Origin: Moniliella sp. 'wahieum'
Taxonomy: Eukaryota
Assembly: GCA_003971905.1 (NCBI GenBank)
Contig: RSEE01000049.1
Span: 1 to 64,000, forward strand
Length of the DNA stretch: 64,000 nt
Reading direction: 5' to 3'
Below are positions 1 to 64,000 of the stretch, in pieces (within the stretch, counting starts at the first letter, position 1; each line of letters begins with the position of its first letter). A program made the translations under genes and the position numbers. Below the pieces are notes generated by a model. The model was not told the DNA's origin and ran no database searches. It worked only from the letters and a program-made list of their open reading frames with translations.

Positions 1-2574
1 AGAGTATGCCGAGGCGATAGCGACTACCCGAAGGAGGAGAGTTATGCCGAGGCGATAGCGAGTACCGAAGGGGAGAGAGTTATGCCGAGGCGATAGCGAG
101 CTACCCGAAGGGGAGAGAGAGTTATGCCGAGGCGATAGCGAGCTACCCGAAGGGGAGAGGAGTTATGCCGAGGCGATAGCGAGCTACCCGAAGGGGAGAG
201 AGTTATGCCGAGGCGGATAGCGAGCTACCCGAAGGGGAGAGAGTTATGCCGAGGCGATAGCGAGCTACCCGAAGGGGAGAGAGTTATGCCGAGGCGATAG
301 CGAGCTACCCGAAGGGGAGAGAGTTATGCCGAGGCGCGATAGCGAGCTACCCGAAGGGGAGAGAGTTATGCCGAGGCGATAGCGACCCGAAGGGGAGAGA
401 GTTATGCCGAGGCGATAGCGAGCTACCCGAAGGGGAGAGAGTTATGCCGAGGCGATAGCGAGCTACCCGAAGGGGAGAGAGTTATGCCGAGGGCGATAGC
501 GAGCTACCCGAAGGGGAGAGAGTTATGCCGAGGCGATAGCGAGCTACCCGAAGGGGAGAGAGTTATGCCGAGGCGATAGCGAGCTACCCGAAGGGGAGAG
601 AGTTATGCCGAGGCGATAGCGAGACCCGAAGGGGAGAGAGTTATGCGAGGCGATAGCGAGCTACCCGAAGGGGAGAGAGTTATGCCGAGGCGATAGCGAG
701 CTACCCGAAGGGGAGAGAGTTATGCCGAGGCGATAGCGAGCTACCCGAAGGGGAGAGAGTTATGCCGAGGCGATAGCGAGCTACCCGAAGGGGAGAGAGT
801 TATGCCGAGGCGATAGCGAGCTACCCGAAGGGGAGAGAGTTATGCCGAGGCGATAGCGAGCTACCCGAAGAAGGGGAGAGAGTTATGCCGAGGCGATAGC
901 GAGCTACCCGAAGGGGAGAGAGTTATGCCGAGGCGATAGCGAGCTACCCGAAGGGGAGAGAGAGTTATGCCGAGGCGATAGCGAGCTACCCGAAGGGGAG
1001 AGAGTTATGCCGAGGCGATAGCGAGCTACCCGAAGGGGAGAGAGTTATGCGAGGCGATAGCGAGCTACCCGAAGGGGAGAGAGTTATGCCGAGGCGATAG
1101 CGAGCTACCCGAAGGGGAGAGAGTTATGCCGAGGCGATAGCGAGCTACCCGAAGGGGAGAGAGTTATGCCGAGGCGATAGCGAGCTACCCGAAGGGGAGA
1201 GAGTTATGCCGAGGCGATAGCGATACCCGAAGGGGAGAGGGGAGAGAGTTATGCCGAGGCGATAGCGAGCTACCCGAAGGGGAGAGAGTTATGCCGAGGC
1301 GATAGCGAGCTACCCGAAGGGGAGAGAGTTATGCCGAGGCGATAGCGAGCTACCCGAAGGGGAGAGAGTTATGCCGAGGCGATAGCGAGCTACCCGAAGG
1401 GGAGAGAGAGAGAGTTATGCCGAGGCGATAGCGAGCTACCCGAAGGGGAGAGAGTTATGCCGAGGCGATAGCGAGCTACCCGAAGGGGAGAGAGTTATGC
1501 CGAGGGCGATAGCGAGCTACCGAAGGGGAGAGAGTTATGCCGAGGCGATAGCGAGCTACCCGAAGGGGAGAGAGTTATGCCGAGGCGATAGCGAGCTACC
1601 GAAGGGGAGAGAGTTATGCCGAGGCGATAGCGAGCTACCCGAAGGGGAGAGAGTTATGCCGAGGCGATAGCGAGCTACCGAAGGGAGAGAGTTATGCCGA
1701 GGCGATAGCGAGCTACCCGAAGGGGAGAGAGTTATGCCGAGGCGATAGCGAGCTACCGAAGGGGAGAGAGTTATGCCGAGGCGATAGCGAGCTACCCGAA
1801 GGGGAGAGAGTTATGCCGAGGCGATAGCGAGCTACCCGAAGGGGGAGAGTTATGCCGAGGCGATAGCGAGCTACCCGAAGGGGAGAGAGTTATGCCGAGG
1901 CGATAGCGAGCTACCCGAAGGGGAGAGAGTTATGCCGAGGCGATAGCGAGCTACCCGAAGGGGAGAGAGTTATGCCGAGGCGATAGCGAGCTACCGAAGG
2001 GGAGAGAGTTATGCCGAGGCGATAGCGAGCTACCCGAAGGGGAGAGAGTTATGCCGAGGCGATAGCGAGCTACCCGAAGGGGAGAGAGTTATGCCGAGGC
2101 GATAGCGAGCTACCCGAAGGGGAGAGAGTTATGCCGAGGCGATAGCGAGCTACCCGAAGGGGAGAGAGTTATGCCGAGGCGATAGCGAGCTACCCGAAGG
2201 GAGAGAGTTATGCCGAGGCGATAGCGAGCTACCCGAAGGGGAGAGAGTTATGCCGAGGCGATAGCGAGCTACCCGAAGGGGAGAGAGTTATGCCGAGGCG
2301 ATAGCGAGCTACCCGAAGGGGAGAGAGTTATGCCGAGGCGATAGCGAGCTACCCGAAGGGGAGAGAGTTATGCCGAGGCGATAGCGAGCTACCCGAAGGG
2401 GAGAGAGTTATGCCGAGGCGATAGCGAGCTACCCGAAGGGGAGAGAGTTATGCCGAGGCGATAGCGAGCTACCCGAAGGGGAGAGAGTTATGCCGAGGCG
2501 ATAGCGAGCTACCCGAAGGGGAGGAGAGTTATGCCGAGGCGATAGCGAGCTACCCGAAGGGGAGAGAGTTATGC
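1..2574. repeat. Tandem array of a 40-bp unit GAGTTATGCCGAGGCGATAGCGAGCTACCCGAAGGGGAGA (~64 copies), running off the window start; candidate telomeric/terminal satellite
   Basis: The 40-bp periodicity is directly visible. Variants are almost only 1-4 bp indels in homopolymer and GA runs. The array ends at ...GAGTTATGC (2574). Confidence 0.97.
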
Positions 2575-2650
2575 TAGCTCGCTACGAAATCGTCCGCTCT
2601 ATGCAGCATATGGCCTCAGATTTCCAATCCGACGCACCGTTCAAAAGTTA

Positions 2651-2700
2651 CACCCACCCATCCCTAACCCTACCCACCCCGACCCAACCCACCCCACCTC
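2651..2700 (+). repeat. Degenerate C-rich tract containing CCCTAACCCTA (telomere-like relic)
   Basis: CACCCACCCATCCCTAACCCTACCCACCCCGACCCAACCCACCCCACC; CCCTAACCCTA lies at 2662-2672 in left-telomere orientation. Confidence 0.45.
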
Positions 2701-3075
2701 CGATGGCCTCTGGACCTTAGTACAACATCATGTCGAGCTATGCCCCAAAGGACACCGAATATGGTGTCTGCCATGTAGATCAGGAGGCGTGCTGAAAAAA
2801 ATATTTTTGCGTTGGGTTGGGTGGGGGTAGGTGGTGGGGACGGCCTTCCGGGTGGTGGTGGCGCGGTGGTGGTGGCGGCCGGCGGCGTTGCTATTTAATT
2901 AATGCCTGTCACCGTTGGGCGGTCACTGGTCAGGCCGGCGGGACGGAGCGTCGTCACGTCAGGCCTGTCACCGGTCGGGAGTCAGCGGTTAGAGCCGCCA
3001 TCGTACCAGGTGCAGGCTGAAAAGAGCCTCAAATCGACACTAGTGCAGTTTGAAGGCTCCGGTGATCGTTTCATC

Positions 3076-3222
3076 GGTCACTCATACCAGATGTATCAAT
3101 GAACATATGTCTAGGTCACTCATACCAGATGTATCAATGAACATATGTCTAGTGTCAAATTGCATTTGTGGCCGTCAAATAATCGATCAGCCATACCAAC
3201 TGTATCACTGAACATACGTCTA
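3076..3222. repeat. 38-bp direct duplication plus a third diverged copy abutting the 28S fragment
   Basis: GGTCACTCATACCAGATGTATCAATGAACATATGTCTA at 3076-3113 and 3114-3151; CATACCAACTGTATCACTGAACATACGTCTA at 3192-3222. Confidence 0.9.
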
Positions 3223-4064
3223 GGCGCTGAAGCGTGTCTCCCATACCACACCTTTCGTGCCAGAGTTGTGCGAAAGAGTAGGCAGGCGCGGGGGTTTGTG
3301 CCGAAGCGTTGGGCGTGAGCCTGCGTGGAACGGCCCTGGTGCAGATCTTGGTGGCAGTAGCAAATATTCAAGCGAGTAACCTTGAAGACTGAAGTGGAGA
3401 AAGGTTCCATGGTAACAGCAGTTGGACATGGGTGAGCCGATCCTAACCGATAGGCTGATGCTGATCCATAGCACCCTTTTGGGGGGTGTGGTTCGGGAAA
3501 GGGAAGACGGTTAAGATTCCGTCGCCGGGATGAGGATGTATGGAGCGCGGTAACGCAAGCAAGCCAGGAGACGCTGGCGAGTACCCCAGGAAGAGTTTTC
3601 TTTTCTGCTTAACCATGCTGAGAATGCGCCGTGGAATCGGGTTATCCGGAGAGACGGTGCAGGGCGTGGGAAGAGTGCTGGCGCTACGCTGGCATCTGGT
3701 GTGTGTGCTCGACGGCCCGTGAAAATCCTGGTGCGTGTCTAGTCTCTCGCCCGGTCGTACTGATCACCGCAGCAGGTCTCCAAGGTGAAGAGCCTCTAGT
3801 TGAAACGAGAACGTAGGTAAGGGAAGTCGGCAAATTTGATCCGTAACTTTGGGAGAAGGATTGGCTCCAAGGCTTGGGTGCTGGCCGGGGCGTGCGGGTG
3901 GGCGGCCTGGGCTGCCGGGGGCGCAAGCTCCTAGCGGCTGGGCGGCGCGCTGCGGCGCGGTCCGAAAGGTGCGCTGAACAAGCGACTTGGAACTGGTACG
4001 GACGCGGGGAATCTGACTGTCTAATTAAAACATAGCATTGCGATGGCCATAACGTGGTGTGACG

Positions 4065-4098
<34 letters not shown>

Positions 4099-4114
4099 AG
4101 TGAAGAGATTCAAC

Positions 4115-4176
<62 letters not shown>

Positions 4177-4228
4177 TTAATTCGTGACGCGCATGAGTGG
4201 ATTAACGAGACTCCCAGTGTCCCTATCT
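3223..4228 (+). rRNA. 28S: Internal fragment of nuclear LSU (25S/28S) rRNA, truncated at both ends (rDNA relic)
   Basis: Conserved LSU blocks GGTGCAGATCTTGGTGG, GTGGAGAAAGGTTCC, CCGCAGCAGGTCTCCAAGGTGAA, GTAAGGGAAGTCGGCAA and GTAAACGGCGGGAGTAACTATGACTCTCTTAAGGTAGCCAAATGCCTCGTC. Starts mid-gene at GGCGCTGAAGCG and stops at TGTCCCTATCT. Confidence 0.95.
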
Positions 4229-4281
4229 GGTGGAGTTCCATCGCGGTTCTGAATCAAGTAGCATAATCGGCACTTCTGCCT

Positions 4282-4313
4282 CCTCCCTCTCTCTTCGGAG
4301 AGAGGGGGGTTTT
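4282..4313 (+). other. 12-bp stem with cUUCGg tetraloop followed by TTTT (3'-ETS-like or terminator-like hairpin)
   Basis: CCTCCCTCTCTC-TTCG-GAGAGAGGGGGG then TTTT, 54 bp downstream of the 28S breakpoint. The function is inferred. Confidence 0.5.
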
Positions 4314-4667
4314 GCGTCCCTGAAAGCCAACCCTACCGAACCATTCGACCAATTGACAATGAAAAAGGAGTGGAAAAGGAAGCGAATTTGTGTGTGGTCC
4401 CCTCCCCCTTTCCCTGTTGTGTCTTTTTGTTACCGATCCCCCTGTAAGGTTCTGACTTGTGGATATACTGACCCTCTTCCGACTGATGCATATACTGACC
4501 CCTCAGATGCTGCCTTCTGAATATATTGTCAAGGAAAACCACCCGGACGCAGTGTCTTCCGGCCATGCCCCGGGGAGTAGTGTTCGATTAGCCTTCACGG
4601 GACTGCTCTCCACACCCCCTACAGACTAATGCATGCCCCCATATCCCCTTACTCTACTACTACCACC

Positions 4668-4796
4668 ATCCGCCACCATAAACTTTCAACGCACCGCATC
4701 CCGTCCGATCTGCGAAGGTCACCACACAGCATCACCCAGTCAGTATATACCGCGATGGAAGATGAGGCCCACGTGGGAATCCTCAACACCGCCATT
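4668..4796 (+). pseudogene. 5S: Degenerate 5S rRNA copy
   Basis: ATCCGC..CCATA, GCACCGCATCCCGTCCGATCTGCGAAG, CCCAGTCAGTA, CCACGTGGGAATCCT, followed by CTTTT. Matches basidiomycete 5S but has insertions and a broken terminal helix. Confidence 0.8.
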
Positions 4797-7700
4797 CTTT
4801 CTGCACCCTCCTCCTCTTCATATTAGCCCACGCGCCTCTCGTTATACCAACACGTAGTCCCCTTCCAGAGCTCCGATGCGTACTAAGCGACGCCAGCCCC
4901 AACGCCCACCATTGAGCCGCTGTACACCCAACATATAGTAGTACCTCCCATGCCCCCTCGCCCCTGCCCAACGACCGACCCTCCAACTCCGCCCTCAATC
5001 TCAGTACCCCCTATTCACTCTCTTCTCTTCATACTAACACTTGGATGCAGCACCAGCCATTGGAGCTATGCCGTTCTTTCTTTAGACGTTAATAGTTTGG
5101 CTGTCGATTCATTCCCAACCCTATAGCACCGTATCAGCCCGTGCACGTGCACCGGTAGGGGGGGCATCACTATCGGTTTGGCCTGCAGCCGCCTGCTCTC
5201 TTTGCCCTCCACCGCTACCGCCACGTATGCCAAGGCATTGTTCCGGCCAGCACTTTCAGCATGTCTGTTGGCGCCATGCCTGCTAACGTTGGCAATGTGA
5301 TCAATGTGGGGTCTTTCGAGGAATTGTGGGTGCAACGCTCGGGGTAGATTCGCCGAAGCCGGTACTCGATCCCCTGTCTCTCGAAACAAGCGGGGCAGAC
5401 GGGTGCCCACGAAGATGTTCATTTGCAGATCCATCCTCCTCGCTACTTCGTGCAAAGTGGGATCATTCTTTGTCTCAACCCGGCGCGAAGTATCGAGACC
5501 AGTCTGTGTCACGGGCCAAGGCGGGATGGCAAGCCCAGCGGCACCTATGTGCGCCCTTCGCCATCCTAACCCCGTCCCAGTGCCCGTCTGCTCTATCTGA
5601 TCAAGGAGCTCGCTCCCAAGTCTTTTTCCAAGTCCCCATGTGGCTGGCGCGAATGCTAGCCGACGTCCAAGTCTACGTACTCAGCGACAATAGTCGCCTT
5701 CCGCCTCAATTGATTGAGGACCCCAGTTTCGTCGCTCCCAGCTTTCCGTTGCTCCCGTTTTCCCTTGCGATCTTGCGACGCTAGTCGCCCCATGCCTGTT
5801 TCTCTTACCTTTCTAGGCTGTCCGTGCGGCAGCCGTCTCCCTTGTTCTCCTCTGTTCCCCGTTCTCCCTCTGTTGCCTTGTTTCCCTTTTAGTCCCCCTG
5901 CCTGTTAGCAATGGCTCGTGGCTTTCCCCCACGGTCCATCTTGTCCCTTCGTCACCCCCCATCTTCGTCCTTCCCCCGCCTGTTGATTCTCTTCGCCTCC
6001 TGCCCACTTCTCGCCAATCGATTCAGTACAGGCAACTCTCCCGCTCTTAGTCGCCTTTCTACTCCCGGCTTAGATCGCCAGCCTTCGTCCTCAGCCTCAG
6101 TACTCCTAGTTCCCCCAGCCCGCGTGAGCCTCCTCGTGCCACGCCTCGGTCCAGCCCAGTTAAGCCGCGTGTGATCTGGTTCTTCGCCACGCCGCTCCCC
6201 GTCTCAGCCCAGTCTCAGTCCAGCAGCATCGGTCCTCTGCTGCCTTCCCCTTCCCTGAGCCCAAAGGCTTCAGACACGCTACTGCCGCCCAAGCCGGTGC
6301 TACGCAGCCTTGCCACACTTGCAGCCGCCTCTGCTATACGCCGAGAGGCCTCTCCTTGTCCCTAGCTCCGCAGCGGGCACACCAATCAGCTCAAGCGCGT
6401 CGTAACTACCGTGAGTCGTCCTTAGGACCTCCAAGGGATTGTACCCCTTAAACCCTCCGGGGTGGGCCCCCTGGCGGCGCCCGCCCGTGACAGTCTGTAT
6501 TCCGTTCCCCCCCCCCCCCCCCCCCCTCGCCGCCGCACACGTCCAAAAGGCATGCTGAACGCCAGCTTACACGTAGGTTGCATGTATGCAGTGCTTGCAG
6601 TATGTCCCTACCTTGCTTTTTTACCCATCATTGACCTTCACAGGTTACAATGTGCACCCCACCAACTGGACCCACTAGACTCCACCCTGGTGGGGGGGGG
6701 GGAGACAAGGGACCGCGCTGCAACTTGCGTTTACTTCGAAACTTGTGGGAAAAGGAACGTGGCATGGTCATTCGGCAACATCATCACACTTGACCATGTC
6801 GGTTATCCGCTCTACTGTTTTTTCCCCAGTCGACTGATAGAGAAACGGTTGGGCAATGTGTGCCTCTGCGCCTTGCTAGCACAGCACCTGGTCTTTGTTT
6901 TGTCACCTCCGAAGGCACCTCGTTCTCCGTACATGTTTTTCTACGTGGCCAGGGGACACGTGCTAGTCTGGGTGCTCTTCAGGGGCATGCACATGTTGGC
7001 TCCTATCGTCAAACCCCGGCAAACGGAATATTCGATGTTCGTTGCTTCATCATTGCTGCCTTCTCGCCCTTCGCCTACTTTCACCCCAACTCCTCAAAGA
7101 AGCCGCGCCCCTAGAAAGTGGATTGACTGTATTTCACTGGAACAGCGCGGCACAATGTTCGAGCACAACGTTCGACGCGCCTCTCAGTGCTTCATCCCCT
7201 GCCGCCCCAGGCGATCGTCTCTAACAGCATACCCAGCAAGGCACGCACTTCTTTCACCCGTCCACCTCATGTCACCGTCACGGCAAACCTCTGACACGTG
7301 TACAAGCGTAAATGGTGCCTTTCCCAGCTCGACCGCTTCAGTTGAAAGCGAGATATGCGAGGCGGAATGCAAAGACGTCAACGCCGCCCACACCTGGGGT
7401 GCCGGCAACTGGGTTATGCGTGTGGGGTCGGTGGGGGCGGCACTAGGAATTACCCACTCCCCTTCGATGGTCGGCAGGACGTGTAATTCATGCCTCTTAA
7501 AGCCAGCAGCGCCCAACCAAAAGCAGCATAGCCTGTGGGAGTTGCTAAGCCCTTTGGCCAAGGATGACGCGCCCCAACCTGACCTCACTCCCTGTCGGTG
7601 CGCTCGACAGCCCACCGCATTAGACTTCAGTTGTCTCGCCAAGACTGGTAGTACTTACCCCCACCCCACCCCCAAGGATTACCATTTGCCACAAACCGGG

Positions 7701-9195
7701 TGGGTGGTAACTTTTGTGCCCGACACGAGTGGTCCAATTTCATCTCAACTGCGCTTGGCCGAACCCCGTGAGCTTGTCGTGCCAGCATTCCTGTACGCTC
7801 GGAGCGAAGTCCTGTCACATGTCCGACGGACTGAGGAGCATTCATGGGATGGACATGATCTTTGCCTTGCCTAGCAACGCGGGTGCCAACAATGACGCCA
7901 TCCCGGTTGCGTCTGTCTGCATGGTAAGGCGGGGTTGGACGGTAGCCGGCCAGGATGGCGAGCTGAGCCGAATGCTCGCCAAGACGTGGGCTGGATGGGG
8001 TGCAGCGTCTGCTCGTTGTCTGTGACCTCTGATGACCTTGTGTGTAGGGCGTGTCCACTTGGTGCTTGAGTCTGGCTTGCGCCTCGAGTGATGGCACTAA
8101 AAGATAGCCGGCATGCTTCTTCGTACGTCCATCCTCCCAAGCACCCGTCGGCCGGGGCGTAATGCATGAGAACCACACGCTACAAGGTTCCTTCTCGTCT
8201 GACCCACGCCAAGGGCCCGAGGGGCGAGTTGACGGTGTGTAGTCGGATGTCCATCGAGTGTCTACCGAGGCGGGATGGGGGACACCGGGCGAGAAGAGGA
8301 GCTGCTGGCGGTGGCAGAGATGGGCTGCGAGGCTGAGTGTTGCGTCCGTCAGTCTTAGCCGCGCGGCGCAGGCGATCATCGATCAGGCGATCATGTCGAT
8401 CATCGATTATGGTAAGCACTGCAATATTGAAACGAGGCTGCGGGTGGGCGCTGGCTGCCGATGAGCGCTAATAAGCGTTCCCACTCATCGTGCTCATCCC
8501 CGCTCAGCCCCCGCACTCCTTGGCCCCTCGCCACCTCCTCCCGCCCTGTCGCCTCTGACTGTCGTGCGCGGTGCATGGGGCTTGGGGTGCAGCTGCATCT
8601 ACTCGACCCGCCATGATACGCAGGCACACGACGGGTGGGAGCGCGCGTCGCAGGGAAACCGCACCCACGCTACGCCAGACCCAGACCGCCGCAAGGCTGC
8701 AACCGGGCCGTCGAAGCGGCTAAGCTGCAGTCTGACCCCAACTCAATTCGAAGCCCAAGCCCGCCATTCCCAAAGCGGCTGTCGTGCACCAATGCTCAAT
8801 TCGAAGCCACGCTGGATCGCCACTGCGACGTGGCTTCGACGGGGACGTACTGAAGGGGATGCGTGTCTCCACATTGAAGAGAAGTGTTGGCTAACTCGCC
8901 GTGCCCCGCGCCGCCTATCTTCCAACTCGAGCCAAAAGGAAACCTCGCGTGCACTCTCGTTTCCTTCATCTCCTCTCTTGGACCCTCCATTACTCACGTT
9001 TTCTAAAATCAGGTTGAGTCGGTCGACGGCCGCCGCCACGTGCGGTACACCTGGGAGTCGGGGCCCATCCCATCCGTAATACGTCCCGCCCCTCACCCAT
9101 CCTGCGCCCCGTTTGCCTTCAGGACATTTTCTTCTACTAACCTTGCTTCATCCCTATCTATTGCTGCTATTGCTATGCACCGTATGCATACAGGT

Positions 9196-11194
9196 TTAGT
9201 ACAGATCAACTGGGACCAATGGGCCACACACATGGCATGGCATGGCACGGCGCGGCACCCAGCTGGGATGAAGCTTGCAGCCTCGGGGGGCTCCCCGTTT
9301 TACGAAATCCGACTCTATCATCGACCCCAGGACCCCTCCGAGGATGAACTTGGAGACAGATATGGAGTGAACGAATCGTCTCACTGTTGCCGCTCCCTTG
9401 TGCGTCTGAGTGTGACCCGTTCGTCTCTGGGGGATGAGGGCCTTGGACGTTTGCGCCGCCTCGGCTGCTCGGTGGAGGTGGGCGGATCAAGGCGAGGGCA
9501 GGTGGGGAAGGCGTCGCATCTACCTGGGCGGCAGCTGCGTTAGCCTCGGGATTGCGTTGGGGCTGCGGAAGCGTAGGCTGTGGAGGGGGCGAAGAGCTGA
9601 CAAGCGTCGCTGGTGGGGGGTAGGTAGAGGGCAACACGGGCCTTGGAGCTGGCACGCAGTACATGGTTGGGCGCCATCCACGTTTTCACACCGCATGGGA
9701 CGCGCATAGAGGCAGGTGGTCACTGCCTCCATGAGGCAATGGGAGGTGTGCAGTCAATGCGCTACCTTGCCCACATAGATCCGACTCTCATTCGTACTTG
9801 GGTGCGGTAGCTCGTGGCGCACCTGGTCTTGAGAGGAGAGAATGATCAGTTGGCCTCGTTCGCCTGCGCCTCTGGCTACCAGGGCGGCCGCCTGGATCAA
9901 GTCGAGACCAGTAAATGGGACACCCACCCAAATGACCTTGTCGCAGTCGGGCACGTCCACACATACGGAAAGCTCGTTGGTTCCCACAAGCACCACTTCG
10001 TCACCGTGCACAAATTTTACCAGGTCCTCCGCCCTTCTTCCAGGGCAGCATGGGTGTCGCCTACCCGGGACGATAACCCTACCTGATGGGCAACGTCGGT
10101 GGCTCTCCTCAAAGGCCATCGTTGATTCGGCCGCACGGCGTGGGTCGGGACCTGGCGCAACGTTCTGAAATCCGGCTCAGGGTTGGTGGACGGTTCATTC
10201 CGGAAGGGGCTAGAAGAGCGATCCGCACGGCCCCTACGGACCTCTTCGTGTATGGCAGTTTCCTGGCCAGCCGAACCAGTGTGCCCTGCATCCTCGCCCG
10301 CCTGCACGCGGCTTCTGCTTCCAGCTTGCACATTCTGGACGGAGTCTGAGGGCCAATCAAGAGCATTCTGGCCTTGCTGGACAGCAGCGGGGAGGCGAGG
10401 CAAGTGACGCAGGGCTCCGGAGATTCTGTCAGATGGAACAATCGCACGCGTGATCTGGAAAGCCAAGCGCAAACCGGCAGGAGGACCATCCTGTACTTGT
10501 GACCTGTTTTTGGGCATGTGAAGCCGGCGAATCCTTCCTCATCACGTGCATACACTCGGCGCGCACCGCCTCGGGAATTCCAATGGGAACCAGATCGAGA
10601 GGATGGATAAGAGAAGGGGGAAAGATCTCTTCAGTCGGCTCGAGCGGTTCGTGCGAGGGAGGCAAAGTACGCAGAGCACGTTTAGCGGCGCCAGTACCCT
10701 GAGTAACAAGGGCGACGTGAGTGCCAGTTTCTTTGAAGGAAAAAACGTTGCAAGTGGGATTTGGGGACAAAATACTGGCAAACGCGACAGAAGAGCAAGC
10801 GAAGACGAGGACAATACTCCAGGTCGATCTTGTCGAGGGCAGTGCGGACGATAATGAATGGGTCACGATAATGCGAGGCGGCAGCCTGGCCCTTGAGAAG
10901 GCTGCAGCGGCGAGCGTGTCGCCTGGCGCCAGCGGAGGTCGGGTCAGATGTCGAGCAGGCCGAGCAGGGTGTAGCAGCCTGAGCAAGGCAGGCACGGGGT
11001 CAGAGCTGGTGTAGGGCCGTCAGGCGGGATTGGAAGGGCACGTACCAGATTCTGACGACTGAATGGTGACACGGAGGGGGCAAGTCGGGACTCAGGACGA
11101 TCTTGGTGGAAATGATGGGCAGACGGACGAGCGTGGTAACCGGGGGCGTCGCTGGCGAGCCAGGCGAGGCTGAGTCGGGAGGCGGCGAGGACAA
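9196..11194 (-). pseudogene. Decayed RecQ-like helicase of the telomere-linked helicase (TLH) type
   Basis: Ordered, eroded SF2/RecQ motifs across frames: LVRLPIISTKIVL (motif I-like), IWYVPFQSRL (Ia), RTLPPSHE (III, TATLPP), VLVGTNELSVCVDVPDCDKVIWVGVP (V), LDLIQAAALVARG (VI), then CLMEAVTTCLY..C..PCTAC (RecQ Zn-binding) and a further CHVCG motif. Catalytic residues are lost. Confidence 0.7.
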
Positions 11195-12159
11195 GGGCGG
11201 AGGCCGGGGGAAGACATGGGGCCAGCTGCACGCCTGGAGCCCAAGGCGAGGCGGGCGGCGCGAGGAGGAGGCCCGGGGCGGCAGCGAGGCAGCAGAGGCA
11301 GGGCTTGCCCTTGTCCAAATTCACCAGTGCTGCCACGACGGCCGAAAGCGCGGGCCACGAGCGATTAGGTGGAGGAGGCCTACGCGGCCGTAGGATGGCG
11401 GTGGGGGGGGGGCATGTTGGCAGCGCACGGTGCGCCAACAATGTTGTGTGACATGTGACGCGCAGATTCGACGCCGTGATGCATGATGGCCATGCAGGAC
11501 ATGTGACGGCAATTTCCCTAGACCGACGCTGCGGGCATTAGGGTTACTACTTGTTCTCCTGGCCTGGGACTATGATCCTGGACAATTGCAGCTGGATCGG
11601 TGGAGATGGAGGGCGCATCCATCCTGGGCACGCTCGGTACGGGGGAGACCGTCACCTCCAGTAGGCGAAATCTCACCTATAGTCTCGACCCTGGTCTGTC
11701 TCGCTTAGCCCTGACTGTGCCAGGTGGCGTTTGCGCCACAAGATGATTTGTTGTGTGCATCAGCCTAGCTTTCGTGTTTCCTTTGATCAATCTATAGCCT
11801 AGAGAGTGCATTATGCTACCGGTGTTTACACAGTTGGTTCTTCAGTTGTAAGCGGGCTCCGTACCAGTGCTTCTTCAAATGTCGAAACAGATCATAATGA
11901 AGATTCATACATGACCCTCTCTTTCACCGTGTGCGGCACCCAGATGCTCGCTTGACATGGTAAAATGGAGAAACCCGCGGATACCACATTGCCGGCATCC
12001 CACATTGTTTCGGATACTTCAGGAACGCAGGAGCAGGAGGAGAGAAGTAGACACCCAAAAGAGGGACTCTGGACGAACAGAGGCGCCAGAGAATCAACAT
12101 GGGACTGCTTGATAGTTCAATGATTGTTCAATGATTCTCATTTGCTTTCCTCTTGTGCT

Positions 12160-13814
12160 TTAGAAGGGGTTGGGCGCATCAATGTTGATCGACACGCCTT
12201 AACCTGAACATAATTTTCCAGACCGTATGCCGAGCCTTCACGGCCAATACCTGATGCCTTGTACCCACCAGTCGGCACTTGGGCCGACAAGGCGAGAGGT
12301 ACGTGTTGATCCACACCGAGCCCGCCTCGAGGGAGTGGGCCGTCTTGAGCGCCTTGGAGATGTCGCGGGAAAATATGCCCGCGGCCAAGCCATACATGGA
12401 ATCGTTGGCCTTGTGCAGCAGCTCGTCGTGATCCTTGAATTTGTGCACAACCACCACTGGACCAAATATTTCCTCGCGATTGATCACCGAGTCCTCGGGG
12501 GTATCGACAAAGATAGTAGGCTCAATGAACCACCCATTCAGCTTGCCCTTTCCAACGTACCGCTCTTCCGGCAAAGGATTGCCACCCGTCACCAGGCGCG
12601 CTTCGGCCTTGCCAATCTGAATGTACTTCATGACGCGGTCATATTGCACCTCGCTGATCTGCGGGCCGAGAAAGGTAGACGGGTCAAAGGGGTCACCCAC
12701 CTTGATGGCCTCAAACCTCGCCTTGGACGGCGAGGAAAGGCTCATAAGTTTCTCGGCCACATAGATCCGCGATCCGGCACAGCAGGCCTGGCCGTGTTGA
12801 AGGTAGCGCCCAATGTGCACCATGAAAGCGCCTGTTCCAAATCGGCATCGTCCAGCACTACCACGGGGATTGCCACCCAGCTCCAGGGTTACCTTTTTGA
12901 GGTTGGTACTGGCGCCGCTTGCATCACCATGCGTCCGACACGTGTGGAACCGGTAAAGGACACCTTGTCAATATCCATGTGCTCGGCAATCGCGCTACCC
13001 GCGCCTGGTCCGAGACCCGTGACAAGGTTGACCACGCCAGGGGGAACCCGGCTTGGTGAATCAGTTCAAACAACCTGAGTGCCGACAAGGGCGTATTCTC
13101 CGCCGACTTGATCACCACCGTGTTGCCTGTCGCTAGGGCGGGGGCCAGCTTCCATGCTGTGAGCGTCAATGGGAAATTCCACGGTACGATGGCACCGCAT
13201 ACACCGACTGGTTCCAAACGGGCATACTGGAACAAGTGTGGGTTCTCCCCAGATAAGACTTGGCCCGTGTGCTTGTCGGCCCAACCGGCAAAGTAGCGGA
13301 ACGCCTCGACGACTTGGGGGATATCAATTGCCTTGGCCAATGACACTGGCTTACCGCCGTCGATCGCCCGATCGCAGCCAACTCGTCCAAGTTCTCTTCG
13401 ACCAGACGGACGAGTTTGGTGAGCATCGCAGCGCGTTGGGGACCGGTTGTCTGCAAGCCCCAAGTCGTCTTGAATGCGCGACGGGCCGCCTTGACAGCCA
13501 CATCAACGTCATCTTTATCGCCTTGGGCAACATCAGCAAGTAACACCTTGGTGGCTGGGTTGTACACCTTGAGCTGCTCCCCCGTCTTGGCAGAGACCCA
13601 TTTCCACTGGAGAGAGCGAGGGGTGTGGTTAGAAGAGATGATTTCCAAGAATGGTCCAGGGAAGCGGCAGCACTCATGAGAAGGTAGGGAGCAGAGTGGT
13701 ACGTACTCAATGTACAGGCCGCCGCAGAAGCTGGACTTGGAGCCGTCGGGGAACGTGAGGTTAACAGTCGGCACAGGTGATGAGCCGTGAGGAAGAGTTC
13801 GCCGTAGAAGCCAT
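12160..13814 (-). CDS. NAD(P)-dependent aldehyde dehydrogenase (ALDH1/2-like)
   Basis: [45 protein letters not shown] (catalytic Cys) and EEIFGPV. One intron at ~13609-13707; indels are probably sequencing errors; stop TAA at 12160-12162. Confidence 0.93.
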
Positions 13815-15761
13815 ATTGGAGAAGGAGGAGGTGGAAGAGGAAGAGGACCAGGGAGAGGAAGAGCGATGGTAAAAGATGTTGAAAACGGAGGAGGGGAGAA
13901 GGAAAGAGACGGGGTTATATATACGAGGCGCGCACACCCACTGCAAGATAATGGATTGGTTAATGGCCGAAGCCCATCCGCCGCACGGCAACAGTACAGA
14001 GGAGACGAACGTGATGTTGACGGCGGGGAGGGGGTGCAGAGCACCATTGCCTACTGCACCGCGAGCGAGATTCGGAGTATCAGCCACTTGTCCCTTAGGG
14101 CGTGTGCGCAGAGACGGACAACAAAGGAGTGGGATGGCGGAGTTGGTTGGGGTTGTCGCCGGGGGCCGCTGTGTGCGAGACAGCTGCGGCGGCGGCAAAG
14201 CAAGGTCGCAAGTTGTTTTGCCGCCAAAAACGATGTGGAGGAATATTCAACTATGCTACGGAGGATATGGATTGCAACCGACACCAGACTGCTGTGTGCG
14301 TCTCGACGCCGAGCGCGAAGCGGCAAAATCATCGATGGATTACAAGAAGCACACGTGCTCACCTACAAAAACTTGGAGAGCATCGATGATGAAAACTCTG
14401 TGGCAATGGCTGTCTTTGGGAGAATGGCAGGACGACTCGCAAGAGCGGGACAAGAAAGATAAACAGTGACTATGACTAGTGACTAGGGACTATAGTGACG
14501 CGCCCAGTGACGTGTGACGAAGAGCAACTCCATCACACTTGCTCCTCCGGCCTCTGCAGCACAGGAAGGGTGGGTCGAATATGTCTGCCCGGAAAAAGGT
14601 AGTTAAGTACGTTAAACGATAAACGTTAACTGCGCTATGTATCTTCGTGCTGCCACACCGAAGGGCATCTGGTGGGGGCTAGGTCATCGACATCGATCAT
14701 CTGTGGCTATACTGAGTACACTGAGTACTCACTTGTCGCGGTCTCACGCGTCACGCGTCACGCCATAACGTCCTACGTCCCTCGCAACGCGCAAATGCTA
14801 ATCCTATAGCGGGTCAGAGAGCCTCACCGAAGTCACTCCGCAGCATAGTCACTAGCTTCACTACAGAGACGCTCCTCAGGCTCAGCGATGAGGCTCATCC
14901 CTCATCGGCCTCATCCTTTGTCGAAAGAAGCACAAGGATCAACAGCAAGTGAAGTCTGTAGCGCTGTCGACGCGTCGAAGCGCGAACCGCAGTCAAATTA
15001 GGCAAGGTGGAGGTCCGAAGGACACTCGGAGGTACACCTGAGCCACAGTATGTCCGCCATCACATGCACACAATACGTACCATACACAGGAGATCTCCGA
15101 TGTTCAAGAAGACCACAGTTGGGAAAAGGGAGAGTCTACGGAGCTTCCGGGAGTAACAACGTTTTGCCCCCGTTGCCGGAACTGCGTTGATGGCTTGCCT
15201 CGATTACCATGAAAGCACTGGTAGGCAGACTGCAGAACAGTCTTGGGTGAGCTAGAGAACGGCAAAAGTGTGCTACCCAACATAGGTGCCTGCGGTTTGC
15301 GGCGTGACGCGCGACATATATGGAACACAACCACAGTCAGTCCAGGCCTGCTCAGGCGCTCGGGCCTTGAGGCAGCCCAACAAGTGCTAACCGCGCCGCG
15401 TTACGCAGCACTGCTCAGATCTGCCTCAGAACGGCCTGGTAGGCCTGGTGGCTCGTGCGCGTGAAGCGTGACATGGGGCTTGTGTGACCACGTGACCATT
15501 TGCCACCACGACTGGGGAAGAGACTGGGAACACCAGCACTGGCCGCGGCCCTTGCCTGCAGCCACCGATTGCAGCCACCATCGGACAGCCCGGCAGTGCC
15601 GGCGTTCCGGGTAGCCCCGTTCCGCCGCTGTTGCGCCCCCAGGCTGCCTTGGCCTGCGTGCATCCCCTCCCCCCACTGATAGGCATGCCGTCCAAATCGC
15701 GCAAAGCCAAGCACGCCAACCGCGCCGGCCACACACCGCCCAGAGCCACGGCGTGCCCACC

Positions 15762-17234
15762 ATGTCCCAGCCGCCCACGCTCCCGAAGCATCCGACAACG
15801 ACACCCCCAACGCCACCGTGTCCTGGACAGCAGCTCGGACGCCGACAGCTCCACACCGCTGCCTCGGCGACACATCACTCCGCGCCCCTCTCGGCGGACG
15901 CAGTGGCTATCATTCACAACCTCGCCCAGATCGGCCTTTCACATCTGCTCGAGACCGTCTCTCAGTCCACGGCATTCCAGCCCGCAGCCGAAGCCGCCTT
16001 AGCCGCGCTGACCGCCAAGGTCCAACAGCACGCGGAGGATGCAAGGGCCGATTCCCAGCAGGACGCAGAGTCGATGTCCACGTTTGGCAAGAAGCCTCCC
16101 TCTTCCCGTTCGTCCTTCGTCTCGCTCCATCACCGCATGACCGCCGCAGAAGGCCAGATCGGCGTCTGGGCCGGCGACGCATCGGCCCGGGCCGAGACTG
16201 CCTCCGCCGCGGATTCCCAAGCTGACGTCTCCACTCAGCCCGCCCTCCCCGGGCCCGAGCTGTGGCATGAACTCAACGAACGTCTCAACGCCGTCGAACA
16301 CCAGCTGGCCCAGCTCCAACTCCACGCGCCTGCGGTTCCCCCCTCTGTCGCCGCTGCTGCGGCCCCCCGCCCCTCCAGCTGCCGCCGCAGCCATCCCCAC
16401 GCTGTCCGCCCAGTCCGCGCCGTCCGTCCAGACCATCCCCTCCCACCCAGACCCACAAACCTGCCGGGACTACTCCCTGGGCACGTCACCCCGATGCTTC
16501 CCCGGCCGTTGAGCCGATTCCCAACCTCGGTTATTTGAGCAACGGAGCCGCGCATCTGGTCGCGCCGGGTCCTTGGGTTGGCGCCCCTCCCTACGAACCC
16601 ACCCACCCCCGTTCTTGCAAGGACCTGGACCGCATCTTCGGCGGCCCCATCAACACCACCTGGTGGGGTTATCGCGATTGTTCTTCCGTGTCTGGGGTTG
16701 GCGTGGGGTGTGCGGTGACGCCAACCTGGCCAGGTTCGTCCTAGACAAACTGCCTGAGCACATTCGTAACTTGTTCCTCTGCGACCCCCGTTTTACCCAC
16801 ATGATCTTCTATGGTGACCTGCCAGCTATATTGGAGCAGCTCGACCGTCATTTCGGCCGCCCTGTCACCCGCGACGAGTTCTATCTAGCCGTGTCGGACA
16901 AGTGGGCCATCCGTCACGAAACGTACTTGTCATACGAAAGGCGGCACCTGGCCATCCTTCGTGCAATTGAGGGCTTCTGTAGTGACAGAGCGGCGGTCCG
17001 CTCTTGATCAAGGGCATACCGATGGTGGTGAGCTGCGAGCTGTCGAACATGAACCTCACGACCCCCGATGCGGTCAATCGAGCCGTCTGCACGATTCTGT
17101 GTGAAAACGGAAGCGAGCAACCGGTCACTATACCGTCTGGCCCGACACTTAGCTGTGACAACGCACTGCTCCGTCTGCTGCCAACGCGGTTCAGCTGGCG
17201 CCGTCCAGCTAACGATCCGATGCGTCGAGGGTGA
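15762..17234 (+). mobile_element. Solitary Gag-like ORF (LTR-retrotransposon capsid-like), frameshifted, no pol
   Basis: N-terminal coiled coil (LNERLNAVEHQLAQLQ) and a Pro/Ala linker, then DLPAILEQLDRHFG..HETYLSYERRHLAIL..SDRAAVRS/LIKGIPMVVSCEL..LTTPDAVNRA, which resembles the Ty3/gypsy capsid 'E.Y..RF..L...F..GL' pattern. Recognised by eye only. Confidence 0.55.
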
Positions 17235-17455
17235 TTCTACCATTGACGTTGGCTTTCCGCCGAGCTCGCTTCTGATGTGCAGGCCGTGGCAGCACAGGTG
17301 CCAACGCGGGCAGTACTCCTGTAGCAAGTGTTCCCCCGTCACGATACTAGTAGGCACAGTGCTTAATTCCCCCCACTACAATCCCGCAACGGGCTGCCCT
17401 CTCCCGACTAGCAGCAATGCATTAACCCATATGTCCCCACTGTAACCGCACAACG

Positions 17456-17575
17456 ATCCGCTCCATAGAACTGTGAAAGCACCGCGTCCCGTGCGATCTG
17501 CAAAGGTCCCCACAGTGTCGCCCAGTCAGTAGGACGACGGTGGGGGACCACGTGGGAATCCTAGATGCCGTGGTT
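17456..17575 (+). rRNA. 5S: 5S rRNA-like copy (probably a pseudogene; 5' helix disrupted) with T-run terminator
   Basis: ATCCGCTCCATAGAACTGTGAAAGCACCGCGTCCCGTGCGATCTGCAAAG...CACAGT..CCCAGTCAGTA..GGTGGGGGACCACGTGGGAATCCTAGATGCCGTGGTT then CTTTTT. The ACTGTG/CACAGT helix is intact. Confidence 0.88.
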
Positions 17576-17966
17576 CTTTTTGTCCCTTTCTCCATATCTC
17601 CGTTTGCACGCACCCAGCCCCTGCCCATCACTCCCTTGAGTCCCCCGTTTCCACCACCCAGTAGTAAGCAGCTGCACCCCATCGTACCTCCTGCCTTCGT
17701 GTCATCGTCTCTCCCCACCGCCTTTCTTTGTCCCAGATCCCTATCTACCCTTCCTACTAATCGCCTCACGTATCCCTCCCGACGGCGCACCAACCGGAGT
17801 ATACTGTGGAGCTACGTTCTTCTCTCGGCAACTGCTCACTCTTAGTAGAATGTGAATACATAGCATGGTTACTCCCACCTAAGTGGTTGCTCTCCTCGGG
17901 TAGGGGTAGACTCCGCAAGCGGAGGAGCTACCCATTCTTCCTTGCCTTTTAGCACAGTCCATCAAC

Positions 17967-18973
17967 TCATTTCGACATGGCGGCCGGAACAATGTCGACG
18001 ACAATCGGGTCGCCGCCGTCCTCAATCGCGGCGTTTACCAGTGTTGTCCGTGGCTTTTGCTTACCCACCAGCGTTGTGGTCCACCCTCTCACCACTCGTG
18101 CCGCCAGTCCAGACACAGATGCCCAACTGGCTCCATCCTGCACGGCATCGTGCAGCCGCAGCGCCGGATCCAGCACGACGTCCCTGCGCCCGTGTGCGTC
18201 ATGGATGTGGCCCCATACGGCTAGCCGCGGGCGCACGCGTGCCAGCTCAGCGGCTAGGAAACGACAGCCAGTATGCTTTCCGTCAACTTGGTCGAGGAAG
18301 CGGTGCGGAGGGCCGTGGGTGATCACAATGTCAGACGAGCTCGGAATAGTGCCGGCCCAAACGTCGGTGATGGGAAGGTACTGGAAGGCAAAGTTGCCAT
18401 ACTGCGGGTACGCGGGGAGCCGTAAATCTTTACAGGCACAGCCGAGTGCGCCGAACCAAGGGCGGTGGCAGGAATGACATCCAGTGTGATGGCGCTATCT
18501 TGTAAGTAAGTGAGGTCGCCCCAGTCCAGTTCTTGCACAGGGCGCTGATCGCTAAACATGTCAGGGTTTTTGCGGTGGAAATCCTCGTCGAGCAGCAGAT
18601 CGTGGTTGCCAGCAATGACCACCTTATGCTTGTGTGGCTGCTTGAGCCAGTTCAGCTGGGCCTGCAGCTCATCGAATGTGCCCGTCTGTGTCAAGTCGCC
18701 TGCATGAATGAGCAGGTCGCCGGCCGGAAGCACAGGCTGTTGGTTGTGTGTATCAGAGATACAGACAACGCGCACAAATGCGTCCCCAACCGAAGAAGCT
18801 GCAGGTACAGGGGGGTGGTACATCGATCTGCCCTGTGTTCGCGCCTGTCTCGCCCCGGGTGGCGGGGCGATGCGTGGGTGGTGGGCCAACAACCAAGAGG
18901 CGGCGCGGGAGCGCCGGTCAGGGCGGGGCGGGGCGACTTGGCCGCGCACAACAAATGACGGTGATTCTTCCAT
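17967..18973 (-). CDS. Calcineurin-like metallophosphoesterase (MPPED1/239FB-like)
   Basis: Motifs ISDTH, HAGDLT, IAGNHD, ITHGPP and WGHIH in order; one apparent frameshift. Confidence 0.9.
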
Positions 18974-21900
18974 GCTGCTGGAACGAGCTCCTGATGGATG
19001 GGTGGGTATGGTGTGGGCGGCGAATGGGGTGTGATATAAGAGGGGCGATGGGGGGCGTGCGGTTGGAGACGTAGCTCGGAGATGCTTTTCTTATATAGAG
19101 GCACTGGCCAGGTCCAAAAGGCATTGTCTCCAAGGGGTTGGTGGGTTGGGCAGATGCGTAACGGCGGAGACAAGGGAGCATCAAAAAGCATCTTTATATC
19201 GTGATTAAAGCGTATCGAGATACTGCAGACAGGACCACAGAAGAGGCACTTATTTACGATGCCTGACCCCCCTGGGTCCGCAGCCAGCCAACTCGGCCAG
19301 GGCGGTGTGGTGCAGTGGATGCGATGGTGCCCCACCCATGTCCGAAAGCCAAAAAATAGTACTAGAACAAACGCAGCGTTCTTTGCCAGCCAGCAACAAA
19401 CAAGTCGCCACAACAAGCCATCTCGGCGCTCGGCAAAAAGCTTATACTAGAGAGTGCACCCAGCTTCTGTTGCGTGCTGGTGGTGCGCTGCCAGCCACCC
19501 TTGGCGATTGCCAGCCTATCCATATCATCCACTGTCCCGCCGAGCCTCGGAGAAGGATGGTGTGGCGCAGTCGCCGCCTCTCGTCTCTTCGCGAGACTGA
19601 GAAGTATATACTGCCTAAGTAATTGGACTATATTGCGCCTATACCAATGACTTTATCCCTGGTGTGAACTGCTTCACATGCTTATATCCCACCGTCGTTT
19701 TTTTGCTACACTACAGTGTGTGTCTGTGGACCGTCACGGCGTCACACCCTTCTGCCCTTGCCCAACTGTTATTGTTGCCCTCATCGCCCTCTCACGCCGG
19801 CGTTCGAGTGGCGCCTGGACCAGGGTGAGGTGGAGGAGCCTATAGAGACACTGGTGAGCCCGCTGTGCTCTTGAAGGAACCAAACAGAAGGATGGCCGCT
19901 TCTCGCTGACAATATTAACATTTTCCCGGCCGGTGTACCTTTAATAACAGGGGGGGCGGGGGGCGGGGGTTATGCATTTGGGTTACCAGTTATGAGCGTG
20001 GGCCGTCTCGTCGGTTTTATCGCTGCAGCACACCGTGGCATGAGTGCATGAGGTGCAAGCGCTGCCCCGTCCCCAACCCCCCGCGTTGGCTCGTTCCTAG
20101 CGAACTTTTCTGTCAATAAATCACCTCAAACGGTTTGAATATTGGATGGCGCATCTGCATCAGATCTCAGATTTTCACGCATCATGCATCATGCATCGTG
20201 CTAGTATGCATCATGCATCATGCATCATGCAAGTTGGCCAGCAAAGATGCTGCAATTTAATCACATGCCACGCACTGAAAAAGAGAGTCCGCCAGCGGCA
20301 TTTAACAAAACAACTTGCTTGGCAGTCACCGGTTTCTCTCGTTGTTTTCTCTCTCGAGCCTCTCCTTGGCCCGATCGGTCTAATGCATCATGCATTTTGT
20401 TCCCCCTCTTTCCGTTTCCTGGCAGCGCTGTACCGGCACCACAAAATCCGCAAGCAGAACAAGATAGGTCGCTGTGAGCGCTGGGATCATACGCGTCACG
20501 CTAGCCACTTGCCGTTTTCCCAGAGAGCGGCAGAGGGTCTAGGAAAGCAAGGCTTCTGATGCGCCCGTGTATTGGCCTGTGTGGTGATGGATTAATGCTT
20601 GGCTAGACCACGGAGTCTGGCCGCCTGTTGTCACTTGTCATCTAGTCACATGCCCCTGTCGCTCTTGTGCCTCGCGTGAGGCGGGAGGGAGACAGCGGGG
20701 CAGCATGGGTTGTCGCTTAGCTGCTCGAACCGCTAGCGCAAGCCCCTGCCTGTGCTACGGCGGGGATGGCTCCAGAGGGATGTGGTTGGGGGTGAAGTTT
20801 TTCCTCGGACTGAGAACAGAGGTACTGAGTATTCAGATGAGTTCGCAGCAGACACCAGCGCGTCAGCCACTGGACAGTACTCGTGTACCTGCATCTGCTG
20901 TCTCTGCGGACAGTCCCCCTGTACGGGGCGGGCAGAAGGTGAAGCTAAGACCATAAAGCCTATCACTTGCAGCATGGGGTTGAAGCGTGACGCGTGACGC
21001 ATGAGGCGCCGGCAGCAGCACACTGAGGGCCTGCGGATCGCCGCAAGACACGGCACGTGTGCCCCTCGCGCATCCAGCGCATCCCGCAGCGCCCAGCCCC
21101 ACCACGCCCCTCCCCGGAGCACGTTGTGTGTGATGGGTCTCAGCCCCCCGGCCGCTGCAAAGACACGTGCGGGCCAGCCCAGGCCAGCCTAACGAGCTAA
21201 CCGCATACGCGCATAACCGGGAGGCGGCAACTGATACCCGGGAACCAGTGTTCCGTCCAGAAGGCACCTGCCCCGCTGCTCTGCTGCCCCGCTGCCCCGC
21301 TGCTTCGCTACCCCAGATCGCCCCGGGCCAAACACAGCTATCGCCGCAACCGCCAAGGACCTCGACACGCCTCTCGACCTCTTCGACTGCTCCCCTGCCC
21401 GTCTCTACAGCTGTCACATGGCATCACCCTGTTTCCTTTCCACCCATCTGGCCCACCCAAACCCACAAGCTCACACTACCCCACCGCCACGCGTCCCCCG
21501 CGTTACCGGTTACCTGTGCCCCGAGTGGGCACCAGCAACTGTCCCTATAACAGCCACGTACTCCTAAGGTCCACACTATGAGAAGTCACTAGTCACTAGG
21601 TCACTAGTCACTGAATCACTGAATCACTAGCTCCACTGGCAACTAAGCAGTATCCACCCTTCTTGGAGAGCCTAGCGTCGTTGTGCCGTGGCCCCCAACA
21701 GCAGGTCCCAGCACCGGACCAGCAACCCTCGGCAACCCCAACCGCAAAAGGCTTAGTGAATAATGGTTGAGGTCCGAAAAGGTGCGATCATTAAGCGTGA
21801 GGCCCGGCGCCGGAAGCTGAAGCGGCCTCTGAGGCACAGTCTCATCGTCAGACAAAGGCACGCCAAACCCCCGATAGGTCCCCACGGGGCTCCACCCATC

Positions 21901-22281
21901 GCCCCCATATCTCACACCCAGTGCCTGACTGGGGCCTGGCAAAGCCAAGAACAGCGCGGCTCTCTCCAGCCGCAGCTGCTCGGTCTCCACATACGTACCT
22001 CAAACGTGTCTTCAAGCTTCAGGAGGATGCAGGATGCATCATGCATCACATGCCACAGGTATACTGCCTCTCTGAGATGTGAGATCTGGTCGCTGGCGGA
22101 TACACCGAGTACTGAAGGACACTCCCTTCGAACTCCCCCTCCCCTCCCTGCCCCGCCAGCGGGGTAAGTTCGAGCCAAAGCAGGAGAAAACGGGATATAA
22201 ATACGACCCCATTTCTCTACTGCCCACTACTTCTCCACCCCCCCCCCCACACCCCTCACTCCCCTTCCAGCCCCTTGCACT

Positions 22282-23984
22282 ATGGACGCCCAACTCGAGA
22301 AGAAGATTGATGGGACGATGGTCGACCCGATCCAGGACGTCGACCTGATGGCCGACCCAAAGACCATGGCGATGAACGGGGACAGCGTGGTGCCCAACTT
22401 GGCGTTGACCTCGCTTCCCTCTATGAGCACCGAAGAACGACAAGCACTTGAAAAGCAGCTCAAGCGCAAGATTGACCGGCGCCTGCTCGGTCCTCTGATT
22501 GTGCTCTACATTCTCAACTACCTGGACCGCAACAATCTCCCAGGCTGCTGATTACGGTTTCAAGCGCGACCTCCACCTCGTCGGCAACCAATACTCCACC
22601 ATCTTGGCCATCCTCTTTGTTGGCTACATTCTCTTTCAGGTGCGTATCTCTATTCCACTGTTGCGGGGTTTCGGAAACTAACTCTGCCTTAATTCCAGAT
22701 TCCCTCCAACCTGCTTATGAACAAAGTTGGCCGTCCCAGGCTCTACATCCCTGTGGCTGTGGGCGTTTGGGGGTGTGGTTAGTGGGCTAACGGCAGTGTG
22801 CAATTCGTATGGCAGTGTTCTTGCTGTTCGTGTGTTTTGGGCGTGACCGAGGCCGCTTTCTTCCCAGGAGCACTGCTGCTGCTTTCGTCATGGTACACCA
22901 AGAAGGAACTGGCCACGCGCACTGCGCTTCTCTACTCGGGATCCATCATCTCCAATGCGTTCAGCAGCCTGCTCGCCACGGCCATCCTCACCATGGACGG
23001 CGTCCGGGGCATTGCTGGCTTCCGCTGGCTTTCATCATCGAAGCTAGTGTCACGGTCCTTGTGGCGCTGGCTTGCCCTTTCATCTTGCCCGACTACCCGG
23101 AGAACACCAAGTTCCTCACTCCGGAAGAGCGAATGATTGCGGGGTGCAGCGTCTTGCTGAGGATGCCGGCGAAGTGGACCGTGGCTCTGGGGGAACAGCA
23201 AAGGAAGGACTGTGGCTGACGTTTAAGGACCCGTTGGTCTGGCTCATGGCGCTCGCTTTGACAGCCGCCACACTGGCCATGTCATTCAATGCGTTTATGC
23301 CGACGGTGGTGAGGGAGATGCTAGGGTACTCGCGGACGTACACGTTGCTGATCACTGCTACGCCGTGGGTGTTTGCTTGGATCGTGGTCTTGTTCAATGC
23401 TCTACACGCCGACAAGACGGGGGAGCGGACGCTGCACATCATCATCCCTCTTCTTTTGCATTGTGGGGTTCATCATGGCCGCCGCGACCAAGCAAAAGGC
23501 AGTCAACTTTACTGGTACATTCCTCATGTGCCAAGGCTACGCCGGGTTTGTCGTCATCCTCTCCTGGATGGGCACTACCTTTGCCCGTCCTACTCACAAG
23601 CGTGTGGTGGCCACTGCGGGGATCAACGCGTTCAGTCAGCTGGGCAACGTGGCGAGCATGTACTACTGGGGCAATGGCAAGCCGATCTGGGAATCTTCGG
23701 TCATCTGCCTTGCCTGTGCTGCGGCGGCGATCGTGTTAAAGGGATTGAACCGATGCACTCTCACCGAGGTGAAGGCTCCTGGACCTAATTCAAGTCCACG
23801 CCCACGCCCACGCCCACGCCCACGCCCACGCCCACGTCCACGTCCACTCCGACGCGCTGGAGAAACGCCGACCTTGACCTTGGTTTGGGACTGTTCTGTG
23901 CCTCGGACCGATGGATGGATCGGATTTCCCCTGGGTGCATTGGACAAACACAGGGGCTATCGCGACACGGTGGCGGGGCGCTGA
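22282..23984 (+). CDS. MFS transporter, anion:cation symporter (Dal5/Tna1) family
   Basis: LKRKIDRRLL, LNYLDRNN, EAAFFPG..LLSSWYTKKELATR and LPDYPENTKFLTPEER; intron GT..CTAAC..AG at 22640-22698. The 3' end is uncertain. Confidence 0.88.
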
Positions 23985-24708
23985 CTCGGCCGGTGCACGT
24001 AGGTTGAACGTTGAACGTTGAACGTTGGTGGCAGCCAATGAGTTCTGAGTCTGTTGCCTTTCTGTTGCTACGGGCACGATCTGGGGGCGCCTCCGCTCGC
24101 TGGTTCACAGCTGCATCACATGTCACATGTGATGCCATGTCACAAGATCACGGCATCCCCATCGAGGCATCTGCGTCGTTGCCTCCCACAAGGGCGATTA
24201 ATCGGCAGTGCATCCAAAAGGCGGGTGTTTGCGGTGCGGCGGCCTCAGGGTACAGTGAGAGGGTTTGATGGTGGTCGTTGCTGAGTGAGCGGCGATGAGC
24301 TCACTAGCAGAGCAGAGGGAGCGATGAGGAGTGGTTGCTGAGCCACTGAAAACGAGTACTGCAGCCTGAAGGGGGGACGCGGGAAGATTGGCCAAAGTGG
24401 GCGGTTAATAAGAAAAGCCGAGTTGTCGGCCGGCCGGCATGGGGCGAGTGGGCCGCCATCTAACGTCATTTGCCTGAGCCGGGCGTAATTCGATTTGGGT
24501 AGGGTTGCCGGGGGAGGCGGATTTGAAACGGGCGCGGGTGGCCTGCCGCGGACATATAGTGCTCAGACGGAGTACCCCAGTCCCCAGTACTCAGTTACTC
24601 AGTACAGGTGAGCGGGGTGGGTATCCACTCCGTCGGGATCATTGCTCCGTCGATGGCGCTAGCTTGGGCTTCCCGCTCTTTCCCACCATCTGCTTTGATT
24701 CGTCCACC

Positions 24709-26282
24709 ATGAGCATTTCCTGTGACACCCTTCTCACCCCCCTGCTCCGTCCCTCGGCACCTGCCTCCGCCCCTGCGATCATCACCTGGAGCGCAGCGCT
24801 TGGAGTACAGCTATGCGCGTCTGGCGCAGGAAGTGGGCCGTGTGCAAGCCCAGCTGGCCTCGTTCAAGTTGCCGCCCGGCAAGGCGGTCAGTGCGTCGCT
24901 GATCAACGGCATTGAGTTCACCGCCACCTTCCTCGCCACTGGTGCTCAGCAGCTCATTTCGGCTCCCCTCAACCCAGCCTACAAGCAGAGCGAGGTGGAG
25001 TTTTACCTCAATGACACCCAGGCCGGCTTGATGGTGCTGCACCATGGGGCGGTGCAAGCCCAGGCGCCCGCCGCGCTCGCCGCTCAAAAACTCAACATCC
25101 CTGTGGTGGAAATTGTGGTGGAGCCTAGCTCGGGCGAGGTCAAGCTGATCCACCCTGGTGGGGCCTGTACCCCTGGCCGAAGCGGGAGTGCTGCAGGCCC
25201 AGCCGCAAGACGTGGCGCTTGTCCTGCACACGTCGGGCACGACGGGCCGGCCCAAAGCAGTGCCTCTCACGCACGCCAACATTGCCCGTACCATGGTCAA
25301 CATTGTCAACACCTACCACCTCACGCCCAAGGACCGAACGTTGCTGGTCATGCCTCTGTTCCATGTGCACGGATTGGTGTGTGGGTTGCTGGCCACGCTG
25401 CTCTCTGGTGGATCGGCGGTGATCCCACCCAAGTTTTCTGCATCGAACTTTTGGAAGACGTTTGAGGCAGAGGGGTGCACGTGGTACACGGCCGTGCCTA
25501 CGATCCACCAAATGTTGTTGGCGACAAGACGCCCAAGCCATCGGCGTCGCCTGTGCCGGGACTTCGGTTCATCCGTTCCTGCTCCTCGAGCTTGTCCCCG
25601 CCGACGTTTGAAGCGATCGAGACGGCGTTTGGCGCGCCGGTGCTGGAGGCGTATGCGATGACGGAGGCGGCGCACCAGATGACCTCCAACCCCTTGCCGC
25701 CGAAAAAGCGCTTCCCCGGCTCGGTGGGGGTGGGCCAAGGTGTGGAGGTGCGCATCCTCGATGACAAGGGCGATGAGGTGCCGCACGACACGGTGGGTGA
25801 GGTGTGCATTCGCGGGCCGAATGTGACCAAGGGATACCTGAACAACGACAAGGCCAACGCCGAGAGCTTTGTGCACCAGGGCCGCAACAAGGGCTTCTTC
25901 CGCACCGGAGACCAAGGGCGGCAAGACAAGGATGGCTATGTGCGCCTGGTGGGGCGGATCAAGGAGCTGATCAACCGCGGCGGGGAGAAGATCAGCCGCT
26001 GGAGATTGACGCCGCGTTGCTGGTGGTGTGCCCGGGGTGGGGGAGGCCGTGTCGTTCGGGGCGCCGGACAAGATGTATGGGGAGAAGGTGAATGCGGCGG
26101 TGGTGCTCAAGGCGGGGGCGGAGCTGTCGCAGTCGGCGATCCAGGAGGCGTTGAAGGACAAGTTGGCGCCGTACAAGATCCCCGAGACGATCTTCATCTC
26201 GGACCAGATCCCCAAGACGGCGACGGGCAAGGTGCAGCGCATCAAGGTGGCGGCCGCGTTCCTGCGCCCGAGCAAGCTGTAA
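24709..26282 (+). CDS. PCS60: Peroxisomal acyl-CoA synthetase / oxalate-CoA ligase (Pcs60/AAE3-like)
   Basis: LVLHTSGTTGRPKAVPLTH, MPLFHVHGL, WYTAVPTIHQ, RFIRSCSSSL, EAYAMTEAAHQMTSNPLP, FRTGDQG, RIKELINRGGEKIS, PKTATGKVQR; C-terminal SKL (PTS1). Confidence 0.9.
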
Positions 26283-27347
26283 GGCAACTACGCTGGGGTG
26301 GGGTGGGCGTGGGGCGTTAAGCGGGGAGCGTGCACCGTTGCTGTACGAAGCGGGTAGGATGGGTACTCGGTATCACTTTTTCTCTCTGCTGTATTTCTGC
26401 TCATACTCTGCTCGATCTTTGCTAGATCTCTCTCTTTCCCTTATCTCGATATCGATATCAATCTCAATCTCAATCTCACTATCAATGTCAACATCAGAGC
26501 AACATGCGTGGCGAGAAAAGGAGATGGATGGGTGCTGTTCGCTGGCAAACGGGACTGGAGTTTGTCGAAAGGAGAGGTGGCCCGAGCGACGCGTGCGGCA
26601 AGGCGCCAGCAGCCACAGCCACTGGCGAGGCACAGGAGTGGGTCGTGCATGCTATGTACCATCGAATCCTGTGCCCTGTGCACGCGTGGTTGTAGACTGG
26701 TGATGGGCGTGGGAGGGTGGGGTGAGGGAGGCACTAGAGCAGCCTGGGCCCGCAGCAGAGCAGCGTGCGAGGCAGTTCGGAGTTGGGAGGCAGGCAAGCC
26801 ATGGGGGGCAGCAGCAGCAGGGAGTGCTTCGATACATACAGCAGTTCGCGGCTCTCGCGGCGCCCCAGCCATAGCAGCGCGCCTGTGTGCCCAGGTGGCG
26901 CGGGGCAGCGGCGAGCTCTGCGGCAGCCGAGCCAGCGCGTGAGGGCAGGTGGCCGCGAGCAGGGCGCTGTCTGAGCGCCCAGGCTCAGCACCCGAGAGAC
27001 CAGCCGACAGAGCGCACAGGAGCCGAGCAGCGCCTCCCCCACCAGCGTCTCCATCCCTGCGCCCATCCCATCCCACACGCCCTGCCGTCGGCCACCCGAA
27101 CATGCAAAATGCGCCCCACCGCTGGGCGCTGCAGCCGGGCGCGCACGCACGAAAAACGTAGCACTGGTAGGCACACACGGGGGCGTACGCACATATGTAT
27201 CTCGGCTCGATATGTATTTTTTTCTTTGCCTCGCTCTGTCCGCTCCACGCCCCCCTCGATGGGCACGAGCCACCCCCCTCCCCCCTCCGCTGCGCCTGCA
27301 GAAGGACCCCGCCACCATCTGCCCCTCCTCCGGCCCATTCTTTGCCC

Positions 27348-30300
27348 ATGCAGGCCCACGACTTTTATCTGCCCTACCACCCCGCCAACGACCACAGCGA
27401 TGATAGCAGCGACGGCAGCAGCCACAACACCAACCCATACCCCTCCTCTGCCCACGCGTCGCCCACGGCCGCCGTCTGAGCAGTGCCGGTGCCGCCTACG
27501 TCTCCCCGCCACTCCCGACAGCTTCGCCTCCCCTCTCATCCGCCACTCCGGTGCCCCTTCCGCCGTGGACCCCGACGAGACCCCCCATCCCGACCACGAC
27601 GACGACTGGTTCGACCTCCGCCCGACGCCCCTCTCTGCCATCACGCCGATGCATCTGTGCTTGCCAGCCCTCCCCTCCCCATTGGGATAGGGACAGCTGC
27701 TACTGTCACCTCACCGGTGGGCGCCCATCAGCATCCGCTCTCTGAGCCCACACCGGATGCCCCCGTACAAGGCTCCCATGCCTCTGTCGTTCCTTCTTCC
27801 GTAGGCACCAGCACACTTGTTGACTCGCTTCTCAGTGGCAAGAATACCTTGTCCTCGTCCCAGCTGAGCGCGCTGGTGCAGGTGCCTGAATTGGCCGCGT
27901 TGGAATCCCCGTCGAGTTCAGACGAGGCGCATGGCCGCTTCCTCAACGCACTGCCCAGCACTGCCGATATGTACAACTCTCTCGGTTTCGAGGAGCGAGC
28001 ACTGGGCAATAAGAGACACTGGTCCAATGCTTCCACCCCTTCCTTTCTCTCCGCCTATACTGCAACGGCGACAACCAAAGGGGATGATGTCATCTCCCTC
28101 GTGGGACCCGTGGGCGAGGAAGACGCCTCTTCGCGACTGCAACAGCAAGAAGAACCCGAGGAGGAAACGAATCACTTGGGGAGAAAAGGGAGGGTCAATC
28201 CCTACGTCCGGGCCAGTGTGCCATCGGAGGATGATCCCGATATGCCCATCCATACCCTCCGCGTGTGGCTCTTGGGCCCTGTGTTTGCCATGGGCTTTTC
28301 AGCACTCTACGTGGCATTTACCTCGTGGGACTGGAACGTCAATGTGATCCAATCTGCAGTGCTGGTGCAGATCTTTTGTTGGCCGCTAGGCTTTCTTATG
28401 TCCAAAGTACCGTACCCTGTTTCTTGGCCGCTCGCCTGGTTCATCAACCCGGGACCATTCAACGTCAAGGAGCACACTTTATTTGCATCATGGCCACCTT
28501 TGGCACAGGCCCCGAGTGGCCACTGGACGTGCTCATGGTGCACAAAGTTACGTCGCATACTGTACCCACCCAAACCGGGTACAAGATCCTACTCATGTTA
28601 TCCAGTTCCTTGATGGGCCTATCTTACGCCGGCCTTTTTTACCGCACCCTTGTCATGCCTGGCCGCATGCTCTGGCCTACTGTGCTCTCTACCTCGGCCT
28701 TGCTTACCACGCTGCACGGCGTGCGCGCAAGCAACTGGTCCCGTCAAAAAGTGTTCTATGGTACCTTGATCGCTGCCTTTGCCTGGTCCTGGATCCCGGG
28801 GTTTGTTTTCCAGGCCTTGCAAACCGCGTCGTACGTCTCGAGCCAAAAAGCCATATATTTTGTTGGACATGGGAACTGACAAGCAGGTATTGGCGGGATG
28901 GTTTTTTGGTTCTCGGGGAGACTAGATGGATTACTTGGTGTGCACCCAATTCCTACCCCGTCAATCTCATTTTTGGGGGTCAAGGCGGTATGGGCTTTTG
29001 GCCTTCATTCTCACTGGATTGGGTTACCATTTCTCAGGCCTTACCTTCGCCCCTCATTACCCCTTTTTCGCCCAGCTCAACATTTTGGCAGGCTACCTTC
29101 TGTTTGGTGTGTTACTTCCTGCTCTCATTGCATTCTCCAGCAAAGGTGCAACACGATATATGCCATGGCTCAACAATTACCCGCTCGACCGCTTTGCGCA
29201 GCGGTACCAGATCAGTCACCTGCTTGGCCGCGCTTCTCCTTCCCATCCGGGCCTGCATCTGGATGAGAAAGCGTACGAAACCTACTCCAAGCCCTACTGG
29301 TCCGCGACGAATTTGATCAGCAAGGGGTGCGACCTCGCTCTTGTTCCGGCGCTTTTGATTCACTTTCTTCTCTTTGGTCTGTTGCCGACGATGCGCGACT
29401 ACCAGCGCCCCGTGCACGAAGAGGAAGATGTGCACGCTCAACTCATCCAACGGTACCAGCCCATTCCTGCGTGGTGGTGGCTGGCTCTCTTCCTTGTCTC
29501 GTTTGCTATGGCCATCGGGGCCTGTCGGGCTACGAGACCGACTTGCCCATTTGGGCCTTGCTGTTGTCCACTTTTCTCGGCTTTATCTTTGTGCTTCCGG
29601 TTGGCATCATCACTGCGCTCACTGCCATCTCGCCCGTTCCGGAATCCTTTTCAATTCTGGTGGCTGGGTACGTGGTGCCTGGGAAAGCGATGGCTTGGAT
29701 GCTGTTCCGGCTGTACCCCATGGTAAGCGTAGGCCAAGGAATCCAGATGCTGTCCCAGCTCAAGTTGGGGTTGTACTTTAAGCTACCGCCTCGGACGACG
29801 TTTCTTGCTATTGTCGTCACCCAATCCGTCTCGTGTGGCATCCAGATCGTCTTGGCTGACACGATTGCGTCGAGCCCGAGTGGGGCCAATGAACTGCTGT
29901 ACGATGCGGTGGTAGTGGGCATGCTGGGGTCGCAACGTACCTTTGGCTCGGCCGGGCGGTACCGCTTGCTGAACCTCTTCTTTCTCGTGGGTGCACTGGC
30001 GCCGGTACCGTTCTGGGTGTGTTATCGGTACAACCCGTTGCCGCCGCTGGAACGGGTTGGGTTTCGCTGGAGCCATGTGAGTTGGCCGATCATCTTGACT
30101 GCCACACCGACGACGTATGGGTGGTACCCTCTTTCGTTGACGTGCTGGGCTGTGGTGGGGGCAGCTGGCACCTCACGCTGTCGCCGATCCGGATGAAGAA
30201 CTACTATGTCGCACTGAACTATGTCTTGTCGTCGGCCTTGACGTCGGGCTCGGCGGCAACGTACTTTTTGATTTACATGCTGCCGATTTTCCAGGGCAAA

Positions 30301-30645
30301 TATGGCACCAGCTTTGCCGGTCCTCTTGGTGGGGCAACTCAATCCAATGGTCCACACTCGAAACTCAGAACACGGTCAACCCAGATGACGTGCCCTACCT
30401 GTTTTGGAAGAACGCCACGGCGCTTGTGCCGCCCAGCCAGGCCGGTGCATTTGCCCCGGCACCCAATGGTCAATGGCTCGATCCCCCCTAATGCATACTG
30501 CATACCAGCAGCACGTTGTGGGCCCCCTTGGTCCAACGGCCAGCATCTCCTCGGCCGCGCTTCCCTCTCTGCACTGCCGTTGCCGAATTCCAACCGGGTT
30601 CTTGGTCATGGTTCATTGGCCATGGCGGACATTTGGTGTGTGTGA
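27348..30645 (+). CDS. OPT-family oligopeptide transporter
   Basis: NPYVRASVPSEDDP..TLRVWLLG (SPY/DDP-type motif), NPGPFNVKEH, EEDVHAQLIQRYQPIPAWW, LKLGLYFKLPPR and NYVLSSAL; intron ~28830-28925. Start and end are approximate. Confidence 0.88.
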
Positions 30646-33199
30646 TCACCGTGTGCATGTTCGGTACTGGTAGTCTCATCTGTCGCACGGCCCCTTCGCT
30701 CCATTCGACACCCATCGACGGGGTCGGCAGCCATATGATTCTGTACTCTGTACTCTGTACCTCTCCCTCGACCTTTATGCTGCCGCATTACGCGTTACGT
30801 GGCACGGGAGAACCCACTCCCGTTCTCTGTCACCATGTCACATGGCACTAGCCACTTACGACCGTTGCCTTTCTGAGCATTGTATTTCTATGCCAATGGT
30901 TTTTCCCATGCCCTCTTTCTCTTTCATGCCTGATAGGGGCGTAGAACGCGCCGCCAGCCTGCTCCAGACCGAGCCGGGAGATCCGAGGGCGGGCATAGAG
31001 GTATCTGTACGTCGTGATAGTCCTACTATCCAGAGCCCATGCACCAGCACGCTATAGATGCTATAGGGAAGTATTATGGGGAGGAGAGTGTTGAGTGTCG
31101 GACCACATCATCTGGATTTGAGACTCAACAGTTTGGTTCGGCACTGGTTTGGTTTGTCCTGCTTTGTGGGCTAACCGACTTGGTGGTCTGAGTTACATGA
31201 AGGTTCTTTTGCTCGAGTTATCTTTATCTTTCTTTCCCTACTTTGCGTATAAGTAGGACGACCCCTCGCGGGTATACAATGCTATTATTCACCACACCCA
31301 CTCCCTTTGGCTTGCCTGATAGACTCCGCTACTCTACAGAGAGGGAGAGACCAACCCACCAACCAACCAACCAACCAACTAACTAACTAACCAACCAACC
31401 ACAGGGCACAACGGATATCCTTCAAGCAACCAAAGCAACCAACCCCAACTCGCGGGAGAGACTTCAAGCTTCAAGCTTCAAGTCTCATGTCTCAGTGCGT
31501 GCAAGCATCATCGAAAAGAAAGGTATTATTTCCCACGGGCAGGCCAAAGTCAAACGAAATGAAAATCCCCATCGGCTGCGATCGCAGTCTGCAAGTCCAA
31601 AACGTCGCAGGCGAGCGAGTGAGCGGGGCAGGCGGGTAGGGGGTAGGCGTAGGCGTAGGCGTAGGCGTAGAGGTAGAGGGAGGGGTAGAGGTAGGTATTT
31701 CCAGATAGTGCAACTTATCTCGGGGGGCACCGAGAAGGCAACAAAAAACGGGAGAACAAGCCAAAAAAAGGAAAGGAAAAGAAAGGAAAGGAAAGTGAGT
31801 GTTGAATCTTCAACGGGCAGAGGGGGTCGGAAAGCCCAACCTGCGACGCGTGGCAGCCCGCGGACCGCGGGGAAGGACATCTGGCCGGGAGAGAGAGAAA
31901 CGGGAGGGGGCCATCAAGGGCACAAGGGTCGGATCAACTCCATGGGAAGAAAAGGAGTTGAGAGGTAAGCAAAGAAGAGATCAGAAGCAGGGAGCAGCGC
32001 CAAGGCAAAAGGCAAAAGCCAAAGGGAAGATTGAAGATCCGATAGGTTGCTTGGTACGCCTCACCGGTTCACCCGAAAAGGCAGAAGAAAGCGCGGGTGA
32101 GGGAAGTATTGGGGCCTGAGCCGGCAAGTAACATGTACCTACGCGGGGATCCAGGCCGAGGGTCGAGACGGCAGACCCGGTACCCTTGCTCTACACCTCC
32201 GTCGACCGACGCGGGGGAGGGGACTCGTCCGACCCCTCCTCACGACCTTGCTGCGGTGGCGTTATCGGCACGTCGTCCTCGCGCCCTACTTGCACGCGGC
32301 GGTCCGAACACGAGATGTGCGCTGCCCAGCGGCATCTTCACCCGCGTCTTCCTCCCGCGCCTCCTGGGCCGACGGCCGGCGGCGTGCTTCCTTCGTAGGG
32401 GAAGGATCGTCCTCGCGCCCACCCATCTCATCCACCTGCTCGCCCTCCCATCCATCAGGTAAGCGCGACGTGCGAGACACACGCGTCGAACGGACGCACG
32501 GGACGCACGGGACGTACGGGGCGCACGACGGTCCGGGTCCGGGTCGGTTACGAGGCGCAGACGCAGCTGCGGCGCTACGTGATCCGTGTGGCCAGGGCCG
32601 GGCAACGTCAGCGCGGGGTGTAGCGTCGTTCTGGCTCTGCGTGCGCGCCAGGTGACGAGGGTGGCGCGGGACGCGGGTCGCGGTCGCGCCGGCCTGGGGC
32701 GTAAGGGTCACGGGAAGAAGCGCCGTACCGGCCAGCCCGGTCGTCCGGGTACACGGTCCGTGGGATCCGTTCCGGCCGACCTCGTGGGTCAGACAGAGGG
32801 GGTACGCGGTACCGCGACGGCGTGGGTAGTTTGTTTGAGAGGGCGCGCCAGTGCGTGGGGGTGGGTCGTTCCGCCCGCCGACGAAGAGGGAGCCGTATTA
32901 GGCTCATGTTTGTCGAGGCGGTGGGTCAAGGGCGACGCAGCCAGGGAAAAGCTTCGTGCCAACGAGGTGGTCCAACCGGTCCATTTTCTGCCTACTGATT
33001 TGGCGCGTGTGTCGGGCCGCTGTCCGACCCGGGTTCGTCGGCCGAGCCACGAGATCGGCGTGGCCGGCTGCGCTCGCCTGGATCCAACATCCCACGTGGG
33101 TGAGGCGCAAGCCCAACGCCCCGTTCGCCCCGTTCGCCTCGTTCGCCCCGTTCGCCCCGTTCGCCCTGTTCCCGCGCGGGGCACGGCGCGAAGACAGGG

Positions 33200-36100
33200 T
33201 GTGCCGCACGGGATTTGAACGGGGATCGGAGGCGCGGCGGAGCAGGCGAGGTGGGCGGCCCGGATCGGAGCGTGGACGATGTGGACGCTGCGAGCGGGTG
33301 GGAGCAGAGGGGTTAGGTCTGGGGTTGGGTTTGGGTTTGGGCACTTCGCGATCACGATGGGGGCAGACCAGTCGGGGAGGGCGGTGGCGAGGTGGTGTCG
33401 GAAGGCCGGGAGGAGGCGACGGGTATGCAGTAGTTGCGGCGGAGCAAAGTCAGTGCGCAAAGGAACGTAGCGCAATTGCTTGACATGTTCTTCGGCCATC
33501 AACTGTTGGCCCGTCGGGTCCAGTTCGTCGTACCAAAGCCAGGGTACACTTGGGCCTCGGTCCCGCGCGCCTCGGTCGGACACAGTCCGTCGTCGGCGCG
33601 TACGGAATGCAGTCGCATCAGACGGTACATGAGCCTGTCCACATCGCTTGCTGCTTCATGGAACGCAGGGTCGGGGGGCAGGTTCTCCACTCCCAGAGCG
33701 ACGGATACCTCATCGGGTGAGTAGGCACGCTTCTTGCCCTTGTCCAGGGGATTGTTGCGCGCTTCCTGCTCTGTCATTTCGCCTGGCTCGGGGGCAAGGG
33801 CAAAGAGAAGTTCCCGTCTGGCTTCCAGCTCCTGGCGGACGTTTTGCCACATGGTCCAAGACGCCAAGCCATCCACCTCGCGCAAGATGCGTTTGCGATC
33901 CTCGGGCTTGATCCGCTCGTCGGCCAATAAGGTTTCGACATTGACCTCGATGTTGGGCCGGGCGCGATCGGCAGGGTGCATCGGGTCGGAGGTAGACAGG
34001 GCGAGGTAATCTGTGCCGATCTGGGCCCACTCCAAGAGAGGTTCAGCGACTGGGGCGAGGTCATGCAGAAACTCGAGCAAGTGGTCCTCGTGTCGACTCA
34101 ACAGCGACACCCATTCGCCCGGCCCGCACTCGTCGGGATGCGCAATAGAACGTTGTCGTACCAAGAGCAAATCATCAATGAACTCCTTCAGGTCGCCCAC
34201 TGCGCGGGACAGGTCGACTTTGGCCGAGGTGGCGGCACGAAGACCGTCGTAAAAGACGTACTCGAGCAAGTCCTTGACCATCGTCGGAAGCAACGGTCCC
34301 ATCACCACGTCCAACAGTTCTCTCCGGTCGCGCGCACGACGAGCCTCGCGCAGCAAGAGTTTGAGCTGGGCAAAGTCGTACGCCATATCCTCCTCCTCCT
34401 CGGTGAGCGTCCATTTTGCCTCGTCTGTCTTGTCCGTCGTCGCAGGCGGGCGCGCATGCTCGAATACTTCTTCGGCATCTTGGACGGTTGTCTGGTCATA
34501 CCGACTTGCCTCGGGCGGGTAGGCGCCATCCACATGACCTCGCCACGGACTGAGGGAAAATGCGCGCTGCATGTCCAACACCAAATCGGCACCAACTGGT
34601 TTGAGCAATTTTCTCGCTGCTGCCTCGTTCGGTCCATAACCCAGCGGAGGCGACTCGAGCAGAATCACAGTCACCACATCGTCGCCCGACTCGAGCGTTT
34701 TGCGTTCAATGGCCGCCCGATCCACACGATCAGAGAAGGTGACATAGTCCATGATACGATTGGCTAGTGCGCCCTGTCCTGCCTCCCCAGCGAGACGCGC
34801 AGGGGCCGCACCAGCGTGGCCTTGATCTGGTCCAACTCGCGCGACAAGAAGAAACCTAGAATACGTGTAGCAGACTTTGCGTCTTGTCGCCGTCCTTTGT
34901 CGCTTCTGACGCCGAAGCCGGCCGGCCCAACAGCAAGCTCAGCAAGCTCTGGACCATGACATGGGGCGGATGGACATTGGAGCGAAGGAGCTGTTTGAGC
35001 CCCAGTAGGGAAACAGGGCATGGACCGACTTGAGCTTCTTCACCAGCTGGTCCGCTTCGGGCGAGAGGAGAAAGAGGTCGTACAGAGCCGTGGCCAAGGA
35101 ATGGCGGAAGTGTGCCCAGGCGCGTTGCAGACGCGGAGGCAAGTCCTGCACTTTGCTAGTGGCAAGAACACATCCCACATCGATTCCAGTCCATCTTCTT
35201 GCTCAATCACTTTTTCCTTCAATGCCGCTGCGTCCTTGGCCTTGTCGTGCACGCTCGCCGGCCAGACGCCATTGACGGTCCACGGCCGCCTCCAACGTAG
35301 CGTCGCCAGATGAGTTGGACTTGGTGCCAGGGGCAAACAGGGCATCCATATCCTCCAGTAATGCGGGGGAGAGCGCAACGGGTTTGTCAAGACCACGCTT
35401 TACCGTCCCCTTGCCCCATTGCTTACCCACACCCCATTCCTCTGTCCCCTTCAATCCGGGGCCCGGACCACGCAGTTCGTCTTCCCACGGATGCCAATCC
35501 CACGGGCAAAAAACTTGCCCAGGCCATCGACCATGGCGAGGGCCCAAACCCGACGCTGAGTCAGCTCGCTGCGTTCCAGTGAGGTACTCAAATTGCGTGC
35601 CGCCAGCTCGTCGAGCAGAACCTGGACTCTGTGTTGCCAGAACTTGCTCGGGGCCGTGTCGAGGCCCGGAAAGGTGCGCAGATGGGTATGAAACAGGTGA
35701 CGGAGGATGACTGGCTGGGTCACTCGTTCCGTTCGACGGACACCGCATCGCCATCCCAGCTCCCGGGGGCAAGACTATCGTTGGCATACGGGTCGTCTGC
35801 CGGGGGGACCCGACGGAGGTCTTTGGTATATTCGTTAATCAGGTCTTTGCCCACCTTGCCCACGGGCGGTCGCAGCGAACTAAAAGGAGGGCCATACACG
35901 GTAAGTGTGCCCAGCTTCTCCAACTGGCTTGTTTCATGTGCCAATTGAAGCGCCACGAGCGCACGCACCAGGTAATGCCGTTGCTGCGGGGTCAATTGGG
36001 AATCGTGCGACCGATCATCGCCCACAGTTCGATCGTCCAACTTGTCGATGGGCGCAGCAGATGAGAGCTGCTCATCGGTAGCTAGCTTTTCTCCGCTTGC

Positions 36101-36824
36101 CTCGGGCTCCAGGGCGGGAGGTGTATTGATAGACGACGAGGAGGGGAATTCCTCGTGTGGTTCGGTAGTTGGGGTAGATGGGAGTTCTTCGGCAGGATCG
36201 AGGGCGGCTGTTTGAGCCTCTTCGGGTGAACGGGGCAACGAGGCTTCATCCGACGACGGGGGCAAATGAGCGGCGGGCCGTTGGGCCGGGCTAGGGACTT
36301 GGCCACCACCATTCTGCAACGAGAGAATTCTAGTCAACACAGGGCCTCCGCTATATTCCGAGGAATATATAACGAAAAACGTACCTCATCGTCGTCAGTC
36401 AGCGGTGCATCATCGAGCTGAGAGATGAGCTGGTGCTCCTCGTCATAGGACGGCACTCTGCGACGCGGGGCTGCGTTTTGCTCATCCGTGTCGACGTGGG
36501 CAGCGTATGGATCGGAGGGGAGCATGGATCGAGCCAGGGCAGGGGGAGGAGACGGACAACGGCTGTGGGGCGCGGCGGCATGGGGGCGCGCGCGCGGGCT
36601 GGGTGGAGGACGTCGTCGTCGTCGTGTGAGGTGAGAGATGGAGCCGGGTGGGGGGGAGATGCGCCCGAGGTGTGGCGGGCGGCGCGGCGGGCACGGAGGG
36701 AGGTGGGACGGGAGGAAGGGCGGGAGGCGGGGCGGGGGCTGGGAGCGCTGAGCCGGGTGTTGCTCCTGTCGCGGCGGGCAGAGCGGGCGGGGAAGGAGGG
36801 CTGGCTGTCGTCGCCGGGGGGCAT
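33200..36824 (-). CDS. PXB/DUF3818 protein (Ypr097w/Lec1-like)
   Basis: LTPQQRHYLVRALVALQL..LGTLTVYGPPF and PVILRHLFHTHLRTFPGL..FWQHRVQ..NLSTSLERSELTQRR (PX-associated domain); LYDLFLLSPEA..LKSVHALFPYW and LLSRHEDHLLEFLH (DUF3818-like). One intron ~36315-36383; the C-terminal boundary is uncertain. Confidence 0.7.
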
Positions 36825-37879
36825 GGCGGTGGCGGTGGAGAGGAGGAGGGTGGGCAGGGCGGGGCGGCGGCCGGTGGCGGCGTGACGGAAGACTGGCCGC
36901 TGCTGTCTATGAGTCTGCGTCTGCGTCTGACTGAATCTGGGATGTCCATCTGAAAAAATGCCACAGCACCGTCTATCTCCCGTGGGCTTGGGTAGTCCAT
37001 GGCCATCTTGGGGTCTGCTGCGGGGGGGCGCTGTGTGCTGTGTGCTGCCTGTGCCCCGCACGCGCTGTCTGCAAAGCCAATGTGTGTGTGCTATCTGCCG
37101 CACAGACGCCTCCCAGCCTCCGGCCCGCCCTGCCCCGCCCTGCCTGCCGTCGCGCCCTCCCCACCCCGCACGACGCACACTGGCCCCGTGCCCCTACCAA
37201 AGTCCGCCGCGCGTGCGGTCGGCCTCGGGGCAGGCCAGCTGCACGGATCGATGATCGGCGTGCGGCGGCAGGGCGCGTGTGTGGGCGCTACGCCAGACAA
37301 CGCGTGTGCGGTGCGCCGCCAAGCTCCAAGCGCCATGCGCCATGCCCTGCCATGCCCATGCCGCAGCCGGCAGCAGCAGGCAGCAGGCAGTCGAGGAGGC
37401 GCACGCGTCCTATTCCGCCGCAGCCTCCGCTGGCTTGCGCCGAGGCAGGCGCCCAGCGCACCACGCAGCAGGCGCGCGGGGAAAGCCTCCCTCGGCATCC
37501 GCGCTTGCCCCCCTGCATGCGTCTCCTTGTGCCCCCCATGGAGGACGTCAGTAACGTCATTGATCAGCATCCATGCACCATGCCCCCGCCCTGCCCCGCC
37601 AAGTCCCCGCCACGCGCCAGCCCCTGCCCCGCCCTCTCCCACAGCGCACAACAGAGCTGCACACCCTCCGCGGAAGCGTCGATCCAGACGGATGGGCTAG
37701 GGCACGACAGACGCTACGCGCTAAGCGCAGAATTCTGCATCCAGAATTCAGAATTCAGATGGCCGCACACGCCACAGATGTACAACACGCACAACACAGC
37801 TGCCATCGCACCCACTGTATGGGGGTGTGGCCTGGTAGCTAGCTGGCTGGGCGGAAGATCTCCCACTCAGTACCCACAG

Positions 37880-38580
37880 AGGATTGGGCTCCAATGGCTG
37901 TATCCTCAAATCAGTCACTAGTAACCGGTAACCCTGGTCCGTGCGCGGGGATGCGTGCGTCGGAAGCAATCAGTCTCAAGCTGCCGTCAACGTTCAACAC
38001 ACAGTGTCCAGAAAGCAGCACGCCTGGCCAAGGAGAACGCGCCAACCAGCAACTCGAAACCAACCTGCGGTTCTACATCGACGGTTCAAGCCCCAACTGC
38101 GCTATTGCCCTCTTGCCCTCCGCCGAGTTCGCTGCCAACAACATGCGTGAGTGCAATGAAGCACACGCAGGACAAACTCCCTTCAATAAGTTGATCCTAA
38201 TAAGCCACGAGTCTACATCCGCATTATGGCTGCCGGACGCTCCGCTTCGCCGTTGCCCCCGCTTTACCTTGTGGGCCCTTCAAATTATTGGATAAAGTCG
38301 ATGAGAATGCCCACCGGTTGGACTTGCCCCGCGACCTCCATGCCATCAATAACCCTGTAGTCAACGTGGCCTACTTGGACCCTTTCGACCTGACCGTGTC
38401 GACGCCCGCTCCTATCCCCCAGAGGTGCCGGCGCGCCAGAGGTTGTTGGCGGTCAGCAGGCCTGTCGTGTCGAGGAGATCCCCGACCGTCGACGCGGTCG
38501 ACGGGCCTACCATAGTTCGTTCATTGGACTGGTCTGCCTACCAGCCGCAAACGGGTGGATCCCAGCGTCGGAGCTCAGAG
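37880..38580 (+). mobile_element. Degenerate Ty3/gypsy (chromovirus) integrase, GPF and chromodomain relic
   Basis: GQGERANQQLETNLRFYI..LLPSAEFAANN..GQTPF (integrase core end); GPFKLLDKVDENAHRLDLP..NPVVNVAYL (GPY/F domain); FVHWTGLP..NGWIPASEL (chromodomain). A purine run and TGT at ~38586 may start the 3' LTR. Confidence 0.8.
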
Positions 38581-39811
38581 GTGGGTGTCAGTGCAAAGGC
38601 GACTTGGTGGCCCCCCCGTGACATTACCCCCTTCTTGGCTGCAGTGCATATACATATTCTCCACTTCCCGAGGTGGATAGTGGAGCAAGGGGTATTGGGG
38701 TGGTCACGATGGAAAGCGACCAACTGGAGCTCGATAGCACATCCCTTATCGTTACTCGCTTCTCGGCTTCCTTCCCTATCGCTACTCATTTTCCCTCTCT
38801 TTCGCTATCGGTCACGATCCCTCTCTTCTCCGTCTTGCGCTCGTCTAAACTCCAAACCTCTATCCATGGTTTCGACTCGGTTTCTGGCCTGGTTCATCGC
38901 CTCGTGCCTTTCTTGCTTGTCTCTCACTTCTCCCCTTGATTCGGTCCCCATTACACTGCAGACCTGTTGGTCTTTCCTCTGTCCCGCTTCTATATAACCT
39001 GCGTGTTCTTAGATCCACAATTGTGATGGCCCAAGCCCCCACCATTCCTTTCCTCTCACACCTTCTTCTATATAGGCACTCCACTCTAGAACTAAGAACT
39101 GCCCTTTCAATCAGCTCGTTCGCCCTCCCTTTTGCCCATGAAGCTCCCCACTCTACGTCCGGCCCTGAACGTGTAACCTCCTTCTCGGACGCTGCCTGGC
39201 TCTTCCCACAACTAGCAAAGCACTATTCGGCCCTCCTACGTTCACGCCAGTACAAGTGTTCTTTGGACTTTGGATCTGATACGCGTTCGGTCGCCCGTGA
39301 GTCTTGTCTCCCATGGGTAGGGAAGGTCTCTGCCTGAGAAGCCAGCAACTTCGCCACAGCATTCATACTATGGGGTGGAGCCGGGAGATTGGCCAAGCAG
39401 CCAGGAAACAAAGAGAAAAAAGAGAAGATAGATCGAGATTGGATCGAGCCAGAGGGGAGGTAGGCGACACAACCGATGCGGTGAATGCAAGCGGGTCATA
39501 GTTAATTAAGCCAGACCGAGACCAAGATTGAGATGGAGATCGAGATGGAGATCGAATTTGAGGTTGAGCGCATCGGTTGGACAGGTAGATAGTGAGGAGC
39601 GCAAAGGGTTCTTCAAGGAACTGTACTTGAGGCAAGGAATTGATAAAAGATTTGTAGTTTGGTAAATCCAGCAAGCCAAGCGAGGCCATTATCCTAGACT
39701 GGCAGCACCAGCCCCCGTTACTTGTCCCACCCTTCGGATAAGATATAACAAGGAGGACCACCACCGGGCCTACGGCCCGGTCAGCTGGGGCTTCGCCCCA
39801 GCTGTGCTGCG

Positions 39812-39911
39812 TCGCCACCTTAGCCACCGTTCCTCCTTCGCCACCTTAGCCACCGTTCCTCCTTCGCCACCTTAGCCACCGTTCCTCCTTCGCCACCTTA
39901 GCCACCGTTCC
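39812..39911. repeat. 26-bp tandem repeat TCGCCACCTTAGCCACCGTTCCTCCT (~3.8 copies) at the 5' side of the CRE element
   Basis: Directly visible; followed by a 19-bp-period duplication GGAACGTGGCACCGGTC at 39957-39992. Confidence 0.9.
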
Positions 39912-42614
39912 ACGCTGGAGAGGGAACGTAATATCACCGATGCTTGCGGGCGGGCTGGAACGTGGCACCGGTCAGGGAACGTGGCACCGGTCGCTGATGT
40001 AAAAGTGTGCAGATCGGGGGTCGTGCAATATTGCCTAAGTACTCCGCCACCACAACAAGGACAACGACCTCATGGGACGTATCCCAACCACGCCTGGCAA
40101 CTCCCTCCGGCCCCCGACTCCTCAACGCGCGAAGCTCCCGACCCAGTCACCAAAGCCAATCGCCTCATTGGGAGGGCTGCCTCAGCCGCGCAGCAAGTAC
40201 CCTCGTCGGCCAATCCACCATTGCCCCCCACCCCCGAGACCCAGGCAAGCCTGGAAAAGCTCCACCCGTTGGAGAGGCGAACCCCTTCAACCTCGGTCCG
40301 GGCACAGCGTTCGGCAACGCCTCCAGCCGCACTCGTCCTACCCACACAGGCCGCGAGGTACCGCCGGGCACCCCCTCACGACACGACGGACAGTAACCGC
40401 ATCGTGGGGACCTGGACGAAATCGACCTTGTTGCTTTGATTGCCACGTTCAGAATCGACGTTGGGGCAGGTCTATCCGGGTGGACCCAGCCCCTCCTGAA
40501 AACGGCCCTTCAAATGCGATCGCTCGTCACCTTTCTCACCGCCCTCAAGTTATTTACCACGGCACTGCCCCTGGACGCGAGCTCTTGGCCTCCCGCCTTA
40601 CCCCCTGGAGAAGGCATCGGGAGGTATCCGCCCCATCGCCTGTGGGGAGCTGATCTACCGTCTGTGCGCCAAGGCCATTACTCGAGCGATCGCTAACCCA
40701 ACAGCTGGCTTCTCCCCACCCAGCTGGGAGTAGCATCGCAAAACTGGGTGGAGCCTATCGTACGGATGGTCGAGCGCATGACAGCGCCAGGCGGGGAGAA
40801 CGATGCGGAAATGGGCGACTTCAGCCACGTCGCCATGCTCGACTTTACCAACGCGTTCAACACCGTGCGCCGTCGCACATTCGCCAACGCGCTCCATGTC
40901 TACGCCCCCCATCTCCTCACCTTGGGCCGATGGATCTATGGTTCCCCCACCCAGCTTTGGGTTGCGTCGGGCGGAAATGAGACCAGCATCCTGTCGGCAG
41001 AGGGCGTACGGCAGGGCGACCCCCTCGCCCCCTTTTTCTTCTCCATCGCAGTGCGGCCCACCTAGAGAAGTTAAGAGATGCTCTGCCGCCGGGGCACCTG
41101 GTGATGGCATACCTGGACGACATTACGATTTTCGGTCCAGGGCCAGGCATTACCGGCCAAGCCGCGGAGATTTTGGAAGACGACGCGTCAGGCCGCAAGC
41201 TCAACCTGCGCAAGTGTGTCGAGCGGGACCGGGACCAGATTCGGGAGGATGGTCTGCAGGTTCTGGGCACTTGTGTGGGAGGGGTAGACTGTCGTCGATC
41301 GTGGCTCCGGGCCCAACTGGCCAATCTGAGGGAGAACATGCCTAAGTTTGATGGCATCACCCGCCAGGGACGCCTCTTACTATGGCGGCTCAGCACTCAG
41401 ACCAAGCTGCGCCACCTGCTCCGCACCATGCAGATGGAAGGAGAGCTAGACGACGTGCTGGCCGAGATTGATGCCTTCATCTGTACGGAGTTCAGACGGA
41501 TCCGGGGCGACGAGGATCCCCAAGGTGCCAAGGACGACCACTTCGACATGCTCATGAGCCTGCCCCTCCGGCTGGGAGGATGTGGCAGCCCGCTTTACTC
41601 GTATATTGCGCCCCACGCCCGTGCCGCGGCCAACGAGGTCAACGACTATCTTATTACCACTTATGTTGACCCAGCGGGACCGCAAACGACTGCGGCCAAC
41701 GCATTTACGAAACAACGCCAGCGCTGCCGGGAGATGTGGGAGCAAAGTCGACAGGAGCTGCTCTAGAAGCTGGACGCTGCCGATGGTCGCCATGTGGTTG
41801 AGCACAGCAACCCGCTGAGCCACAACTGGCTCTCCGCCATTCCATCCGCCCCGTGCCTCAAGCTCTCTGACCAGCAGGTCCAGGTTGGTCTCCAGCTCCG
41901 CACGCTGTGCCGCACCACGCGCAGCATGTGCAAGTGCGGCGTCATGTCCTCGCTGGAGCACATCATGTCTTGCACCCGCACCAGGCCAAGTTTGGAGCGT
42001 TGCATGAGGCAGTGCGGGAGCCCATTCTCCAGCTCCTACGCTCCATCCCCGACACCCACGTCCGCAACGAACCTATGGTGGAGGACGAGGATGGGAGAAG
42101 ACAGAGGACGCAGCGCACCGACTACCGCGTGATGGGGCCCGGAGCACTCGGAGGATCAGGAATGGAGGTAGACCACACGCTGCGCGACACGGGATCACTG
42201 GCGGCGCAGAGCGCGTTCCGGAGGGTGGTGCATGAGAGCACCGCAACCCCCTTGGAACGCCGGGAGAAGGAGCTGCTTCGGATGCTTGAACAAGCAGAAT
42301 GCGACAAGAACGCCAAGTACCAGGGACGCACTCAAGAGCCGTTTTTCCCCCTGGTTTTGACGACGTGACTGATACTACGGCACCAAGACGGCGGGCAAGT
42401 TGTTCGCGCATTGGAAGGAGTTGGCTACTAAGTCTCAGTGGAAATGGTTCCTCGCTCGGATGTCAACCACGTTCCTCCGTGTCCACACGCGCTTCCTAGG
42501 GTACGGAACCGGATGGCGTGAGCCGGAGGGTCCTGATATCCTGGCGATCCCCCTGGTCCCTTGACCCTGGTGGCGCCCCCAAGTAACCCCCGCAAGATGA
42601 ACGGTTAGGTTTAG
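39812..42614 (+). mobile_element. CRE-clade non-LTR retrotransposon (Cnl1/MoTeR-like) with RT and restriction-like endonuclease
   Basis: GAGLSGWT, RPIACGE, QLGV, LDFTNAFNTV, GVRQGDPLAPFFFS, AYLDDI, VLGT, LPLRLGGCG, CKCG..EHIMSC zinc finger, LHEAV, RTDY..VD, DKNAKY, FFPLV. The ORF ends at 42564, with an in-frame TAG at 41764 plus indels. Confidence 0.88.
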
Positions 42615-42704
42615 ACGTAGCGTTCCCCTGTCCCAGCCTTAAGCTCTGTCAATGAAATGGACGTGACTTAGGGATGCAGATACAGAATAGTAGCCATTCA
42701 CTGT

Positions 42705-44456
42705 CTATGTCCGGCACGCAATGTCCGTCCGTTCCAGGATGGCGAGTTGCGCACCCAGTGCCCAGCCCAGCTCCCGTCCCTGCAATCTTCTTGTCGGTGA
42801 TGATGGTGTGCGAGTCATCCAGCTCGTAGCCCAGCGTGAGCAGCGTGTAGAGGTAGGTCATGTCCAGGCACGACTCGGGCCGGCCCTGGAGCTCCTTGAG
42901 TGCGTCCGGGTACTTGGCCGGTGGCCACCGGTCCGGCCACGTCGATGGATGGTGGCATACATCCTTCACCGCCTGGTTCAACTCGGCAATGGTCAAGGTG
43001 GGCCCCATGCCGAGCGGGTGCAAGCGGTCGTAAAAGTAGGACAGTGCTACTACCGGTGCGCCCTCGGGTAGGCTCTGTCCCAAGCTCGGCTGGTACACAC
43101 CCCAGCAAACGCACAGGGATCAGCAGCGCAGGGCGCGTGCTTGTCCAGCACTGTCTCCACCACCGCCGCACACGCGTCAGAGCCAATGATCTCCATTCCC
43201 TTGAAGCGATGTTCCCCCTTGACCTCGCCCACGGCCGCGGGCGGGGTTCCGTTGATGGCCGGACCGGCCCGCAGAGGCAGGCGGCAACAGCGTCACGTTA
43301 ATGTTCTTCTCCACGCCGCTGGTCAAACAGTTGTGCGGTACGAGCCCTTCCACCGTGGGCCGGTGTGGGTTGCGGGCCTGGGCCAGGCCATGGAGGAAGG
43401 CAGAGAGGGCATGGACCGCTTCGCGCACTTGCATCAGTCCGTACCCCAAGTAGGAGTTTTGGTACAGCACATGTGCGCGGCCGGCCAAGTTGGACAGCTC
43501 GTAGACGTGCGCACCAGGGCGCATGGCATCCTTCGCTCGACCCTGGGGCTCAAACACGATCTGGGTACTCGCCCCGCCCAGGTCCAAGACGGCCGCCGTC
43601 GGGGCGGAAGTATGCTTGCCTCCAATCCGACCCAAGAGGTAGTTGACCGTAATCCACGCATACACTGCCTCCTCGGATCCATCCATAATCTCCACTGCAT
43701 TGTGCCCCGGTGCGTCGGCGAGGGGGAAAGGGTATTGGGTCTGAAGCATGGAGCGAACGGCAGCCAGGATGTCCTGGGCTTCCTTCTCGCCCGTCAAACG
43801 CAGTCCGGCCGTAGCCTTGACCACAATCGGTGTGCACTTTTGCAGTTCGGCAGGCACACGTTCCATTGCCGCATCCATCAGTTCACGCAAGCTATTCGCC
43901 GCTTCTTCCGGACGACCGGCGTACTTGCTCAGGCCACCCTTCTTGGCCTTGAACAGCTCGTCCTCCAGCTCAGGCAGCGCTGCCTGTCCAGCCTTCTGCG
44001 CACACACATTGAACTTGTACACGTGGATCCGGCTGCCTTGGCTGCCAGCATCGATCACCAGGCCGTACCGGACCGCGCCGGGGACGGTGCACTGCGTCGT
44101 TTTGACAGGGTCATCAGCGAGCGCGGGACGTTGGCGAACGTCGGCCAGGGGGTTGGAAGAAGCCCGGCCCAGCCGGCCGCCTTGCCACCGGCAGACGCCA
44201 CAGCGTGTCCTACTGAGCTGACCGAGTTGTTTTTCCCCGACGAAGCCCATAGGGCCAGGAGGAGCAGCAGAAGGATCGCGGCCACAAGACGGAGTGGGGT
44301 CACGGCCCGGCGAAAGCGGGACTTGCTGGGCTCGGCCAGCCCGCCCGAAGCCAGCGGGCTCGGCACGCGACTGATGGGCGGCGCAGTGACGGGGAGGAAA
44401 GGCTCGCGGTCCGCCATGTGGCTCAACTCCATCGAGTCGCGTTCGTTGCCGCCCAT
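42705..44456 (-). CDS. GDA1: Golgi guanosine diphosphatase (GDA1/CD39 family)
   Basis: N-terminal TM segment plus apyrase conserved regions VIDAGSQGSRIHVY, KATAGLR, DGSEEAVYAWITVNYL, LDLGGASTQ and ELGWALGA. Confidence 0.9.
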
Positions 44457-45068
44457 TTTGGGTAGAAATGTGGTGGTGGCGGTGGCAGCCGATTTTTTTT
44501 ATTGCGTCCCGCGCTGTCCATCGCCCGCCGCCGTTGACGTGGAGGGAGAAAGGGTGAGGGGGTTTCGTACTGGACGGTGACGTGGACGCTCACGTAAGGG
44601 CCGGGGAGCTGCGGGCGAGTAGCTAAAAACAAGGCAGAAGGCAAAACTGCATCTGGTGTGATGCATGTGATGTCACATGTCACGTGCCACATGTGACGCA
44701 CACGGCATGGAGTCAGTCGATCGATGGGGAAATGAGTAATAGACTGTGCCGCACGCCGGCGCTTCGACAACTCCGCCCCCAGACGTATAGCAACACGCGT
44801 GGCAAAGGGCACTGAAGAAACTTATCCAACACTTAAGAGCGAATGCGATCGGTTGCTGCGGCCCCTCCCCGTGGGTGAGGGCTGATGGCCAGAGTATTTT
44901 AGCACGGGAAGTGGAAAGTGAGGGAAGAGGGCAGAACGAGAGACCAATAACAGCTAGCAGTACTCATGGACGCTATGCAGCTACGAGGGGGTCAAGTACG
45001 AATGGTGCATTGGCGCCCAACCGCAAGCCATCGACCGCAACCAACCGGACCCCAGGGTTGAAACTGCG

Positions 45069-46121
45069 TTAGATGGTAGCTGCGTCAAACACAAAGCGGT
45101 ACTTGACGTCGCTCTTGTACAGCCGGTCCCAGACATGGTTGATGTCCTTAAAGCTAACCAGCTCGTAGGTCGCCACAATGTCATGCTGTCCACAAAAGTC
45201 GAGCGTTTCTTGGGTCTCCTTGGTGCCGCCAATGGCCGAGCCCGCCATGGACCGGTTGCCAACCATGAGGGGGAAGGTGTTGAGCTTGGTAGGCCCAATG
45301 TGGCCCACGACGGCCAGCACGCCATACGGCTTGAGCAGCTGGAGGTACGGCCCAAAGTCATGGTCGACACTGATTGTGTCAAGCACAATGTCATACTGCG
45401 ACGCGGCGGATTTGAACTGTTCTTCGTCGGTGGTGATCAAGAACTTGTCCACGCCCAGTTCCTTAGCCTCTTGCACCTTGCTCATCGAACGCGACGAGAG
45501 CGATACTTCGGCGCCCATGGCTTTGGCCAACTTGATCGCCAAGTGGCCCAGTCCGCCCAGACCGGCCACCAACACTTTCTTACCTGGTCCCGCGCCGAAC
45601 CGCTTCAAGGGCGAATAGGTAGTGACGCCTGCGCACAGCAGTGGTGCCGCTCCGGCGGGATCCAGGTTCTCGGGCACCTTGAGTACAAACGTGCCTTCCA
45701 CCACAATGTTCTTCGAGTAGCCACCATAGGTGACTGCCCCATCCAGTTTGTCGTGGCTGCCATAGGTAAGCACAGGGCCTTTGGCACAATGGTTCTCCTC
45801 TCCTTGCTGGCAGTAAACGCAAGGATGCTCGTCCGTCACACACCCCGACTGGACCATGCACCCTACCCCGACCAACTCGCCCAGGTTGAACCGCGGGTCT
45901 TTGGTCGCGCCTACACGACCAATAATCTCATGCCCCGGCACCAGCGGGAACGGCACCGGCCCCCAATCGCCATCGCGCGTGTGGCTGTCCGACATGCAAT
46001 AGCCGCAGTACAAAATGTCGATGGACACATCCCCCTCGCGCAGGTCACGACGTTGCACCGTTCCCGGGCCCAAGGGGCCTTTGAACTCGAGTGCTTGGTA
46101 CACGTCCACAGTGGTAGGCAT
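45069..46121 (-). CDS. Zn-dependent NADP alcohol dehydrogenase/aldehyde reductase (CAD/YahK/AdhC-like), intronless
   Basis: Intact 350-aa ORF: CGYCMSD, PGHEIIG, VGVGCMV, structural-Zn Cys cluster, AAPLLCAGVTTYSPL, GLGGLGH, GSAIGGTKETQETLDFC, KSDVKYRFV. Confidence 0.95.
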   Translation of the reverse strand: MPTTVDVYQALEFKGPLGPGTVQRRDLREGDVSIDILYCGYCMSDSHTRDGDWGPVPFPLVPGHEIIGRVGATKDPRFNLGELVGVGCMVQSGCVTDEHPCVYCQQGEENHCAKGPVLTYGSHDKLDGAVTYGGYSKNIVVEGTFVLKVPENLDPAGAAPLLCAGVTTYSPLKRFGAGPGKKVLVAGLGGLGHLAIKLAKAMGAEVSLSSRSMSKVQEAKELGVDKFLITTDEEQFKSAASQYDIVLDTISVDHDFGPYLQLLKPYGVLAVVGHIGPTKLNTFPLMVGNRSMAGSAIGGTKETQETLDFCGQHDIVATYELVSFKDINHVWDRLYKSDVKYRFVFDAATI

Positions 46122-48466
46122 GGTCTAGGTCCGTTTGCAACCAGTCAGTCTCACGGCGGGCGAAAATGGAGAGACGCCAGGGCATAGACGCTGTAATACT
46201 CACTGGGGGAGGGGAGAAGTAATAACGAAGAAGCGGGGAGAAGACACAGGAGAGCGTACCAGGTTGGACGTATTGGATGAAAGAGACTAATATATATAGC
46301 AGTGACGCTGTCGTATGCCTCCATGGAAAAACAGACGGAGAGACGATAGAGCGCCACACCACAGCCACCGTCCCGTGCTGTCTTCCTGCCCTGCCCGCCT
46401 AGATCGGTTCCAGAAAGTTTGGTTCCCGTTCTCCCACCACTGGGCTGTGACATATCAGCACCAAAACCAACCATCTCGCGTGGCGGCCTACTGAGGCTGA
46501 GGCTGTTGAGGCATAATGCATGAGGTGTGCCATGATACATGATATGAGAGTCTCACGCATCGCATAGGTTCCAAAAGGTACAGCGACGCTAGCTTCACAC
46601 TTCGCAAGGGCTTCAAGCATAAAGAGCGACATCAAGCTTCAAGCTTCAACCATTTCAACGTTCAACTGAGTTCTCAACTATAAAGTCGGGGCGGCTGATC
46701 TTCAACGCTCTTGCTTCAAACTGCAACGCCTTCAGCGTTAACGGATGTCATCGATTCCCAACAGCAAGACTCCACTAATCAGGCTTATCATGTATCAATC
46801 GAATCATCAATCAGACATCAGGCCCCTCAGGCCTCAGGCTGAGGCCTCGGGCTGAGGCCTCGGGACCTCGACCGCGCCAACAGAGAGACAGTGCTGGGTT
46901 TCTCGGTTGCCGGTTACCGGCCGCATACTAGACCGTTATACATCCTTCCACAACGTTTTTCCAATATCTTCTGAGCTCCAGTTTCAACCGAGCCGAATAG
47001 GCGGAGCCACCGGCCATAAGGCCTAAGGGTACGTCCAGCGACGAGAGCCTACCAGAGACTGAGGTCTAAGGACTAAGGGCTAAGGACTGAGACGGCAGGC
47101 CGGTCTGTTGCTCTGGTGTGTATTACTGGAAAGCACAGCTGAAACAAGCCGAAGCCGACCCGACCTCGGGGCAGTTTTGAACGTGCCGAACGTTGATCGT
47201 GTTGAAAATCCTCCTCCTTCTTGAAGTCTATAGAGAGCTAAGCGCTAAGCGCTAATGGAAAGCAGGTGAGTCTGCCTGATACTTCATTTGAAGCTTGAGG
47301 CTTTGAAGCTCCTGAAGAGATAGCGAGGCTATAGTGACGATAGCGAGGAGGGCAAGTTACGCGTTACGGCTGATGAGGGTAGAAACGTCCACCGTGTCGC
47401 TGCATGAAGCCCATTAGGGGTGGCCGGTGAACCATATCGTGTCACAGATGCCAGTAGCACCAGCGTCAGCGTCAGCGTCTTTGGCGCCATCAACTCTAAA
47501 CCCCGCGAGACGCGTCCCTCTTCTCTCGGTACCTAGTGCATCGCCCCCCGTCCATCGCCAAGCAGAGGATACAGCAGTGGTGCACATGAGCCTCATGCCC
47601 CAAGCTCCGAAGCTCACAGCTCCTAGCTCGGCGATAGCTGGAGGTAGGCGAGCGCTGCGTTACCTCGTACTCATCGAGAGGCGCTCATCGGTATTTGAAA
47701 TAGACCGCCCACGTCACGCATCAACCTGTCAGCAGAGATGTCATGATGCAGATGATGCACTTCCATCAATGACATGAATGACACGACAGACCCTCAGCTT
47801 GCAGCTTGCACCGACACGGACAGTGGCCACTGCCAGCGACGTGTTTGCATGTATTACCGTCCATTTTGAGCCGCGCGCTGACAGCAGGGTGCCCACTAGC
47901 GCGCGAGCACCCCTTGAGCTTGAAGCATGAAGTTTGGCCCCTTTCGGTTCGGCAGCACGGACTACCGGGCGCCGGACGGCCGGTAGGGGTGTGGTGTAGC
48001 GCGTTCTTAGATCTTAGATCTTAAACGCTAGCGGCAAGCACATCAGAGACAACTCCGAGGAAGACAGCCGCCAGCGGAAAAACAAGAACGCTTCGATTCC
48101 ACGTCCTCGGCAGTCCGCCCACCCAGTAGTACCCTTCCCAGCCAGAAACCGGAGCGCCTGACGCATGACGCTGTGCCAGCCTCCTGAAGCCTGACATGTC
48201 CTGGGACTTCCGTCCCCCTCGTCCCCGGCGCAGGCCGAGACAAGACCCCGCCCCACTACAGACAACACACGCACACAAAGCACACGTCCCACTGGGCTTG
48301 CTAATAGTCCGACGACCGTCGTGCGTCTGCCTCCCTTCCTCCCTGCCTCCCGTCCTCCGCTCGTCCACTCATCCACTCATCCATCCACTCATCCATCCAC
48401 TCATCCATCAATCTCCATCCATTGGTACCCGACCGGTCCGGCCCAGGGCCAGAGGGAAGGGTAAGT

Positions 48467-51400
48467 TTACTCTTCGCGGAACTGCTCGAACGACGCCTTG
48501 GCATCGAGCAAAGCCTGGCGTTCGGACTGGTAATTCTTCAAGCTAGTTAGGACCTGTTGCTTGACCTGGTCGGGGGTCTTGTCCCACTGGGCGGTACGTT
48601 CCATCTGCTTGGTGAGACGGTCAATGTTGTTGTTGGCCAGGGTGAGTTTTTGTCCAGTTTGGCCACTTCGGCCGCGACGTTGATCCGTCCGCGGACGAGG
48701 AGGTGGGCGCGCAAACCCGCTTGGATCGACGCTACAGCACACCCGGGTGGAATGGAGGTTGCGGTGTGCTCTGGTGCGCCGACCAGCACCTGCACCGCCT
48801 TGGCGCCCTTGACCAGCGTCTCGATCACCGACTTTTCCCCGCGCAGCATTTCGCCCAGGTTGGGCGACTCGGCCTCGAGGTACATCTCCAGGTCCTTGAT
48901 CAGGCCGTACTGCATCGCCACTCCACGCAGTGTCTTGACCGATTCGAACAGGAGGGTAAAGTCGCGCTTGGCCTGCTCGTCTTGCCACTCGGGGTGGGCC
49001 GACTGGCTCGGGTAGGCCGTCAGGGCAATCGTCGGGGACGTTTCGCCTTCGCGACGCGGTAGGCGCTGCCACAGTTCCTCCGTCACGAACGGCATGAATG
49101 GGTGCAGTAGTTTCAAGCCCTGGTCCAGCACCGTGTAAAGCGTTTCTTGTGCGGAAGCCTTGGCCTGTGCCTCGGCCGAGTTGGCCATCGCCGCGCCTGG
49201 GTGGTCGGTAATGGGCTTGATGGCTTCAATGTACACGTCGCAAAAGTCATAGAGCCAGAACTGGTAGGCGGCATTGACAGCATCCATAAACTGCCGTTGA
49301 GCCAGCGAGTGGTTCACCTCGACAATCGTTTCCTGGAGCGAGGCCAGGATCCAGCGCTCGACCAGGCTCTGGGCACTCTTGTTGGTCGGCTTGGCCGCCG
49401 CCGTAGTCGAGGCAGGCACAAAGCCATCGAGCTTGAGCAGCGCAAATTTGGTAGCGTTCCACATCTTGTTGCAGAATTTGCGGTAGCCTTCGACACGCAA
49501 AATGTCCAGGTTGATATCGGCGTTGGCCGAGGTGTAGGCGACCAGGGCGAAGCGGAGCGCGTCCGTGCCGCACTGAGGGATGCCCTTGGGGAAGTCCTTG
49601 CTCTGCCCGACCCGAGCCTTGGCCACCTCCTTAGCGTCCAAGTTACCATTCTCCAGTTGGCATGCAGCGCAGGCAGGTCAATCCCCTCGATCACGTCGAT
49701 CGGATCAATCACGTTGCCCAGCGACTTGGACATTTTGCGTCCGTGGGCGTCGCGGACCATACCGTGGCAGAAGATCTCGTGGAAGGGCAACGACTTGGTC
49801 AGGTGCGCTCCCAGCATCACCATGCGGGCCACCCAGAAGTAGATGATGTCCCGCCCGGTCTCGAGGAGAGTTGGGGTAGAAGTGGGCCATGTCGGGCGTC
49901 TGGTCCGGCCAGCCCATCAAGCTAAACGGCCAGGCCCGAGGAGAACCACGTGTCCAGCACATCCTCGTCTTGCCGAAGAGTAAACTTCTTGCCGCCCGCA
50001 CGCTTTTCCGCCTCGGCCTGAGCCTCTTCGGGGGACGAGCGACAATCCAGTTGGTGCTGTCGAGCTCGTCCGCTTCCTTGCCCCCACCTCGAAAGTAGGC
50101 AGGAATGCGGTGCCCCCACCACAGTTGCCGGCTGACGCACCAGTCGAGGATGTTGTCCAACCACTGGTAGAACTCGTTCTTGCTCTTGTCGGGGCGGATG
50201 GTAAGGCCTTCCTTTTCAGCCAGGGCGACAGCCTCGTCGGCAAGCACCTTGGACTTGACCCACCATTGGGGCTTCAGCACCGGTTCCACCACATCGCCCG
50301 AGCGAGAGCAGATGGGCACACTCATCGGGTTGGGCTGCTCGTCAATGTACAGCTTCTTTTCCTTGAGGGCGTCGATGACAGCCTTGCGCGCCGAAAGGCG
50401 CTTCATGCCAACGAACGGACCAGCCTCCTCATTCAGCGTGCCATCGTCATTGAGAATGTTGATAAACGGCAACTTGTGGCGCACACCGACGTTAAAGTCG
50501 TTCGGGTCGTGCGCCGGGGTGATCTTGACAGCGCCCGTACCAAACTCCATATCCACCGCCTCGGCATCCAGCACGATCGGCAACTTGCGGCCGGGGAAGA
50601 AGGGGTGCTCGACAAACTTGCCGTGGAGATGCTTGTGACGCGGGTCGTCGGGATGGATGGCGACGGCCGTGTCACCGAGGATCGTTTCCGGACGGGTGGT
50701 GGCGATCTGGAGAAGACGCTGCTCCAGGGGGGCGTCGGCGGGAGCGTCGGCAATGGGGTAGTAAAAGTGGAAGAGCACACCAAACTGAATCTTCTCGTTG
50801 CCGTACCCGGGGAGCGAGAGGAGCGTGGGGCCCGTCAACTCCTTCTGGTCCACCTCGAGGTTGGACAGGGAGGTGGTGAGGTAGGAAGACCAGTTGACGA
50901 TGCGGTTGGCGCGGTAAATGATGCCCTCGTTGAAGAGGCGGACAAAGGCCTCGGTCACAGCGCGCGAACGCGTGTCGTCCATGGTGAACGCCTCACGGGA
51001 CCAGTCGTAGGAAGAACCGAGGCGGCGCAGCTGCGTCCCGATCGTCGCCGCATACTCGTCCTTCCAGGCAAAGACGCGCTCTAGGAACTTGGCCGGCCCA
51101 GGTCGTGGCGGGTCAGGTGCTCAAACTTGAGCAGCCGCTTCTCCACCACGGCCTGGGTTGCGATCCCGGCATGGTCAAAGCCAGGGACGTAGAGGACACG
51201 CTTGCCCTGCATGCGGTACCAGCGGCAAAGGGTGTCCTGGATGCTCATCGTGAGCGCATGGCCAATGTGCAGACTGCCCGTCACGTTGGGCGGCGGGATG
51301 GGGATGACAAACGTGTCCTCCTTCTTGTACGGGTCCTCGGCGTGATCTCGCGGGGGGCAAAGAAGCCGCTCTTCTCCCACCAGGCGTACCAGTAGGACTC

Positions 51401-51827
51401 GACCTTGAGCGGGTCGTATGCACTGTCCATCGGCGCCGACAGATCCTTCTTCTCGCCCGTGCCCTGGACCCACACGGACTTTTCCAGGACAGGCTTGGGC
51501 TCTTGGCGGGCTTCTTGCCGCCGGCCTTGGCCGGCTTGGGCTGGGAGGCGCGGCCTTAGCAGCCTTCTTGGCGGCCAGCTGCTCGGCCTTGGCGGCCTTC
51601 TTGGCGCCCTTTTTGGACGGCACCGCGTCGGGCGCAGCGGCGTCGGGAGCAGCAGCGGCGGGGGCTGCAGCGGGGGCTGCGGCGGGCGCAGCGGCGGGAG
51701 GGGACGGGGCAGCGGGAGCGGCGCTGGGCGCAGGCTCGGTGGGGGCGCATGCTGTGGAGGGCGTGGGCAGTGGCAGAGGGAGGGGGTGGGCGCAGACACA
51801 AACGCAAAAAAAGAAGCACCCTCGCAT
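48467..51827 (-). CDS. VAS1: Valyl-tRNA synthetase
   Basis: [100 protein letters not shown]. Start is uncertain (possible upstream exon). Confidence 0.95.
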
Positions 51828-52080
51828 CCACCCGGCCTGCTGTGGAGTGATACCCGCCTGGGAGCCCCGCCCTCTGCCTGTCGCCTCTCTGACTCACTCC
51901 TTCCCCCGTCTTCGGACGCGCGGAACGGGGCGGAATGCGCGCTGCACATTTCAATTCTAGCGTTCAACGTTCAACGCTCAACAATCAGGCTGGATGCTGC
52001 TGGGCATCCGAGCGGACTGGACGTCTAACGGCTACATATAGCAGACCTATCCATCCACGCCGCTCAGCCGCTGCATGCGC

Positions 52081-55000
52081 TCAGGAATCAGGAATACAGT
52101 ACAGAAGTACACGCCACAGGCACAAGCCACCACACCAACACCAACACCAACACCAACACCAACGCAGCGTCCAGCTAGTCCGCCTGCCTCTCCGGCCCAG
52201 CATCCGGTGCACATGTAGTCCCCTCGGCGTCCGCTGGCGGCGCGCGTCCGCACGCTCCTCCGTAGCGCACGCGGGGGACGCCGCGGGGGGTTGCGGCTGC
52301 CCAGCGTGGCAGGCAGAGGTAGGCGTCTCGTCTGGGTGGCACGCGCGAGAGGCTCGTCGTGCGGTAGGAGCGGTCGGAATCCCGCGGTGGAATCCAATAC
52401 GTCCTGCGACGGTCGTGGAGCGCCCGAGTCCGCTCTTCGTCGTCGTCCCGCCGAAGCACAGAGGCGCGGTGCAAGTTGCGTGTGCCAGGTAACCGTGCCT
52501 CGTCCTCATCGTCGTCGTCGGTGGGGTTGGTGGTGGGTGGTAACGGTGGTGGCAGTGGCAGTGGTGGCAGGAGCAGTAGTGTGGGGGGGAGTGGTGGAAG
52601 TAGTGGGAATGGTGGTCCATATCCTGGTCCTGGTCATTGTCATTGTCCTCGTTGTCGTCGTCGTCGTCGTCGTCGTCGTACGGGACGAGGGTCCACTTGG
52701 ACGACTGGGACGGGGAGCGTACGTGTCCGCGTTTGGCCAGTTGAGCGCGGGAGCTCGTTGTCAACCGTTTTCGCTTGCGTGGCGAGGGGGCCATGGCTTC
52801 GTCGTCGGACAAATCGTCGACTTGGGCCTCGGCGCGCAACGGTGCAACCGCAAGCCGGAGCGACAGGTCGGGCGTGCTGGGTGAGCTGGGCACAGGCGGC
52901 GCAGCCGCTGTGAGCTGGAGCAAGTCGCAAAATACACTGCCTAGCCTGGCATCTTTCGCCAACTGTCGTACCTTGTCCTCGTGGCGCGCTAGCACGCCCA
53001 GTGCCAGGCGCCGCAACGCTTCGTCAGTGACCAGGGCGTGGAAGAGGCTGAGAGCCGTACTGGTCACCACGCCGGTCCGACCGGAAGCCAGCTCGGACGA
53101 GAGCGAGGTGAGCAACGTATCGATCACGTCGGATGCCAAGAGGTATTCGTGTAGTTGGTTGTTTTCCCGCGTGGCACCGACCTTGATGCATCGCATGGCG
53201 GCTGCGACCAAGGGCCGGTCTTTGGATAAGAGCAAAGCGCCCACTTTGCTCCCTAGCTCGGTCGAGATGAAAAACTGCTCGGCTCGCTCCCCATGCGACG
53301 AGAGCATGTAGGTGAGCAAGTCGCATAGGTGGGCCAGCAGGACCGAAGTGTCCAGCCCCAAAGGCGGGAGGGAGCGGTAGGTAGTGCTGGGTCCCGAAGC
53401 TTCCGTCCCCTCGGTCTGGCGCAGCGTTGCCAGTGAAGGCACCCCACAGAGGGGACCAAATAGGCTACGTGCATCCTCTTGGTAAAACAGGGTGAGCAAC
53501 GACGGTTTTTCACCCACGCCCACGCCATCAGCAATGGGATCCAAGAGCGAGCGCAACATGTCCATCATCTGGACTTGATTCCCATTCCCTCGCCCGTGTG
53601 AAGCAGGGAGCAATACCTCGAGCAGATCGTTGCCCTTGGGCAGTTCGACGTTCACCTCCTTAGCTTGCTGTTGGTGCGGGAAGACCTTGCGCGCTTTGCC
53701 GTAGGTATGTTTCGGCTTGGCGCGGATCCGCGCTCGGTAGCCGCCAGTGGCCTTAGTTGCCAGCGCTAGGGAACGCAGTTGCCTCCGATGCACAATGTAC
53801 TGCCGCACCGCGGGCGGGTCCAAGTCGAGAAGCATCAAGAGCATGTCGGCGGCCGCGTTGCGCACTTCCCCGGCCACCTCGGGATCCACCTCCTCCCACT
53901 GGGCAGTGGCGGCTCCGCATGGCTCACACCCGGTGACAATGTTGGGGAAGGGTGACCGATGCCCGGGCGGGAGCTGAGCCAGGTAAGGTCGAGCTAGAGT
54001 CACTGCGGGGGCCGAGGAAGGATCGGGGTTAGCCTCGAGCGGAGAGGGGTTGCGTTGGGGGGCCGAGTGGGCTGGGGGGCAAGTCCAACCGACGCCGAGG
54101 CCAAATGCAATCACGTCCAGCAGCCCTCGCTGGACCAATGCGAGCACATCTGCACTCGGTTGCCCAGTGCATTGTCTTTCCAATCGTGGAGAGTGCTTGA
54201 AGGAACAGGACGGCATCGATCCGTTTCGCATGGCTCACCTCTTCTGCTGGGTGGTCCGAGCCGGAAAGCGCAAAGAGCCCAAACAAGTCCGACAGGAACG
54301 AGGGATCGTTTAGACACCAGGACACAATGTCCAATTGCCAAATGAAGATGATGGACTGAAGCAGGCTGAGAAGGTTGTCAGGCAAGATGCGAGTCAAAAC
54401 ACGTCGCGCAAAAAAGTGAGGCGGTACGTGTGTTGGATTTTGGCGCGCACCATCGGGTTGGAGATGGGCACCACTTCTTTAAACTCGGTCGAATGCGCAT
54501 GTAGTCGCGATACGAAGCTTTGCTCTGAGGAAAGACAGGATCATACTCGAGCAGGCCCACAAGCGTCGGGTATACCTCGTCCTGCACCACATGCTCATAC
54601 AGGTGTCCGTCTCCGAGCAGGAGAATGTCTTGGCAAATGGTGCAAATGGTGGAGAGCAGGCAGGTTTTCCTGTTCCTCGGCCAGAGCAAAAGTTTTCCCC
54701 ACAAAGCAACGTACTCAGACTGCACCATCGCGTCCGAAAAGCGTTCACGAAATAGGGACGCAATGCGAGCCCCTTGGGTGGGACCGATCAACGCGCCCAT
54801 TCCACCGGCGGGAAGGCCAGTAAACCCCCCGATGCCCTCGTCGGTGCCACACGCAGCAATCCGGCTACCGACACTCTTGACTGTCTGTTCGATCGCGGAC
54901 AAGTTCTCCAACGTTGGTTCGGGAGGAGTTGATGATTGTTGAGGTCCGCCAGGCCTGGAAGGCCAGCCACCCGTTCCACAAGCTCCATCAGCTCATGCGT

Positions 55001-55958
55001 CTGGGATAGGTTCTCCCCCACCACCGCCTCAAAGCGAGGAGAGGAGGAGTCCATGGGATCGACGTCTGCATCTGGAAATGAGGCATCAGTACAATGCTCG
55101 AAAGGAGAAGAAGAAGGAGAAGAACGTACCTGAAGATCGCATGTGTTTTTGCACCTCGACAAGAAAGTCCCAGATTTCGTGGCAGCCGGATCTTTCCTGG
55201 AACGAAAGGCCATCTCCGTTCCTGAAGGTTCGGTCCATACGATCAGGGTATCTACTCGTCCAGAACCATCGGTCAGCAATCTGCGCATTCGCACTCGCAT
55301 TCGCATTCGCATTTGCATTCAAAGAGAGGAACAAGTACGAACCCTGTTGTTGCTTGTACACATCGTCCTTCAACAGTGCTGAAAAGAGGAGCAAGTCGTC
55401 CTTGTCAAACTCAGAGGAGACAACAATGATGTACTGGCGTGCCCAGTCCTCGGGGGTGCCAGGCTCGACAGGAGAGGGTGGACACGGCAAGGTCAGAAGG
55501 GGCAGAATCGGTCTTTTCAGCCTTAGCTTGCCGGTCCCCATCCGCATCCGCATCAACATCTGCATCTGCATCCGCATCTGCATCTGTGTCGTCTTGGAAC
55601 TCGTCCAGGTCCGAGGGGGTGAGGCAGGGTGGAACAGGCAGCCTCATGCTTGCAATCAGAGCCCGGCCCGGTCCGATTCTTCATCGTAACAACCGGCACA
55701 GTACCCCGTCCCCAATCGACCCAGGTGCCGCCTACCATTTCGTACACTTTGACGCGCCTGGCCGTGCCGCACTGGTGGAACGAGCCGCGGCTAAAGGTGG
55801 TCTGTTGACTGAGCCGGTAGGATCGCGCACGGGGGTGTCCAGCGCAGGCTCGCGCTCGGGCGGAGCAGGTTCAGCCAAAGTCGTGCCGAGGTCGAGCGGG
55901 ACCGACGCGCTGTCCATGAAATAAGAGCAAGTCTGGCTCGCTGTTGTCGGGGCCATTG
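52081..55958 (-). CDS. PSY2: Protein phosphatase 4 regulatory subunit 3 (Psy2/SMEK)
   Basis: RVKVYEM..TWVD..GYC and DVYKQQ..TLIVWTEP..LSFQERSGCHEIWDF (EVH1-like domain); LLEYDP and HTYRLTFLRDV (SMK-1/DUF625). Both ends are approximate. Confidence 0.85.
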
Positions 55959-56572
55959 GCGCGGGTGGGTTCAGGGACAGAAGGCGCGTCGAGCGAGGGC
56001 CCAGCTGAGTCCTCAGTCGAACACGAGTCCGAGCTGAGAGGAGGATCGCCCACATGACCCGAGGGCCACGCTGGTTCCGTACCAAGCTGGATCGGGATAC
56101 GGGGAGCAGCCGTAGAAGGGAAGCGGGATCTGGGGTGAGCGAGTGCTCGTCGGATGCTTGGAGCGCAGGAGGGCCGGGGCCCCCCTCGGCCGGGTCAGCA
56201 GTTGGGCCAGGCAGCAGCTGCGGATCGGATGGAGGGAAGGCGAGCGCGAGAGTGGGAGGGGACGGAGAGGGGCGGAGGCGAGGCGTGCTTCAGGGGGGGT
56301 CGCTCATGGCGAGCGAGGGCGGAGGCGAGCGGAGCTGGGGGCTGGATGCCATGACGACGACGCGCATCCACGTTGCCGGCACGCGCGCGAGGGGGGGAAG
56401 GGAAGGGGTGCTCTGCGGACAGCGCGCACGGCACACGCTTGCTACGCAGCAGGACACGGGCACGAGGGACGCGAGAGGAGGGGGGCGGGAGCGGCGGCGG
56501 CGGTGGTGGTGGGAGAGGCGCAAGGCCAGCGGAACGCGTCTGCCCAAGTCGCGGTTGGCGGCGAGGCGAGGC

Positions 56573-56647
56573 TGGTGAGCGGTGAGCGTGAGCGGTGAGC
56601 GTGAGCGGTGAGCGTGAGCGGTGAGCGTGAGCGGTGAGCGAGTGAGC
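56573..56647. repeat. Compound minisatellite alternating GGTGAGC/GTGAGC (13-bp period)
   Basis: GGTGAGCGGTGAGCGTGAGCGGTGAGCGTGAGC... is directly visible upstream of PSY2. Confidence 0.9.
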
Positions 56648-57534
56648 TGCCTGCGTCGGGGGCTGGCCAGGCTGGAGGGGGCGAGTGCTGGCTAGTGCTG
56701 GCGTGGCCACCGCGCATCACCCGCTATCACCACACCACGCATCCTGCTGCTGCCTCACGCACGCCTGCCACACTGCCAGCGCGCTGCGAATCACATGACA
56801 TGTCACACTGGTTACACCGCATCACACCGCATCAACCGCACACAGCGCCCGTGCGGCCCTCCGCCTGGCCCACGCACCAGCGGCCGAGTGCCCGCGCGGG
56901 ACCAACCCTATTCTCCGACGCTTCCGTCCGCAGCGCCCGTGTCCCCTGGCGTTTCCGCCTCCGCCCTTGCGCCCCGTGCTGGACGCTCCGAAGCAACTGA
57001 CGTCACGCGTACGATCAGCGCTCAGCCATGCATCATGCATTGCATCATGCGTCCGCTACCCTCCGCTGTCTCCGCTTCGCCCGCGTCCGCTGGTCCGGCA
57101 CGGCAGGGCACGCGCGCCCGACCTCAATCAACAGCCCAGCGCCACATCCCAGCACCCAACGTACCCCCCCGACCCAACGCCCCCCCCTGGCCGGTGCACG
57201 TACGTAAGCACAGTCGTTTCAGAACACCCGGCATCTGCATCAACGCCGAGTGAGTGATGCGTCCAAACTCTGTTTCCGCCTGTGTGCCAGTTTGCCCCTC
57301 GTCCGTCCAACGGATCATCGATTATGGCACCACCGGTGAATATCACCGGTTGCAGGTGACTCTAATTTCAATTTCACTGTGGAATGGATTCTTGTGTTCT
57401 GCCGGGTGTCCCAGCCGGCTCAAATGTGCTTCTGCAGTCCTAGCCTTCCACAGCTTGAGGCCTGGACCAAGCAACGCTATACGCCTTAATTGTAAGCCAA
57501 CGCCAATGTCAATCCCACTGGCCTGCCAATCGAC

Positions 57535-58230
57535 CGGCGTGTGTTTGGAGTTGCTTGCTGGCACCAAACCCCCTTTAGGAAAACCATCTCCACGATATAT
57601 GACACCCATCAGTCAATTCATCTTTTGGTTCCAGTGTCCAACTATCTTTTGCTCGCCGTCTTGTATGGTGGCATCACAGTATCCTCGCGTTGCCATAATA
57701 CCCACTGCAGTAGGGAAAATGATTCTTGGGTACGTGTGTGGTACTTGGCGTTAATTCCTTTCGCATTTTCTGCCTGTTCCAACAGTCGAAGCCTCTCTCC
57801 TTCTCCCGGCGCGCTCCAAAGGCGTTTTGGGGTCCTCTCTCTCTCTTGCACCACCTTCCGGTACGCAGCCATCACCTTCCTTGTGCCCGAGTCCCGCAGG
57901 GCATGGTCCATCGTCATGCCTGTTGGCTCAAATGTTCCAGGTCCCATCACTCGGTATAGTCAGCAGAGACGTAGTATCTTTTCGACTAATTCCTCCCATG
58001 CCTTATTGTCTCATCCGCTTCCACCACCGGCGTAGTCGGTTTTGACGTTGTGGATGGTATCGGGCATGGAACCTCTACTATACTCCGTAACCTTCGCCCC
58101 AAAAGACATAGGAGCTTGCCTATATAGTACCCCCTGAACCTTCAGTACATTGGCCACCCAAAGCATGGCTGCTCGCTGAACACACCAAAAACGCCAGATA
58201 CCTGTCAATATGACAAGGCATTGCCCCGAC
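57535..58230 (-). mobile_element. Decayed 3' fragment of a second CRE-clade element (RLE domain)
   Basis: MGPGTFEPTGMTMDHALRDSG..RKVVQE..RLLEQAENAKGINAKYHTRTQESFSLL aligns by eye with MGPGALGGSGMEVDHTLRDTG..RRVVHE..RMLEQAECDKNAKYQGRTQEPFFPL of the 40-42 kb element; SMPDT aligns with SIPDT. Confidence 0.8.
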
Positions 58231-60005
58231 GCTTCCTTTTGCTTGTTTGTCTTCGGGTTGTTTGGGGGGGCTGGCGTGGCAAAGGTCCAACGAAACGGTC
58301 TTCCGTCGTCGCTACTTGATCCAGTCGCATGGTGGGTCGGGGTGGTCGTGACTGGCGTCACCGCTTCCGCGTCCACACGCAGCCGCCGAACCCCAGATCT
58401 GTCCATACACATATCTCTCATCGATATTATCAACGCTGCTCTCTCTCCGTTTCGTGGTCTCTGGTCTCAGTCTCGTCCTGCACACCAGCACCAGCACCAC
58501 GCTCCGTGACCCATCTCCGTAGACCACAGCCAGTAGCTCTCTCTTGCGTCAGCTTGAATTGCACCGCGCGCCAAACCCGTGCAGGGCACGCGCCCAACGC
58601 AGCCACCGTGTAATCTACAGTACATCGGTATGTGTCACGGACTTAGTTCAGCATAGCGTACGGCCTCGCGTACAGGATCAGAAAGTATAGTACAGTCCCT
58701 GGGAGGTCGGAACGGTCGACTCACGGTAAGTTGGTGAATCCGAGCGGGGGTTCGGCGGGGGGGGGGGGAGGTTCCTCCTGGGTGAATAGCAGAGGCGGGG
58801 GGTTTTACGAAAAAAGGCTGCGCAGTAAACTCCGACCTGGACAGTTCGAATGGCAACGAGTAACGTGCCTGAAACCGTTCGTACTCGTACTCGCGGACAG
58901 AAGAAGAGGTAGCGCAGGGCCGCGCTGCGCTGACGTGAACGGGAGCGGGATCCCGGACTGACGCTGAGTCGGAACGATAGTGCTCTGTGCTGTGGAAGCT
59001 CCAGGAACGGGGAGCTGGAACGCCAAACAGTGAGTAGCTGATCAGCTGAAGCGGAGAGATGGATAGATAGTAGCTGATGGAAGTGGAGAGGCGAAGGAGG
59101 AAAGGAGAAGAGGGAAGGAATGCATCTATACGAGGGAAGATGACCTCTACTGGATGGATTGACCCAGATGTGGGAGGCGGGTCGAAGCAGTCGGTTTGGA
59201 CGCGAAGCTCCGGCTAGGGAAATGGCGAGATGTATGGCCCGAGGGCCAAGCGAGGGGGCAAGCAACGGCGACCTGGGAGGGTGCCTGCGGCACTCCGATC
59301 CGTTGCACGCTGTGGTGGGTTGAGTGCCGGTGAGAGCGGTTGACCCCTGAACTTTCGACGTTCAGCTGAACATCCACCACTCTGACCTCCATCTTTCCCC
59401 GTACTCGTACGCCGTTTCACGATGGAGGGTGCACAACAACCTGACGCACCCTACGAGTCAGATCGTTTTCTCCTTATCTATCTATCTCTCTATCTCCTCG
59501 CCCCACCTCGCCAAGCTGACTCTGATGGTTTCGAAACCCAACGCAGCCTACCAGCGGCGCTAACCGAAAGCGGGACAACGGAACGAAGTAAAGCGAAAGG
59601 CCGAATCGGTGTATAGCAGGGTAGAATGGACAGGACGGAGTGCTCTGGAAAAAGGTATATGGACAAGAGTGTCGAGCGTCGGGCGTCGAGCGTCGGGCGT
59701 GGAACGGAGAAGGACAAGGACGAGGTCGAGGACAAAGACAAAGGGACAAGGATGTACACGTACGCATGGACAAAAAGATGGTACAGCGTGGAGATCCAAG
59801 GCCGTGGATCGGACAGGAATCATACCCGTCAAACAGGCAGAGTAGCAGGCGCGTCAGGGAACAGGGTGAATGGATGATACGAGTCAAGAAAGATGCCCGT
59901 CTCCCAGCCATCCGCCTCTACACATCACATCAGGAAGAGGGGGGTGGGGGAGGGGGAAATAGGGAGTAGGCACAGAGAGCCGATGCACAGAGGGGAATGC
60001 AGAGC

Positions 60006-61435
60006 TCAAGCTGCCACTGTCGCTGCGGCCGCCGTCGGCTCAAACGGGGTGGGAGACGTATGGTGCAAAACGGCATAGCCACCCTCGAGGGCGGTCGATT
60101 CAGCCGAGTCGGAAACTTCCACCTCGTCAGTTTCAGCCTCAGCCTCGGCCTCGTTCGACAGCTTGGGCGTCTTCTCCTCCGTCACCGGGGGGAACGGGAG
60201 AACCAACGGGACAAAAGCGAAGCACGGCGCGGCTGGGGGATGGCTTGTGGCTTGGAACGTGTTTCCTCCTCCGTGGGAAGAGCAGCGGTTTCCTCGTCCG
60301 TTTTGGCCATGGCCAACTGGGCATCCAGCTCAGCCAGCTCCCGCTGAAGTGCCGCACGGCGTTCCTGTGTCGCAGACCGCGTGAGCGGGGCAAGGGGGGC
60401 CGAGTGGGGGGTGTCATTCAGGGAGGAGGAAGAGGCGGAGGGGAAGCGGAAGCGGAAGAGGAAGAGGAAGAGGACGCGGCGGTAGCGGCCCCGGTGGCAC
60501 CAAAGATACTAGGGAAGGAAGGCACCGTCGTCGATGGGGCTTCACCGGTCGATGAGCCCAGTGGAGTGGGGACCATCTTTCCTCCTATCGCAGAACGGGC
60601 TTGATCAGCCACCGAGCTGACCCCGGCGGCACCGAGCACTGTGCCGGCCTTGTCCAAGGCTGAGGGGGCATACGCCCGAACCGCACTCAAAAGAGAGGCG
60701 TTGGTGGCGGAGGAAGTGCGCTGCTGGGGCGGGTCCTGTGACGGAGGGGGAGGCTAGCAAGCAGGTCAGCCCATTCCATTGATCGTGGGTTGTAAAGATA
60801 CGTACAATGTTCCACAGTGCCTCGCGGGCCTTGTAGTAGGCACCCTGTCCGGCGGTGAGGATCGACTGCTTCAGAGTCGTCCGGGCCTCAACCACAGCTG
60901 CGTCAATCTCGCGCTCGTGGTCGGCCAAGAAAGGACCGAGGTGGGTGGTGTACAAGTAAGCAGCGCCCTGGTAACACAAATGGATCGTCAGTGCTCAGTG
61001 GCAACTCTGGCTGTTGTCATCGCACAACGGAAGTACGGACAGCAGCGTACCTGTGTCTGAGGCAGGATCAGCCAGAGTGTAAATGCAAGTTTGCTTTCGG
61101 CGTAGAATGGCATCCTATGCTACGGTCAGTACGCACTTTGAAGATGGAAGCAAAGGGGCAGAGTGGACCTACCAGCGCCAAGACCAACCCAGGAACATCT
61201 CGCACGTCTCGACAACGGCAATGACGGACCAGTACATGAGCCAGGTCTCCAGCTCGGCCACCTCGGTGGGGGACTTGATCCCCTGTGCCGGAGCAGGCGG
61301 AATCCGCCAGGTGTACTGGAATGCGGTGGGGCCTGGACGCGATGGGGCCGTGATGGCCTTGTAGGTGGCATAGAGCGGGTAGACGTATCCCGCCACCGAG
61401 GTGGTGGCCACAATGGGGAGATGGAGGAGCAGCAT
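60006..61435 (-). CDS. TB2/DP1/HVA22 (REEP/Yop1-family) membrane protein
   Basis: AGYVYPLYATYKAI, WLMYWSVIAV, QGAAYLYTTHLGPFLADHEREID; spliced, with a Ser/Ala-rich tail. Confidence 0.85.
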
Positions 61436-63020
61436 TGTGTGGGGCGGGGGCGGGGCGGGTCGGGAAGGAAAGGAAAGGGAAGGTGTCGGGGCGGGAGACA
61501 GCAGAGAAAGGAACCCCAGAGGTGGTGGGCTGGGGGGGAGATGGACGGTGGCTGGTGGCCAGCACTGGGGACTGCTGCTGGGTGGGCAGAGGCAGCTGCG
61601 CTGATTAGAGCGATAGCGATTCGCACAGACGCACTGATGCGATGCTGCGCTGCTATCTTTTTTTTTTGCGATGGACGCCCCCCTGTGTCGCCCGAAATAT
61701 TTCAGCTTTCAGCCCGCTGCCGGCCCAGCCTTCGCCTTACGAGGCCTTAGTACTTAGTATTGAATCCGCCTTAGGGTTGAACGTTGACTGGGCCCGTGCC
61801 CGCTCCCAGGTATCTGCGCCCATCAGTTCCCATCAGTTGCCCTGCGGCCACGCCTGGCCGGTGGGCGTGAATGGATGGAGACAACGACGCCATCAACTTC
61901 AACCGAGGGTGGGCCAACGCCGGGCACAGGGCACCCAAAATGTGGCCTTAGATTCCCCGAGTCCTGCGCTTGATCAAGTTGATCAAGAGTTGATCAACCG
62001 GGTGTCGTCCGCCTCTTCTCTCCTCTCCTCATGGATGCTCTCGCATCTGTATGGCTCCGAGCGAGAGAGAACTATGCGGATACGGATCGGAATACAACTT
62101 CCGTATACTAAGACATGCTCGCAAACTCCCCCGTTTTCCACGCTGTTGAATCCAACCCAACGCCTCTTACCAGATAGGGGGGATGGAGGGGACACTTAAC
62201 TTCGCAACGTTCCAAGAGAAGAGGCGAAGAGGAAAGATGCCGCAGAGGGTATATGCACGGTCGGTAGTACCAGTGCGGTGCGGGGAAGGGCAATCATGAA
62301 TCGGTGGAGATGCACCCTGTAGCGGTATTCGAAGGGAATGGTGCTGACAGTGTCCTCCAGATACCAGAGAGAGAGGTGACAGTAAGCCACAACCCGCTTG
62401 TAGCACACACCACAGTGGGCAGGAAGGAGGCGGCGCGCTGGGCAGTGGCGGAGCGAGAGGTACAAGTGGTAGATATGGGGGCAGCGAAGCGGTGTTGTGA
62501 TACGGGCACTGAAGGATGTAGAGGCTGGCCCACGCGTAGTAAAAGGTGAGAAAAGAGAGCAAATTGTGAGCGTTTCTGGTGGTTTGATAGGTGGAGCATG
62601 ATGTAGATTTTGAAGTGAGGGAATCAGAATTGGACCCAAGCCTGAGGGCATCATCCTAGCTTAATGTCTACCCTCGTCGCGAGCAGGCGCCCTCTGTCCA
62701 TCGCGCTGCTACATCCGAATTCGTCCTGGCTGCTACCGTCCATGGTTGGATGGGTTAACGTTTATAGAATCACGCCGTTTGGTAGGACAGTTACGTTGTT
62801 CCATGAATTTAGGGCAACAGATAGAGAGGTAAAAAGGTGTAACTGTTGGGCGTTGCGTCGACATGACGAGAACGTAAACGTGAAGTACACCAGAACTAGG
62901 GTGGACACGAAGTATAATCAGCAAGGTTGCCAATGATATACGGGAGTCGGATGACAGCCGGGGAAGGATGGGGAAATGACAGGGGGAGGGGGGGGGGGGG
63001 GGGGGGGAGGGGAGGGGTTA

Positions 63021-64000
63021 TCAAGCAGCCGCGGTCTGGGTCTTGGTGCCAGGCAGCTTGGCCGCAATCCCCTCGGCATCCTTCTCGTCCGGCGAAGGGC
63101 TGTGGTCAGCACCGTCATGCCATTCGCCCGCCTTGCCAGCAGGAGAGGATTCATCTTCCACCACGCCTCCGACCAGGTTGGCAGCCGCGGCCTGCTTCTC
63201 AATCTCGCCCTTGATGTCGTCGCGGGACGCCATGCCTGTCGGGACCCAAGAACGGGAGGTCCAGGCACGACAGTTGGGGTCGCAGTACATCTCGTTGACC
63301 TGTTCCAGATTGAGGTCCTTGGTTTCGTACACAAAGAAGAAAGCGATGACCGCGTTGGCAAGGTTGCACCCGGCAAAGACGTAACCGTAGGCGAAGCCAA
63401 TGTCGGCCGTGATGGGGGTGGTGAACAAGGCCAGAAGGAAGTTCCAGATCCAGTTGGACAGGGTAGCAAGCGCAGCTTGGCGAGCGCGGGTGCGCGAGCT
63501 GAACACCTCGCCCGTGAACAGCCAAATACCCGGAGCCCAGGTACTGGCGTAGCCAAGGATGAAGAAGCAGCCCGAGCAAATCATCAACTTGCCAATGCCC
63601 TTCGACAATTGGGGGTCACCCAGCTTCTTGATGTGAGTTTCAGGGTTGGCCTTGTTGCCACCGACACCGGCACTAGCAACACAATGAGCCAGGCGCTGCA
63701 CCAGACACCACCCCAGATAAGCGGCAGACGACGGCCGATGGCCTCCAACATCCAAAGACCAAGGAGGGTGCAGACAAGTTGACCGCGCCAAATGATCTGG
63801 GTGACAAAGGGATCGTGATACCAACAGGCGTCATGATCTGGGTACCGAAATAGAAGAAGTAGTTGGCACCAGTCAATTGCTGGCCCATTTGCAGCACGAT
63901 GCCCAAAAGAGTACGGTAGAGCGTCTTGTTCTCGGTGGAAGACCTCGGTCCAAGTGACAGTGTTCGAGCGCTCCTCTTGCGCAGCGGCAATGATTTCGAA
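63021..64000 (-). CDS. Sugar porter (hexose transporter), C-terminal half; continues beyond the window
   Basis: QMGQQLTGANYFFYFG, WAPGIWLFTGEVFSSRTR, NWIWNFLL..FTTPI, ETKDLNLEQVNEMY. Confidence 0.92.

What the first reader, a model, noticed from the sequence alone, without database searches (positions are those of the whole stretch)
1..2574. Candidate non-canonical telomere: homogeneous 40-bp repeat array in a chromosome-end context
Seen: ~64 near-identical copies of a 40-bp unit run off the window start. Inward lie CCCTAACCCTA relics (2662), rDNA debris and a TLH-type RecQ pseudogene transcribed toward the array. Established: RecQ-like telomere-linked helicases (Magnaporthe TLH1, S. pombe tlh1, Ustilago UTAS) mark subtelomeres, and fungal telomerase repeats are usually TTAGGG or at most a few tens of nt, G-rich toward the 3' end. 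Here the strand running 3' toward the end would be C/T-rich (TCTCCCCTTCGGGTAGCTCGCTATCGCCTCGGCATAACTC). Inference: this lineage may cap chromosomes with an exceptionally long telomerase repeat, or with a recombination/rolling-circle-maintained satellite that replaced TTAGGG. I cannot see whether the window starts at a contig end.
Basis: partly seen in the sequence, partly recalled or inferred. Interest (0 to 1): 0.82.

Follow-up and report, generated by a model that had tools for sequence, protein, structure and literature searches.

The report
Homogeneous 40-bp array at chromosome end
A perfectly uniform 40-base repeat array sits at the outer edge of a decayed fungal chromosome-end region and may be a telomerase-free chromosome cap of a kind described only recently in some yeasts, but the window cannot show whether it is the true tip.

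Summary
Bases 1-2574 are 64 copies of one 40-bp unit. Unit variants are indels, not substitutions, so they look like long-read consensus errors. The unit occurs nowhere else in the window.

The chromosome-end context is partly confirmed:
- A 52-nt C-rich telomere-like tract lies beside the array.
- An LSU rRNA fragment and a 5S relic follow.
- The C-terminal relic of a RecQ-like helicase points toward the array.

A telomerase product is unlikely, because the strand running 5'->3' outward is C/T-rich.

The closest precedent is already in print: Microstromatales yeasts lack telomerase and cap chromosomes with end-specific arrays of 41-178-bp motifs (PMC13234504). This unit is not among their motifs, and its strand polarity is opposite to theirs.

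My estimates:
- Recombination-maintained terminal cap: about 0.4.
- Ordinary subterminal satellite, like the helicase-associated repeats of Magnaporthe: about 0.35.
- Internal or fusion relic: about 0.1.
- Telomerase repeat: about 0.03.
- Artefact: about 0.05.

Whether base 1 is a contig end could not be determined, and no eukaryotic genome collection was available to check other ends.

The parts
1..2574 (+). Tandem array of about 64 copies of a 40-bp unit (plus strand AGAGTTATGCCGAGGCGATAGCGAGCTACCCGAAGGGGAG). It runs off the window start. The G/A-rich strand reads inward and the C/T-rich strand reads outward.
   Evidence: 41 of 63 full units are identical and the variants are indels. There is no copy elsewhere in the window.
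2575..2584 (+). Inner junction. The array stops abruptly after TTATGC and is followed at once by a 10-nt exact inverted copy of the unit core (TAGCTCGCTA against TAGCGAGCTA).
   Evidence: The inverted local score of 20 was reached by 10 of 1000 shuffles of the 80-nt flank and by 8 of 765 other 80-nt pieces of the window. A direct-orientation degenerate unit is not significant (423 of 1000).
2644..2704 (+). C-rich telomere-like tract containing CCCTAACCCTA at 2662. Its G-rich complement reads outward, the canonical orientation for a left end. It may be a fossil of an older telomere or an interstitial telomere-like tract.
2808..2880 (+). G-rich tract that is an imperfect inverted partner of the C-rich tract. 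Arms 2672-2696 and 2808-2832 are 84% complementary with 111 nt between them.
3076..3222 (+). A/T-richer 38-bp repeat: two exact copies and a third at 82%.
3353..4228 (+). Truncated LSU rRNA fragment covering model positions 1456-2350 of 3401.
   Evidence: 326 and 397 bits.
4628..4814 (+). 5S rRNA-like relic, about 70% identical over 188 nt to the region of the 5S gene at 17456-17576.
9586..10053 (-). Relic of the C-terminal (Helicase_C) part of a RecQ-like SF2 helicase, read toward the array. No DEAD-domain half was found upstream of it.
   Evidence: Helicase_C E 4.3e-4, 20.9 bits, below the 23.5 cut-off. (4 hits, best 1.6e-10). (relatives carry DEAD plus Helicase_C and match RecQ1/RecQ best). 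(tblastn E 2.9e-25 over 9990-9586).
12182..14050 (-). First clearly intact gene inward of the array (aldehyde dehydrogenase, in three exon-like ORFs). It marks the inner edge of the roughly 9.6-kb gene-poor zone.
   Evidence: One search found no other family at or below E 0.001 in 58 ORFs between 4.2 and 12.1 kb.

Best explanation
The 40-bp array is a young satellite kept uniform by recombination, and it is not made by telomerase. It forms the outermost part of a decayed subtelomere and most likely serves as the chromosome cap itself. That would make it a non-canonical, telomerase-independent telomere of the general kind described in Microstromatales yeasts.

Proposed mechanism (inferred, not shown here):
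1. An older G-rich-outward telomere eroded down to the 52-nt relic at 2649-2700.
2. A new 40-bp motif was amplified on the end.
3. The motif is kept long and uniform by break-induced replication, unequal sister exchange or rolling-circle copying of extrachromosomal circles.

Shown directly: the array, its uniformity, its abrupt inner boundary, its strand composition and the subtelomere-like neighbours. Inferred: terminal position, capping function and copying mechanism.
For: 1. The array runs off the window start and no canonical repeat array lies anywhere in the 64 kb.
2. It is uniform. 41 of 63 full units are identical and the variants are indels typical of long-read consensus errors, which implies very recent or continuing copying.
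3. Just inward lie a telomere-like tract in the canonical orientation, rDNA debris and a RecQ-like helicase relic pointing outward. No intact gene was found until 12.2 kb.
4. There is a published precedent with similar numbers. Motifs are 41-178 bp and arrays 1.6-21.6 kb. Genome G+C is 60.3% (J. angkorensis) and 61.0% (P. phylloscopi). The arrays are BAL-31-sensitive, and circles and TERRA-like RNA were detected (PMC13234504). Here the unit is 40 bp, the array is at least 2.57 kb, and the window's 2-kb bins run from 55 to 66% G+C.
5. The genes are fungal, with Basidiomycota the commonest phylum in the nearest cluster.
6. [quoted passage not shown]
Against: 1. Polarity. In the paper all motifs are listed 5'->3' outward and called G-rich, and all TERRA-like reads lie on the G-rich strand. 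The rows I read in parts 3 and 4 of the supplement look G-richer than C by eye, but I counted only one by hand. Here the outward strand is C16 T11 G8 A5.
2. The unit shares no 8- to 18-mer with any motif in Table S4 of that paper (with a working positive control). This window is therefore not one of the published ends.
3. Terminal position is unseen, and the rise in errors toward base 1 is weak evidence.
4. Order-level taxonomy was not obtained. The best protein relative found was only 77% identical and unnamed.
5. A telomere-like relic beside the array fits a lineage that still has canonical repeats equally well.
6. Tandem repeat blocks next to telomere-linked helicase genes are ordinary in telomerase-positive fungi.
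Confidence: 0.4

Rival explanations
1. The array is an ordinary subterminal, telomere-associated satellite. It would be a tandem-repeat block lying between a telomere-linked helicase gene and a canonical telomere. The real telomere lies beyond base 1, either because the window or contig is cut inside the array or because the assembler could not get through it. Unequal exchange and gene conversion keep it uniform.
For: [quoted passage not shown] That paper notes short tandem repeats dominate subtelomeres in almost all organisms (PMC1635262). Here the array lies distal to a RecQ-like helicase relic that points toward it. A telomere-like tract lies proximal to the array, as at junctions between subtelomeric blocks. 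The non-telomeric strand polarity needs no explanation under this reading. The assembly is visibly error-prone in the array, so truncation is credible.
Against: No substitution variants appear among 63 units, which is unusual for a passive satellite. Only 2.57 kb of array is present before the sequence stops. A long-read assembly would normally span that length if a telomere followed (inference). No canonical repeat array is visible. The unit contains no TTAGGG or CCCTAA hexamer, unlike some of the Magnaporthe repeats.
Confidence: 0.35
2. The array is an internal relic. It would be the former right-end array of another chromosome arm, with its G-rich strand running 5'->3' rightward. That arm fused head-to-head to an eroded left end, whose relic is the C-rich tract at 2649-2700. 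Alternatively the join or inversion was made by the assembler. On this reading the window starts inside the array and more chromosome lies to the left.
For: This is the only reading under which both the array (G-rich rightward) and the C-rich tract have the polarity expected of telomeric DNA. Chromosome number ranges from 3 to 20 among the published telomerase-negative yeasts, so fusions have occurred in such lineages. An exact 10-nt inverted repeat sits at the junction.
Against: It needs a window or contig boundary to fall inside an internal array. An old fusion relic should have accumulated substitutions, and none is seen. There is no direct evidence of sequence to the left.
Confidence: 0.1
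3. The 40-bp unit is synthesised by telomerase from an unusually long RNA template.
For: Perfect unit uniformity and an abrupt inner boundary are compatible with templated addition.
Against: The strand that would be extended (5'->3' outward) is C/T-rich with G8 of 40. From recall, not from any call, the longest known telomerase repeats are a few tens of nt and G-rich on that strand. No second, template-like copy lies in the window. Rfam finds no telomerase RNA in 1-12000 or in the whole window at gathering thresholds.
Confidence: 0.03
4. The array is an assembly or library artefact, such as a concatemer, a vector or a collapsed or chimeric contig end.
For: Indel errors are dense in the array and worst in the first 41 nt.
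Against: There is no match in 72,556 plasmid records, in prokaryotic genomes or in the paper library. The array joins unique sequence cleanly and error density falls toward the junction, as expected for a real array anchored by reads.
Confidence: 0.05

Closest known systems
Non-canonical, chromosome-end-specific telomeric repeat arrays of Microstromatales yeasts: Jaminaea angkorensis, J. pallidilutea, Parajaminaea phylloscopi, Sympodiomycopsis kandeliae (Brejova et al., Nucleic Acids Res 2026, PMC13234504; preprint 10.1101/2025.09.07.674783). I read sections 13, 18, 19, 21 and 22 and supplement parts 2-4.
   Same: Both are long complex motifs in kilobase-scale tandem arrays at the outer edge of the chromosome. 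The published motifs are 41-178 bp and the arrays 1.6-21.6 kb. No TTAGGG array is present. Genome G+C is about 60% in two of the four species. A recombination or circle-based (ALT-like) maintenance is proposed. The paper's idea that proximal repeats are remnants of former telomeres capped by a new motif fits the relic tract at 2649-2700.
   Different: The unit here is 40 bp, one below the published range. It shares no 8- to 18-mer with any listed motif. The outward strand is C-rich here and G-rich there. Terminal position, loss of TERT/Tpp1, circles and TERRA could not be tested. Membership of the order was not established.
Helicase-associated repeats (HARs) of the TLH subtelomere in Magnaporthe oryzae (Rehmeyer et al., Nucleic Acids Res 2006, PMC1635262). 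I read passages only.
   Same: Blocks of tandem repeats are specific to chromosome ends and lie next to a telomere-linked RecQ-type helicase gene. Helicase copies are often truncated or mutated. rDNA is associated with a chromosome end.
   Different: HARs lie inside a canonical TTAGGG telomere. That region is 66% A+T and made of several short compound blocks, some with telomere-like motifs. Here there is one uniform array of at least 2.57 kb, 60% G+C, with no telomere hexamer and no visible canonical telomere.
Composite telomeric repeats of telomerase-lacking Meloidogyne nematodes (Nat Commun 2024, PMC10844300). I read the abstract and passages.
   Same: Species-specific complex repeats at contig ends in genomes without the canonical repeat or telomerase, with ALT proposed.
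   Different: Those are in animals. The repeats are G-rich and oriented like canonical telomeres and lie mostly at one end of each chromosome.
Telomerase-templated long repeats of budding yeasts (recalled; only the search listing of PMC7857110 was seen).
   Same: The repeat units are longer than six bases and are uniform.
   Different: From recall, units reach at most a few tens of nt and are G/T-rich on the 3' strand. Those yeasts are low-G+C ascomycetes. The polarity here is opposite.

Membership tests
Microstromatales-type non-canonical telomeric arrays | Kilobase-scale tandem array of one long complex motif (published 41-178 bp, arrays 1.6-21.6 kb) | tested here: met
   40-bp unit, 64.2 copies, at least 2574 bp. 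The unit is one base below the published range.
Microstromatales-type non-canonical telomeric arrays | The array is the physical chromosome terminus (contig end, BAL-31-sensitive) | not testable with these tools
   The window gives no contig coordinates. The error rise toward base 1 is weak. No genome or read collection for eukaryotes was available.
Microstromatales-type non-canonical telomeric arrays | The G-rich strand runs 5'->3' out of the chromosome. This is a consistent property of all listed motifs and of the TERRA-like reads. | tested here: not met
   The outward strand here is C16 T11 G8 A5. For the paper's convention and data.
Microstromatales-type non-canonical telomeric arrays | The genome lacks TERT/Est2, Tpp1 and TTAGGG-like arrays | not testable with these tools
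   Only 64 kb is available. Within it there is no TTAGGG array, only 6 TTAGGG and 2 CCCTAA hexamers, all isolated apart from the CCCTAA inside CCCTAACCCTA at 2662.
Microstromatales-type non-canonical telomeric arrays | The organism belongs to the order Microstromatales | tested here: inconclusive
   The genes are fungal with Basidiomycota-leaning neighbours and G+C is about 60%. The best relative of one enzyme is 77% identical and unnamed.
Telomerase-synthesised telomere repeat | The G-rich strand is the 3'-ending strand | tested here: not met
Telomerase-synthesised telomere repeat | A telomerase RNA locus carries a template of more than one unit, and a TERT gene is present | not testable with these tools
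   No extra copy of the unit and no telomerase RNA family hit in the window. The rest of the genome is unseen.
Subtelomeric helicase-associated / telomere-associated repeats | A tandem block lies between a telomere-linked helicase gene and the chromosome end | tested here: met
   The array lies about 7 kb distal to the helicase relic at 9586-10053, which is read toward it.
Subtelomeric helicase-associated / telomere-associated repeats | A canonical telomere lies distal to the block, and the block is shared by several ends | not testable with these tools
   The sequence stops inside the array and other ends are unavailable.
Telomere-linked RecQ helicase (TLH / UTASa / Y'-help type), for the relic at 9586-10053 | RecQ-type SF2 core with a DEAD/DEAH domain plus Helicase_C | tested here: inconclusive
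   Only the Helicase_C part is detectable, and it is below Pfam's cut-off. Kinship is supported through relatives P0121-P0124. No DEAD-domain match was found upstream. A word-index search for longer relatives found nothing.
Telomere-linked RecQ helicase (TLH / UTASa / Y'-help type), for the relic at 9586-10053 | Located near a chromosome end | tested here: inconclusive
   The relic is on the minus strand, read toward the array. That the array side is a chromosome end is itself unproven.

The most novel reading that the evidence does not exclude
The array is the true chromosome terminus in a telomerase-negative fungus outside the four published species, and its pyrimidine-rich (C/T) strand runs 5'->3' to the end. 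That would be a non-canonical telomere of reversed strand polarity. It would show that end protection and ALT-like maintenance do not need a G-rich 3' strand. It might also mark a second, independent loss of telomerase in fungi.
Probability: 0.3. Interest if true: 0.8.

Novelty: new variant of a known kind. Interest (0 to 1): 0.55.

Why it matters
Natural telomerase-free telomeres are rare. The fungal case was published only in 2025-2026, for four species. A further example with a new motif would widen the system.

The reversed G/C polarity matters more. It would test whether G-strand binders (Pot1, CST), G-rich TERRA and 3' G-overhang logic are dispensable once recombination takes over.

If the array is instead just a subterminal satellite, the finding is ordinary. 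It would then be a helicase-associated repeat block at a decayed subtelomere in an error-prone long-read assembly.

Tried and rejected
Searches that found nothing:
- Exact 18-mers of the unit in 8.1 million papers and 0.36 million preprints: none.
- blastn of 400 bp of the array against plasmids: none, so a vector origin is rejected.
- A 30-mer against prokaryotic genome contigs: none.
- A taxonomy attempt with the PP4R3-like ORF: nothing at E 1e-20 or better.
- The ADH search gave only unnamed or bacterial-named relatives at 77% identity or less, which does not place the organism.
- A word-index search for longer relatives of the helicase ORF: none.
- A PDB sequence search with that ORF: nothing significant.

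Ideas tested and dropped:
- Special secondary structure of either strand of three units. The z-scores were -0.23 and +1.23, so there is none.
- An origin of the unit from other window sequence. Only 9-11-nt chance matches were found.
- A degenerate direct-orientation unit at the inner junction. It is not significant (423 of 1000 shuffles).
- A terminal error spike as proof of a contig end. The evidence is weak, because an interior bin has more edits than the first bin.
- The array as an rDNA intergenic-spacer sub-repeat. It lies upstream of a doubly truncated LSU fragment, not in spacer position.
- A coding array. The 40-nt period brings TAG/TAA into every frame on both strands, as read.

Other contig ends, TERT and raw reads therefore stayed unchecked.
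Full report
THE OBSERVATION

Bases 1-2574 are a head-to-tail array of one 40-bp unit: period 40, 64.2 copies, 96% matches, 3% indels. The sequence was read directly.

Cutting the array at the TTATGC anchor gives 63 full units plus the junction piece. Of the full units, 41 are identical. The variant units change length, or in one case carry one insertion plus one deletion. No unit shows a plain base substitution. Slips in GAGAG, CCC and GGGG runs are what uncorrected long-read consensus looks like. The underlying array is therefore probably uniform.

A 30-nt core matches 51 times, all within 84-2562, and never in 100 shuffles. A sensitive blastn of three units against the remaining 61 kb finds only 9-11-nt chance matches. 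The plus-strand unit is G16 A11 C8 T5, so the strand that runs 5'->3' toward the window start is C/T-rich.

THE SURROUNDINGS

The array stops abruptly after TTATGC at 2574. The next ten bases are an exact inverted copy of the unit's near-palindromic core. Only 10 of 1000 shuffles and 8 of 765 other 80-nt pieces of the window score as well. A degenerate direct-orientation unit is not supported.

About 75 nt further in lies a 52-nt tract of C33 A13 T5 G1 that contains CCCTAACCCTA.
- The 11-mer alone is not significant, since 11 of 100 shuffles give such a match.
- The tract is the only (C3-4 N1-2)x5-or-more run in the window.
- Its G-rich complement points outward, the canonical orientation for a left end.
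- An imperfect inverted G-rich partner follows 111 nt later.

Then come a 38-bp repeat in three copies and an LSU rRNA fragment covering model positions 1456-2350 of 3401. A 5S-like relic at 4628-4814 is about 70% identical to the 5S gene region at 17456-17576.

From 4.2 to 12.1 kb, 58 ORFs gave no family at or below E 0.001 except a sub-threshold Helicase_C match on the minus strand (E 4.3e-4, 20.9 bits against a 23.5-bit cut-off).
- A full phmmer scan of 1.84 billion representatives found 4 relatives, the best at 1.6e-10.
- Two of them carry DEAD plus Helicase_C. One of these matches RecQ1/RecQ structures best (7.6e-18) and the RecQ-family model, below its cut-off.
- tblastn places the closest relative on 9990-9586 (E 2.9e-25). 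It finds no DEAD-domain half upstream.

The 'TLH-type RecQ pseudogene' is therefore a C-terminal relic of a RecQ-like helicase, read toward the array. The first intact gene is an aldehyde dehydrogenase at 12.2-14.1 kb. Ordinary housekeeping genes follow.

THE ORGANISM

The genes are fungal. They include PX-associated/DUF3818, OPT, GDA1 and a leucyl-tRNA synthetase in several exon-like pieces. The nearest Atlas cluster is mostly Basidiomycota and the next mostly Ascomycota. The 2-kb bins run from 55 to 66% G+C. One enzyme's best relative is 77% identical and unnamed. Order-level placement was not achieved.

WHAT IS KNOWN

Brejova et al. (PMC13234504) show that four Microstromatales yeasts lack TTAGGG repeats, TERT/Est2 and Tpp1.
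- Their chromosomes end in tandem arrays of long motifs, mostly specific to one end. Motif sizes are 52-178 bp in J. angkorensis, 41-100 bp in J. pallidilutea, 101-132 bp in P. phylloscopi and 55-122 bp in S. kandeliae.
- In J. angkorensis the arrays are about 1.6-21.6 kb and BAL-31-sensitive, and circles and TERRA-like RNA were detected there.
- An ALT-like mechanism is proposed.
- Two of the genomes are 60.3% and 61.0% G+C.
- Some ends carry 'proximal' repeats, read as remnants of former telomeres capped by a new motif.

The array here fits in unit size, length and context. It differs in two respects.
- None of the unit's 8- to 18-mers occurs in their motif tables, with a working positive control.
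- Their motifs are listed 5'->3' outward and are G-rich, and TERRA is always the G-rich strand. Here the outward strand is C-rich.

The ordinary alternative is also documented. In Magnaporthe oryzae most ends have a TLH RecQ-helicase gene flanked by blocks of tandem repeats found nowhere else in the genome. These lie inside a canonical telomere, and one telomere joins the rDNA (PMC1635262). Meloidogyne composite telomeric repeats are again G-rich and oriented (PMC10844300).

WEIGHING

Telomerase synthesis is unlikely (about 0.03). The extended strand would be C/T-rich, and no template-like copy is visible. An artefact is unlikely (about 0.05): there is no vector or prokaryotic match, and errors fall toward the unique anchor.

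The real choice is between a terminal cap and a subterminal satellite.
- For the cap: the sequence begins inside the array with no canonical repeat anywhere; the array is completely uniform; its visible length lies inside the published range; and long arrays are rare in such compact genomes apart from rDNA and telomeres.
- Against the cap: the reversed polarity, the unseen terminus, and the fact that subtelomeric tandem blocks beside helicase genes are commonplace.

A third reading gives both the array and the C-rich tract telomere-like polarity. In it, the array is the former right end of another arm fused to this eroded left end, or an assembler misjoin. It requires sequence to the left of base 1.

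I put the cap at about 0.4, the subterminal satellite at about 0.35 and the fusion or internal relic at about 0.1.

MECHANISM

In every non-telomerase reading the array is made and kept uniform by homology-driven copying: break-induced replication, unequal sister exchange or rolling-circle copying of a small circle. This is inferred from uniformity and from the cited systems. Nothing in the window shows it directly. The exact 10-nt inverted repeat at the inner boundary might be a trace of the founding event, but that is speculation.

NOVELTY AND SCORE

If this array is terminal, it is a new variant: a new motif, one base shorter than any published, of opposite strand polarity, and possibly in another lineage. 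If it is subterminal, it is ordinary. Interest is 0.55.

WHAT COULD NOT BE DONE

No eukaryotic genome, contig-end or read collection was available. Other ends, TERT/Tpp1 and read termini therefore remain unchecked.

Noticed in passing
window 4628-4814 and 17416-17593: A decayed 5S rRNA-like copy lies about 400 bp downstream of the truncated LSU fragment. It is about 70% identical over 188 nt to the region of the only Rfam-detected 5S gene (17456-17576, 45.5 bits, just above the 38-bit threshold). This hints that the debris derives from an rDNA unit with a linked 5S gene.
   Followed up: partly
window 2649-2700 and 2808-2832: A C-rich telomere-like tract and a G-rich tract form an imperfect inverted repeat (84% over 25 nt) around 111 nt of unrelated sequence. 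It looks like a small fragment with outward-pointing telomere-like ends. No explanation was found.
   Followed up: partly
window 2549-2584: The array's inner boundary is an exact 10-nt inverted repeat (TAGCGAGCTA ... TAGCTCGCTA) separated by 22 nt. It may be a trace of the event that founded or attached the array.
   Followed up: partly
window 45072-46124 (minus strand): An intron-less zinc-type alcohol dehydrogenase. Its named relatives are all bacterial at about 50-54% identity (Citrobacter, Burkholderiales, Neisseria and others). Its three closest relatives (63-77%) are unnamed. It may be a horizontally acquired gene.
   Followed up: no
window 42123-42348 and 57713-57956: A roughly 240-bp dispersed inverted repeat at 68% identity, the only other repeat pair in the window's self-comparison.
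   Followed up: no
window 39812-39911: A perfect 26-bp tandem repeat, 3.8 copies at 100% match.
   Followed up: no
window 6495-6515, 6697-6710 and 62982-63017: Long homopolymer runs: about 20 C, about 11 G, and a 36-nt G-rich run. In an assembly with evident indel errors their lengths are probably unreliable.
   Followed up: no
window 6426-7871 (plus strand): A 482-codon open frame in the gene-poor zone with no Pfam match. It is probably a chance frame in G+C-rich DNA.
   Followed up: partly

Follow-up and report, generated by a model that had tools for sequence, protein, structure and literature searches.

What process writes the trinucleotide TNA, a 4-bp palindrome and the same TNA again and again into the intergenic DNA of one fungal contig? 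A first-pass annotation of 64,000 nucleotides of contig RSEE01000049.1 from Moniliella sp. 'wahieum' (the whole stretch analysed, hereafter the window; the contig is C49) described this signature as pervasive, placed it outside coding regions and attributed it to a process rather than to a bound motif. The host is a smut-related fungus, and 7-base repeats are scattered between its genes.

Occurrence of the motif

We re-checked the listed motifs at their coordinates, and all 19 were exact; the array at 20179-20231 lay outside that list and was seen separately. A scan of positions 2601-64000 returned 42 matches to TNA, palindrome and same TNA, grouped in 35 arrays and carrying 12 cores, in comparison to 1.7, 1.5 and 3.0 matches expected under Markov models of orders 1, 3 and 5, respectively (30 simulations each). 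The remaining 15 triplet classes reached at most about 3.3 times their expectation in the window scan, and TNA with non-palindromic spacers was observed 54 times, with 20-27 expected. The pervasiveness of the signature and its enrichment over both backgrounds were thereby confirmed. So was its position outside coding regions, as none of the 42 matches fell within gene or rRNA spans (drawn by hand, 25,730 bp of the window), though these spans contain 811 of the 2,116 TNA sites (p = 1.5e-9).

Ten contig samples (937 kb, homeologs included) yielded 985 matches, and 17 for the ANT control. The density was 0.4-1.65 per kb in all ten samples, or about one per kb, and extrapolation from these samples gives a genome-wide total of about 73,000 units. 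All 16 palindromic cores occur. One 17-mer array was found 2,280 times in the genome, and its reversed control 0 times.

Flank templating and changes between homeologs

The bases of the core are not free of their surroundings, a point missed by the first-pass annotation: a site ab-TNA-xy gains y'x'-TNA-xy, or the mirror form, and the palindrome is a copy of the flank bases. At least one outer flank matched in 31 of the 35 window arrays (chance about 12%), and the flank predicted the core in 248 of 300 isolated units; neither flank was templated in the other 52, where chance alone predicts about 12. When 631 kb were scanned on both strands, the geometry of five bases forward and two inverted, starting at TNA, occurred 760 times versus 2.6 expected, and at the other self-complementary triplets only 18 (GNC), 12 (CNG) and 3 (ANT) times. 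The middle base of the triplet was the same in these 760 cases, complemented in 43 and another base in 36. The mirror forms were about equally common (right 190, left 178; controls 1-8), the centre of the palindrome was even and both flank bases were kept.

Longer products were also found. Among 64 repeats with an inverted 2-nt spacer at TNA, the full 7-mer was repeated in 37 (35 distinct sites), versus 3 of 15 at ANT; there were no +10 products and one +11 product. A 5-bp TSD with one-sided P nucleotides was rejected because these full-7-mer by-products were enriched and its own predicted by-products were not (32 TNA versus 56 ANT; 4 versus 1). Symmetric targets gave 3.75 times more scars, and arrays were homogeneous in 87 cases and of mixed core in 20 (non-palindromic control arrays, 6).

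Units are gained and lost between homeologous contigs, which are 3.7% apart. The rule was obeyed exactly by 28 of 58 clean 7-bp indels (15 of 34 for C49/C149 and 13 of 24 for C45/C3), the other 30 having no exact fit, and there were at least 28 exact scar events per 7,529 substitutions. Among the rule indels, 13 were also plain tandem copies and 15 were not (7 and 8 in the two pairs, respectively). The idea of a process rather than a bound motif is supported. A tandem duplication of already symmetric 7-bp sites was rejected because the empty alleles were often asymmetric (Table 1). The direction of change was indicated by a solo-LTR family, in which one of seven copies carried a scar. The large homeolog indels with readable ends and a duplication were LTR-type with 5-bp TSDs, the others had no TSD, and no site was found both occupied and scarred by that same event.

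We also searched metagenome contigs with the AGCT array pattern. Of the 120 loci obtained, 110 had no rule match with any other core, and the loci held 14 matches in 477 kb, whereas the median in the source genome is near 6 per 10 kb; the scar grammar was not seen outside the source genome in the metagenome sample searched.

Table 1. Scars, empty targets and by-products in the window, with the state of the homeologous contig C149
Positions	Feature in the window	C149
11449..11486	Two single scars: TGA-CATG-TGA (left flank templated), TGA-TGCA-TGA (right flank templated)	
11785..11791	Empty 7-bp target GA-TCA-AT	Element end adjoins matching site GT-TCA-AT, one base different
14465..14763	Scar arrays, cores CTAG (14473), ACGT (14620), CGCG x2 (14744)	
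14900..14915	+9 by-product: full 7-mer CCTCATC twice, 2-nt inverted spacer	
20160..20231	GATC scar and TGCA array	Array two units shorter
20988..20997	CGCG scar, symmetric	
21501..21514	CG-TTA-CC-GG-TTA-CC	Asymmetric empty allele CG-TTA-CC
21584..21630	CTAG array	One unit shorter
22012..22048	AGCT scar, TGCA scar	
24003..24132	ACGT array, CATG array	Two units of ACGT array missing
30788..30797	CGCG scar	Scar in common
31462..31482	AGCT array	
37915..37998	Adjacent CTAG/CCGG units; ACGT scar (37985-37998)	Asymmetric empty allele CG-TCA-AC at the ACGT scar
44657..44682	+9 by-product (TGTGATG twice, 2-nt inverted spacer), then CATG scar	
46632..47366	Dense scar cluster: AGCT x2, ACGT, GGCC, GGCC, GCGC x2, AGCT, CGCG	
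47372..47378	Empty asymmetric target GA-TGA-GG	Scarred: GA-TGA-GG-CC-TGA-GG
47768..47783	+9 by-product: AATGACA twice, 2-nt inverted spacer	
48005..48023	GATC array	Also present
51961..51982	ACGT array	Two units longer
57015..57024	GCGC scar	
61745..61787	CC-TTA-GT-AC-TTA-GT; ACGT scar (61778)	Empty CC-TTA-GT at the first

A candidate element and the origin of the scars

With good confidence, we interpret the motifs as footprints left behind when cut-and-paste transposons, whose insertion duplicates the 7-bp target ab-TNA-xy, were excised. A candidate is a TIR family with 13 ends genome-wide (control 0), all beginning CTCACTG and none lying within the window. Four of the five two-ended copies had 7-bp TSDs (GATCATG, GTTGATG, CATCAAC and GATGATG), the copy at C11 had unequal flanks, and independent sites were centred on TNA in 9 of 9 cases (background 3.7%). 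The TIR is about 65 bp long, with subterminal tandem repeats of 9-11 bp. The element end at C8/C23 follows an existing scar. An extra CT, which we left out of the evidence, stands between flank and element at C8; it could have come from P addition or from slippage of the first two bases of the element. Further elements were sought in three ways: the TIR pattern had 0 matches in the metagenome contigs, a blind TIR plus TSD scan of 860 kb gave no convincing 7-bp element, and eight aligned repeat families included no TIR element.

The interior of the element is frameshifted and interrupted, the transposase remnant was present at six loci with no open frame above 215 aa, and no intact transposase was found. 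It has an H(3)H motif and then Glu (HNTLH followed by E in locus L117, aligned to proteins P0121 and P0122), and phmmer with the interior matched P0121 (E 2.5e-4) and P0122; P0121 has a further match in L086, a PF02992 locus. Among the Atlas neighbours are DUF4218, Transposase_21 and Plavaka clusters, recognition of the fragment being below the Atlas threshold. Since no Pfam family was matched by the interior (none of 12 element ORFs passed a cut-off), assignment to CMCT is indirect, and the interior appears by its sequence to be a decayed EnSpm/CMCT-like transposase. A word-index homolog search with the fragment scored 0 of 567 candidates. Genome searches of low sensitivity gave 0 matches for PF13359 (no DDE_Tnp_4-type candidate), PF10551, PF18759, PF05699 (hAT) and PF18758, no control being matched for the last two; the three PF02992 loci had neither a TIR nor a TSD in their vicinity.

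Insertion with a 7-nt stagger would leave abTNAxy on both sides, as seen for the family ending CTCACTG. The scars suggest that the element is then cut out exactly at its boundary and that both host flanks are sealed as hairpins, each of which a host nuclease of the Artemis/Pso2 type may open 2 nt off the tip. This would yield the 4-nt palindromic overhangs xy-y'x' and b'a'-ab, their polarity not being readable from the scars. End joining would overlap the two overhangs and keep one, giving a net +7 bp in either mirror form, and shorter overlaps could account for the +8 and +9 products observed. The scar is itself a symmetric site, and later hits would add exact 7-bp units because such a site gives cohesive overhangs, which may explain the arrays.

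The enzyme was most likely an EnSpm/Plavaka-like (CMCT) transposase of the CTCACTG family. The base beside TNA was A/T in 17 of 18 half-sites of surviving elements versus 46% (341/736) in scars (p = 2e-5), and half-site enrichment in elements and scars was not correlated; therefore, this family cannot simply be the whole source. Its six loci with a transposase remnant also contrast with the 73,000 units extrapolated. Relatives with a looser target preference probably contributed. The proposal of the first-pass annotation that a DNA transposon was repeatedly inserted and excised, with flank hairpins being opened, most likely stands. Its 3-bp TNA duplication is not supported, since the candidate duplicates 7 bp with TNA in the middle, and neither are the PIF/Harbinger identity and TIR remnants as the source of the palindrome.

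If this origin is right, transposon traffic and not slippage gave rise to a class of heptamer repeats, and the scars would locate and date former insertions in a genome where few elements are left. They also read out the chemistry (7-nt target stagger, cut at the boundary, hairpin opening at +2), a direct prediction for EnSpm-like enzymes, whose excision chemistry we did not find described in the literature searched. Excision footprints are normally seen singly in reporter assays; here they occur about once per kilobase and still segregate between homeologs.

A bolder version, which we consider rather improbable, is that a RAG-like CMCT transposase, either cargo-free or moving few copies very often, has been a constant source of mutation throughout the genome. 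Some 70,000 sequence-programmed 7-bp insertions in this lineage, and with them an entire class of microsatellites, would then be its work, and it would be a natural hit-and-run recorder of accessible DNA.

Alternative origins and known systems

Alternatively, though we think it improbable to a similar degree or somewhat more so, an enzyme without cargo (a host nuclease or a CMCT transposase that has been domesticated) may cut TNA with a 7-nt stagger with no element resident, fill-in, hairpinning and joining then writing the scar. Scars are about four orders of magnitude more numerous than surviving elements, their target spectrum is broader than that of the elements, and TIR-less Tnp2-like ORFs are present at C17 and C62; however, the two are 92% alike, and stops interrupt the C62 copy. 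Such an enzyme would also have to fill in a duplication and form hairpins in a single event, both of which insertion plus excision supplies naturally, and real elements with a 7-bp TSD exist, one of them sitting on a scar.

Replication slippage or template switching, in which the polymerase copies 2-3 opposite-strand bases and re-primes five bases back, is very unlikely and largely refuted as the origin of the scars. It would suit the rule indels that are also plain tandem copies, and the slight excess of homogeneous arrays (87:20 versus 3:1 expected from equal re-hits) means that slippage may extend some of them; however, it explains neither the restriction to TNA among the self-complementary triplets nor the fixed 5+2 geometry, which is that of a real TSD, and it does not fit the non-tandem rule indels or the mixed-core arrays. 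A selected protein-binding lattice or structural element in promoters would fit scars that are clustered and strictly non-coding in the window, but the core can have any sequence, units are gained and lost between homeologs so closely related, and exclusion from exons is expected of any frameshifting 7-bp insertion; we regard it as highly improbable.

We give hardly any credence to a PIF/Harbinger-like element that duplicates the 3-bp TNA and leaves 2 nt of each TIR between the copies. TNA is indeed duplicated, and the middle base of the mPing TSD may be C or G (PMC4561436), but PIF/Pong excision is generally precise according to the same paper, and the low-sensitivity PF13359 search was empty. 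The palindrome follows two neighbouring host bases; as all 13 element ends begin CT, TIR remnants could give one core only, and all 16 occur. The asymmetric empty alleles refute this origin, since their flanks predict which bases were inserted. A sequencing or assembly artefact, suggested by the many 1-2 bp indels and frameshifted genes of the assembly, is extremely unlikely given the same arrays at orthologous places in separately assembled homeologs, spared exons and equally common mirror forms.

In V(D)J recombination, RAG hairpins are opened by Artemis:DNA-PKcs, and the P nucleotides of its coding joints resemble our scars, as does Transib excision, in that an even-centred palindrome is formed from the last two flank bases. 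In RAG/Transib-type excision the transposase makes a covalent hairpin on the flank, as the scar sequence suggests for our elements. The main product of Artemis is opened at +2 and has a 4-nt 3' overhang (PMC2175297). In contrast to V(D)J, the scar joint lies between two copies of a 7-bp TSD, its product is mostly of one fixed length, and germ-line fixation of scars has taken place tens of thousands of times.

Flank-derived palindromic P insertions after hairpin opening and end joining are also left by Ac/Ds (hAT) in plants, S. cerevisiae and C. albicans (PMC5873905), but with an odd centre, formed by the complement of the base that adjoins the element, unlike the even centre and two kept bases found here; the hAT TSD is usually 8 bp, that of our candidate 7 bp. 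Two basidiomycete elements with a 7-bp TSD, hAT7 (Puccinia) and Kyakuja (KDZ, Laccaria), are listed in PMC12730594, whose entries on them describe no TNA target or footprint. Kyakuja shares the TSD length but has CA..TG ends, a KDZ domain and no TIRs, whereas the candidate has TIRs; hAT7 has a hAT transposase with a dimerisation domain, and the candidate interior looks CMCT-like instead. Muta1 (MULE, Aedes aegypti) gives a flank hairpin of 43+43 nt, consistent with a boundary cut (PMC5499845), but has an 8-9 bp TSD and more than 90% precise excision in yeast, and the low-sensitivity PF10551 search was empty here. In Tc1/mariner-type footprints the spacer consists of TIR end bases, in contrast to the flank-templated 16 cores, and in a slippage microsatellite each gain is an adjacent tandem copy, unlike 15 of the 28 rule indels.

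CACTA elements have TIRs with subterminal repeats, as does the candidate. With the CMCT clade (EnSpm/CACTA, Plavaka, ESTA, Transib and CNEST of Cryptococcus) it further shares short TIRs, a terminus that contains CACTG, an H(3-4)H motif ahead of the catalytic Glu and a remote resemblance to Tnp2/DUF4218/Plavaka proteins. The clade is also marked by a complete DDE triad and a C(2)C motif; the candidate interior is frameshifted and interrupted. The CMCT members described in section 3.1.6 of PMC12730594 mostly have CA..TG ends and 2-5 bp TSDs, and CNEST makes a TA TSD (PMC12810828). Unlike these, the candidate has the ends CT-CACTG..CAGTG-AG and a 7-bp TSD, and would thus extend the clade beyond its published TSD range.

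A flank-templated repeat class

All 19 of the motifs checked from the first-pass annotation were exact, and the excess over chance that it had claimed was borne out, since a TNA triplet, a palindromic tetramer and the same TNA occurred 42 times in the window, in comparison to 1.5-3.0 expected. Its placement of the motifs outside coding regions also held, with none of the 42 in the hand-drawn gene spans of the window (p = 1.5e-9). The enrichment for all triplet classes other than TNA was at most ~3.3-fold. In ten samples of the assembly (937 kb in total, homeologs included) we counted 985 matches versus 17 for the ANT analogue, which extrapolates to ~73,000 units in the whole genome, and one 17-mer array had 2,280 occurrences genome-wide (control, 0). 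The grammar was absent from 120 metagenome loci with an AGCT array.

A reading of the motif as a duplication of symmetric sites was replaced by a 5+2 rule, in which the palindrome is fixed by the flank: ab-TNA-xy becomes abTNAxy-y'x'-TNAxy, or its mirror abTNA-b'a'-abTNAxy (primes are complements). When both strands of 631 kb of non-homeologous sequence were scanned, a TNA start with the 5+2 pattern was found 760 times versus 2.6 expected; asymmetric forms numbered 190 (right) and 178 (left), and the GNC, CNG and ANT controls gave 1-8. Among 300 isolated units, the flank was templated in 248 and untemplated in 52 (chance expectation ~12), 41 of the latter differing by one base. Opening of flank hairpins, an origin of the palindrome suggested in the first-pass annotation, fits the templated units.

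Homeologous alleles and by-products

The assembly comprises 69.5 Mb in 223 contigs, and the window encodes fungal housekeeping genes. The best named relatives of its ValRS were Ustilaginomycotina at 58-62%, Exobasidium first, which indicates a basidiomycete related to the smuts and with no named close relative. Contig C149 is a near copy of the window, with 3.9% substitutions, and a second pair, C45/C3, is 3.6% apart and ~85% alike to the window in ValRS. These two homeologous pairs (~3.7% within, ~15% between in ValRS) could represent a hybrid, a polyploid or a mixed sample. Many genes of the assembly carry frameshifts from 1-2 bp indels. The window also holds an intronless zinc alcohol dehydrogenase (45069-46121), triplicated in tandem on C45; its best named matches are bacterial AdhA/YahK-like proteins at 50-54%, below unnamed ones at 63-77%, and the gene may reflect an old horizontal transfer.

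Clean 7-bp indels numbered 34 between C49 (the window's contig) and C149, versus 18 of 6 bp and 15 of 8 bp, and 29 between C45 and C3, versus 17 and 10. Five of the 29 represent the same C3 site, owing to a tandem triplication in C45, and were removed by hand, leaving 24. The exact rule at TNA was obeyed by 15/34 and 13/24 indels, respectively, and not by the other 30 of 58; no indels of 5, 6, 8, 9 or 10 bp fitted an analogous TNA rule. Slippage is ruled out for 7 and 8 of the rule-obeying indels in the respective pairs, because they are not tandem copies. As to direction, a scar was present in one of seven copies of a solo LTR and one of four copies of a second repeat. The scar class is real, genome-wide and still polymorphic.

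If a full 7-mer lay on both flanks, partial overlaps of the overhangs should leave the 7-mer complete. Around a 2-nt spacer between 7-mer repeats, the spacer was inverted in 37/64 cases at TNA (35 distinct sites) versus 3/15 at ANT; +8 forms numbered 22-26 (overlapping sets) versus 2-3, and the +10 and +11 products 0 and 1. Assembly errors could account for some of the +6 and +8 forms. A 5-bp target site duplication (TSD) was rejected, its predicted by-products showing no enrichment. Arrays were homogeneous in 87 cases and mixed in core in 20, versus six non-palindromic control arrays; a mixed core requires one TNA to have been hit more than once. Isolated scars were 3.75 times more frequent at symmetric targets, the overhangs of which would be cohesive, than at unmatched ones.

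A candidate element with 7-bp target duplications

A blind scan of 860 kb revealed no such element. CTCACTG-type ends were seen at C149:779 and C34:505284, and a genome search for them gave 13 (control, 0), none of them in the window itself. The centre was TCA or TGA at 9/9 independent element sites, against a background of 3.7%. The C23/C8 end directly follows GA-TGA-TC-GA-TGA-AG, a pre-existing scar, and thus represents a re-hit caught in place.

Element copies, allelic scar sites and neighbouring features
Feature	Location	Target word or observation
Two-ended copy	C23:154552-159519	TSD GATCATG
Two-ended copy	C34:500340-505284	TSD GTTGATG
Two-ended copy	C35:43991-48846	TSD CATCAAC
Two-ended copy, 378-bp MITE	C20	TSD GATGATG
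Two-ended copy, flanks unequal	C11:228241-233089	CCTGATG and TATCATC
Single end	C29	Adjoins GTTGATG
Single end	C149	Adjoins GTTCAAT; homeolog of empty site at window 11785-11791
Single end, one locus in two homeologs	C23 and C8	Adjoins GATGAAG
Filled in window, empty 7-mer in C149	21501, 37985, 61745	Homeolog comparison
Empty in window, filled in C149	47372	Homeolog comparison
Two additional bases separating element end from target word	C8:478694	Relative to C23 homeolog
Homeolog truncated inside transposon	C149:1-779	Capped by telomere repeats; second short TAACCC tract near 392
40-bp satellite, 64 copies	Window 1-2574 (contig start)	Also at C104 and C200 starts; one unit just inside TAACCC telomere tract, C149 start
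LSU rRNA fragments, isolated and diverged, and weak 5S match	Window 3353-4228 and 17456-17576	Outside any rDNA array
Inversion with inverted duplicated ends, GDA1 gene region	Window 38660-44835; C149 29422-32837	Between homeologs
Insertion with RT-like reading frames	Window 39750-42670	3' end TTAGGG; missing from C149; many 3' fragments elsewhere; no Pfam match
2.5-kb insertion, nearly identical 240-bp terminal repeats	C45:126261-128787	5-bp duplication; copies on C5, C49
Tnp2 (PF02992)-like ORFs	C17:556-559 kb, C62:280-284 kb, C34:515 kb, C127:107 kb	No TIR/TSD found nearby; C17 and C62 92% alike, stops in C62
Large inverted duplication around Tnp2-like match	C127:102702-118000	Arms 2.7 kb and 1 kb, 92-94% alike

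The two bases added on C8 reflect either P addition after an aborted excision or a slip. At the start of C149, the chromosome seems to have broken at the element and to have been repaired by the addition of telomere repeats, with the equivalent of window 1-11784 lost, and the 40-bp satellite is probably a telomere-associated repeat. The C45 insertion is a small, recently active LTR element, and that at window 39750-42670 is presumably a Cnl1/MoTeR-like non-LTR element.

The interior is known from one full copy (C23), which contains frameshifts and retroelement debris; the other copies are known from their ends alone. A Pfam search of the interior matched no family. A 134-aa frame compared with 1.84 billion proteins gave two matches, P0121 (E 2.5e-4) and P0122, the former showing a 189-column alignment to the interior and also aligning with a PF02992 locus. 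Atlas neighbours of the interior included DUF4218, Transposase_21 and Plavaka clusters, with low member shares. The transposase remnant occurs at six loci, the longest frame being at most 215 aa at each, and no autonomous copy was found.

Probable excision and related systems

We consider it likely that the scars are footprints left by excision of CMCT-like transposons, from a lineage that targets TNA and makes a 7-bp TSD. Insertion with the observed 7-nt stagger would be followed by a cut at the element boundary, with the flanks sealed as hairpins; these would be opened 2 nt off the tip, and the overhangs joined with full overlap, giving the products observed. Several results count against this reading. 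A/T lies beside TNA in 17/18 half-sites of surviving elements versus 341/736 in scars (p = 2e-5), and half-site enrichments of the two are uncorrelated, so that this reading has to invoke additional families or inefficient excision from flanks of this kind. The scar-to-element ratio is extreme, and no single event was seen both as an occupied and as a scarred site. The literature covered, largely open-access, contained neither a genome-wide footprint-derived heptamer class nor any CMCT family for which a 7-bp TSD is described, and the supplementary data of PMC12730594 could affect how novel this element is.

For the excision footprints proposed here, boundary cuts with flank hairpins have parallels in RAG, Transib and Muta1 (PMC5499845), and Artemis opens hairpins at +2, with a 4-nt 3' overhang dominant (PMC2175297). 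Ac/Ds footprints differ in that their palindrome centre is odd (PMC5873905). The interior has an H(3)H motif and a downstream Glu, as in the CMCT signature of PMC12730594, and the enzyme predicted from its sequence probably works like a CMCT transposase. The element is, however, not classed as a member, because its ends are not of the CA..TG type and its TSD is longer than the 2-5 bp listed for the family.
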